A stretch of 63,824 nt of DNA, filler included, from Reclinomonas americana ATCC 50394 (Eukaryota), in assembly GCA_048213135.1 (NCBI GenBank). It is 5 parts of 5 records of this genome, joined end to end, with 100 filler letters (N's around TTAATTAATTAA, not from the genome) between each part and the next. Parts side by side here need not be neighbours in the genome. Positions count along the whole stretch, not along the records: positions 1 to 18,180 come from PS015430.1; positions 18,281 to 47,033 come from PS015431.1; positions 47,134 to 51,992 come from PS015434.1; positions 52,093 to 58,677 come from PS015435.1; 1 more part is not named here. One strand, 5' to 3'. Both the position numbers and the translations under genes were made by a program. Positions within the stretch are counted from its first letter, which is position 1, and each line of letters opens with the position of its first letter. Below are positions 1 through 63,824 of the stretch, piece after piece. The notes beneath the pieces are model-generated. The model saw only the letters and a program-made list of their open reading frames with translations. It did not search any database and had not been told where the DNA came from.

Positions 1-256
1 TCTGGATTTCCGATTGCTGTACAGCGGCAAGGTGTGTGTGTGTGTGTGCGTGTTGCAGCGCTCGGGCAGTGTGCTACCTGCGTGCTGATCGTTGTCGTGT
101 CTCACGTAGATCCATCATTTGGACTTGGAGAAAGCGCGTGATCTCGCTCGCATGGAGCCCGTGCTGTTTCCGTGCTTCCTGGCCGACATGGACGACTATC
201 ACCGCCGGTTAGACGAACTGGCACGCATCAACGGCATTGACCCACCACTTTTGTAG
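1..256 (+). CDS. 3' end of a hypothetical protein (last two exons)
   Basis: LDFRLLYSGK | GT..AG intron (32-109) | IHHLDLEKARDLARMEPVLFPCFLADMDDYHRRLDELARINGIDPPLL*. The start is outside the window. Confidence 0.55.
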
Positions 257-330
257 CATTACATGTTTTGAGTTGTTTGTTGTTTGTTATTATTGCCTCG
301 AGTGAGAAGAGCAAAGGAGAGAGACGGGGA

Positions 331-2952
331 CTACAAGAAGCGACGCATCAATTCGGTGCGCAGCGAAGCGATCCTGGCCGATCCCGGCGGCGATATGGTG
401 CGCGGTGGACCCAAGGCGATCGTTGGTCGCTGGTAGTGGTGCGCCTGCAAGGACACGAGTGCTGCGCCGCCTCGTGCTTCGGGTGGAATGTGCGTCGCCA
501 TGAGTAGCGAGGCGAGCCCACCGTCGGTCTCGGACGACAGTGGTCGCTCAAACCTACAGCAGAGAGTGAGTGAGTGAGTGAGTGAGCCGGTGTCTCACAC
601 AAAGTGAGGATTGGGTGGTGGCGGTGCTGCCGCTGCGCACCTGGAGGTGTGGAATCGATCGGGCGACAGCGATCGTCCGAGCAGTCGGCGCATGGGAGCG
701 CTGCCCGGCAACACGAGACGCTCCGCATTCACCACGACCACATCGTCGGGCGCAAGACCGAGATCAATGGATCGCGGACGTGGCGAAGTGGTGCCCGAGG
801 GAGCGCGCGGGTTCACAAAAGCGTCCCAGTCGGCAGCAGCAGCAGCAGCAGCAGCAGGAGGTGGCTGTGAGTCGCGCGATGCAAGTGCTGCGGATGGCTT
901 CCCCGCCGTCGGCGTCTCCTTGAAGAAGCCGGCGTGATGGCGGAACTCGTGCTCCAGCACCGCTTGCCGTCGTTGCTCCTCCTCCGCAAGCATATCGCGA
1001 AACAGTTCCTGCAGACTCTTCTCCGGCGCCGGCGACTGGCCGTTTTGAGGTGCATGCTCTGCGGTGCCATTTACCATCGCCGTCGCCGGACGTAGCGGTG
1101 GATGTGTCGCTGCTCGTCGGCCAGAGCCTGTACATACGGGTGCGAGCAGTGAGTGCCTGGCACGAGGACGTGACAGAAGCGAGAGACAGACCTTCGGTGT
1201 GATGACGAGTGGGGCGGTTCAGGAGTGATTCCCATGACGTGGGGACCTGCGATTGTACCTCTCGCCTCGGTGACGGCGCAGCAGATGCTGGTGCCGACGA
1301 TGCCGGTGTCAAGCCGCCCTCCGGCCGCGGCGAACCGGAGATTGGAGTTGCGGGCGCGGCCGCTCGTGGTGGCGACGGCGATCGAGGCAGAGTTGCCCGT
1401 CTCCTCTGCTGCTCCTCCTCAATGGCCGCAAGTTGCGCCTCCAGTCGCGCCTTTTGCAACTTGAGCTCCAACACGCGGATCTCTTCGAGTCGCATGCGCG
1501 AGGCAGCGGTCTCTGGCACAGCGACCACCGGCGGCGCCTCCATCGACGGCTGCGGCGACGGCGACGGTGACGGTGAAGGCGACAAGCGTGTGAAGGGTGG
1601 TACGGGCGGTGTCGGTGGTGATGGTGGTGACGCAGACAATGGCGATGGAGTTGGTGATGCACCCCACGCGTCCCCCGAGTCGGTGCCGACGGCCACCGAG
1701 GTGTGCGTCTCACCAGGTCGGGCAGTGACAAACGCAACACGGCGACGCGACGGTGACTCTCCATACTAAATGTTTCACACACATGAGTATGTATGCATAT
1801 CGCTTCTTCTCATCTCCAGAGTACAACATCATACCTGCAACATGGACGGTTGCGTTGGTGGCGGCGTTTGTGTCGTGCGACTCAGCTGCGTTTGCGTGTG
1901 TTGTTCTTGCATCACCGGCAACGACACTGGACGAACGGCGCCCACCGTCAGGCCACCGTTGTTGCCGGGAAAGAGTGCTCGCTGCAGATCGTCGTCCTTT
2001 TTGCCACCACAGTGAGCACCCTCACCTCAACAAACAGCAACACGAGGAAACCGGATCACCTGCGCACGCCGTGCTCTGCCATCGTCATCAGTGTCGTCAC
2101 CATCATCGACCGCCGTCGGCACTCCGCGGATCAAACTGAACTGCTGCGACGATCGTGACTGCGACGACGGCCTATCGTCCTCATCCTCGTCAATCACATG
2201 CTGCCGATGCACAATCAGTGGTCTGCGACGCGACGACCGACTCTCCGACATGCGCAGCCGCTCCGCTTGCACCGGCGCCTGCTGTCCATACTCTGCACCA
2301 CTCTCCACACTGCGGTACTCGTCACCATCGCTGCCGCCCTCATCATCATCATCATACGGATAATAGTCGACCACCTCGACCACAGCATCGCGGCTGTACC
2401 ATCCGTCGACGAGATGCCCAACTCGCGAATCGAATGACTTGGGCGACTGGTCCAGCAGCGGTGCGCTTGGCGATCCGCGTGATGCAGTGAACGTGGAGGC
2501 CGATGGAGATGATGAAACGAGTGTGGAAAGTGGGATTGATGGTGGAGTCGGTGGTGGTGGTGGTGGCGTGTCGACTGCTGCTGTTGTCACTGTCGTCGTT
2601 GTCGTTGTTGGTGGTGACGCTGGTGCGGTGGTGTTACGCGGGGCACCGAGTCGAGTGGGAGGCGATAAGCTGCTCCGCGAAATGTGAGCGTGGTGAGCAC
2701 ATCTCTCTCTCTCTGCCTCTCTTACCGGCGCGAGTACTCGAGTCGCGTCTCCAGAGTGCGTCGCTGCTCATCAGGCGCGGGAACCGAGGTCGCAGTGCGC
2801 GCTCGCAACATTCGGCGTCGGTGTCGGAAATGTTCACCAGGACACCGACGGATGTGCGTCAAAGTGTGGTGGCGCAGGAGGTCACTGGGCGACACGTGCA
2901 GCATGCCACTGCAAGGAGCGCGCACGATCGCAGGCGTTGAGCGATGATGCAT
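331..2952 (-). CDS. Multi-exon low-complexity (Pro/Ser/acidic) hypothetical protein with a short coiled coil
   Basis: Long minus ORFs 2027-2590, 764-1696 and 595-1077 can be joined by GT-AG introns. Coiled-coil segment RLEEIRVLELKLQKARLEAQL. Last exon ends ...SLRTELMRRFL* at 331. Start codon uncertain. Confidence 0.55.
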
Positions 2953-3195
2953 GCACGTCGTCGATGATGAACGTCGCGCGCGATCTCTTGCCTGCGTGAA
3001 AGAGCGCTGCTCACCGATCGGTAGGCGCATGCAGTGCAAGCAAGCAGTCTCCCGCTCTCTACGACTCCCGCGCCTGCTTGTGCCATTGTCTGCCTTGGCG
3101 TGAGAACTCTCGAAAAAAACGCGTCGTCCTACTCATTCCCGTTTTTCATCTCCGCACGCACGCACTCATCGCTTACTCTTCTGTGAGTTGTGAAG

Positions 3196-4187
3196 ATGAA
3201 CGCCGAGGAGCTCAAGTCGCACCGACGGTGGCGATTCCGTGGCGGTTGCTTCACGCAGTCGGTGTACTTGTGTGCGCGTGTGCTCACCTGGCTCTGCCGA
3301 TGGTCCATCAATCGCCTGCTCTCGCGTGTCTTGTGGCCCAATGTGCACATCGAGGGGCAGATGAGTGAACGGTGAGTGTGCGAGGGAGAGAGTGGGGGGT
3401 GTGAAGGCGATGTCCGCGCCATTGTCTCTTACAGGGTCACACACACGCGCACGCACGCGCTCCTTACAAGACAACTCCTCTAATGTCCGCATCTGTGTCT
3501 GTGCGTCTCTTCTGCTACTGATGTTGTCTCGAGAGAGTCCCGATGAGTTGCATCGCATTCACCACCGAACTCTCTCTTACCTCTCTCTTACCCTCTCTCT
3601 TGTCTTTCCCTCTCTGTGCGCTCGCTGTGTGCTCCCATCGTGTGTTGAGTTGTGAGAGCGCGTTGTCGTGTTTGTGGCATGCTCGCATTCACTGACTTGC
3701 ATTTCGCACGCGCGCGCGCCATGCATCGATCAATCATCGGCGATCACAGCACGAAGACGTGGCGGAAAGTGCTATTTGGAATCTTGTTTGGCTTCGTGGC
3801 GCTGGTGGCCATGCCGCTCGCTGGCCTCGGCTTCCTCATCCAACTCCCGCTGGCGGTGTTCTTGCGACGGGAGTTTGTGTATCGGTGCCCGTCGGAGCGC
3901 TCGTTGGCGACCTCTGGCGGCCTCATCATCAGTGGCTCCGACTCGGGCAGAGGAGGTATGCCGGTCGATGGTCTGCTGTTGGGTGAGAGCGCTGCCGGTG
4001 GACACGCCCTGCAACGGGAGCCGTGGCCGTCAAAGTGCGTTGCCGAGTGTGTGTATGTTTGCAGAGAGAGTTGTAGTGGTGACGCTGACTGTCGACGTGC
4101 AGCAATCCCGAGGAGCCGGCGTACCACCTCACCTTCCGCATCGGCAGCATCAACATTTGCATGCTCCCCGAAATCGCCTCCCGCAAG
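3196..4187 (+). CDS. SMPD3: Neutral sphingomyelinase, nSMase2/SMPD3-like, N-terminal part (runs into gap)
   Basis: Hydrophobic segments ...MPLAGLGFLIQLPLAVFLRREFVYR and the next exon FRIGSINICMLPEIASRK resemble the nSMase2 N-terminal anchor and the first catalytic strand (FATANVCLLP). Intron 3372-3749 restores the frame. Confidence 0.75.
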
Positions 4188-5158
4188 GTCTGTGTGTGTG
4201 AAAGTGAAAGAGAGAGAAAGAGAGAAAGAGCANNNNNNNNNNNNNNNNNNNNNNNNNNNNNNNNNNNNNNNNNNNNNNNNNNNNNNNNNNNNNNNNNNNN
4301 NNNNNNNNNNNNNNNNNNNNNNNNNNNNNNNNNNNNNNNNNNNNNNNNNNNNNNNNNNNNNNNNNNNNNNNNNNNNNNNNNNNNNNNNNNNNNNNNNNNN
4401 NNNNNNNNNNNNNNNNNNNNNNNNNNNNNNNNNNNNNNNNNNNNNNNNNNNNNNNNNNNNNNNNNNNNNNNNNNNNNNNNNNNNNNNNNNNNNNNNNNNN
4501 NNNNNNNNNNNNNNNNNNNNNNNNNNNNNNNNNNNNNNNNNNNNNNNNNNNNNNNNNNNNNNNNNNNNNNNNNNNNNNNNNNNNNNNNNNNNNNNNNNNN
4601 NNNNNNNNNNNNNNNNNNNNNNNNNNNNNNNNNNNNNNNNNNNNNNNNNNNNNNNNNNNNNNNNNNNNNNNNNNNNNNNNNNNNNNNNNNNNNNNNNNNN
4701 NNNNNNNNNNNNNNNNNNNNNNNNNNNNNNNNNNNNNNNNNNNNNNNNNNNNNNNNNNNNNNNNNNNNNNNNNNNNNNNNNNNNNNNNNNNNNNNNNNNN
4801 NNNNNNNNNNNNNNNNNNNNNNNNNNNNNNNNNNNNNNNNNNNNNNNNNNNNNNNNNNNNNNNNNNNNNNNNNNNNNNNNNNNNNNNNNNNNNNNNNNNN
4901 NNNNNNNNNNNNNNNNNNNNNNNNNNNNNNNNNNNNNNNNNNNNNNNNNNNNNNNNNNNNNNNNNNNNNNNNNNNNNNNNNNNNNNNNNNNNNNNNNNNN
5001 NNNNNNNNNNNNNNNNNNNNNNNNNNNNNNNNNNNNNNNNNNNNNNNNNNAAGACAGGCGGTGATGTGTACTGAAAGAAAACACTCCTCCGGGCAGGCGC
5101 AGGAGGAGGAGGAGACAACGAAAACCGTGCCTTTCAAACACGAGCTGCTGAGCGAACC

Positions 5159-5877
5159 ATGCCGACCATTACTGCCAGTCATTTCGAGCTGTTTCGTCGT
5201 GTGCGCGGTCTGCTGCTGCGCATGCGCTTCAAGCTGATGGCGTGCGAGTCCATTGAGGACAGCTGGTGCGTATTTTCTTCGCCATCGGCTTCTGCCTGCT
5301 GATCATAAAAAAGCTGTGTTTGTGTGGCAGGTCCGGAATGCTCAGCGATCCGCTGCAAGCGCTGCTCAATGTCGCGCACTTTGTGTCTCGGCGCTTCTCC
5401 CGACCACTCTCGCGTCACCTGAGCGACCTGCTGCCCCCGTGCGCCACCCCCGAAATGTCGGTCCGCACCGCTGTGGCCACGGCCGTACATCTCAGCTACG
5501 CCATGCTCGGCACTCTGTCGCCGTACAGACGCGACGAAACGGTGGCGGAGACGGCGTCTGCGGCGGAGACGGGCACGGACGAGGAGGAAGAGATGCTGCT
5601 GCGCATCTTTACGCACCGTGAGGACGGTCTCACCGACAAGCTGCACTGGATGGAGCGCATCTGCCGCGAGGCCATTGACTGGCATAACCGACACGCCGCA
5701 CAGCGACGCTACGAAAAGGAACGACTGCGCCGCCAGCAGCAGGAGGCCGAAGAGGAGGAGATGCGGGAGCTAGTCCGCATTGAGGAAGAGTACGAGAAAC
5801 TCCTCATCGAACTCAGTGAGCGTGTGAGAGCGCACGGTGCCGCCGAGGAGGCAGCATTGGAGGCAGTACAGGAGTGA
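5159..5877 (+). CDS. Hypothetical protein with C-terminal Glu/Arg coiled coil
   Basis: MPTITASHFELFRR...EDSW | intron | SGMLSDPLQ...EAVQE*. The start may lie further upstream. Confidence 0.5.
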
Positions 5878-5988
5878 AAAAAGCCCCGCAAGAAGCAGAA
5901 ACCGTAACAAACCACGTGACTACACCTTTAACCCCAAGCACACGAGAGAGAAAGCAGAAGACAGCACGCACAGGTCTCTTGTCCTCGC

Positions 5989-7187
5989 TCATCTCACGGT
6001 GAAACGGAGTTGCAGGGCAACGTGGTCGGTGATGCCGGCGCCGGCACACACGAGATCCCAGTCAAATTGTACAGCATTTTCCAAATCCGCATTCAGTGAG
6101 TCCTCGCCACGCACGAGCTCTGCGTGCACGGTCACGAAGTCACGAATGAGCCACTTCACCGACACAGAGACACAGTGTGTGTGATTGAGCAAGATCGCCA
6201 CTCAACTGTGCCCGTGCACTTCCTCGTCCAACACAATGTAGTCCAGTCGACGGCCACAGGGCACCTTGCCGTCCTCTGCGTGCACACACACACGCACATA
6301 CACAAACCGATAAGTACGAGTCTGACACACAAGTTCACACTTTTGTCACTTGCCAGTGACTCACCACTGGTCTCAATAAATTGCTCTCGCTTCGCCTTGG
6401 ACATGATCAGGCTGCGGAAGAGCGCCGCTGGGGTAGTGAAGCCGTCGCCCCACACCGAACCCACATTGGTGCCGAGCACCCAAGCTGGTGAGAACAGAGT
6501 GAGAACTCCTTCACCTCCCACCTCCCACCTCCACCAGCATGAGAGCCCCACACGCAACGATAATCACGACCTGGCGCAGCGCGGCACGGGTCAATGAACT
6601 TGGCGCCGTCACGCAGCGGCTTGCGCATCGAGTCGTTGGAACTGCCACTGTCCACACCGAGCTCCACGTCCATCAGACGATGGTGAGAGTCGACTGCCAG
6701 CTGCACTGCCGTAGCCCGCGCCGTCGATGCCGCCCGCGACCGTGACGCCGAGGCCAGAGCCGTCAGCAGTGAAGGCCGCGGTGGATCCGAGGTCGGGGCC
6801 GGCGCGCTACCACCACCGCCGTCCGACGTCACCGTAATGTTGATCGACGACATTTCCGTGCTCGTGTTCTGCTCGTCGTCGTGATCCAAGTCGCCGGTGC
6901 TGAACGGTTCGTCCTCCGGCGGTGGCAATTGTGGCTGCTGCTGCTGCTGCGATTGCTGCTGCGACTGCTGCTGTGGTTGCGACAGTTGCTGCTGGAAGGG
7001 CGGCATGTTCTGACCAAAAAATGGTGGTGCGCGCGCCGGACTGACGCTCGGCCGCCTCGTCAGTGACAGCTGCGGCGCCATCGTGGGGCCCGCCTGCGGC
7101 GGCGAGAACCAGAACGGGTGTGTGTACTCGGGCTCGTCCCAAATGCCGGCATTGTCAAAGTTGAGATCGCCGCACAGCGTCGACAGC
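5989..7187 (-). CDS. SMPD3: Neutral sphingomyelinase, SMPD3-like, C-terminal catalytic part
   Basis: Motifs in order: LCGDLNFDN, FIDPCR, WVLGT, GRRLDYI and AGITDHVAL. These match the EEP-superfamily/nSMase2 motifs GDFNFDN, DPCR, WAIGT, GRRIDY and GLTDH. Confidence 0.8.
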
Positions 7188-7476
7188 NNNNNNNNNNNNN
7201 NNNNNNNGACTAAAAAAAGAAAAGAAAGAGGGAAAGTGGAGTTGGGCGCTTTTTTTTTTCTAGTTGTCATTTGTATTCATTAGTCAAAAAACATGATCAT
7301 TATTCTAGCACGTCGTGCGAGTCTATCAGCACTAAACGGCAGCATACACGAGCTCCACTAAAGTCGGAGTCGTGGACGTAAGGGGGAGAGGAAAATAGGC
7401 ATTCCAACTCTCTCTCGCGAGAGCCCCCCAATCTTGAAGCAGCAGTGTGATCGTCGTCACTTGCGTCGTGTCGGCA

Positions 7477-8214
7477 TTAGACGACCACACGCGGCACCGG
7501 CCAGCGCACGGCATACTCGGTCGGCGGCAACTCATCAAGCCACTCATCAATGCGCTCAAAGAGGCGACGCGTGCGCTCCAGTTCCGGTTGCAAGTAGACC
7601 TCGGGCGCCTCACTCAGCGCCAGCACATACGAGTCCTGGCGCTTCAGCGGCACACCACCATCCTCATCCACCACCACGGCCGCCACGTCAGCAGCATCCG
7701 CGTCAGTGGCGTGCACCTCGCGGCCACTGATGAGCGCCAGCAGTTGCGGGCGCAACTCGTCGACGACCACCGAGGCCAGCGACGAGACCGCCGTCGATGA
7801 TGACGACAGCAGCGGCGGGTTGGTGGATGACACAGTCAAGTGCTGCAGGATGCGGTCGGCGGCGTCACGCGCCACTGGGGACACGCCGCCCTCGTCGACC
7901 ATCATGTGTGACACTCGGCGCTCCCACGTGGACATGTGCGATGCGAGCGACGACGACGTGGAGCGCGACTGCGGCAGCTGGTGCTGTTGTTGTTGTTGGT
8001 AGCTGTGCACGATCTCCAGGTCCTCCTCGTCTTCGTCGTCGTCGTGGTATACAACATCGCCAGAGGCAAGCATCGTGGCCGAGGGAAGTCGCACTTCAGC
8101 GGGCGCAGACATGCGATACTTTTGTTGTTGTTTCGTCTGTTGTTGGTGGGCGCTCTCTTCTCGTTGTTGTTGTTGGAGGTGTCGTTGATGTTGAGCACTG
8201 TGAGCGCAGCCCAT
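7477..8214 (-). CDS. Single-exon hypothetical protein with MGC N-terminus and polyQ
   Basis: Open frame from ATG 8214 (MGCAHSAQ...) to stop at 7477, with coding-like composition. Confidence 0.55.
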   Translation of the reverse strand: MGCAHSAQHQRHLQQQQREESAHQQQTKQQQKYRMSAPAEVRLPSATMLASGDVVYHDDDEDEEDLEIVHSYQQQQQHQLPQSRSTSSSLASHMSTWERRVSHMMVDEGGVSPVARDAADRILQHLTVSSTNPPLLSSSSTAVSSLASVVVDELRPQLLALISGREVHATDADAADVAAVVVDEDGGVPLKRQDSYVLALSEAPEVYLQPELERTRRLFERIDEWLDELPPTEYAVRWPVPRVVV

Positions 8215-8869
8215 TGTAGTTGTTGTCGTGGTTGTCAGCTCTCTCACGGAGTGTGTTGATTGCGATGATTGCGACCAAAGTCCGCGAATTTGCCTGAAAT
8301 GTCGGCGACGGCGCCGAAAATAACTCACTCGCCGCGATGGCTGCCCCGTGTGCTCGCTGATGCTCTCAAACGGAAGAAAGGTCACATATATCGATGCAGC
8401 TGATGCACTGCCTCACTCCGCGCACACCGCTCGCGTCGCCCGAGCGCTGGCAGAGCGCGAGATTCGAAATGTCCGATCCACTGCATCAGTTGCCGCGCGC
8501 GCAACCAAATTCGAGCATGGATGCCAGGGGCGCGAGCGCGCGCTCTGATGTGATCCTCACATAACCCACGCGTCCATGGTGCATTACCGATGGCCGCCGG
8601 GCACCGGGCGTGGAACCCCGACCGCTTCCGTCGAGCTCGCGCTGCGAGCTGTCGCCGGAGGTCCGCGAATACCGCCCGCAACTCCGACAAATGCAACGGG
8701 TTCACTTTGCCTTCATTTTATTGGCCGCCACTGTTGCCTTCACAACTGCTATGCGACCTGTGTTGCGTGTGGATGCCACCCTCCCTCCCTCCCACAGATT
8801 CTCCCCGGTATTTGTCAGATTGATGGTATTGCGTCCCGGGCCCGGGAAGTATGTATTTGCGATGTGTTG

Positions 8870-11628
8870 TCATGGATGGTGCTTCTTGAGGGCCGGTGGT
8901 GCAACGTCATCCTCCTCCTCTTCCTCTTCCTCCTTTCCCTCCTCGGCATCCTCGCCGGCTGCTTCCATGCGTTCGTCGTCACCGTCGTCTTCGTCCTCCT
9001 CATCAGATGCCGCCGCACTCGTTCTGCAGACATGCAAAGTCACTACAGAGAGAGAGAGAGAGAGAGAGAAGAGCGGGGCAGTTCGGTGGGGAGTCACGCA
9101 CCTCTTGCCGAGCGCTCGCCTCTTCGGTCCCCAGTTCTCGGGATTCACCACGAATTTGACGGTGCGCGACGGACGAGCGTCGTCACGAATGGCCCAGTCG
9201 ATGCCCTCCACGCTGCACGCCCAGGGGGGAGGAGGATTTCAGGAAACACACTCACACGCACGTGTACAGGCAGACACCCATTGATTGCACGCAACGTTGG
9301 CTCCTTGGCGAGAATCAGTGCACCGGCGGAGCCGGCGCGAGGATTGGCGGAGGGATGGTGATCGCGAACCCACTTGCGAACCACATCCCACAGCACGTGC
9401 GGCGGGCAGTCAGTTTTCAGGCCCTTGTAGTTTGCGTGCGTCACCGAGCATCGGTAGCCGAGGCTCACCAGCACCGATCTGCAAGAGGCGCTCTGTCGGC
9501 AACTGCGAATGACCAGTGCTCACTCACCTCACTCTCTTTCACTCACCTGAACAGCGCAATGCGTGGCACCGTGCTCTGCACCGTGCTAAACAGGCGCGAC
9601 ACGACATAAAATAGTGGCACGTCCGGCAGCTCTTCTTGCACGGCCGTCAACCTGCAAAGGGGCAGGTGCAGTGAGGAGGTGACACAAAGAGAGACTTGAT
9701 GGAGAACGTGAGGTGACGCACAAGCCGAGCATCTTGTTCTCACTGGCGAATTCGCCGCGATTGCTCTTGACGGACTCGATGAGGCGTGCCACAAACTCCT
9801 TGTCGTGCAGCGGTCCGTTCCATATCGGACCACCCACCTACAGCGTGCGTGGAATCAGTGGACGGAGAAATCTCCCTCTGCACACAGCAGCTATCGTGTG
9901 TGTGTTGCCACGCACCAGCACATTCGAACCGGTTTCGGCACACCGCGTCGGAGCCGTAGCGTAACCGGGCCAGTACTTGATCCCCTTGCCACTCTTACCG
10001 GCAGCGGAGCGCCCGAGTGGCTGCAGAAAGTGCGAATCGCAGCCGGTGCTCTGGTACACGTAGGATAGATTGCTGTGTGGAACACAGTGTGAGGAAACGA
10101 TGGAGAGCAGCTCCCCCCTCCATCTCCCTCCATCTCCAGCACACACCACATCACATCCTTGGCTTTCGACGCCTTCTCGAAGACTCGCACAAAGATGCGC
10201 ACGTAGAAATCAATGTACAGCGACATGACGGGCACAATGTGTCGCTGGTGACGTGCGGCGTGTTGTGCGATGCACGACAACACAATGCGGACTCCCTGCA
10301 ACCACAGAATAAGCAATCGACCGCCGTGGAGACCCTTTGTGTGGTTCCACCACTCACCATCTCGTGTCCGTACGGATAGTGCAGCGGCATCGAGCCGTAC
10401 TTGTTGAAGCACGTCTCCGGATGGTTGCCGCACAGAACCGCCATGTCGGTGCACGTGACGCACAGGAGACCTGCATCGAGAGAGCGATGAGCTGAGCGAC
10501 GACTGCAACCACTCGCCCACTCACATCGCCATGCAACTCACCTCCCGATCGTACCGCCTGCACACCGGCGTCGAGGAATTGCGATGCACTGCCGTACGGA
10601 TCGAGGTCTGCCACAGGAAGCGCGCGTGAGGTTGATGATGTGCCAAAGGCACAAGCAATCGCACGTCGTCTCACCGACAATCGTGAACGGTTCGCCGGCC
10701 GTTCGCAGCTGGTGCATTACGAATCTACAAAACAAACAAAAACAGCAGTGAGTGTACAAGACGTGTGCGCTGGGAGGGGCGGAGGGAACGCAACGTGGCG
10801 TCGCCTTGGCTCGGCACAAACTGCTCCGACTCGATGCCATTGAACTGCAGCAGCATTGACGATTGAGCAAGCACAGACACACACAGGCACAGGCACAGGC
10901 ACACGCACCGCCATGTTGCTTCGAATGTTCTCCACCGCGACCGGATCGAGATCGTTGGCCATGATTTTCTCCAGGCCAGGGATCTCTTTCCAGTACCGGA
11001 TGGAGCGCAAGCCTGACGGGGCGAAAAGAGCGAGAGCATGAGCGGCTTGTCACTGAAAGAAGCACACGCGCGTGGGACGAGGCACTGACCACTGGCGGCC
11101 AGTCCCTCGAGAATGCTGAGCGGTGCGACGGGTGTAGCGAATGCCGATGCTCCTTCTGTCGGCGCAGTGAGCAACGGTGCTTCTTCGTCTTCCACTTGCT
11201 ACGACGCAACTCCGCGCAAAGTACTGCTCATGCTCGATACGCCGTGTGCGGTCAAACTCTCGAATGACGGCGATCGACAGGTCGCGATTAATGACTTGCG
11301 CTGCGCGTGCGAGAGAGGGTCAGCAAATGCAAAAGAACCACCTTTGCATGCACACACACACCTGGGTTGTAAAACACTTCCTCGTCAGAGTCGGGGTACA
11401 GAATGCGTGCTTGGCCCTCTTGCACCACGCGGAAGCCTGCAATAGGGAGCACGCATGCATCCACAAATCATTTTTGAGACACTTCTTGCTTTCCCTCTCA
11501 TTCTGCTCACCTGCAGGCACTGATGCATCGGTGAGTGTGCTTGCTGCCGCAGCAGAGACCGTGGACACAGTGGAAGATGAAGAGGATGCCATGAGGGTTC
11601 TGCGCAGCTGCAGGAGACGAAAGAGCAT
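8870..11628 (-). CDS. TRM1: tRNA (guanine26-N2)-dimethyltransferase
   Basis: Spliced motifs [77 protein letters not shown] and [11 protein letters not shown]. Confidence 0.95.
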
Positions 11629-11769
11629 CGGTGGTGCTGATTGCAGTGAGTCAGTCGGTCGCGCAGCACAGCACGTGTGGTATACTGTGTGGATGTGTGC
11701 GCACTTGCCTCTGCACGACCCTGTAGACGACGGGGAGTGAGTGGGACAGGACGCATTCATTGCTCTTTT

Positions 11770-14700
11770 CTACTCCTCCGCCGCCGCCTCGTCGTCCGCC
11801 AGCACCTTGCGTCGCTTGGTCGGCATTGCCGCGTCACCACGCACGCTGCGCTCGAGTTCCTCCAGCCCGAGACACCCCAATTCATCATCGTCATCGTCGT
11901 CACCCGCATCGTCGCCTTTCTCTTTCTCTGCATTGGCACCGCCTGTCCACTCGCATTCACCCTCGTCGCCGTCGCCGTCGCCGTCTTCGCTCTTCACCAC
12001 CGTGCCGACCCCACTGCCCGACGCACCGTCCATGTCGTCGTCCATGGCTTCGACGGTGGTTGTCGTGGTGGCGGCAGCAGTCTCCGCGACGAGTGGACTG
12101 GTCACTGTTGAGTGCACAAAGGGCAGCAGCGACGCAATCTCGTCCGAGTCGAGCAGGGCGCCACGAGAGAGCTCCGAGTCGGCCGGCTCGCGATCCTCCT
12201 CGGGGAACGTCTCATTGATACCGTCTGTGCAGCCAGGGAGTGTCAGTCAAGCGCGACGCAGTAGCAGAGGCAGCAGCAGCAGAAGACGCACCTCGTCGGA
12301 ACTCAAAGATGCGCTTCAACTCGTCCTTGCCCAACGTGGGGTTCTTGTCGACCACCACGTCGACAATGACGTTGGAGAGCTGGTTCTTGCTCATCTGGCG
12401 CTGCAGCACGCGCTCCTCCAGAGTACCGACGCAGATCAGGCGGTAGATGAACACTTCCTTTTTCTGCCCGTCGCGCCACACACGAGCCTGGTGACGACTC
12501 AGCATGTCAGCGACTGGCTCGAGGAGGGAGAGGGAACACAACAAAGAGAGAGGTCACCATGGCCTGCTGGTCGGCAGCCGGGTTCCACTCGGGGTCGTAC
12601 ATGACGAGACGATTGGCACCGATGAGGTTCAGTCCTTTTTTCGTGGCGAGATGGTGAGCAACGGAGCGATGGCGACGACGGGATTGGGAACAGTACCGAC
12701 ACCACCGGCCTTGGTCGACAGGAGGAACACGCGCTCATTCGACCACGAAGCATTGAAGCGGTCCACTGAAAACGGGGAGGGAGGCGATGAGCGCCACCAG
12801 CACACACACACATGCATGTCTCGCACCACAAGCATAAACACACCAATCTGCTGACGCTTCTCGGCCGCCGTACTGCCGTCGAGACGCACAAAGGCAAGAT
12901 TGAGCGCCTGCAGCATCGGCACCATGCCGTCGAGACTCTGCGAGAAAGCGTCAACAGAAAGACAGACAACGAGACGGGTGGATGGTGACTGAGAGACAGA
13001 CCTGCGTGCTCTGCGACACAATGACCACCTTGTCGGTGGTCTCCTCGCGAATGCGGCTCAACAGGCGCGAGAGGACCAGCATCTGCATGCAAGCACAGGT
13101 CAATACAACTGTGAACCAACGAGCTAGTAAGGACAGCCAGCAAACCTTGCCAGACAGCGAGTAGTCGCCACACAACACGGCACCGTCGGCCAACTGCGCT
13201 TGCAGGTACTCGGGGGCAAACTTGGCGCGCACGCCATCCCACAACTCGTGATCCCACACCTGCTCAATGTCGCCATCGCCCTCCAGCGTGGCCATTTTCT
13301 TTTCTGCACACGACAGCACTCATGAGAAAGCGAAGGAGAGACAGAAATGACGTCCGCTGACTACGACGAACCGGCGGCCTTCAAGATGAGGTCGGGATGC
13401 GACAGCAGCTTGCGCAGTGCTTGAATGTACAAAAAGGCGGCATTCTGCAGAACAGAGACGCAGTCAGTGTAAGGAATGAACGCAGCAGTAGCAGAGCAGC
13501 ACGTGCCTTGTCTTGGCCTTGCGCAGAGCCTCCGCCGCGAGCCGAGATCAGTCGGTTCACAAAGCGTTGCGAGACGAGGTGGGCGTAAATCTCCTCCTGC
13601 AGTGGCGACATGCGCACAAACAGCACCAACTCGGCTGCACGGGCATTGAGGATGAGTGTCACGAGACGCAGTGATGGCGACAACAAAGACAAACCCTTGG
13701 GTGGCAGATGTTTCTGCAAAATGTCGGCCGTGCGACGAAGAAGAAACATTTGCGTGAGACGCATCAGCTCCTGACCACGAGAGGCACCGAGCGCCTTTTC
13801 GGCTGGTGTCGCTGACGGCTCGCGGGAGCGCGTAATGGGTTCACCGAAAATCTTGTTGAAGGTCTTGTCGTCGGCGAGCGAACCTGTACATGTGGAATAC
13901 ACCATCAGCCACACGTACGCGGCGCACGACTGTGAACGGGACTGACCGGGATTGACAAACGAGACGCAGGCGTAGAACTCGGTGAGGTTGTTCTGGATCG
14001 GCGTGCCGGTGAGAATGATGCGACGTGGCGTACGCATTGCGTTGAGGCTCTTGAACGTGGCCACCTGTGTGTGGAGTCAGGCAGTGACACACAAAAAGTG
14101 GAGAGGGCATGGACGTGCGCACCGTGTGGTTCTTCAGCCGATGGCCCTCGTCGCACACCAGCAGGTCGCACGGACATTCGGCGAGCAGCGCTCCCTGCAC
14201 TCGCCACGCGGTGAGATGCAAGACGAGGCAAGGGGAAGAGAGGGAGGGAAGAGAGGCTGGTACGCAACGTGAATACGAAAGTGCTCGTACGAGATGAGCA
14301 GGATGGGCTGAAAGCCGACACGAAAGTCGTTGATCTTTTGCTCCACCACCGCCTTGTTGGTGCCGCCGGAGCACACAATGGTCTTCAGGCGCGACGAGGT
14401 CAGCCACTTGCGAATCTCCTTCTCCCAGTTGTTCACCAGCGACGCCGGCGTCACCACAATTCCTTTTTGCACCAGTGGGCGACCCTGCAGCAACGCGTTG
14501 TGAGCGGTGACAGACAAGGCGGGCGGCGGAGACAAGCACACACCTCCGGCCCATGGTTCGTCAGTGCCCACAGCAGCGAAATGGTCTGCAGGGTCTTGCC
14601 GAGACCCATGCGGTCGGCAAGAATGGCACCGTAGCCGCCAGTGCTGCACAAGTAAAACAATAAAGGAAAGTGAGTGGCCCGCATGCAGTCATCTTGCCGG

Positions 14701-17010
14701 CAATCCCGCAACTTGTTGAGGCCAGTGACGCAGTTGTAGAGGAAGCGCACACCCTCACGCTGATGCGGACGCATCTGGGTGGCGAGGAATGCCTCGACGT
14801 ACACGGGAAAGGCGCCTTGCGAGACGCACATGCTGTGCTCGGCGGCGAGTAGGTTCTCGTCGTCGTTGATCACAAATGCGCCCTGCATCACACACAGTTC
14901 AGGCACCGTCACCATCTTCACCACCACCGAGATCACCAAACCTGCGGCACCACCACTGACGACACTTGCTTCACAATGCCGGTGCTGGCGCGCTTGCGGC
15001 CGCCCAGCAATGACTCGGAAATTGTCACCGCGATGCCCGGCGCCGCGGTTTCGGCTTCCGCGGCGGCAGCGGCGGCAGCCGCCGTAGCCTTCTTGCCCTT
15101 CTTGCCGACAAACTTCTTGTCGACGGCGGCCACACCCGTCACGTTGATGAACACACGGCCGCTGACAAAGTCCTCGTTGGGGATGCGCGACACGACCTCC
15201 ATCTCGTATGAACCGGCCGTCACCGGATCGCCCTCCTTCAGACGGAAGAGTGGCCGACTGACCACCGCTTGCTGTGAGCGAAAGAGTCGGCGACATGAGT
15301 GCAAGAAAGAGACGGGAGTGCGGGGAGAGACAAGGGTGGACGCACGTGCAGCGATTTGCCGCCAGTGTCGAGCAGATTCACTTTGCGCGTGGAGCACGAC
15401 AGGATGCCTGCAGATGGCGACCATGACAATGACGAGGGGAGGNNNNNNNNNNNNNNNNNNNNNNNNNNNNNNNNNNNNNNNNNNNNNNNNNNNNNNNNNN
15501 NNNNNNNNNNNNNNNNNNNNNNNNNNNNNNNNNNNNNNNNNNNNNNNNNNNNNNNNNNNNNNNNNNNNNNNNNNNNNNNNNNNNNNNNNNNNNNNNNNNN
15601 NNNNNNNNNNNNNNNNNNNNNNNNNNNNNNNNNNNNNNNNNNNNNNNNNNNNNNNNNNNNNNNNNNNNNNNNNNNNNNNNNNNNNNNNNNNNNNNNNNNN
15701 NNNNNNNNNNNNNNNNNNNNNNNNNNNNNNNNNNNNNNNNNNNNNNNNNNNNNNNNNNNNNNNNNNNNNNNNNNNNNNNNNNNNNNNNNNNNNNNNNNNN
15801 NNNNNNNNNNNNNNNNNNNNNNNNNNNNNNNNNNNNNNNNNNNNNNNNNNNNNNNNNNNNNNNNNNNNNNNNNNNNNNNNNNNNNNNNNNNNNNNNNNNN
15901 NNNNNNNNNNNNNNNNNNNNNNNNNNNNNNNNNNNNNNNNNNNNNNNNNNNNNNNNNNNNNNNNNNNNNNNNNNNNNNNNNNNNNNNNNNNNNNNNNNNN
16001 NNNNNNNNNNNNNNNNNNNNNNNNNNNNNNNNNNNNNNNNNNNNNNNNNNNNNNNNNNNNNNNNNNNNNNNNNNNNNNNNNNNNNNNNNNNNNNNNNNNN
16101 NNNNNNNNNNNNNNNNNNNNNNNNNNNNNNNNNNNNNNNNNNNNNNNNNNNNNNNNNNNNNNNNNNNNNNNNNNNNNNNNNNNNNNNNNNNNNNNNNNNN
16201 NNNNNNNNNNNNNNNNNNNNNNNNNNNNNNNNNNNNNNNNNNNNNNNNNNNNNNNNNNNNNNNNNNNNNNNNNNNNNNNNNNNNNNNNNNNNNNNNNNNN
16301 NNNNNNNNNNNNNNNNNNNNNNNNNNNNNNNNNNNNNNNNNNNNNNAGCAATCGCATACACACACAGCGCTGCGCGACAAACCGTCATTGTACGTCTTGT
16401 GTTTCTTGTTGGAGCGCTTGGTGTACATCACGCGATAGTACTCATGCTCGCCCTCGCTGTCGGCGGCAGCAGCAGCTGCGGCACCACCGCTGGCCGCAGT
16501 GGCGGTGGTCGTCGTGGTCGTCGTCGTTGTTGCCGGCTTTGTCGCGCCAGTGGCAGCTGCCGCAGCAGCAGCAGCAGCAGCCGGCGACGAGGCGTGCAGT
16601 GGGCGACGAAACGGCAGGCGCACAGTGGCGGCCGCTGTCACGCACAGAGAGAGTCATGACAATGATCACATGCATGCACACACGCACACGCAACGCTTTG
16701 GTGGAGCTGGCGACACAATGGCCACACTACCGTCGCCAGTGGCTGTGGCAGGAGACGCAGGGCGCGGTGCCTTCTTGACGCACTCATCACCACCATCATC
16801 TTCATCTTCATGATCATCAACTCCAGATGATGACGATGATGATGGAGGTGGCGGCGGCGGTGGTGGCTGCGGCTTTGGCGCTGTGCATGCGAGTGAGCGA
16901 GCAAGAGAGAGAGAAGAGAGAGAGAGAATGCACACACCAGCAGGCACCAACACTGGCGACTTGAACCCACCCGCCGCACGCGCAGCCAACAACTGCTTCT
17001 TCGACACCAT
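11770..17010 (-). CDS. RAD54B: RAD54B/Rdh54-like SNF2-family DNA translocase
   Basis: N-terminal [112 protein letters not shown]. Internal N-gap 15443-16346 lies in an intron. There may be an upstream exon. Confidence 0.92.
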
Positions 17011-17689
17011 CCTGCACACACACGCGNNNNNNNNNNNNNNNNNNNNNNNNNNNNNNNNNNNNNNNNNNNNNNNNNNNNNNNNNNNNNNNNNNNNNNNNNN
17101 NNNNNNNNNNNNNNNNNNNNNNNNNNNNNNNNNNNNNNNNNNNNNNNNNNNNNNNNNNNNNNNNNNNNNNNNNNNNNNNNNNNNNNNNNNNNNNNNNNNN
17201 NNNNNNNNNNNNNNNNNNNNNNNNNNNNNNNNNNNNNNNNNNNNNNNNNNNNNNNNNNNNNNNNNNNNNNNNNNNNNNNNNNNNNNNNNNNNNNNNNNNN
17301 NNNNNNNNNNNNNNNNNNNNNNNNNNNNNNNNNNNNNNNNNNNNNNNNNNNNNNNNNNNNNNNNNNNNNNNNNNNNNNNNNNNNNNNNNNNNNNNNCTTG
17401 AGTGAGAGAGAGAGAGAGAGAGAGCAAAGACAACAGAGCACATTTCACGCACACACACACTCAACTCGTCAAAGTGTGTGGTTTGCCTCGCAAGTTGCGG
17501 GAATGACGTCATCCGCCGAGCGAGCACGCGGCGTTGACCAATCTGTCCTGTCGTTTTCTCCGCACGCCAAGTCAATCACCATATAGGAACGCACATCCTT
17601 CTCTCTGTCTCTTTCTCTTTGTCACTTTTGCAGTCACTTCTCGTTGGTCGCCTGCTCTCTCGCGCTCTCTCTCTCTCTCTTGCGCACAC

Positions 17690-18110
17690 ATGAGTCGCGC
17701 CGGCTTATTCAACTTGACCGAGGTGCACACGGGAGGAGGCATGGCCTCGGCAGTGGCTGCTGCCTCCGCCGCTGCTGCTGCCTCCGCCTCCGCACCACAA
17801 GCACACCATCCACTGCAGTTTGGAGTTTCGTGAACACCGTGAGAGACGCATGCCAGTGACGATTCGATCAAAGTGACCTGACTTTTTGTGCTGTGCTGAA
17901 CAGGCGCTGAGACCGACTGTGCGGCCACACTTCAACGTGGTCTCGGAGCAACATCTGTTTCGCATGGCGCGGCAAGTGGGAGCGCAAAAGGTGGTGTATG
18001 GAGCGGGATTGAAACAGCAGCAGCAGCCGCAGCAGCGACCGAACTCGCAGCAAGAGTCGCGGAAGCGATCGCACTCGGTCGATGTGTTGCGCTCCATCAG
18101 ACCCGATCAG
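17690..18110 (+). CDS. 5' part of a hypothetical protein, truncated at a contig end
   Basis: MSRAGLFNLTEV...LQFG | intron | ALRPTVRPHFNVV...IRPDQ | donor GTACGG, then the spacer gap. Confidence 0.5.
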
Positions 18111-18224
18111 GTACGGCACTCACACGTACGCAGTCGGCGTAAGTGAGGGCAGAACACGGGAGTGACTTATGGAGGGGGGTNNNNNNNNNNNNNNNNNNNN
18201 NNNNNNNNNNNNNNNNNNNNNNNN

Positions 18225-18236
18225 TTAATTAATTAA
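18225..18236. other. Artificial assembly spacer TTAATTAATTAA within a 100-nt N gap
   Basis: The identical 12-mer (stops in all six frames) is flanked by 44 N on each side and recurs four times. Confidence 0.95.
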
Positions 18237-18380
18237 NNNNNNNNNNNNNNNNNNNNNNNNNNNNNNNNNNNNNNNNNNNNGTCGCGCAAGAGACTCTCTG
18301 AGAGAGTGAGAGAGAAGAATGTGTGAGCAATGATTGAATGTGTGTGTGTGTGATCGTGTCTATATCGTGTGTCTGATTAC

Positions 18381-18751
18381 CGTAGTACGTCTCCATCCAC
18401 TGAGCTGGTGGCGACAGCAACGGCAGCGAGAGGTAATCCTCCCGTAACCGTAGACTCAACTCCCATACCTGATCAACCACGCACACACACAAAGAGTTTG
18501 AGTGAGTGAGTGAGTGAGTGTGAGAGAGTCAGTGCAAATCGGACGCGGTCTCGACTCTCTTACGAAACGATTGGATAGACTTCATTGGTCCGCGGCTGTT
18601 GAGTGGCAGTCGATGATAATGAGGAGGGCGACTGTGTGTGAGTCATGATGGTGCGAGGGGAGGGGGAGAGCCCGCACAAACGCCGGCGCGATGATGTTGA
18701 TGGTTTGAGGACAATGCCAATCATCGAGTCACACCCGGGACAAACAGGATC
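18381..18751 (-). CDS. Possible 5' exons of a hypothetical protein running into the spacer
   Basis: Short minus-strand exons bounded by GT/AG and microsatellite-containing introns. Frame and start are ambiguous. Confidence 0.25.
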
Positions 18752-18793
18752 AAGGGCCATAAGGACTTCTCGCGCTCATTCTCGCGCTCAAAC

Positions 18794-19852
18794 ATGCGAC
18801 TTGTCACTGCTGTGTTGCTACTGTTGGCGATGTTGTGCCTGTGCGTTGGCACTGCATCGGCGTTTGATTGCGGTTGCTGGGCGAATCGAAGGGATCGAGT
18901 TGCGTTCTTCTCCTCCCCCCCGCCCCACACACACACTCTCTCACACTCACACACCACTGCTGCTGCTATACACGTGCTGTTGCTGTTCGTTGCTGCTGCG
19001 AGAGAAAGTGATGACTGATTGCGAGTGGTTTTTCCCGCGCGCGCTACACAGTCGATCAAGGGCATAATGTGCGCCACCGAGGGCTTCTTTCCCGGCTCGA
19101 TTGAGGGGTGGCAGCTGGAGAAGCGCTACTTTACTGTCAGCTGCCTCAAGTGCTCGTGGGAGAAGTGTGCGATGAAGGAGGAGCCGCCGATGTTGCTGTT
19201 GGAGGAGGAGGAGCAGGTGGAGGTGCCGCCGCCGCCGCCGCCGCCGCCGCTGCAGGCGGAGCAGCCGGTGGGCGATGAGTATCTGAAGCCGTGCTGCTGC
19301 TGGGCCAAGCCCGAGTACTACTGGACAGGCAGCATTCGATGCGCAGGTGAGATGGCAAGAGAAAGAGAGGTGGTCGGGAAGGTGGTGACTGACGGCGAGT
19401 GCAGCCTTCAACCCCATGGCTGTGTCGTCGTGCCCCGGCACCGATCTCGGACAGCGACTGATGGGCGCGTGGAAGGGTGAGTGGCGATGGAAGCGCAGCT
19501 GGGGAACTGCTTGCTGACTTCTTTCTCTCGGTGCGTGCGAGCAGTCAACAGCTACTTCCAGTTACGTGCCTGCTGTTTTTTCCCCTTGCTCCTCTTCCCT
19601 GCTTTCTTTTTTTGCTCACCCCACTCTGCCGCACAGGGAGTTCCGTGCAACGCCGTGCCACGCAACCGATTGTGTCTTTGGTCCTCACGCTCTTCGCTCC
19701 CGCACAGGTGCTTCTTCATCACTAGCGACGACTTGCTGGCGCCCACATTCAGCGAGGAATTCCACCCGGCGGCCACGGCAGCGGCCGTGGAGCGCATGAC
19801 GCCACCTGCCACGACACCAGCAATGGCGGCACCATTGCAGGTTCAACAATAG
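18794..19852 (+). CDS. Secreted cysteine-rich protein
   Basis: Signal-peptide-like MRLVTAVLLLLAMLCLCVGTASA, two CxCWA modules separated by a Glu/Pro linker, and several GT-AG introns. Confidence 0.65.
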
Positions 19853-20596
19853 GAGTGGGGAGACTGAGAGGCAATGACTGCGGTCTGTGAATTTCATGTA
19901 CAAACACTGATCAACAGCACAGCAGCGTGATGATGGTCGCCAGTATCTGGTGAGTGCGGGACTCCGACAGCAGTCAGAAGAAGGAGGTAAGAAGTAGAGC
20001 AGGAGGTGAGTGAGTAAGGAGGAGTTTGGCCTTGCAAGTCCAAACAGCTGTCCGGAGACTGCGATGCGTCAAGAGCGACAGGAGACAGCGACGGAACTGC
20101 ACGAGGAAGAGTGACCAGTATGTCGTCCTTAGCGCGCTTGTGCTTGTTCTGCACCTCACGATCTGCACAATCGAACGACAACCAGAGAATACGATACGGA
20201 AGGAAGTGAGGTGGGGGAGGTATAGCCGGAGACTTCGTGACAACTGTGTAAGTCGATCATGCCTGCGGCGGCGGGGGATCGAATGCCGATCGCGTGGCTC
20301 GAAGTGAGGGGCGTGTACAAAGCGCCATTGTCTTCATGTTCGCAGCCTTGCAGAACCAGGGCAGCTGGCCTTGTCCTCTATTGATATCGAAATCGATTAC
20401 CGATCATGTCATTTATTGACTGGCCTTGGTATTCAAAGCCAAAGTCAGACCGCCTGGTCACTCCTTGCTTCCACTACACACCGCGGCCTCATCTCGGCCG
20501 CCCGCTCGACCGCCGTCTTCTCTTTCCCTCCCACCATCGCATTTCGACGAGCCACTCCAATCGACAGACCACCCAAGCGTTTCATTCGAACTCAAT

Positions 20597-23222
20597 ATGG
20601 CTGAAGTGGAGGCTGCCCCCGCCGCCTCCTCTCCGCAGCACACACCCTCAGCAGTGGCCACCCCGAGTTCCAACACTCCCAGTGTCACCATCGCACAGGA
20701 TGCCTTTCTGGAGATCCCAGCGTTGCGTCTCTGACTCACACCTCCAGCAAAATGGCCGTTATCAGAGACGCTCCTGCGCGCGTGTGCTCTCTCTGCCTCT
20801 CAGTGTGGCACACTGTGCACTCACTTACCGCGTGTCTCACGCGCACACGCACTCTGTCACTGTTACCTCCATCAAGTGCACATTGCGCGGAACAACTGAC
20901 ACTGGCACGCGCCACTCAATCACTCACACACACTCTCACACATACGCACAGAGAGATAGAGAACAGCACAGTCAGCAGCATCCAACGGTGTGAGGGAAGG
21001 AAGGAGACAGAGCGAGTGAGAACGAGAGAACGAGCACTGCGCTAACGATGGCACACACACACCATTCACACCCTCCCTCCCTCCCTCTCCCTCCCTTTCT
21101 CATCCCTCTCCCTTCTCCTTTCCCCACACAGTCGCGTGGTGAGCAAGAGCTTGTTCAATCACAACGAGCTCCGTCGTCGCGAGTCGGTGACCAACTCGGT
21201 GGCGGCCTCCGCACGCGGGGAAGGATCGCAGCAGCAGCAGCCTCCACCACCGCTGGATCGCCGACAATCTGGCATGCCCAATCGAGGCTCACTGGGCGCC
21301 GCCGCCTTTGCCAGTGCAGTGGCCTCGCGTGTGGCGAGCAAGCGCGGAGTGGGAGGTGGGGCGTCGCAGCAGGAGGGAGCGCACAACTCGGAGTGGCATC
21401 GCACCGACTTGGAGGGCGATGGCATTGTCGATCGTATCTATGAGGTAACAAGGAGCGGCGGACGATCCCTCCCCTCACTCCGTTGACTGACTGTGACTGG
21501 CGCGCAGTTGCTGGCACTGCATGCTGTGGATGATGGATTCGATACGCGAGTGGTGCGCTTGCCGCACACGGTGGTGTATGGCCATTCGAACATTAAGAAC
21601 TGGTACACCACGTCGACCAAGGGCGACCTGGTGGACCGGCCGAAGAAGGAGCTCACGTCGCTCAACATTTTCGGGGAGTTCACCGGCGCGGATGTGAGCA
21701 CGATTGTGCCGGGAGGGTTGCCGCTGACGCCGCGCTCGAGTGCGAATGCTCGTCGATCGGGACAGGTGACTGCCCTGCTTCTCTGTCTTGCGTCGCGTCC
21801 ACCAGCACTGAGGCCTCTCTCTCACACAGCCATCGTCTCCAACTGGGTCGTCGGGAGCGGGTGACAATCGTATTGTGGCGTCGTACATTTACACGACGAC
21901 GCAAGACGAGACCAAGACCGTGGTGGAGTACTTTAGCGAGTCGAAACTCATGGAGTTCCTCTTTTACCACAACAAGGATCACAAGATTGGAGTGCTGCAA
22001 AAGTTTGTCGAGCCCAAGGGCGCGGCGGGCACGCCGACGCACAACAGTTGCGCACGAGTCGCCATCATTGGCTCTTTCTCTCTCTCTCTCTGTGTTCTGA
22101 CGTCCTCCCCCCAGGTGTCATTCAGGCCGTGTGGTCCCCACAAGTGTGCGTGGTTGAGCAACGCATCAATCGCAATCGACTCGACGATCCGCGCAAGACG
22201 ATTTTCGAGCGCGCCGTCACCTTTGACGGACCGGCGCAGCTCTCCGACATTCTCGAACCCATCACGCGCACCACACAGACGCGCGTGAACGATGCATGCG
22301 ATTCGATTGTGGCGCACATTGAGCGCATGAAGAAGGGCGTGCGAGTGGCCGGCCTGGTGTGCCACTTCAAGATCGATTCACAGGACCGCCTCAACCTGCT
22401 GTGGTGCAGCAGCTTGCGCGTGGTCAAGGCTGTTGCGTGTGCTTTCTCTCAATAATATCCCTCCCTGCCTCCCTTTTTGTGAAGCTCACTTGTCGGCGCT
22501 CGGCGTGATGCAGAATTTTGCAGAAAAGGCCAAGGGCCAGGCGGCGTTGCACTCGACACTTGCGCGCTCCAACAAGCCAATGAGCATGGGCAACGCGTCG
22601 GCGCTGTCACGGCCGTCGGCCACCGGTGCCGCCATCAACGGCTCCAAAACCTCCACCATGTCGTCGTCGGCAGCAGCAGGGGCGGGCGGCAACCAGGTCG
22701 CGGCCGCCGGCGACACGTTTTTGTGCGATCACTGCGGACGGACGTTCCCGGCTTCGCGCATGTGTGAGATCTCGTATCGCACACTGATGCTGCAGTCGGG
22801 CTTTGATTTCGACGCGGCGGCGGCGGCCATTGCCAGCGACTCCTCCGACGAGACGAGCCAGCGGGGGGCGACGGCGACGGCGGCCAGCAAGTTTGCGCCG
22901 GACGAGGTTCGGCGGTTNNNNNNNNNNNNNNNNNNNNAGCCGCACGTGGCAGCGGTGGCGGTCCTCCGCCGCTCTCCAAGGCGGCCGAGGAAGCTCGTCG
23001 CCGCGTGCAGGAGGTCCAGGAACGCGCCAAGGCCTCGGCCGCAGCAGCAGGTCTAGCCGTAGGCGACGACGACGACGACGATCTGAGCATGGACTCGGAA
23101 GAGACACCAGTTGCGCCACCTCTGATATTGCGTCTTCAGAAAACATGAGAGAGACAACTCCTCCTAACCAACCTGTCGTTTCACAGAAGAACGTCGCCAA
23201 GGCCTCTGACGGTCCCAAGTGA
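20597..23222 (+). CDS. Conserved uncharacterised protein (LEGDG...LQKFVEPKG...ERAVTFDG...FKID...LLWCSSLR family)
   Basis: Multi-exon frame that splices cleanly. The globular core recalls an uncharacterised family of flagellated protists. A CxxC (CDHC) follows the core. Confidence 0.7.
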
Positions 23223-23445
23223 CGAGCAGGGGAGCAGAAGAAGAAAGACGACGAGGAAAAAGATAAAGAGAGGCAGCCAGCTGAGTGATGGAAATACTGT
23301 GTAATGAAAAGTGTTTGTGTGGACAATTGCTGAGTCATACCTCCGCCGTTGAACGCAAAAATCACAAAGCGCGTGAGTGTGTGAGAAAGAGAGGGAAGCG
23401 CTCTTTGTGTGACTCTCTCTCTGTGTGTGCCTGCACGTGCGTGAC

Positions 23446-38000: not shown

Positions 38001-41000
38001 GCCGCGACACAGGCGGCAGCTGAGCGCGACCGGCTGCGTGGCGAGTTGCACCGTGCACGCTCGGAGATTGAGGCGCACCGCGCCACCATTCTGGATCTCA
38101 CGGGCGAGCGCAACCGCTTGCTCGATGAGATTGAGCGACTGAAGCGCGAGTACGTGCTGGAGATCGATCGCGTGCTGCTGGAGGTGCAGCAGCTGCAGCA
38201 GATGTTGGCCGACCGCACANNNNNNNNNNNNNNNNNNNNNNNNNNNNNNNNNNNNNNNNNNNNNNNNNNNNNNNNNNNNNNNNNNNNNNNNNNNNNNNNN
38301 NNNNNNNNNNNNNNNNNNNNNNNNNNNNNNNNNNNNNNNNNNNNNNNNNNNNNNNNNNNNNNNNNNNNNNNNNNNNNNNNNNNNNNNNNNNNNNNNNNNN
38401 NNNNNNNNNNNNNNNNNNNNNNNNNNNNNNNNNNNNNNNNNNNNNNNNNNNNNNNNNNNNNNNNNNNNNNNNNNNNNNNNNNNNNNNNNNNNNNNNTCGA
38501 GCAGCTGGAGAAGGTCATTGACGAGCTGCGCAAGCAGCTGCAGACGGCACTTGCAGAGCGCGACGATGCCCGGCTGCAGCTGATGGTGGCTCTGGAGCAG
38601 CTGCGACACTTGAGTCAGGTGAAGGGCCGCGTGCAGGACCAGCGCGATGCGGTGGAAGCGGAACTGGACGACACAGTCAAGGAGCGCAACCAGAAGAATG
38701 CCGAGGCCAATGCGGCCATTGCACAGCTGGACTCGTGCAACAAGTTCCGCGGACGCACCATTCAGCAACTGGAGGATGACCGTGACAACCTGCAGCGTCG
38801 TGTGGACTTGCTGGTACGTACAAATAAGTCATCCTGAGCCGGAAGTAGTGATGAGCTGATCGTTTGTTTGTGGCAGACTCCGCGTACGTTGATGGTGGAA
38901 ATGTGGAGCAACCGACAGATCCCGGTGACGGTGAATGGTCTCACGCCGGTGCGCAAGATTCGTGAGCAGACGGCCAAGGCCGCCGGCCTGCCCAAGTCGA
39001 CTGCGCGGTACATGTCGATCGCCGATGCTGGCCGCGTGCTGCCGATGGATCCGGCCCTGACAGTGGCTGACGCCGGCATTCTGCACACGCCAGTGGTGCA
39101 AGCGGTGCGTGATCACTCCCGAGAGTTGATAATGGATCTATGGGCGCGAATTTGCTCACTGACGTGATATTTGCAGTCGCTCGACTCGTACGCCGTGGAT
39201 GTGAGTTCGCCAAGCGGTATCAAGACTCGCCTCACCGACGTGACTCGTTGCGTGTGCTCTGCTTGCTTCGCGTCACACATATTATTATGCTTACGGGTTC
39301 ATGACATGCATGTCTGCAGCTTCGGATCCGATCCGACGGCTCAAGCACGCCGTGTTGGCGCTGGAGACGGTGTCGGTGGACTATGTGGATCACGTGCAGC
39401 TCCTGGGTCGCAATCTGGCCCCCATCGATGGGCCGGACGACGAGACGTGCGGCGCTGCTGGCATCGAGCACAACTCGGTGGTCGGAGCGGTGCGTTGTCA
39501 TTGTTTTGATCGTTTCTATTCGTGATGCGCTACTGATGTTCGCACGCGAAACAGCGCTGGAAGGAGATGCCGCTGAATCTGCGCACGTGGACCGGCCGCC
39601 AGGAGACGCTCTCTGTGAAGCGTTGCGTGATTGTCTGCGTTGTTTGTTGGCACCTGTATGTGTGTTTTCCCAACAAATGTTTCTCCGCTCTTCGCGCAGC
39701 GGTGACGCAACTGGAGGCGCTGGAGAACCACGTGGTGCAGTGCGAGAGCCTGCCCAAGACGTCGATTCCGTACATTTTCTTCCGCCACGGCACGCGCGAC
39801 ATTCCAAAGGAGCCGTCGATGCGTCTCGCCGATCTGGGTCTCAAGGGCGGCGAGATCCTCACTGCCGTTTCGTGCACCGAGTGCGGAAGCGCCTTGTTGC
39901 TGTGTTGTTGCTGACACGCACGCACACCTGTGTGTACACGCAGACTCTGACGACGCTGTCGGTGGACGTGGTGACACCGTCGGCCACCACGCTGCGCATC
40001 ACCAGCCTGCGTCGTGAGTACAATGCCTTGTTGTGCGTGTGCACAATGTTGTCACTCACTGATGCTGGCGACTGCAGCGACGCACACGATCNNNNNNNNN
40101 NNNNNNNNNNNNNNNNNNNNNNNNNNNNNNNNNNNNNNNNNNNNNNNNNNNNNNNNNNNNNNNNNNNNNNNNNNNNNNNNNNNNNNNNNNNNNNNNNNNN
40201 NNNNNNNNNNNNNNNNNNNNNNNNNNNNNNNNNNNNNNNNNNNNNNNNNNNNNNNNNNNNNNNNNNNNNNNNNNNNNNNNNNNNNNNNNNNNNNNNNNNN
40301 NNNNNNNNNNNNNNNNNNNNNNNNNNNNNNNNNNNNNNNNNNNNNNNNNNNNNNNNNNNNNNNNNNNNNNNNNNNNNNNNNNNNNNNNNNNNNNNNNNNN
40401 NNNNNNNNNNNNNNNNNNNNNNNNNNNNNNNNNNNNNNNNNNNNNNNNNNNNNNNNNNNNNNNNNNNNNNNNNNNNNNNNNNNNNNNNNNNNNNNTACAG
40501 ACATTGGGAGGGGAGCTGCAATCGTTTATATGTGTGTTCTGACCATGGTCGTGATGCCGCAGCCAACGAAACTGTGCTGTCACTGAAGGAGCGTGTGTGC
40601 CGCGATGAGGGCATGTTGGCAAGCTCGGCCCCGTTCCTTGTCTTGTCGGCATTTGATGGAGCTGTGCTTCCGGGCAACGACGCCAGCTCGCTGCTGCAGG
40701 CCGGCCTGAAACCCAAGTGGGTTCTGCGAGCGGTGAGTGTGTGGTTTGCGGCGATAAGTGTGAAAGGAAATAACTGCTCACTGAACTCGGTGCTGATTGC
40801 AGAACTGGTCGACGCGCAAGCTCCCAGTCAAGACGTGGATGCAGCGCGTGCACGAGATCGAAGTCTCTCGTGCGTCATTTTCTACGATTCCTCTCTCTCT
40901 CTCAACCCCATCAATGCTGATTCTTGCTTCTCCGAACTGTGCAGCCACCACCACGATCCAGGAGGTGTGCGAGATGGTGGCGGCAGCCGAGAGTGTGCAG

Positions 41001-44000
41001 GAGGCGTCGGTGCAGTATGTGCGTGTGGCCCATGGCGACCGCAAGCTGGGCGAGAACCCGGATCTTACTCTTGGCGAGGCCGACCTGCTGGAGGCCGCTC
41101 AGCTCGACGCAGTTGCGTAGCCACATTGAGTGTTTCTTGTTGTTTGTCGCACGACTCAACATGGCTTCCAATCTGCACAGACCCTGGAGCAGCCAACACG
41201 CGCGAAATCGAAGCGCAGTGACCTGTTTGGTCAAAAGTCGCACGACGTTGGAGAGCGGCGTGGTGCCATGGCCGCCGCGCAGGCTGCGTTCGTCAACTAC
41301 TTTGACAACGACGACGACGACACTACCGATCAGATTGTGCCTCCGTCCATGCCCAAGTTTACACCTGGCAACCCATACCACTTCCGTGTGCGCTCCAGGA
41401 AGCGCCGCTCAAAGGTTTCAGGCAACTCGGTACGTGTGTGCCTGCGCCATGCTTGTCTGCGTCCCCAGTTTCGTGTTGGTGACGTACATTTTTCCCCTCT
41501 TCTTTTTTGCAGTATCCACTGGATCCGCAGTTCAAGGTCGTGCTGCTCGGTGAGTGTGTGTTCATGTACACTCCACCCCGTGCCGTGGTGCTCACTCACA
41601 TCTCGCGCCACAGAGACGGAGATGAGCGCGACCTTTGTCGATTTCTGGGGCTTTGTCACGGTGCTGCAGCGCTTCTCCAACCAGAGCAGCTTGTCGGCAG
41701 CCTTCCAGTATGTGTTCCCGAAGCTGCGCCCGAGCATGACTCTCTGCACCTACTCGATGTTCCTCAACAATGTCGAGCACCAGGTGAGTGTCTCCTTCGT
41801 GTTGCTGCTTGCCTGCCTGCGCACCGCGTTGCTGCTCACCCTTTCGTCTCGCAGTGCACGGTGCAAAAGCGCCCGCAGCTGTTCGAGGAGTTCGACAATG
41901 AGGGCGAGAACAACGAACTCGCGGCACTCATCAGTGCCAGTGACGAGGAGGTGTTCCTGATGGACGTGGGCCGCATGGATCCCAACGACGAGCTGATCAT
42001 CAAGGTCACGTACGCCATTGAGGCGCAGTACGACGCCGCGTCTCGGTCTCTGATGGCTGCGATTCCTCTGGGACCCCTGCCCGACTCTCACCGGTTTGTT
42101 TGTGCACAAGACGAACCGCATTCACATTTTGTCCACTCACACGCACACAGTGGCACTCCTGGTCGCGAGTTGTTCGACCTGACGTGGAACATGTCGCCAA
42201 CCATTCTCGACGTCCAGTCGCCGTCGCACACCCTGATGCTGAAGCAGACGGAGCATTCGGTGCGTGTGTGTCGCTTCCCTGTTATGGTGCGGAGCATGGA
42301 CTGAACCCGCCGCCGTGTTTCCTTTTTTTGTGTGTGCAGGCCACTGCCATCGCTGTAGCCGGCGATGCGCCGCAGGCGTACGCCGTCGTCAACCTGTATG
42401 TGCGCGACATGCCGTTCCCGCTCTGCACTGTCTTCAAGCACCCGAGCATCCAAGCACGCGACGGCTCCTCGCACTGCCTGGGCATTGCGCTTGTGCCGCC
42501 GAGCGACATTGCCCCGTCCGACATCAACACCGAGGTGGTCTTCATTGTCGACTGCAGTTGCGTCGGCACGCTGATGGGTGTTGGCGATTCATTCACGCAC
42601 GCACGCACTCACTTGCCATCTTCACCACACGCAGGTGGCTCGATGGAGGGCTCGCGTATTGCGGCCGCCCGTATGGCTCTGATGCTGTTTATTCAAAGTC
42701 TCGCCGAAGGCGTCTCTTTCACGATTGTCAAGTGCGTCGGCTGTCGGTGCACAGAGTCTCGTGTGTGTGGTGCTGACTATATTTGTGGCGGCTGGCAGGT
42801 TCGGATCAACGCACGAATTCCTGTGGCCGGAGACGCGACCCAACACCGAGATCACCAACGAAGAGGCGCGCCAGTTCTGCATGCAGCTCAATGCTGACAT
42901 GCAGGGCACGCACCTCGGCCCGGTGTTGGAGGAGATTCATCGCATGCCGGCTGTGGAGGGCAAGAGTCGCCAGGTGTTTGTGTTGACCGACGGACGTGTG
43001 AAGCACAAGCCGGGCTGCCTCGAACTTGGTGCGTGTGTGTGTGTCTGTCTGTCTGTCTGTGCTCGAGCGCCTCCTCTCCATGCTGCCAGTCGACTCACTG
43101 TACCACACTCGCATGCAGTTCGAGCCATGTCCACGACCACTCGTGTGTTTGCTGTGGGTATCGGAGACGAGGTCGACACGCACTTGGTGGTGGAGATGGC
43201 GCGTCTCGGCAATGGCCAGCACGCCTTTGTGGAAATCGACGAGGATGTGGATGTGTTGTCGGAGGTCGTCGTGCAGCAACTCACGGGTGCGTCACTGGGT
43301 TTGGTGTCACTGCCAAGATTGTTTGCCTCACTCACTCACACACACAGCTGCCCATGTGCCTTGCCTCATTGGTACGCGACTGGAGTTCAACTCGCAGCGT
43401 GTGCAACCGCTGTACGAGTATGTACCACCACTGTTTGTCAACTCGCCCACGATCATGTACGCCCACGCACCGGCGCTGTCGGAGCCCCTGTCCTTGGTGT
43501 GCTCGTACACCACAGGCAGTTGCGTACTTGTAATTCTCACACGTACTTCTTCCTCTGTCGTGTCGGTGCTGACTGAATGCACACAGCTCTGGAGCGTAAG
43601 AGCAGTCGTACAGAGGTCAGCTTCCGCGATCCACCTGTTGCCGACTTTACGCACAAGTTGGCCGCCGCACAGCGGACTCGCGATCTCGAGTCTCGCGATG
43701 TGTTTCGTGACCGCTCATTTCCAGTCCCTTTTGTGTCTCCTGTCCACTCATGCCTTTTCATGTTTCTGCGTGTGTGCAGGCCGCGAGAAAAGATCTTCAA
43801 CTTGGCGTTCATGTTTGGCGTTCCCTCGCCGTACACGTGCCTCGTGGTGACCGACATGTCTCCGCAAGCTGGTTTGTGTCACGAGACGAAAATCGCCCCA
43901 GTCACTCACCCTCATCAACTAACGCAAAATGTTGTCGCGCAGCTTCACCGCCTGCCACATACGCCGTGGTACTCAAGTCGCTCATCGAGACCGACAAGAA

Positions 44001-44367
44001 GCCGCGCCGCAACATTATTGTGCGACCAAAGGACGGCTCACCGGTACGTCGGCATGCATTGCCAGCCTGAACAGGGAGAGCTTTCTAATTTTGTTTGTGA
44101 CAGAGTGGTTCACAATCGGCCCGGCGATCCATGTCTGCTATCGGTTCCACACCTCGCGTCGTTTCGTCAAGTGTTGCGCTGTGTTCATGTGTCTTCTCCG
44201 ACTGGGTGTTGACGTCTTGCTTGCAGGTCCGTGGACGCGCCACGAGCGTGGCCGACTCGGCTGAAGGATCGCCGTCGGCGGCGGCGGATGGCACCAGCCT
44301 CATCTCGCCGGCCGGCTCGCGCTCTTCGACGCCATTCAATGGCGTGGACGACGGTTCCGATTCGGCA
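35020..44367 (+). CDS. Giant coiled-coil + tandem ubiquitin-like + VIT + VWA (VWA5A-like) protein; start in gap
   Basis: Heptad-rich exons 35020-38813; UBL-like exons 38877-41111; VIT-like region about 41614-42260; VWA with MIDAS FIVDCSGSM, GT, VFVLTDG and RVFAVGIG. Junctions are frame-consistent GT-AG. Confidence 0.8.
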
Positions 44368-44428
44368 NNNNNNNNNNNNNNNNNNNNCTGCTGCTGCTGC
44401 TGCTGCTGGTCACTCGAGCACGATGAGT

Positions 44429-44842
44429 TTAGGGGCTGAGGAGGGCGGTGCATCCGGGCATGATGAACTCGCGAGCAGCGGTGAGAACCGAGTTGAAGGC
44501 GCGCTTGCTGCCGAGGCGGTTCTTGAGGTTCCACGCGCCCTTGTTGGCAATCAGGCGCCACTTGCGCATGTGCGACGAGAAGTGCAACTCGAGCACAGCC
44601 AGTGCCAGCGCCGTGTACCACAAAATCGAGTCGCCAGAGACCTCTGGCGGCGCCACCGACGCCACTTCGGATTCGGTGTGGCCGGCCATGTACGGCAGGA
44701 GGCTGTTGAGCGACGTCCAGAAGCCGTGCACACTCTGCTCGTACAGCACGCGGCTGAGGTGAACGTTCTCCTCTGCGTGCTGCGCCGAGCCAGGGGGTGA
44801 GCGCTGGCTGCCACTCGACGGCGTCATGATTGGCGTCGACGG
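44429..44842 (-). CDS. VWA5A-type C-terminal domain, probably the last exon of the preceding gene on an inverted contig
   Basis: LYEQSVHGFW...LWYTALALAVLELHF...KWRLIANKGAWNL matches the typical VWA5A/PARP4-like tail (Q..G.W...WATALA..L....W.L...KA..WL). Confidence 0.75.
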   Translation of the reverse strand, partial: PSTPIMTPSSGSQRSPPGSAQHAEENVHLSRVLYEQSVHGFWTSLNSLLPYMAGHTESEVASVAPPEVSGDSILWYTALALAVLELHFSSHMRKWRLIANKGAWNLKNRLGSKRAFNSVLTAAREFIMPGCTALLSP

Positions 44843-45531
44843 NNNNNNNNNNNNNNNNNNNNNNNNNNNNNNNNNNNNNNNNNNNNNNNNNNNNNNNNNN
44901 NNNNNNNNNNNNNNNNNNNNNNNNNNNNNNNNNNNNNNNNNNNNNNNNNNNNNNNNNNNNNNNNNNNNNNNNNNNNNNNNNNNNNNNNNNNNNNNNNNNN
45001 NNNNNNNNNNNNNNNNNNNNNNNNNNNNNNNNNNNNNNNNNNNNNNNNNNNNNNNNNNNNNNNNNNNNNNNNNNNNNNNNNNNNNNNNNNNNNNNNNNNN
45101 NNNNNNNNNNNNNNNNNNNNNNNNNNNNNNNNNNNNNNNNNNNNNNNNNNNNNNNNNNNNNNNNNNNNNNNNNNNNNNNNNNNNNNNNNNNNNNNNNNNN
45201 NNNNNNNNNNNNNNNNNNNNNNNNNNNNNNNNNNNNNNNNNNNNNNNNNNNNNNNNNNNNNNNNNNNNNNNNNNNNNNNNNNNNNNNNNNNNNNNNNNNN
45301 NNNNNNNNNNNNNNNNNNNNNNNNNNNNNNNNNNNNNNNNNNNNNNNNNNNNNNNNNNNNNNNNNNNNNNNNNNNNNNNNNNNNNNNNNNNNNNNNNNNN
45401 NNNNNNNNNNNNNNNNNNNNNCAGCAGCAGCAGCAGTTCCTTTTCTTTAGCAATGCCCACTTTATGTACTCTCATTGTCGTCATCGTCGTCGGTCGTGAG
45501 TTGTCCCACCGCACAAAAGACTTCTCTTTTC

Positions 45532-46563
45532 ATGCCACGGAGCGAGAGTCCACCCGCACATCGCCCCTCGCGACGCCGATCGCGTTCCCGGTCGCCCTCG
45601 CCACGTCGTCGACGTGACGATGACGGCCACGGCCGCGGCCCTCCGCAACATCGCGACTACTCTCCCGACCGCAAGCGGCCTCGTTTCGAGGACGATGGCC
45701 GGCGACCACCTCCACAACGAGACGACGATGATCGACGCGGTGGAGGCGACAGAGGCGACAGAGGAGGTAGGGGAGGAGGAGGACGAGGAGGCAGAGGCAG
45801 AGGCGGGGGCGGACGAGGAAGAGGCGGTCGTCGTCGCACCGAGGACGCTGATGATTCTGCATTCACCTGGGGCAATGCCGAGTTGCGCGCGCACGCACAC
45901 TCGCACTCTCTGCCTCTCACACTCTGTCTCACACACACGCGCACACGCATGCACGCGCGTACGCAGGGTGCTGGCAGAGGAGGAGCGACAAAAAGAAGAA
46001 GACGAAGAGGCGCGAAAAAATCGAGAAAAGCCCAACTTTGAGCGGTCAGGCAAGCTGGTGGAGAACGACGCGACACTGACAGTGGCGGGTGAGGTGCTCA
46101 AGTGGCACGAGCCTCCAGAAGCGCGCATTCCCGACACCAAGTGGCGTCTGTATGTCTTCAAGGGCGAAGATGAAGTCGGCGGTCTGTGCACGACGCGCGC
46201 TTTCTGCATGCGTGCGTGTGTGCGCTCATCATTGTGCGTGCAGAGCCATACAAGCTGCACCGGATGCCAGCGGTGATGTTTGGCCGCGACCGCAAGATTG
46301 TCGACATTCCCACCGACCATCCCTCCTGCAGCAAGCAGCACGCCGTACTCTGCTTCCGCATGCACGAGGAGGTGTCGTTTGACGGCAAGGACGTGCAGCG
46401 CATCATCCGTCCGTACCTCATCGACCTGGAGAGCACCAATGGCACCTACATCAACGGCGACCGCCTGGAAGCGGCGCGGTATTACGAGCTCAAGAGCACC
46501 GATGCGCTCAAGTTTGGACACAGCACGCGCGAGTACGTCTTGCTGCGCGAGGACGAGGACTGA
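45532..46563 (+). CDS. SNIP1: FHA-domain RES-complex splicing factor SNIP1/Pml1/DDL
   Basis: RS/RGG N-terminus, then EKPNFERSGKL, EPPEARIP..KWRLYVFKG, FGRDRKIVDIPTDHPSCSKQHAV, PYLIDLESTNGT and FGHSTREYVLL. Confidence 0.95.
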
Positions 46564-46821
46564 GCGCGGCCGCCCGCGGAGAGCGTGAGGGGTGGGTGGG
46601 TGGGGAAAGGCTACAATTTAAGGCATTTGACGTCGTCCTGCACATTGCAAATCGCACGCACTTCAATTGCAGCCGTCGTCGGTGAGAGCAGCCGCACAAA
46701 CAAAACAGAGGTCTGTCAAAGCAACTCCACTCGTTGACGTGTTGATTTTTTCCAAATTGTCACACCCGTCGTCGTCGATTTTCTTCTTCTTCTTCTTCTC
46801 TTCTTGTTTGCAGCAGCAGCA

Positions 46822-46978
46822 ATGTCGCGTCTCAAAGCTCTGCTGCGCTCACTGGCCGCGCAAAAATCCGGGGCCTCCGAGGGCGCGCCTTCTCCGTCCA
46901 CATTGAACATGCAAAACGCCACGCCCGCGGACTTGCGCCTTGACCGCGACGACTGGAACCGCCTCAGTGAGCTCCTTG
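46822..46978 (+). CDS. First exon of a hypothetical protein truncated at a contig end
   Basis: MSRLKALLRSLAAQK...LSELL followed by a GTGCGC donor and then the spacer gap. Confidence 0.4.
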
Positions 46979-47077
46979 GTGCGCACTCTTCTCCTCTCTG
47001 CCTGTGTAGATTTTGTTGTGGTGGTGGTTGTTGNNNNNNNNNNNNNNNNNNNNNNNNNNNNNNNNNNNNNNNNNNNN

Positions 47078-47089
47078 TTAATTAATTAA
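47078..47089. other. Artificial assembly spacer TTAATTAATTAA
   Basis: Same 12-mer in a 100-nt gap. Confidence 0.95.
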
Positions 47090-47244
47090 NNNNNNNNNNN
47101 NNNNNNNNNNNNNNNNNNNNNNNNNNNNNNNNNCCCCCCTCCTCCTTATCCCCATCCTGTTCAATTACACAACACCATTAAAGAAGCAACGTTAACTTCA
47201 ACGACCGACGGAGTCCATGTCCCCCGATCGGAGATTTGAACATC

Positions 47245-48153
47245 ATGACCGACGAGGAGCGAAAGCAAGTCGAGGTGCACTGTGAGTGCTCTTGTGATAA
47301 CAAAGAGAAAAACTGACTCTTTTCTTCTCACACACACACACACACAGCACATCGAGCACTTTGTGGAGCTGCATCGACCATCGCCTCTCGACCACGTCTC
47401 CGTGGAGCTCATCACCTCGGCATGCTCATCGCTGCGCACACGCCTGCAGACAGTGAGTAGTGAGAGTGACGATGTCGACCTCGACACATTGTACACGTAT
47501 CGCACGCCCAAGCTGAGCGTCGACGGCACCTGCTCTGCACGACGAGGCGACATGGAGCCGGAGGCCTATGATGTCAGTCGCGCGGGAGTCCTGCACGGAG
47601 GCCGCACCCCGCGCAACACGCACATGCTGCTGCAGTTGAGAGCACTACTGCATGCAGTGCAGGCGGAGACTGGAGTCGGCTGGCTGGGCGTGTACGTGCG
47701 ACGGGAGGCCGCGGAGGGAGTGCGTCGCGATCCGGCACTTGTCAAGCTGTCGTATGTGGGATCGCCCTCGCGTGCTGAGTTCCCGCTCACCGCAGAGTTC
47801 GCCGCACATAGCAACAACAGGTACATGCATGCATGCACAGGCTGGCATCTACTACCGTTGTGCTCATGAGTTGCAGCACTGTGGGTCTCGCGGGCAAGGG
47901 CGTAATCATTCAGTCGGTGCAGGCACACGAGGCAGCAGGTGGCGGCTTCTACGTCTGCGATCCGCACGTCAACAGTGAGGTGTGCTTCCCGCTGCTGGCG
48001 GCCGGCGAAGGCGAAGAAGGCAAGCGGAAGGTGCTGGGCATTATCGATGCCGAGGCGCACGACGAGGACTTTTTCACGCCAGAACGACTGGCGTTCTTTG
48101 TGGCACTCTGTGTGGTGCTTCCGGAGGTTCTTGCGCCGGCGTTTGAGGAGTGA
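47245..48153 (+). CDS. GAF-domain protein related to free methionine-(R)-sulfoxide reductase
   Basis: WLGVY, LVKLSYVGSPSRAEFPLT, SNNSTVGL, FYVCDPHVNSEVCFPL and VLGIIDAE. Two introns; start MTDEERKQVE. Confidence 0.8.
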
Positions 48154-48206
48154 GCGTTGCAACGACGAAGTAAACGTCGCTTGTCTGTCAGTCATCATCG
48201 ATATTC

Positions 48207-50149
48207 ATGTTGAGTGTGTGGAGACATGGTCGTCGCTGGTCGAGCATGTGGTCTTCCATACGCAGTGCAAGTCCTTTCCCACTGGAGCCACACGCACCGG
48301 GCAGTGTGTTTGTGGAGCGCGGAATGCGACATGTGGTGCCGTATTTCGACGACTTGTCGATGCATGCAAAGCGTGAGAGACAACTCCACTCGCGCACTAC
48401 GAGACGCTGCAGATCGCTGACTTGCGTGTGTGTCTCACTGTAGAGCGACACTATGGGCGATCGTTGATCGATGTGTTGCAGAATGAGTGGCGAGTTGAGT
48501 GCATTGTTGATGGTGATCAGTCATTGCGTTCTGATCGTCGGCCTCGCAGACCTTTGATCGGCAGTGGTATACCGCGTCGCTGGCTAACGGGCGCATCCGA
48601 CTGAACGGTCGACTGGCCAGAGGAGGCATGCTCGTGCACCTTGCATAGCGCACTCTCTTGATGTCTCGCTTTCTCATCGAGAGCGCATGCGGCAGACGAG
48701 GTGCTCGGCAACCGCGACGTCATCTCTCAGTTTCTGCATCGCCACGAATCGCCCGTGTTGGCCGTGGAGCCGACGATCATTCGCGTGTACGAATCAGAGC
48801 TGGTCGCCGTCGACAAACCATCGTCGTGGCCTGTGCATCCGTGCGCCGGCAGGTGAGCCCTCTCCTCGCGAGTCAGCAGTGATGTTCTTGCTCATATATG
48901 GTTCGAGGTGCCAGATTTCATCGCAACACTGTCGTCGACTTTATGGCTCGTGTGCTGCAGAGGAACACATATCGTGAGTGTGTTTTGTGACTGTCGCTGC
49001 ATGTGCCGACTGCTGACGGTGATGCAGCTGTGCACCGATTGGATCGGTTGACCTCGGGACTCCTCCTGCTGGCCACCAACGTGACCGCTGCGCGGCGAAT
49101 ATCCGAGTTGGGTGCTTGCTCCCCTGCCTTTTCCTACTGTGCTGTGTTTTGCGAGGATGGAGTGGCTGATGATTTTGGAGTTGCTGTGCAGTTGGTTCGT
49201 CAAGAAGCGCGTACAAAAGTGGTACCTGGCACGAGCGGCAGGCGAGCTGCAGAGCACGTGCGTCGTCAACCTTGTGGCTCGGTGTGCGCGTGTTGATTGC
49301 TCACCGATGACACGTCGCAGTGCGGAATTCGAGATCACCACCGGCCTCGAGTGCATAGACGCGCGTGCCGGAGTGTGGCAGTGCATTTCGGCGGCAGGCC
49401 TCGACGAGTCGCGCACGGCGACGACACGATTTCGCCGTCTCTATTTCGATCACTCCGCGAATGAGACCGTCGTCCTGTGTTGCGTTTGTCGTGCGTGCGA
49501 TGCGAGGGGACAGCTTGGTGGGTGCTGAAACTCGTCGACTGTCATGCACAGGCATGCCAATCACCGGACGAACCCATCAAGTTGCGTTGCGTTGCAAGTT
49601 GTCTTCGCCGTCGGCATGCCAACTCACTCGGGCTGAACGGGGCGACAGATCCGGCTCCACCTGCAACACATCGGCCATCCCCTGGTCGGCGACCCGTGGT
49701 ACGGAGTCGGGCAGACAGCCGCCGATCACGCCATGACAGAAGATGACCGACGAGTCGCCACACGTGCGTTCCCCGGGCCGGGAGTGACCCTGCCACTCCT
49801 CTCCGCTGGCGACAACGACAGCGACAAAGCGCAACAGCAACCGAGCTTGGAGCCACCGTTCCATTTGCAACTGGACTCGAGCGACAGCAAGCGGCAGGGA
49901 GAGGCGATATCTCGCATCTTCCGTCGACTGGTGGCCGAGAATTTTGATCCCCACTGCCCCGTGTGCCACGCCAGCAGTTGCAGCAGCGGGGTACGCGACC
50001 AGTGGATGACGCGACTGGCCGAGCAGCAGCACCACATCTGTCTGCACGCAATGCGTGTATTGCTGCCCGACGGGCGCGTCATCTCCACCAAACTGCCGAC
50101 ATGGGTGGACAGAAGCCAGTTGTCGCCTGCCGACAGCCAATTCCTCTAG
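48207..50149 (+). CDS. RluA-family RNA pseudouridine synthase (RPUSD2/Pus9-like)
   Basis: HVVPY, S4-like NGRIRLNG, HRHE, VDKPSSWPVHP, VHRLDRLTSG (catalytic Asp), [26 protein letters not shown] and ICLHA. The Arg/Ser-rich N-terminus resembles a mitochondrial presequence. Confidence 0.93.
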
Positions 50150-50204
50150 AGAATGTGTAAATGTACACACACACACACACACACTGTATACCGGATTCCT
50201 TCCT

Positions 50205-50973
50205 TCATTGGTGTCGTTTCCGTGCACCATGTCTCACGCCGCCAGCAGGCACAGGTGGCACTCGCGAGGAACCATCTGCGCGCCACTCTGTCAGACCGTG
50301 CATGTCACGAGACGAGCACGAACACGCACACACAACACCTTTTCTTGTGGTCGACCCACTACCGTGCCGCATGCCGCCTATTGGCATCGGTGGCGTAATG
50401 ATGCTCACCGATGGCGTGGCGGTCTCTGCCGACATTGACGACGACGACGACGATAATGCAGATCGCTGGGGCGGTGAGTCTGCGCAACCCGAAGCGCTTG
50501 ATGAGTACGCGCACCAGACATCCACAGCAACACGCACACACTCACCGTCGTCGGGTAACCGCGAATACAACGACCATATCGAGTAGGCAAACGAGAACTG
50601 TGCGCCACCACAGTCAATCACGGAGCATTGTGCACCGCGTCCATCACCCGCCGCAACTTCAAGCATTTGCAGGAACAACAGCGAGGCCACCGACACCACA
50701 ACGTACTTGAACTCGGGATCGGCGACACCGCCCGGTGGCAACGTGGTGTTGGCCAGCAAGNNNNNNNNNNNNNNNNNNNNNNNNNNNNNNNNNNNNNNNN
50801 NNNNNNNNNNNNNNNNNNNNNNNNNNNNNNNNNNNNNNNNNNNNNNNNNNNNNNNNNNNNNNNNNNNNNNNNNNNNNNNNNNNNNNNNNNNNNNNNNNNN
50901 NNNNNNNNNNNNNNNNNNNNNNNGAGGGCGCAGAGGCTGAGGTTGGTGTGGTTGCTGCTGAAGATGAGGCCAT
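50205..50973 (-). CDS. Hypothetical protein
   Basis: MASSSAATTP... (gap) ...PEFKYVVVSVASLLFLQML..., with two plausible GT-AG introns and a stop at 50205. Confidence 0.4.
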
Positions 50974-51034
50974 CAATCTTTGTAGAGTCGTCGATTGCAG
51001 TGGATGATGGAATCCTCGTCAATCTTGTGGCACC

Positions 51035-51961
51035 ATGGGGCGTCAACGTTGCGTGTCTCAGCTCCTGTGCATGCGTGTGTCTCAGTGTGAGAGGGGGAGA
51101 GTGTGTTTGTGTGTGTGCGCGTGCTGAGGGAGTGTGTGCGTCTGTCACCGAGACATGTCGACTTTCCCGCCTCTTCCTCACACACTCGCATGCGCAGGGC
51201 GACAAGTTCAGCTTCCATCAGCACCACCACCACCACAAGCAGTTGTGCATTACACTCCCGACACACACACACACTCACACCAGTCGCTCACTTGCATGTG
51301 CGTGTGTGTGCGCAGGAGGAAGAGGCAGAAGCGGACGACGCAGCCTATGTCGACGACAACGACGATGATGTGGTGACTGGCGAGGACGATGAGCAGCAGG
51401 AGGGAGATGATGAGGACGACATTGATGATGATGCAGCTGCTCCAGTCCACGATGCATACAACGACGATGATGACGACGATGATGATGATGATGATGAGTC
51501 TGACATGTCAGAGTCGGAAGTGCGTGCACTGCGCATGCATCTCGGGCGTCCGTGGAAGCTCGGCCACAGGGGAGATGATGATGATGATGATTATGGGGAG
51601 GGGGAGGAGGAGGATGATGACGGCGACGATGGGTTGAGAGCGGCGGTGCATGCGCATCGGTTTCCGGATGCCGAGAGCTCGGCCACGGCGCAGGTGATGG
51701 CGTGGGAGATGCAGGAGCAGGAGGCGAGAGTGGCGCGGCATGCGCAGTGGGCGGCGTACATTTGTGCTGTAGATATGGTGTGTTGTTGGGAGAAAGGGGG
51801 AGAAAGGAGGAGACAACTGTGTGGTCTAAACTGTGCGTGTGCAGGTGCTGTGCTTCCGGTTGTTCCTGAAAAAGCCACACATCCGCACGGCCTTTGGTCT
51901 CCTGTTCTCCTCCAGTGGACTCATTGGATCGCTGTCGCAGAAGAAGGGCATGGTGCTCATG
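51035..51961 (+). CDS. 5' part of an acidic hypothetical protein with probable TM segments, truncated
   Basis: MGRQ|RRQVQLPSAPPPPQA|EEEAEADD...(poly-Asp)...YICAVDM|VLCFRLFLKK...; the exons splice in frame. Confidence 0.5.
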
Positions 51962-52036
51962 GTGCGTGTGTGCTCGTACAGTGTGTGTGTTTNNNNNNNN
52001 NNNNNNNNNNNNNNNNNNNNNNNNNNNNNNNNNNNN

Positions 52037-52048
52037 TTAATTAATTAA
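52037..52048. other. Artificial assembly spacer TTAATTAATTAA
   Basis: Same 12-mer in a 100-nt gap. Confidence 0.95.
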
Positions 52049-52092
52049 NNNNNNNNNNNNNNNNNNNNNNNNNNNNNNNNNNNNNNNNNNNN

Positions 52093-55000
52093 GTGCGCGA
52101 GAGTGCATTGATGGGCGAGACACGCTCATTCTTCCGTCTGACTCGCAACAGAGGAGCCTACGTGTCCTTCGTTGTCGGCTTCGGCGGCGTCGGCGGAGGA
52201 TGTGGTGCGGGCCGAGTGGCTGCTCGGCCGCAGTATCCTGCAATGCTTGCTTGCTGCGCATCAGCACCAGCTGCGGTCGATCGCGTTTCCGCTGCTGGGC
52301 ACGACTTTTCCCGTGTCTCGGGCGGCTGTTGCGTCGCTTTGTTTCTCGCGCACATTCCGCCTGTGGCTCACTTTCTGCACGTGTGCAGGCCGTCTTCTTT
52401 GAGACTGTACTGCGTTTCCTCAGCGATCACAGCTTCACTCCCGTGGCGTGCATCCGCCTGGTTGACACGCGTCGCGACGTTGTGCATGTCATGTGCCAAC
52501 AGGTTTGTGTGAAAAAATGTGTCTTGTGAAATCTCGAATGCGCTTCTCACCCGTGCACGCGAGATTCAGTTTGACCGCCGTGTTGGCTCGTCGTTCGACG
52601 CTCGCTCCTCAGGCCTCTCCTCCACCGGCGCCTCGTCGACCATTTCACTCTCCTCAGTGCCCGTATTTGATTCGTCGACCGGTGGCCTGCTGGCTCACTC
52701 AAGTGGCGGCAGCGGCAGCGCCAGCAGTAGTGTTGGTGGTGGCCTCGGTGGCAGCGCTAGTGGCAGCGGTGGGGGTACAGCAAGTGGAAACGGCGGCTCA
52801 TCACATCGTCGTCTGCGCGGTGCGGCGCCGGTGAATCCCGACATGGCGCTCTCGCTGAGTGGTCGTGTGGGCCAGCAGCGTGCAGAGGTGGAGAAGCTGG
52901 CGCGCACTTGTCGTGTGCTCAGTCGATGGCAGCGAGCCGGCTCCGTCTCCGAGGCGCACCAGTCGGTGGTGGACGCGCAGTTCGATGTGGAAGACAAGGA
53001 ATCCATGCTGTTGTCGGCGGTCGCCGCGCTTCGTCGTGAACTGCTGCAGCAACCACCGCACGAGGAGGGTCTCACGCCGGCGCTGTCGGAGCTCGGGAAG
53101 CAGCGAACGTTGGCGGCGGTGGCTCTCGAACAATCGCTGCAGGGATTGTTGGATGCGCTGGAGTCGGAGCGCCGCGATACGACGAGCGAGCTCGACGCAT
53201 TGCAGCGTGTGTGGTCCGACATTGTGTCGCGCCACTCCACGCCCATTCTCTTCAACGGCGACATTTCGGACTCGTCAGACACAAGTGTGGCCTCCAGTCC
53301 CACTCACGCTCTCTCTGATGTCGGTGAGTGAGCTCGCCTCACTCACTGGGTTTCTTTATCATTCGGCACCACTCACACCACACATGAATGCAGAGACACG
53401 ACGGGTGACTCGCGATGGCATTCGGTGGATGCATGCTCATGCTGACGCGATTCGACTCGCCGCCGAACGCACACAGCGCGTGTGTGCCGAGGGTGGCGAG
53501 CTGTCGGAGTGGTTGGAGGCGCTGGAGGACGAAGATGGTGTGTTGTCGCATGCGTTGACGGCGGGAGTAGCACTGTGGTCCGAGCATGGTGCGCGGTTAC
53601 GCGGAGCCGTGCAGTGTGGCATCGATGAGGTGCGTTTGTTTGTGGTGCGGGACTACACCGATTGACGACTGCATGTGGCTGACTTGGGTTTCTCGCAACA
53701 GATGCATTGGCGCCTTGATCGTATTGTCACCGCGGAGCGAGTGGCCAAGGAGAAGAGATTACAGGCGAGCAAGCAAGCGGCGCGACAGCACCGCATTCGA
53801 CTGGAGGGCGCACTGCACGAATTGAAGCGCCTGGAGTCTAAGGCCGCACCGGTTCGCTTACTCACAGTATGAGAGAGGTGGTGTGGGAAACTCATGAAGC
53901 TGGCTGGTGTGCAGGTGGCCTCGGTGGTGTGTGCCGATGGTGAGCCGCTGACTCCGCTGTTGGATGTGGTCGCCGGTGACGACGACGAGCACTTCCCCGA
54001 TGCACGACTGCTTCGACTCGACGCTGTCAAGGTGAAGTGATGCACTCATGCACGCACAGAGGTGACGAGTCGAGAAATTGATTGCTGAAACCACACGCGC
54101 ACCGTGCAGCAACTGGGCTACATGGTGAAGCTGGTGGCCGCAATGCGCACTATGGATGAAATGTTCCCGTACGTGTACGCCGTGCGTTATCCCGACATTG
54201 CAGTTGGAGAGGTGCGATGCGGTGTGATGTCGAGTGCGTGCATGCGTGCGTGAGTCGCACTCACACAGCACGTGGTGTCGTAGGTGCAATTGAGTCCGCC
54301 AGTGACCATGTTCTACGAGGCACTGGTGGCGGAGAGCCGGTCTACCAACGGCGATGTCTCACATCTGGTGGACGAGTTCACTGTGTACATTGCGGCGTCG
54401 CGGCTCGGTGCCGGCATCAAGGTGGAGGTCGACGACTTCTGGGAGGAACTGCGCGCAGCCGTGTTGTACAATACGAATCGCGATTGGCTGCATAGGGCGC
54501 CAAGCACCGCTGTGTCGGTACGCGTGACATGTCGCCGACATGCTGTGTGTCGGCAGCGTATCTTACTTGAATTATGTGCAGGGAACTGTGTTGTGGGATT
54601 CACTCACCCAGTGGCTGTCGCTGGGACACCCGATCCGCATCCTGTCTCCATCGTTCCACGCCGTCGATAGCAAGTTCCTCGACATGCTGCTGACTGCACG
54701 CACACAATCGTCGTCGTCTGCCGTCACTTCCACCGGCAAACTTCTTGCGGTTTCTGTTCTCGGAACCAGCGGCAGTGGCAAGTTGAGTGCTCGGCCATCC
54801 ATTAGTTTTCCCAGCTCGACTCACTCAGCGTGCAACATGCAGGTCGACTCTTCTCAGGGAGCTCTTCCGCTGCGATTTCGAGGTGTCAGACGTGTCACGC
54901 AAGCGCGGCGTCATGCTGACACACAAGCCCGTCACTGAAGTTGCTCGCGTGCGTGATGTGGTTGTGATGGACACAGATGGCCTCGAGTCGACTACCGACC

Positions 55001-57571
55001 AGGAGCGGTTAGTTCTTTCTGTCTTTTTTGTTGCTTGGCAGATCCACTTATACTGTGTTTGTATTCGACGAACAGGTGGAACATGCAACGACTGGCGGTC
55101 ATGATGCTGGCCGTGTCCAACGTGGTGTTGCTGAATGTGAGCAGTGCGCGTTTGGAGGAAGATGCTGAGACACTGTGCGAAGCCTGTATGGTGGCACTCA
55201 AGCAGGTGAGTGGGGGGAAGAGAGAGAGGGAGGGAGAGAGAAAGTCTCGTTTGCTGACGCAGTGCGTGCAGAGTGTCGTGCGCATTGTTCCACCACGCTT
55301 CTTCTTCGTGGTCCGTGATGCCAGTGAACTCGCCGACTGGACTGCCAGTATCCAGCAGACGTTGAGAAGAGCGGCTGAGCGGCATCACATCGATCTGGAA
55401 GATCTGCCATTCCTCACCAGTGACGATAGTGTGGTCCACTTGCCGTCGGTGCGTGGCCATGATGCTTCTTCGTTGTTACTCACTGTGAATGATTTCACTC
55501 ATGGTGGTCTCTTGTCGCGGGCACACAGCTGCTGGATTTGGACTCGACCGCTTGCAGTCTGCTCGAGGATTTGCGGACGACCATCTTCTCGTATGCGAGC
55601 TACACTGGTGAGTTCACACGCTGGTGAACAACCAACCCTCACTGATCGCGTGCTCATATCTATGTGCGCAGCATGGACTGGTCTCTATCGCGATACACTA
55701 GTCTGGTGATTCCAATCTCTTTGTGCCCGAATCACTTCAACAACAACTCACTTTGTGCATTGCTACAGGTCCGATCAACGAGACCGCACGTGGTCGCCGG
55801 TGCTCGCCGCTCTGGGTCGGCCTCTGCGCGACGAAGAAGCGCATGATTCGCCGTCGCCCGACGCTTCCTCTGGAAGCGAGTTGGCGAGACTGCGTGAACG
55901 AGCCGGTGTGATTCAAGAAATGTTGGATAAGCAGTCGTCGCTCGTGTCGGCGCTCTCTAACGTGCGCTCGCTTGCTCGCTCCTTGCCGTGTGCTCTACGA
56001 GTCGACGCACTCACTGCTTTCCACCTCCATGCTTGTGCAGTTTATCGAGACGCACGAGGCTCGCTTGTATGCCATTCGAGACGGCATCGTGGAGACGAGT
56101 CGCTTGCGGGAGGCATTCGACACGCTGCGAGTTTCGTGTGCCACCATCGTCGACGCTGTTTGTTTTCGTCGCTGATGTAGTGTCGCAGAGTCTCTTGCCG
56201 AGCCACCGCGAGCTGCAGCATGCTCTTGCGCTGTGCGAAGTCAGCTTGACTGACGACAGCGCGCTGCCGAGCGACGATCGCAATGTGCTGAACGTGCACC
56301 GCAGCTTGCCGCTGGGCCAGCTCATTCTCACCGCCATGAGTGCCAACAATGTGTTTGAGTTGCGTACGCAACGGGCGCCTCTGGTGTTGCTGTCACCTCA
56401 CTCACGGTGCACGCTGTACAGGGCCACCGAAGCTTATGCGGCGTGCGGCCTCGACACTGTCCGCGGTACGTTCCGTCAATACGAGGAGACTTCGACGGCG
56501 TTTGCTTCCGCCCTGACCGTGCGAGGTGCCCGGCTGACGCCAAGTGAGTTTCTTCATTGCATGCTGCGCGCTGTGCTCGGACTCATCACAGTTGACGCCA
56601 CCGCAGTCCTCCTGCTACCGATTCAGCGCATGCAACAGGTGAGACTGGCGATCGAATGCCATGCTGCTCGTTTGTTTCGTGTCCTGACGTGCGCCGCCGC
56701 AGTACCACTTGTTGCTGGAGCGTGCTATCCGACACACGCCGTCTCTGTTCCGCACATACATGCCGATCCGCTCGCCAGACGGCACGTACGGACTCAGTGA
56801 CAGAATGGATGAAGTGCCGGAGATTGAGCGTGAGAGGCAAGCCTATCACTTTGTGCTGCAAAGCGTGAAGGAATTGGAGCTGCGCATGGTAGCGCCGGAG
56901 CTGCAAGCATCGCTGGCCTTGCCGCCGTCGCGCGGTGATTCTCGTCAGCTTGTGCGTCACTCTCCGCTAAAGTTGTCGACACCGGCACGACTCTTCCGAC
57001 ACGGCGACACGACGCCTGTGGAGCTGGCTCTCTTTTCCGATTGTTGCGTGTTCTGCAAGTCCGCCGGCGATTCGTGCATGCTGCTCACGGTGTGGAACGC
57101 AGATTTCGTGTTCCGGCGCCCTGTCAGTGCTCGGAAACGGCAGGGTCGAGAGACAGCCACAGTGTGGCCACTGTCGCAAGTCGTATCGTGTGCAGAAGCC
57201 GGTGAACCACCAGCTGGTGAGTTCCGCGCTGCATGCGCGATGTTGCTGTGCGTGCTCATTCGGTGCTGTGCATGCAGGCCTGAAAGACGCCCGGCTCGGC
57301 GGCTTCTGGTTTGCCGTGCAATGCGGCGTGCCAAAGAGCAAGACGTGCTTGTTTTGGTGCCACGATGAGCGAGAGGTAACTTACTCAAGTGCCTCCTCTC
57401 TCTCTGTCTCTTCCTCGAGCCTTACGTTGTATTTCCACCCCTCCGCGGCAGGCCAAAGAGTGGGTAAACGACGTCAATCGGTTACTGCGTGCGCAGCGCC
57501 GCTTGTCTGACACCTCCCTGAACGGCTTCTCCATCTCACCCGATCAACGACGAGAGAGAAACAGCGGGCCG
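52093..57571 (+). CDS. Multidomain protein: Macro (partial) - helical region - GB1/RHD3/VLIG-type GTPase - DH - PH
   Basis: Macro: LRSIAFPLLGT..FP..AA..FFETVLRFL. GTPase: VSVLGTSGSGKSTLL, VMDTDGL and FFVVRD. DH: LLLPIQRMQQYHLLLERAIRHTP. PH: LALFSDCCVFCK...EAKEWVNDV. Both ends lie in gaps. Confidence 0.8.
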
Positions 57572-58221
57572 NNNNNNNNNNNNNNNNNNNNNNNNNNNNN
57601 NNNNNNNNNNNNNNNNNNNNNNNNNNNNNNNNNNNNNNNNNNNNNNNNNNNNNNNNNNNNNNNNNNNNNNNNNNNNNNNNNNNNNNNNNNNNNNNNNNNN
57701 NNNNNNNNNNNNNNNNNNNNNNNNNNNNNNNNNNNNNNNNNNNNNNNNNNNNNNNNNNNNNNNNNNNNNNNNNNNNNNNNNNNNNNNNNNNNNNNNNNNN
57801 NNNNNNNNNNNNNNNNNNNNNNNNNNNNNNNNNNNNNNNNNNNNNNNNNNNNNNNNNNNNNNNNNNNNNNNNNNNNNNNNNNNNNNNNNNNNNNNNNNNN
57901 NNNNNNNNNNNNNNNNNNNNNNNNNNNNNNNNNNNNNNNNNNNNNNNNNNNNNNNNNNNNNNNNNNNNNNNNNNNNNNNNNNNNNNNNNNNNNNNNNNNN
58001 NNNNNNNNNNNNNNNNNNNNNNNNNNNNNNNNNNNNNNNNNNNNNNNNNNNNNNNNNNNNNNNNNNNNNNNNNNNNNNNNNNNNNNNNNNNNNNNNNNNN
58101 NNNNNNNNNNNNNNNNNNNNNNNNNNNNNNNNNNNNNNNNNNNNNNNNNNNNNNNNNNNNNNNNNNNNNNNNNNNNNNNNNNNNNNNNNNNNNNNNNNNN
58201 NNNNNNNNNNNNNNNNNNNNN

Positions 58222-58545
58222 CGAAACGGTTCAGGAGCAGCGGCTGCGGCTGCTGCTGCCGCCGCCGCCGCTGCTGCCGCTGGTACCTCCGCGGCGCCAG
58301 GATCGGCGGAGAAGAAGGACAGGCGTGGCTCCAAGTCACGTGCGACGCCAGCCACGACAGCAGCCGCCGACGAAAGCGGTGGTGGTGGCAAGCGTGGAGG
58401 ACGTGGTCGTGGTGCTGGTGGCGGTGGCCGTGGTGGCCGCGGAGGCGGTCGTGGTCGCGGTGGTGGCAAGCGCGGTGGCGGTGCGGCCGGTAGTGGTGGC
58501 GCTGACGCAGGTGCCGATGGTGGCGGCGATGTGTCCATGGAGTAG
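58222..58545 (+). CDS. Ala/RGG-rich C-terminal exon of uncertain parent gene
   Basis: Frame ...GGKRGGRGRGAGGGGRGGRGGGRGRGG...DVSME*, followed by an AT-richer 3' UTR-like sequence. Confidence 0.5.
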   Translation, partial: RNGSGAAAAAAAAAAAAAAAGTSAAPGSAEKKDRRGSKSRATPATTAAADESGGGGKRGGRGRGAGGGGRGGRGGGRGRGGGKRGGGAAGSGGADAGADGGGDVSME

Positions 58546-58721
58546 AGAGTTGTGCGCGTGTTGTGATCGCTGCAATGCTTCGATAACAATAACAACAACA
58601 ACAATTCGCATTAGGTGTACATTATTGGGGGGGGGGGGGAAGGGGGTTCATAGTATCCGGTGAGAGATGGCAGGCAGNNNNNNNNNNNNNNNNNNNNNNN
58701 NNNNNNNNNNNNNNNNNNNNN

Positions 58722-58733
58722 TTAATTAATTAA
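58722..58733. other. Artificial assembly spacer TTAATTAATTAA
   Basis: Same 12-mer in a 100-nt gap. Confidence 0.95.
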
Positions 58734-58777
58734 NNNNNNNNNNNNNNNNNNNNNNNNNNNNNNNNNNNNNNNNNNNN

Positions 58778-60154
58778 AGCGCAAACGTGACCACGAGGTG
58801 CACCGCAACATCGCGAATGTTGGCCACATCCTTGACCGGGTACTTTTCGTGAATGACCTTGAGCGGCTGCACCTTCTTCACGGCGCCATTGAAGGAGCCG
58901 CAGTGCGGGCACTTTTTCGCGCCCTTCTTGCACAGCTCCGCCACTCGCTTCACAATCTGTCGTCGCTCGCGCACCTCCAGTCCCTTCTTGCGCAGCTGCA
59001 CACGGTACCGCTCCGCATCCAGGTCGGGCAGCAGGATGCGCGAGCAAGTCTTGCAGATCTGCAGTACAGAGAGAGGTGGGTAAGAGGGAGGGAGAGGGAG
59101 AGGGAGGTGGGNNNNNNNNNNNNNNNNNNNNNNNNNNNNNNNNNNNNNNNNNNNNNNNNNNNNNNNNNNNNNNNNNNNNNNNNNNNNNNNNNNNNNNNNN
59201 NNNNNNNNNNNNNNNNNNNNNNNNNNNNNNNNNNNNNNNNNNNNNNNNNNNNNNNNNNNNNNNNNNNNNNNNNNNNNNNNNNNNNNNNNNNNNNNNNNNN
59301 NNNNNNNNNNNNNNNNNNNNNNNNNNNNNNNNNNNNNNNNNNNNNNNNNNNNNNNNNNNNNNNNNNNNNNNNNNNNNNNNNNNNNNNNNNNNNNNNNNNN
59401 NNNNNNNNNNNNNNNNNNNNNNNNNNNNNNNNNNNNNNNNNNNNNNNNNNNNNNNNNNNNNNNNNNNNNNNNNNNNNNNNNNNNNNNNNNNNNNNNNNNN
59501 NNNNNNNNNNNNNNNNNNNNNNNNNNNNNNNNNNNNNNNNNNNNNNNNNNNNNNNNNNNNNNNNNNNNNNNNNNNNNNNNNNNNNNNNNNNNNNNNNNNN
59601 NNNNNNNNNNNNNNNNNNNNNNNNNNNNNNNNNNNNNNNNNNNNNNNNNNNNNNNNNNNNNNNNNNNNNNNNNNNNNNNNNNNNNNNNNNNNNNNNNNNN
59701 NNNNNNNNNNNNNNNNNNNNNNNNNNNNNNNNNNNNNNNNNNNNNNNNNNNNNNNNNNNNNNNNNNNNNNNNNNNNNNNNNNNNNNNNNNNNNNNNNNNN
59801 NNNNNNNNNNNNNNNNNNNNNNNNNNNNNNNNNNNNNNNNNNNNNNNNNNNNNNNNNNNNNNNNNAAAGGGGGGAGAGAGAGAGAGAGGCAGACAGACAG
59901 ACAGAGAGAGGTAGATGATGATGATGTTGATTCTGAGCGCACCATGGACAACACCTCCAAGGTGAACGGGAACAGGCCATGGTGGAACACTGGCAAGTTG
60001 AGGCGCACAAAGCCAAAATGACCGGGGCAGTCGGCCAGTCCCAAGCCACACGTCTGGCACGACGGATTGCCCTTCTTCTCCGACACACCCTGCACATGTA
60101 TGCATGCAAATCATCAGTGTGTGTGTGCACATTCCCTTTCTTTCTTTCTTTCTT

Positions 60155-60192
<38 letters not shown>

Positions 60193-60493
60193 TCACCATT
60201 CGACGATCAATGGGTCCGTACGGGTTTGGAGTCCATGTGCCTGGCTGATAGAGACCACGATTGACAACTTCCACCTCGGCAATCGCGCGAATCTCACGCG
60301 CAGACAAGGTGCTGAACTGGATGTAGTCACTGCATCAGTGTGTGAAAGAGTGTGAGTGAGAGAGAGAGAGTGAGTGTGGGAGGCCATGTTGCACTGACAT
60401 CTTGCGCGGGGGCGTGGTGGGCATCACGTATCGCTCATCGCTGGCCGCGAAGATGTCGCGACAGCCGGCGTTGAGCGCAGTGTGTGTGCTCAT
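58778..60493 (-). CDS. RPC1: RNA polymerase III largest subunit, 5' part only
   Basis: [56 protein letters not shown] and [13 protein letters not shown]...IHEKY. Truncated at the spacer. Confidence 0.9.
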
Positions 60494-60903
60494 CGTTGCG
60501 ATCTCCCCAACAGCGAACACAAATCGATCTGCAGGACAAAGGCAAGACAAGTTGCGATGCGATGAAGTTCGCAAACTCGATTGCAGAAAAGGGTTGTTGG
60601 ATGCTACGTGACATGCGGAGCTGCAACACCGATGCATTCAGCAGGGTGTTGGACTTCTGCATTTGTGAGCTCGAGATTTAAATTTGGTGTGGCGCACTCC
60701 TCCTCGAGCTCCTTCGTCTTCCGCGTTGTTGTCTCTTACAGCGACCAACACTCTGCGAGACACTGTAAGTGCAGTGTCTTTATTTCCGCTTTGGTTCACA
60801 CTTGCAATTGGGTTGCGCATGCACTTCATCTCATATGCATATGCATGATATCGCGTATATTACATCACCTTATCAAAACTCTTTTTTCACCAGGTGCGCG
60901 GTG

Positions 60904-61623
60904 CTAGCGGCAGTTATCACAGCACCCACAGGCCGTCGGACAATTCTCGCCCCACGTGAACATGGAATAGGTGAATAACATCAACGAACACACCAGCACG
61001 AATTTCGAAACCATCAAGGAAAAATATGCGCCAGCAATGTTCAGCTGGGCGGCCACTGGTGACGAGCTTACATGACCAGCCCAGTCGCACTCTCTGGCGC
61101 TACCCAAAGCCGAGACAGCCATGCCTCCGGCAGCCATCGTCAAGCAGGACGAGACAATCGTCACGCCATGAAAGTACCCGACTTTGGCCACAACCCGGCC
61201 CGAGGAGATCAAATCGACAATCGACAAGAAGGCTGAGACCAATGACATTGAGGCACCAGCCCACATCAAGCTCTTGAAGGTGGCGGGAGGATTCGCGCAG
61301 GTGCAGCTGATGTTGCTGCAGATACACGGTTTCGGGCTGCAGTCGCAACAGGTGCCGATTTCACACAACTTTCGGCAAGCTTCGTCCGGTGGGTAGCCTG
61401 AGAAGAGACGAAACGCGAGGAACTGTGCACGGTCATGCACTGGTTGAGATGACATGTACAAACGCACGCACGCACGCGGAGAAACACGTTGCGGTGAGAC
61501 GCCGCTGCGCATGCTGCGTACGTGAGAATGCGCAGCACTCACCGCCGAGTACACCGCCCACACGAAGGAGATGATGGCAAAAATCAGTCGGAGGGCCGTC
61601 GCCACTTTGGAATCGCTGCCCAT
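60904..61623 (-). CDS. Four-TM membrane protein with a Cys-rich loop and Cys-rich tail
   Basis: MGSDSKVATALRLIFAIISFVWAVYSA | one intron | four hydrophobic stretches in total; CRKLCEIGTCCDCSPKPCICSNISCTC loop; C-terminal CPTACGCCDNCR*. Confidence 0.7.
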   Translation of the reverse strand: MGSDSKVATALRLIFAIISFVWAVYSAVSAAHSHVRSMRSGVSPQRVSPRACVRLYMSSQPVHDRAQFLAFRLFSGYPPDEACRKLCEIGTCCDCSPKPCICSNISCTCANPPATFKSLMWAGASMSLVSAFLSIVDLISSGRVVAKVGYFHGVTIVSSCLTMAAGGMAVSALGSARECDWAGHVSSSPVAAQLNIAGAYFSLMVSKFVLVCSLMLFTYSMFTWGENCPTACGCCDNCR

Positions 61624-62433
61624 GATCAAAAGGGTGCCTGCCACCAAGTGCTGTTGCCTCGGCGCGCGACCGGCTAGAAAAATTATAATTAGTGCAATCG
61701 GACGTCGATCGGGTGCGCGCCAACGCTCGCTGTGGCGGACAACAAGCTGCGCTTGGAGAGGGCCCAAGGGACACAGGGTAGTCTGTACAATAGACCGTTC
61801 CTGTGCGGCGTAGCAGCAGCTGCTGGCTGGTTTTCCTCGACATTTATGCGTTTGCCGGATTCTGCCGGATTTCATTATTCCGCCTAGTCCACAACATCCT
61901 CTACCGCCGGTCAAATGTCAGACGTGACACGTTGCAGCCATCTCCCCCGCAGCGACAGCCAGCACATGCTCGCCCGTCGCCAACGCTCCCCGTGTGAAAT
62001 CGATCGCCATTGTCAACGGCCAAGGGCCATCTCGTTACATCCGGCGAGGGAAGGGACTGTGTAAACCACGCCACACGCACATGCACCGTGTTTTCGTGTG
62101 CTGCGTACTACGCTCCCGCTCGCCTCCTCCTCCTCCCCCACACCCAGTTTCGGAAAGATCTGCAACATATTGACGATTTACGATAGTTTTCTTGCAAGAC
62201 ACAGGGGAGGGGAACGAGAAGAACGCAATACACACACACACACAGACAGACAAGAGGCGCGGACAGACGCAGAGCGCCAAGCAAAAAAAGACGACGACGG
62301 AAGGGTGCAGGAAAGGACTTCAAAAATTTCCGATACGGGTCTTTGCCAGTGTTGTGCGTGTGTGTGTGTAGAGAGAGACAAGGGAGAGGAGCAAAACTGT
62401 GAACGAATACGGAGGACGGTACACACAAAAGCG

Positions 62434-62473
62434 AGGTAGGTAGGTAGGTAGGTAGGTTGGTGGGTAGGTAGGT
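62434..62473. repeat. (AGGT)n tetranucleotide microsatellite
   Basis: Directly visible imperfect tandem array. Confidence 0.85.
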
Positions 62474-62671
62474 GTTGTTGTTCTTGACGATTGTCGACGG
62501 CCTAGCCGCCCAACCGCGACGCAGTGGGGGGAGAAAGAGATTATGGAAACATTCGCGAGGCGGGTGGGGCGGCGGCCGGACGGGGGACAGCGTATGGTGT
62601 AGGATGGGGGAAGTAGACATGAGGGGTTGTGGGGACCAACTCGGCGGCGGTGGAGCGATGCGTGGAGGCAA

Positions 62672-63824
62672 TTAGCAGCGGCCTGTCAAGGCACGAGCAA
62701 GCGCATCGCTCAACGACGACCAAGAGGTTCGAAACCGATCCAGGCCACCTGCAGCGAGACAACACAGTGAGGAGATGGACGCACAGAAGTGGAGCATATG
62801 ATGGGGAAAACGCACCGAGTGGCCGAGACCAGAGTTGCCGACTCCCCACTTGTGGCAGAACCGGAAACTTATGGCGGACGAATTCTCATTGATGAGCCGT
62901 ACCACCGGCAAGTCGGCAATGGGAGCCGGCTGCGCCGCCGCGTCTGGCAACACAAACACCACATACTGTGGCGTTGTGCTAAAATTGCCAGCCGAGGTGT
63001 CTACGATTCCGCAAAACTCTCCGTCGGGCGTCGTACCGCGTGGGTTGAACGGTGACACGCCAGTGCGAATCCGATACGCCTCCGACGGCTCCGTTACTGC
63101 ACACACACACGCACAACAACGACTGAGCCCCGCAGTGTCTACGCATGCCCATGGCGGAGTGGCACACACAAACCTCCAAACAAGAGATTCATAATGCTGC
63201 TGTGCAGCTGTGACGTGTCCTTCAATGCGGCTGCACGAGCGTGTCAGCAACATGACAAGACATCCCCGCAAATGGGTGGGAACTCACCAAGCTGTCGCTC
63301 CACCGCCGACAATTGGCCCTTGGCAGTCTGCATCGCGGTGGCCAATGCCTCCCGGTTGGCGGCATCTGCAAATGGACGAACAAACGGTGCGAACCAATAA
63401 GGATAACCACTTGGGACGATCGTGGCACTCGAGACACATACAACAACAATCAACGCACCGACTTGGGACACACTCTGCTGATGCGTCGTCTGCAACTGGT
63501 GAATCGTGTTCCTCAACACCGCTGCACACACACACAAGAAAGAATCGATCATTTTCAGTCAAAAACCGTTTTGCGCGTGCCCGCCCCCAACACGACTCAC
63601 CAATCTGCTCGTCGGCGTCCTTGGCTCCCATGTAGAGCACCAGCAGCAGCGCCGTGTTGACCATAATGACCAGCCCAAGCACCGCCAACGACGTCATCGT
63701 AGAGCACATGGCGCGTGTGGCCTTCTTCGACTTGGACGAGGGCGTGCTCGGCGGCGACGCCATCATCATCGCCGCCGCCTGCTGCTGCTGCAACTGCTGC
63801 TGCTGTAGCTGCTGTTGTTGCTGT
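62672..63824 (-). CDS. 3' part of a type II single-pass membrane protein
   Basis: PolyQ, a basic patch, TM LAVLGLVIMVNTALLLVLY, then several GT-AG-linked exons ending ...ARALTGRC*. The start is beyond the window. Confidence 0.55.

Follow-up and report, generated by a model that had tools for sequence, protein, structure and literature searches.

A second abundant class of 5' splice sites, GTTGCGT after non-G exon ends, in a 64-kb window of Reclinomonas americana

In Reclinomonas americana ATCC 50394 we find a second abundant class of donors, H/GUUGCGU(G), next to ordinary donors reading G/GUGCGU(G) (the slash marks the cut). The class requires T at +3, never follows an exon ending in G and is cut before its first GT; it accounts for 18 of the 82 introns that passed filtering (roughly a quarter) and 18 of the 37 among these that follow a non-G exon end. 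The most likely explanation, to which we give a joint probability of about one in two, is that these sites start real GT-AG introns and that U1 reads a heptamer shared by both classes, in a +1-shifted register for the extra-U class. All counts refer to our own predicted gene models in one window, being the whole stretch of 63,824 nucleotides (64 kb) that was analysed. The DNA of this host is GC-rich and intron-dense.

The donor class and its exon-end rule

An earlier note on this DNA had listed about 35 shifted donors. Direct reading of the sequence places all 35 positions on the first G of H/GTT[GTA][CAT]G[TCG], with A, C and T at -1 in 21, 8 and 6 cases and G in none, and four additional members were found (27028 and 57043 on the plus strand, 9295 and 6558 on the minus strand). 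The note had also proposed one heptamer, G[GT]TNNG[TC], for both classes; the fit to G-K-T-N-N-G-Y stands, except that donor 14712 (GTTGCGG) departs from it at the last position by its terminal G.

Gene models were obtained with a finder that weighs donors and acceptors by intronic bases alone and is blind to exon bases; its donor weights are self-learned. Filtering on length (45-140), on an acceptor reading YAG and on a branch motif reading YTVAY retained 82 introns from 174 predicted. The 39 class sites are as follows (exon base in lower case; "listed" refers to the earlier note, "filtered" to the filtered intron set, "finder" to a finder prediction).

17825..17831, plus: a/GTTTCGT; listed; motif only, finder skipped
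18899..18905, plus: a/GTTGCGT; listed; motif only, finder skipped
19561..19567, plus: a/GTTACGT; listed; filtered, intron to 19636
20722..20728, plus: c/GTTGCGT; listed; finder, doubtful acceptor (410 nt)
22047..22053, plus: a/GTTGCGC; listed; filtered, intron to 22114
22432..22438, plus: t/GTTGCGT; listed; filtered, intron to 22513
23110..23116, plus: a/GTTGCGC; listed; filtered, intron to 23186
24991..24997, plus: t/GTTGCGT; listed; finder, intron to 25055
25567..25573, plus: a/GTTGCGC; listed; finder, intron to 25649
26369..26375, plus: c/GTTGCGT; listed; filtered, intron to 26440
27028..27034, plus: a/GTTGCGC; new; filtered, intron to 27103
29097..29103, plus: a/GTTGTGT; listed; finder, intron to 29159
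30188..30194, plus: a/GTTTCGT; listed; motif only, finder skipped
39247..39253, plus: c/GTTGCGT; listed; filtered; paralogous ordinary donor c/GTGAGT at 40014, both after 70-nt repeat exons
39622..39628, plus: c/GTTGCGT; listed; finder; paralogous ordinary donor c/GTGCGT at 40870, both after 67-nt repeat exons
39867..39873, plus: c/GTTTCGT; listed; filtered; paralogous to 41112, both after 167-nt repeat exons
41112..41118, plus: a/GTTGCGT; listed; finder, intron to 41180
42557..42563, plus: a/GTTGCGT; listed; filtered, intron to 42634; splits VWA motif
43519..43525, plus: a/GTTGCGT; listed; filtered, intron to 43586
43702..43708, plus: t/GTTTCGT; listed; filtered, intron to 43779
44173..44179, plus: t/GTTGCGC; listed; motif only, finder skipped
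45882..45888, plus: a/GTTGCGC; listed; finder, intron to 45977
48494..48500, plus: a/GTTGAGT, RluA-family gene; listed; sequence read, intron to 48549
49479..49485, plus: t/GTTGCGT, before 29-nt micro-exon 49552-49580; listed; sequence read, finder acceptor wrong and distant
49581..49587, plus: a/GTTGCGT, RluA-family, overlapped by a second copy starting at 49586; listed; sequence read, intron to 49648
51048..51054, plus: c/GTTGCGT; listed; finder, doubtful 268-nt intron
51242..51248, plus: a/GTTGTGC; listed; motif only, finder skipped
52328..52334, plus: t/GTTGCGT; listed; filtered, intron to 52388
54782..54788, plus: a/GTTGAGT, splits Walker A Lys codon; listed; hand-placed, intron to 54842
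56131..56137, plus: a/GTTTCGT; listed; filtered, intron to 56188
56359..56365, plus: a/GTTGCGT, first half of 14-nt palindrome 56359-56372; listed; filtered, intron to 56421
57043..57049, plus: t/GTTGCGT; new; first finder run only
6200..6206, minus: a/GTTGAGT; listed; motif only, finder skipped
6552..6558, minus: c/GTTGCGT; new; filtered, intron to 6485
9289..9295, minus: c/GTTGCGT, after last TRM-domain exon; new; finder, intron to 9213
10788..10794, minus: c/GTTGCGT, TRM1-like gene; listed; filtered, intron to 10725
11204..11210, minus: a/GTTGCGT, TRM1-like gene; listed; sequence read, 55-nt intron to 11156 (finder took later acceptor)
14262..14268, minus: c/GTTGCGT, Rad54B-like gene; listed; filtered, plus homologue spacing
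14706..14712, minus: a/GTTGCGG, Rad54B-like gene; listed; filtered, plus homologue spacing

With the shifted class defined by T+3, no G+5 and G+6, and ordinary donors by G+5, the 82 filtered introns divide into 56 ordinary, 18 shifted and 8 that are neither. G occupies -1 in 42 of the 56 ordinary donors (75%) against none of the 18 shifted ones picked by the blind finder (Fisher p=6.5e-9), nor is it seen there in the extended list (0/39). The earlier claims that ordinary donors mostly follow G and that the class does not are borne out in this window. The lone apparent exception among the 174 predicted introns, at 29479 (g/GTTTCGCC), is a doubtful 38-nt prediction. Fourteen ordinary donors follow non-G exon ends as well, so the shifted form is optional for such exons and not a necessity.

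The finder picked 26 of the 35 listed donors. Three of the nine it skipped (48494, 49581 and 54782) were hand-placed from sequence, and for the other six (17825, 18899, 30188, 44173, 51242 and 6206) the support is the motif; it also missed the 29-nt micro-exon and the P-loop exon. In its earliest pass, run without any signal weights, GTTGCGT was the commonest donor heptamer. Assignment of acceptors through open frames gave no resolution in the window, since most frames are open in GC-rich DNA.

The motif is clearly enriched. Both strands of the window hold 34 copies of GTTGCGT (against 14.89±4.14 in dinucleotide-preserving shuffles, 0/100 of which reached 34) and 95 copies of HGTTKMGY (64.4±7.3 in shuffles). 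The control GT[ACG]GCGT is flat (37 against 40.2±6.6), which rules out a free choice of base at +3 and leaves enrichment for T alone. Within three gene blocks, 24 copies of GTTGCGT are sense to the genes and 4 antisense. Predicted donors account for 21 of the 34 copies and the other 13 are at chance level; only two copies are preceded by G (1849 on the plus strand, 19660 on the minus strand), both antisense to predicted genes. By definition G+6 is present in all 39 class sites, while U+7 occurs in 31; more of its positions are fixed than in ordinary donors, and nothing informative is found past +8.

Three other origins were considered. When the 82 introns were compared all against all with blastn, no more than 13 pairs came up, short and of low complexity, and introner-like mobile introns were rejected; minor (U12-type) introns were rejected on their donor motif, RTATCCTT, as the donors here read GTTGCGT. 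Origin by one-base intron sliding was set aside, as at least two coordinated changes per intron would be required; the following exon begins with G only slightly more often in the class (8/18 shifted against 13/56 ordinary, p=0.13).

Position of the cut

Protein motifs, the spacing in Rad54B homologues and the lengths of paralogous exons support a cut directly before the first GT. Three junctions that the earlier note had pinned by invariant motifs behave as it described. At 42557 this cut restores the VWA metal-site motif D-C-S/G-S-M, residue 2 of the following exon entering Pfam VWA_3 at profile position 12. At 54782 it splits the Walker A lysine codon (AA/G), the joined exons reading G-T-S-G-S-G-(K)-S-T-L-L and residue 1 of the following exon entering Pfam RHD3_GTPase at profile position 9 (a weak match, E 0.029). 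At 49581 micro-exon 49552-49580, ending in ...T-G-R-T-H-Q, is joined to an exon that aligns from residue 1 to RluD 162-181, giving the RluA-family motif T-H-Q/I-R-L-H-L.

In the Rad54B-like gene, junction 14268 leaves 19 residues between conserved anchors and junction 14712 leaves 27, each the mode among homologues (58/107 and 38/78, respectively). A GC-AG cut at GTT/GC, lengthening the exon by three bases, was rejected: it breaks G-S-G-K-S-T, D-C-S-G-S-M and T-H-Q-I-R and takes the Rad54B spacing away from its modal values (to 20 residues, seen in 23/107 homologues, and to 28, seen in 11/78), so the earlier choice of the first GT over the GC of GCGT holds. Paralogous repeat exons upstream of donor pairs are of equal length (70, 67 and 167 nt). 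The TRM1-like junction 10794 spans 34 residues against 30 Pfam profile positions, which makes placement to a single residue impossible.

No useful PDB match came from the exons that follow 42557 and 54782 or from the one preceding 49479, and word-index protein searches returned one 39% match, none, or only WD40 matches of 25-41%. HMMER with a Rad54B exon found homologues of at most 55% identity (those named are from Mantamonas, Protostelium, Nonionella and a fern), and a metagenome scan with the same exon gave a single SNF2 gene, free of introns and apparently prokaryotic, and no orthologous introns.

Register and the component that reads the signal

Under the shared-heptamer reading, the 5' end of U1 would bind G-K-T-N-N-G-Y in both classes, with the first G opposite C9, the U before GCG opposite A7 and G/U opposite C4/A3. 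The conserved U-G-C-G-U-(G) block lies one base farther from the cut than in ordinary donors, and the extra-U class would pair in a +1-shifted register with intron G+1 in the usual place of exon G-1, serving exon ends that cannot provide G at -1. Catalysis would still occur before the first GU, so that later U6 pairing must fit one extra nucleotide.

The analysis shows the class itself, its frequency, its rules at +3 and -1 and its cut, whereas the register and the RNA or protein that recognises the block are inferred; the mechanism is only partly supported, the composition fitting a one-base shift and U1 stability being insufficient. Scored against ordinary weights, intron positions +4..+9 of the class reach a logL of -193.7 when slid by one base and -545.4 unslid; exon positions -3..-1 reach -152.2 and -214.4, respectively (background -157.6). 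A stands at -1 in 22 of 39 sites, where the shifted register would set it opposite U10, and the absence of G from all 39 falls below even the slid-model expectation (P=0.0045). C+5 is present in 34/39 sites against 23/56 at the matching ordinary position (p=5e-6) and G+4 is near-fixed; near-fixation of both argues against selection by the psi-psi stretch of U1.

Pairing was computed with the textbook U1 5' end printed in Tan 2016, which may differ from the host's, and the energies ignore pseudouridine and proteins. For three consensus sites shifted pairing gives -2.2, -2.4 and -4.8 kcal/mol, against +4.8, +2.6 and +2.4 for canonical and +3.9, +1.4 and -2.6 for bulged pairing; with this U1, shifted pairing is best in all four class sites tested. 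Nonetheless, mean predicted binding is only -1.45 kcal/mol for the 18 filtered sites and -1.81 for all 39, versus -6.3 for ordinary donors. Deleting the extra T in silico improves pairing in 30/39 sites, leaves 7 equal and worsens 2, so that textbook-U1 duplex stability alone leaves the retained T unexplained.

The near-zero textbook pairing and its gain on deletion of the T, together with the greater fixation of the class and its strong G+4/C+5 preference, also speak for lineage-specific machinery that would read GUUGCGU directly, making the class a signal in its own right instead of a weak shifted site. Such machinery could be a second form of U1 (for instance with the base opposite U+2 pairing with U), a U1 whose 5' end has changed, or an altered U6, U1C or Prp8. 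We regard this reading as doubtful, including the form in which a fixed signal G-(G/U)-U-G-C-G-U is held in one register and cut before the first GU by a dedicated component (a further U1 species that differs in the base opposite signal position 2, or altered U1C, U6 or Prp8) as a standard second marking of intron starts. A screen of 64 in-silico U1 variants (positions 5, 6 and 8) fits two U1 species better than one: no single changed 5' end among them favoured both classes over the swapped forms, the best having 15/39 class and 52/56 ordinary sites preferring their own form. Variants with A at position 8 favoured the extra-U form in up to 36/39 sites (30/39 for the other A8 variant printed) and the ordinary form in 29 to 34 of 56. 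Against such machinery stand the crudeness of this screen, an Rfam search (gathering score) that returned no match in the 64-kb window and with it no snRNA gene, and a U1 5' end that is, to our knowledge, almost invariant across eukaryotes.

Paralogous introns behind the same exon end can differ by one T (c/GTTGCGT versus c/GTGCGT), and acceptance of T alone at +3 would suit a degenerate bulge of U beside U. Both agree with a register in which U1 pairs canonically with G+1 and U+2 while one U of +2/+3 is bulged, as at human bulge +2/+3 sites. We consider this unlikely: G at -1 would help a bulged duplex, yet is never present in the 39 sites; computed bulged pairing is below shifted pairing in each of the four sites; and among 18 optimal duplexes G+1, where it is paired at all, meets C9 (6 duplexes) and never C8.

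It might also be argued that the register is unchanged and that non-G exon ends call for a stronger signal within the intron, recognised by U6, U5 or proteins, with GUUGCGU as the strong variant of this lineage, comparable to AG//GU versus //GURAG. G at -1 and the intronic motif are indeed strongly anticorrelated in the window, and the passages of Parker 2022 (10.1101/2022.04.05.487178) used here give a like anticorrelation for plants and animals. However, the motif does not resemble GURAG, its G/U lies at +6/+7 instead of +5/+6, which puts standard U6 ACA pairing out of place, and the normal strong GTGCGT is also usable after non-G ends, as the 14 ordinary donors indicate; such compensation is improbable. 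A modelling artefact, with splicing elsewhere or absent and a merely compositional or coding heptamer, is very improbable indeed, for although the introns are predictions of a self-training finder that left nine listed sites unpicked, the shuffles and the GTVGCGT control speak against composition, and the strand bias, motif-anchored junctions, Rad54B spacing and weightless first pass all stand against it.

Known registers and what the class would mean

A shifted (+1) U1 register has been described at atypical human 5' splice sites (Roca & Krainer 2009, as cited in the passages of Tan 2016, PMC4856993, drawn on here), where all validated noncanonical registers together comprise ~1.5% of 201,541 sites. 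The class shares with it the GU at the cut, the consensus G/U one base inward, a predicted pairing of G+1 in the place of G-1, and a non-G exon end in the published test site. It differs in frequency (18/82 filtered introns against that ~1.5%), in its block (G-C-G here, A-A-G there) and in its obligatory T+3. The bulge +2/+3 register (Roca 2012, by the same account; 68 predicted and 54 curated human sites) likewise has GUU-type sites with a consensus displaced by one base, but keeps canonical -1/+1 pairing, whereas -1 is never G here.

Similar tendencies hold for the two major classes AG//GU and //GURAG as set out in the passages of Parker 2022, in which exon-end and intronic-motif strength are also anticorrelated; both of these keep G+5, whereas the second class here has G+6 plus an added U. 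The STAT3 tandem donor with its non-canonical U6 register (Kramarek 2024, PMC11162779, in the part consulted) indicates that U6:5'ss pairing is flexible and that the position of U1 need not fix the cut, but the case is a single human exon whose two GU sites lie 3 nt from each other, not a genome-wide class. A full-text literature search, from whose coverage subscription journals largely fall out, gave no description of a GTTGCGT/GUUGCG donor class.

Overall, the class looks like the routine use of a reading mode otherwise known as a human rarity; that known rare registers of human sites are abundant and rule-bound here we regard as unproven. How the spliceosome chooses the exact cut is still debated, between the position of U1 pairing and later steps by U6, U5 and Prp8. 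If a quarter of the introns carry the block one base off, never after G and always with U+3, this host would offer a natural experiment on that choice. For annotation, splice models trained on GTNNGT would score the class as weak and mis-splice many host genes. Should a dedicated component mark these introns, about one intron in four, and one in two of those following a non-G exon end, would rely on it, and a variant U1 or altered protein behind the class would be a rare instance of change where the splicing machinery is most conserved.

Extra-T donors and the exon-end rule

The window holds a class of 5' splice sites, here called extra-T donors, in which the usual G+5/T+6 is displaced to G+6/T+7 (for instance GTTGCGT after A, C or T); ordinary donors carry G at +5, as in GTGCGT or GTGAGT. 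This class is real and rule-bound. The observation behind the 35 sites that had been proposed earlier, by hand-splicing, is confirmed: every coordinate marks the first G of GTT[GTA][CAT]G[TCG] and is preceded by A, C or T (the site at 14712 reads GTTGCGG). Four further members were found, at 27028 and 57043 on the plus strand and at 9295 and 6558 on the minus strand.

GTTGCGT occurs 34 times in the window against 14.9±4.1 times in shuffles, and the looser motif HGTTKMGY 95 times against 64.4±7.3; the control GTVGCGT (any non-T base at +3) has 37 copies against 40.2±6.6 expected. Within gene blocks, 24 copies of GTTGCGT lie on the gene strand and 4 on the opposite one. Predicted donors account for 21 of the 34 copies, the other 13 being at chance level. 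G precedes just two copies, both antisense to predicted genes. GTAAGT has merely 7 copies in the window, both strands counted.

Introns were predicted with a purpose-written Viterbi gene finder, for which GTTGCGT was already the top donor heptamer when it was run without any signal weights. The finder was then rerun with donor and acceptor weights trained on intronic bases only, which kept exon bases from biasing the outcome; 26 of the 35 proposed donors were picked in this rerun. Filtering for a length of 45-140 nt, a YAG acceptor and a YTVAY motif located 6-48 nt upstream of the intron end left 82 introns.

Exon-end base of the filtered introns, by donor class
Ordinary (G at +5, including sites of the g|GTTCGG and g|GTTTGG type): 56 introns, G at -1 in 42
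Shifted, i.e. extra-T (T+3, no G+5, G+6): 18 introns, G at -1 in 0
Neither class: 8 introns, G at -1 in 3

For the ordinary class against the shifted one, Fisher p=6.5e-9. Over all 39 class members the -1 base is never G (22 A, 10 C, 7 T); the single apparent exception, at 29479 (g|GTTTCGCC), belongs to a doubtful predicted intron of 38 nt. Of the 37 filtered introns that follow an exon not ending in G, 18 have the extra-T form and 14 an ordinary donor, mostly GTGCGT. The +3 base of the filtered ordinary donors is G in 41, T in 11, C in 3 and A in 1 of 56. The next exon starts with G after 8 of 18 extra-T introns and after 13 of 56 ordinary ones (p=0.13), a weak hint that the G absent from the exon end may tend to sit across the junction.

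Gene content and position of the cut

Short introns (mostly 57-90 nt) are dense throughout the window, which is 63,824 bases long and has a G+C content of about 59% (outside N); their branch motif is CTSAC-like and their acceptor CAG. Its 7,026 N fall in 23 runs; four 100-base blocks (18181-18280, 47034-47133, 51993-52092 and 58678-58777) have the form of 44 N, a 12-base spacer and 44 N. The spacer at 58722-58733 is TTAATTAATTAA, a six-frame stop linker used for contig joining, so the N runs look like assembly gaps rather than masking. No Rfam family matched in the window.

Genes of the window (Pfam matches are those of exon translations)
Minus strand: SNF2 (a Rad54B-like gene) and TRM1, Pfam matches
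Minus strand: WD40 and the start of an RNA polymerase largest subunit, Pfam matches
Plus strand: VIT/VWA, FHA, GAF, Macro and adenylate kinase, Pfam matches
Plus strand: pseudouridine synthase of the RluA family, Pfam match
54582-55007, plus strand: RHD3-like (RHD3/Sey1-like) GTPase, weak Pfam match (E 0.029), below the Pfam cut-off
38877-41336, plus strand: gene with tandem ubiquitin-like repeat units
35047-38219, plus strand: very long gene for a coiled-coil protein, conspicuous among the short exons elsewhere for its two exons of roughly 1.2 kb; its antisense frames are open too, which misled ORF-based checks

Conserved proteins place the cut before the first GT. In the RluA-family gene, a 29-nt micro-exon (49552-49580, plus strand) encodes ...M-P-I-T-G-R-T-H-Q and the exon after it, starting at 49649, encodes I-R-L-H-L. 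Two overlapping copies of GTTGCGT, 5 nt apart, stand at the start of the intervening intron (49581-49592, plus strand); since the downstream exon aligns with E. coli RluD 162-181 from its residue 1, the first copy (49581) is the donor used. The second could serve as an out-of-frame alternative donor. The micro-exon has extra-T donors on both sides and was skipped by the gene finder. Elsewhere in this gene, a donor at 49107-49114 (plus strand; a|GTTGGGTG), assigned by hand from the reading frame, fits both classes (G+5, G+6 and T+7).

At 54782 the split codon AA|G supplies the Walker A lysine of G-T-S-G-S-G-K-S-T-L-L, and residue 1 of the downstream exon corresponds to position 9 of the RHD3_GTPase profile (the weak match, E 0.029). 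The finder skipped this P-loop exon (54582-55007) and took a GTTCCT donor instead, a mis-annotation attributable to the unusual donors. At 42557 the split codon A|GT yields D-C-S-G-S-M; residue 2 of the next exon falls on position 12 of the VWA_3 profile, whose numbering then runs without gaps across the following intron (ordinary, c-a-a|GTGCGT).

For the Rad54B-like gene 150 homologues were fetched, and spacing was counted in those with both anchor motifs. Across 14268 it is 19 residues, the mode (58 of 107 homologues; 20 residues in 23), and across 14712 it is 27 residues, again the mode (38 of 78; 28 residues in 11). The modal spacing is likewise seen for two ordinary introns taken as controls. 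A cut at GTT|GC was rejected, as it would add one residue and break the G-S-G-K-S-T, D-C-S-G-S-M and H-Q-I-R motifs; with both intron ends slid by one base, H-Q-I-R would have V in place of its conserved I.

Register of the recognition block

Judged by the composition of the class, the recognition block is probably read at an offset of one base from the cut. The 39 members were scored against the position weights of the 56 ordinary donors.

Log-likelihood of the extra-T class under ordinary-donor weights
Intron +4 to +9: slid one base -193.7; same register -545.4
Exon -3 to -1: slid one base -152.2; same register -214.4; background -157.6

G stands at -2 in 7 of the 56 ordinary donors. The extra-T class varies less than the ordinary class does (more information per position), with C+5 in 34 of 39 against C+4 in 23 of 56 (p=5e-6). 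No difference between the classes is visible in branch, acceptor or length (medians 73.5 and 67.5 nt). Beyond +8 the introns share no sequence, and for this reason an origin as copies of a mobile element was rejected.

Both classes occur at equivalent places in the ubiquitin-like repeat gene, where exon lengths of 170, 67 and 167 recur in the same order in the second unit and a length of 70 nt occurs twice (39177-39246 and 39944-40013). Intron positions are conserved between units but donor classes differ: after identical exon ends, c|GTTGCGT at 39622 is paralogous to c|GTGCGT at 40870, and c|GTTGCGT at 39247 to c|GTGAGT at 40014. At 56359-56372 (plus strand) the donor GTTGCGT runs straight into its reverse complement, ACGCAAC; the resulting 14-nt palindrome is perfect and could fold back onto the splice site.

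According to Tan et al. 2016 (PMC4856993), validated noncanonical registers make up about 1.5% of 201,541 human sites, with 54-68 sites in the bulge +2/+3 register; the geometry of the extra-T class is that of the rare shifted human sites described there. An anticorrelation of exon-end and intronic strength is presented as general in plants and animals in Parker 2022 (bioRxiv 10.1101/2022.04.05.487178), whose two classes both retain G+5 whereas the extra-T class lacks it. Flexible U6 pairing is argued for one human tandem donor in Kramarek 2024 (PMC11162779). In the literature searched, where subscription journals are poorly covered, no description of a GTTGCGT/GUUGCG donor class was found.

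Pairing with U1 and the kept U

Duplex energies were computed with the U1 5' end as printed in Tan et al. 2016, and ignore pseudouridine, U1C and all later steps. On these terms the optimal duplex averages -6.3 kcal/mol for ordinary donors (canonical register in 46 of 56) and -1.45 kcal/mol for the 18 filtered extra-T donors (slid register dominant in 12); C9 is the partner of G+1 in 6 of these 18 and C8 in none. Explicit structures for the consensus extra-T site give -2.2 kcal/mol shifted, +4.8 canonical and +3.9 bulged. A bulged U instead of a shifted register is also less likely because it would gain from G at -1, which is never seen there.

The in silico swaps run counter to a simple U1 story: deleting the T improves binding at 30 of the 39 sites, leaves it equal at 7 and worsens it at 2 (mean -2.90 with the T deleted vs -1.81 with it present). 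With a T inserted, 53 of the 56 ordinary donors bind less well. None of the 64 U1 variants screened, which differed at positions 5, 6 and 8, was optimal for both classes. With A8, as many as 36 of the 39 extra-T sites do better in their own form (30 of 39 with another A8 variant), but no more than 29 to 34 of the 56 ordinary donors do.

The interpretation put forward in the earlier note, two U1/U6 registers in routine use, is supported in part, namely in its geometry. U1 duplex stability does not account for the extra U being kept. Candidate explanations are that a later splicing step prefers the extra U, that the G:C9 pair weighs more in vivo than calculated nearest-neighbour energies suggest, or that a component has been modified in this lineage.

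Follow-up and report, generated by a model that had tools for sequence, protein, structure and literature searches.

GTPases of the GB1/RHD3 type form a group of the dynamin superfamily that includes RHD3/Sey1, atlastin, GBP and URGCP/VLIG. The G4 signature of the family is an RD in place of NKxD. To our knowledge, no member of the RHD3/Sey1/atlastin family has a fused RhoGEF, and no RhoGEF fused to a large GTPase was found in the literature and protein databases searched. In a window of 63,824 nucleotides (the whole stretch of DNA analyzed, filler included) from Reclinomonas americana ATCC 50394, a G domain appears to belong to the GB1/RHD3 type of this superfamily, and a Dbl-type DH-PH Rho guanine-nucleotide-exchange cassette appears to follow it directly. 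The favored reading, to which we give an even chance, is one large intron-rich gene on the + strand that encodes the end of a macro domain, a Ser/Gly linker, about 440 residues, the GB1/RHD3-type GTPase and DH-PH. What has direct support is that the spliced frame is open, that the GTPase motifs are present as a set and that a DH/PH exon is conserved in a second organism. The initial annotation knew of no characterized protein with macro domain, GTPase and DH-PH; literature and protein searches, neither exhaustive, returned none either, and the protein searches gave no full-length relative. The locus would thus represent a new arrangement of known domains.

RHD3/Sey1/atlastin gives the best Pfam row for the exon following the P-loop and has Walker A, DxxG and RD instead of NKxD in common with the protein described here. 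In contrast, the profile score lies far under the family cut-off, and neither a transmembrane hairpin nor a helical stalk is present after the G domain in the visible part to 57571. About 120 residues separate the RD motif from the start of the DH domain, and the two 19-mers of highest hydrophobicity (Kyte-Doolittle 1.97 and 1.89) belong to the cores of the DH and G domains. The absence of a membrane anchor and of a helical stalk at the C-terminal side from the visible part ruled out an ER-fusion GTPase of the atlastin/Sey1 kind. A soluble Sey1-like class, PTF1-3/PPP1, has been described (Baek et al., 2022, PMC9407449). Like PTF1-3, the protein here is without a visible membrane anchor.

GBPs (PF02263; reviewed in PMC9005921) have the GB1/RHD3-type motif set in common, and GBP clusters are ESM look-alikes at 0.87. 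Unlike in GBPs, no exon has a Pfam GBP match, a long N-terminal extension is present, and a C-terminal helical domain and CaaX end are not visible in the part to 57571. URGCP/VLIG (GVIN1) yields the second Pfam row for the post-P-loop exon, and the long helical region ahead of the G domain is alike. However, the upstream exons miss profile positions 1-200, and the G domain is followed by DH-PH and not by a VLIG-type C-terminal module. Pfam scans of exons 6-9 and of every exon after the G domain, each taken singly, gave no URGCP/VLIG match. VLIG/URGCP membership was rejected on this exon-by-exon test, in which the N-terminal profile part and the VLIG C-terminal module were both lacking.

Gene fragment and spliced frame

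The intron-rich gene lies on the + strand of a 6.6-kb scaffold (52093-58677) and is visible as a fragment. Its 5′ end is cut by the scaffold join at 51993-52092 (44 N, a 12-base six-frame-stop linker and 44 N). A 650-N gap inside the scaffold (57572-58221) cuts the other side at 57572, the 3′ end of the gene being beyond view. Identical join linkers occur at 18181-18280, 47034-47133 and 58678-58777, and the DNA left of the join at 51993-52092 is not necessarily a genomic neighbor of the scaffold. After the gap, an Ala- and Arg/Gly-rich low-complexity frame is open on the + strand (58222-58545, stop at 58543-58545), for which Pfam gave no match. It could be the tail of the GTPase-RhoGEF gene or something else. 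Several frames are open in this stretch on both strands, and the sequence downstream of the stop is AT-richer.

The spliced frame (52142-57571, +) comprises 20 exons and 19 GT-AG introns and runs through 1389 codons with no stop; each of the other five frames of the joined exon DNA holds 21-41 stops. The visible protein has at least 1389 residues, both ends being in assembly gaps, with the G domain expected at approximately residues 680-900 and DH-PH at about 930-1370. These results bear out in part the initial annotation, in which frame-consistent GT-AG junctions joined four parts. The gene model reproduced the order of macro part, linker-helical part, GTPase and DH-PH. Independently found exon ends matched the part boundaries at 52502, 54582-55448 and about 55890-57500, and the helical/linker part, expected at about 550 aa, measures about 545 aa. 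Eighteen introns are 58-80 nt long and one has 40 nt. Their donors have G at position 5 (13/19) and T at position 6 (11/19), and their acceptors show C at -3 in 15/19, compared with 101 of 290 (35%) for all AG in the region. GC contents are 0.65/0.48/0.69 at codon positions 1/2/3, and 0.61 in exons vs. 0.54 in introns.

The fewest introns keeping any frame open were counted, allowing GT-AG introns of 40-80 nt in any frame and using 20 shuffles as control. The real strand needed 12 introns and the reverse complement 17. Shuffled sequence required 20-30 in 18 of 20 cases and had no path in the remaining two. The openness of the frame is weak evidence by itself. Four of the eight antisense ORFs of at least 130 aa in the N-free stretch 52093-57571 were scanned, without a Pfam match, and Rfam recognized no family on either strand. 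Pfam scans were made on single exons or short pieces, 19 in the main scan. The domain calls of the initial annotation each gained some independent but modest support, and none of the four reached the Pfam gathering score on single exons. The division of each domain over 4-6 short exons would account for such sub-threshold scores.

Probable GTPase domain and DH-PH part

The GTPase domain is encoded by exons 9-14 (54582-55705, +; 54582-54781, 54843-55007, 55076-55205, 55272-55448, 55529-55607 and 55672-55705), recognized by the motif set, weak Pfam rows and ESM look-alikes. Walker A is located at 54762-54846, where intron 9 splits the Lys codon; splicing yields the canonical motif. DTDG follows at 54970-54981 and VVRD at 55308-55319. 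In all 1389 model residues, Walker A (residues 687-694), DxxG (736-739) and hydrophobic-RD (804-807) occur once each, and [NT]KxD is absent. DxxG lies 42 residues past the end of Walker A and hydrophobic-RD 64 past DxxG, so that G1, G3 and G4 stand in the order of the GB1/RHD3 type with a family-like spacing. The LSLGHPIRIL segment reported ahead of the P-loop was located at 54615-54644 and presumably resembles the pre-G segment of URGCP/VLIG.

Exon 10 (54 aa) obtained two Pfam rows only, RHD3_GTPase (PF05879; E 0.029, 14.2 bits vs. a cut-off of 42.4, profile 9-65 of 245) and URGCP_GTPase (PF25683; E 0.16, 11.1 bits vs. a cut-off of 55, profile 203-256 of 396). Given the 19 pieces scanned, an E of 0.029 is insignificant by itself. 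The other G-domain exons, scanned singly, gave nothing in Pfam. ESM look-alikes of exon 10 are RHD3, GBP and URGCP clusters (0.83-0.87, all below 0.9), scores of this kind being leads without E-values. In PDB, sequence searches that used exons 10, 11+12, 17 and 18 as well as the A1 profile retrieved no GTPase, DH or PH chain. The proposed GB1/RHD3-type GTPase finds some support in motif set, best Pfam rows and ESM, while its scores stay below the family cut-offs.

The DH (RhoGEF) domain starts at about 55899 within exons 15-17 and the start of exon 18 (55769-56741, +). Exon 15 covers 55769-55961, exon 16 56002-56130 and exon 17 56189-56638; a PIQR-type DH helix is split by intron 17. In exon 18 (56703-57216, +), DH ends and is followed by a conserved linker and by the first PH half, with ALFSDC at 57027-57044. 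The second half of PH is encoded by exons 19 (57278-57375) and 20 (57452-57571) on the + strand. It ends with a Trp-bearing helix at 57452-57487, and the frame is open into the gap. The PIQR-type DH-end helix, the LFSD-type strand and the Trp-bearing last PH helix are what we take to be consensus motifs of DH-PH. The DH region, about 230 residues in the model, is presumably longer than usual. Compared with Dbl-family RhoGEFs (PF00621 and PF22697), a conserved insert of about 70 residues is found between DH and PH, and the divergence is too great for Pfam on single exons. Pfam RhoGEF (PF00621) did not match exons 15-18 singly at E up to 10, the domain being split over four exons, and Pfam PH did not match the DH/PH pieces, including exons 19 and 20.

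The ESM look-alikes of exon 18 point to Dbl-family RhoGEFs. The first match was an SOS1/NGEF-type PH (PF22697; 0.95, 177 of 256 features shared), the second a cluster with RhoGEF in 55% of its members (0.94), and another RhoGEF cluster reached 0.90. Nine of the ten best family-bearing matches share family or clan. P0001, a fragment of 139 aa from a contig of 3697 nt that has no annotation, is 46% identical to exon 18 over query residues 4-128 (E 1.1e-21); at the sequence level, the exon is conserved in a second organism. AlphaFold models of single exons had pLDDT values of 33.8 (exon 18) and 36.8 and are not usable as fold evidence. The DH-PH assignment of the initial annotation finds some support in the ESM look-alikes and this conservation, but not in Pfam or PDB matches. 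GTPase and DH are connected within exon 15 and through two short introns, and the frame between them contains neither a stop nor a start codon. The GTPase and DH-PH parts almost certainly belong to a single gene.

Macro part, linker and alternative readings

Exon 1 (52142-52312, +) corresponds to the C-terminal third of the Pfam Macro profile, with an IAFP motif at 52280-52291. Pfam Macro (PF01661) scored 18.7 bits (E 0.0017, profile 74-104 of 118; gathering cut-off 22). With an alternative donor at 52328, exon 1 would extend to 52327 and be followed by an intron of 61 nt; this version (52142-52327) scored 18.8 bits, and E is 0.0016-0.0017 for both. An acceptor-like CAG occurs at 52147-52149. 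All six matches listed in a PDB sequence search with the macro part are macro domains, all weak (E 0.063-0.43), and the NCBIfam protein-ADP-ribose hydrolase matched exon 1 at E 0.21. Exon 2 (52389-52502, +) follows from frame and splice sites, with a codon score of +8.0 bits. It has no Pfam match of its own and is taken to form the final strand and helix of the macro fold, past the end of the profile. The macro C-half, annotated at 52093-52502, thereby retains a weak macro similarity, whereas 52093-52141 falls out of frame: these first 49 bases are outside the model frame, which a TGA at 52139-52141 closes upstream.

The macro part is only half a domain because the scaffold starts at 52093 after the join. 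The other half, which would carry the ADP-ribose-binding loops and the catalytic residues, is absent from the assembly, and no macro signal was found in the end of the preceding scaffold (51830-51991), which is not necessarily adjacent. PARP14 macro domains and macroH2A1.1 are alike in the best PDB rows and in Pfam Macro over the IAFP strand and preceding helix; in contrast to these proteins, the assembly here contains no more than the last third of the domain. The loop after the IAFP strand looks about three residues shorter than in ADP-ribose-binding macro domains, and ADP-ribose binding is therefore uncertain.

Intron 2 (52503-52563, +) is the sole link of the macro part to the rest. It leads into a Ser/Gly-rich low-complexity linker (52564-52842, +; S 28%, G 23%), the first part of exon 3. 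The link, formed by one intron and a linker with neutral coding signal, is weak. The region that follows (52843-54517, +; about 440 aa, rich in A, L, V, R, S and E) belongs to no recognized family and is probably helical. The region spans the remainder of exon 3, up to 53319, together with exons 4-8 (53396-53629, 53702-53851, 53915-54031, 54110-54211 and 54284-54517). Pfam, NCBIfam and PADLOC searches of these exons gave nothing meaningful (chance-level rows, E 0.059-0.74); PADLOC, a library of prokaryotic defense only, had no matches among 18 pieces.

A possible, though doubtful, reading assumes two tandem genes. A single reading frame across the locus is compatible with more than one transcript. 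If intron 2 is retained, the frame stops at 52527-52529, which would end a small macro gene. A separate gene for the helical region, GTPase and DH-PH would start at ATG 52843, and the Ser/Gly stretch would be untranslated. This ATG, one of only two in frame in exon 3, opens the 440-aa region in good context (purine at -3, G at +4), exactly where a strong coding signal resumes. The linker has a codon score close to zero (+3.8 bits for its 93 codons, best of three frames), and the score turns negative over the Gly/Ser repeats (52693-52780). A second frame is mostly open there (one stop) and frame 2 is open over 52466-52834, so openness says little. At the acceptor 52563, position -3 is G, which is the case in just three of the 19 introns of the model. 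However, 6 nt further on (52569) there is an acceptor that fits the consensus and is also in phase; an intron of 61 or 67 nt is of typical length, and the donor at 52503 matches the consensus. In the model frame, the Ser-rich stretch 52573-52690 reaches +4 to +9 bits for every 25 codons, and the linker, with GC of about 0.60-0.74 per codon position, is GC-rich like the exons. Two genes would, moreover, have to fit 3′ UTR, intergenic spacer, promoter and 5′ UTR into 313 bases.

It is unlikely that a decaying pseudogene or assembly errors are involved and no intact multidomain protein is made. Two spots are frameshift-like or oddly spliced, 52139-52200 and the 40-nt intron 55962-56001, and could be sequence errors or signs of a decaying gene. 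At the former, the frame breaks (52139-52141) and the macro-like continuation upstream is uncertain. At the latter, the doubtful intron could be replaced by a 1-base frameshift that leads into the frame of ORF 55912-56175; this makes the DH start more DH-like, measured by what we take to be the consensus. The assembly is highly fragmented (23 N runs in 64 kb). Errors of single bases are to be expected in such a draft and do not prove a pseudogene. Against decay stand 1389 open codons with ordinary introns, the codon-position GC bias throughout and the 46% identity of the DH/PH exon to a fragment from another organism. Similarly improbable is a chance resemblance in one or more domain calls, for instance a P-loop of another NTPase class or a C-terminal region that is not RhoGEF. 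Every Pfam score is below its cut-off, RhoGEF and PH are missing from Pfam matches and GTPase, DH and PH from PDB matches, and the AlphaFold models are unusable. Yet three independent kinds of hints agree for each domain (motif set with spacing, best Pfam rows and ESM), and the division into 4-6 short exons per domain alone explains the sub-threshold scores.

Proposed mechanism

The initial annotation suggested that ADP-ribose sensing may be coupled to membrane or actin remodeling, possibly as a protist defense against pathogens. In the one-gene reading, the G domain may act as a GTP-dependent dimerization or oligomerization switch, by analogy with GB1/RHD3-type GTPases. The switch would position or release the in-cis DH domain, leading to local activation of a Rho/Rac-type GTPase. 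The PH domain, judged by the function of its family, may provide the membrane contact. The macro domain, if part of the same protein, would add an ADP-ribose-related input, either binding or hydrolysis.

Gene model and scaffold context

The gene lies on the plus strand of a scaffold occupying positions 52093-58677. This scaffold is N-free for its first 5479 bases (52093-57571), followed by a gap of 650 N (57572-58221) and 456 bases of low-complexity sequence. A gene model was obtained from the three plus-strand reading frames, linked to one another at GT-AG sites. It comprises 20 exons and 19 introns of 58-80 nt, with a single exception of 40 nt. Over its 1389 codons the joined frame is free of stops; the remaining five frames of the joined DNA contain 21-41 stops. 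GC contents at codon positions 1, 2 and 3 are 0.65, 0.48 and 0.69, respectively, and exons have 61% GC versus 54% in introns. Donor sites follow a GTNNGT-like consensus (G at position 5 in 13/19, T at position 6 in 11/19), and the acceptor is CAG in 15 of 19 introns versus 101 of 290 AG sites across the region. If the in-frame introns of exons 4-8 are left in, six stops appear.

The independently derived exon ends are the part boundaries proposed in the initial annotation, and the observation is therefore real at those positions. The frame-consistent junctions noted there are also present, and their weight was assessed by the fewest 40-80-nt GT-AG introns that keep any frame open over 52142-57571. 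This minimum was 12 for the real plus strand, 17 for the reverse complement and 20-30 in 18 of 20 mononucleotide shuffles, with no path in the other two. Frame-consistent junctions by themselves are therefore weak evidence in DNA of such GC content, and the case for the gene rests on splice consensus, codon-position bias and homology signals.

Behind the 650-N gap, an Ala- and Arg/Gly-rich open frame (58222-58545, plus strand; stop at 58543-58545) gives way to AT-richer sequence. The gene's tail may lie in this frame. On both strands, several frames are open here, and the codon score favours another one (58223).

The window strings together small separate scaffolds, and each join consists of a 12-base six-frame-stop linker flanked on either side by 44 N (18181-18280, 47034-47133, 51993-52092 and 58678-58777). 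Further N runs occur inside individual scaffolds. Gene order is not inferable across the joins, so no gene before 52093 or after 58677 is usable as a neighbour. The gene pieces on the other scaffolds are ordinary eukaryotic genes: a Trm1-type tRNA methyltransferase (9894-10520, minus), an SNF2-related helicase (13384-15377, minus), an adenylate kinase (28246-29583, plus), a WD40 propeller protein (31355-32605, minus) and a VWA-domain protein (42683-43573, plus). A weak lebercilin-like coiled coil (35030-36511, plus; E 3.5e-5) may hint at a flagellated organism. The next scaffold holds the N-terminus of an RNA polymerase largest subunit (59868-60110, minus; Pfam RNA_pol_Rpb1_1, E 1.4e-11), broken by a gap of 754 N. 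On neighbouring scaffolds, stretches that are presumably non-coding contain long dinucleotide runs of CA/GT and GA/CT (50150-50400, 51090-51370 and 60110-60250). A tblastn search of the gene model against the window revealed no paralogue.

Domain content of the predicted protein

Family, PDB and structure tests were performed on single exons or on exons 11 and 12 together, which are separated by a 66-nt in-frame intron lacking stops. Removal of intron 9, which splits the Lys codon, yields a canonical Walker A motif. This motif is single in the whole model protein, as are a DxxG motif 42 residues past its end and a hydrophobic-RD motif 64 residues past the DxxG. An [NT]KxD motif is absent throughout the model protein. 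RD replacing NKxD marks the GBP/atlastin/RHD3 branch. Exon 10, directly after the P-loop, matched Pfam RHD3_GTPase (E 0.029, profile positions 9-65/245) and URGCP_GTPase (E 0.16), both of which fall in this branch; given the 19 pieces scanned, neither E-value is significant alone, but the register fits. Its ESM look-alikes are RHD3, GBP and URGCP clusters with scores of 0.83-0.87, all below 0.9 and therefore leads only. PDB sequence searches gave no rows for exon 10 and chance-level rows for exons 11 and 12 and for the A1 profile.

The macro part is represented by the last third of the domain alone, because the scaffold begins at 52093. Exon 1 matched Pfam Macro at profile positions 74-104/118 with E 0.0017 and 18.7 bits (cut-off 22), or 18.8 bits with an alternative donor. 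All six rows of its PDB sequence search were macro-domain chains (E 0.063-0.43) from PARP14 and macroH2A1.1, two fusion constructs included. The sole row added by the NCBIfam scan was weak and again macro-type, a protein-ADP-ribose hydrolase (E 0.21). The loop after the conserved macro strand seems shorter than is usual in ADP-ribose-binding macro domains, and the ADP-ribose-binding half lies outside the visible sequence. Bases 52093-52141 lie outside the model frame, with a TGA at 52139-52141, and gave no Pfam match in their own frame. The missing N-terminal half was also sought in the closing stretch of the preceding scaffold (51830-51991), where neither Pfam nor PDB searches gave a macro signal.

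The putative DH-PH cassette was recognized by other means. Motifs that we take to be Dbl-family-like occur in the right order: first a PIQR-type helix, which lies at the end of DH and is interrupted by intron 17, then an LFSD-type strand and finally a Trp-containing helix. For exon 18, which spans the DH end and the PH start, ESM returned an SOS1/NGEF-type PH cluster (0.95; 177/256 features common) and a RhoGEF cluster (0.94), and nine of the ten best family-bearing matches have a common family or clan. Pfam searches of single exons with E up to 10 gave neither a RhoGEF nor a PH match, and PDB sequence searches detected no DH or PH chain, exons 17 and 18 yielding chance-level rows only. The domain assignments of the initial annotation found partial backing in the single-exon family searches: Macro, RHD3_GTPase and URGCP_GTPase appeared, all below cut-off, and RhoGEF and PH did not. 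AlphaFold models of exon 18 with P0001 (pLDDT 33.8) and of exon 17 alone (36.8) were too poor for a fold search.

An exhaustive phmmer search with exon 18 retrieved two proteins within an E limit of 0.001. One, P0001, is a fragment of 139 residues, encoded on an unannotated contig of 3697 nt and forming a singleton cluster; it has 46% identity over query residues 4-128 (E 1.1e-21). This match indicates that exon 18 is real coding sequence, kept in at least one other organism. The other, P0002 (E 2.4e-4), is a repeat protein aligned in four short stretches and was judged spurious. Among the best-conserved parts of the P0001 alignment are the roughly 70 residues separating DH from PH (56742-56948, plus), which may constitute a lineage-specific element of this RhoGEF.

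Connection of the parts and relation to known large GTPases

The GTPase and DH domains are connected within exon 15 and by a pair of ordinary introns; neither a stop nor a plausible start intervenes, and the two domains very probably belong to one gene. The connection of the macro part depends on intron 2 (52503-52563, or to 52569) and on a Ser/Gly linker of 93 codons (52564-52842). Against this link, the macro frame would run into the stop 52527-52529 if intron 2 were retained, and strong coding signal restarts with an ATG at 52843 whose context is good. Also against it, the linker scores just +3.8 bits with a codon model trained on exons 4-20, and a second frame is open across most of it, with one stop; its Ser-rich part nevertheless has a positive codon score in the model frame, and its GC content is exon-like. 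The intron itself speaks for the link, being of typical length, with a consensus donor and an in-phase consensus acceptor. Fusion of the macro part to GTPase-DH-PH in one gene is favoured, with clearly less assurance than the GTPase-DH junction. The approximately 440 residues between linker and GTPase matched no family in Pfam, NCBIfam or PADLOC, and PADLOC found nothing on the gene's pieces.

GBP, atlastin, RHD3/Sey1 and VLIG are large GB1/RHD3-type GTPases that self-assemble on membranes in a nucleotide-dependent manner. In contrast to atlastin, RHD3 and Sey1, the visible part of this protein has no transmembrane hairpin; its two most hydrophobic 19-mers sit in the G-domain and DH cores. The DH domain starts about 120 residues past the RD motif, so that a helical stalk would not fit between it and the G domain. 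A fusion GTPase of the atlastin/RHD3/Sey1 type is therefore ruled out for the visible part. Sey1-like GTPases that are soluble are nevertheless known, namely PTF1-3 and PPP1 (PMC9407449). In exon-by-exon Pfam scans, the protein differs from URGCP in that the N-terminal part of the profile is not seen, and from VLIG in having no VLIG-type C-terminal module.

Novelty and possible function

No protein with this architecture was found by single-exon queries in word-index and exhaustive protein searches or in locus scans. Word-index searches with exon 17 and with exons 11 and 12 gave no match, and scans of a metagenome collection, prokaryote genomes and viral contigs gave no relative. The literature, as far as covered, likewise yielded nothing on this domain combination, in agreement with the earlier claim that no characterized protein has it. 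In the available portion of a conflict-systems study (eLife 2020, PMC7159879), macro domains appear solely in bacterial systems, as effectors.

If it behaves like GB1/RHD3-type GTPases, the G domain would dimerize or oligomerize upon GTP binding. Fused directly to DH-PH, this GTP switch could control or localize Rho/Rac activation at a membrane, and the macro domain in the same chain might contribute an ADP-ribose-related input. A protist cell-autonomous sensor-effector, in which ADP-ribose reading by the N-terminal macro domain gates GTP-driven self-assembly of the GBP/RHD3/VLIG-like G domain, switching on the RhoGEF in cis for local actin or membrane remodelling, e.g. around an intracellular invader, is a highly speculative and improbable reading.

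The protein appears to combine known domains in a new arrangement. If the domain calls do not survive on the whole protein, or its parts belong to different genes, an ordinary protist RhoGEF beside a macro-domain gene would remain. Confirmation by cDNA would provide a compact protein for in vitro tests of GTPase-Rho coupling. To our knowledge, little has been established on how the assembly of large GTPases is relayed to other pathways. A natural fusion of G domain and DH-PH, if real, would point to a direct route from such assembly to Rho/Rac activation; with a macro domain present in the same chain, this route would be linked to ADP-ribose signalling. If the sensor-effector reading were true, the protein would, as a single chain, be analogous to the large immune GTPases known from animals and plants, with a direct connection to Rho signalling.
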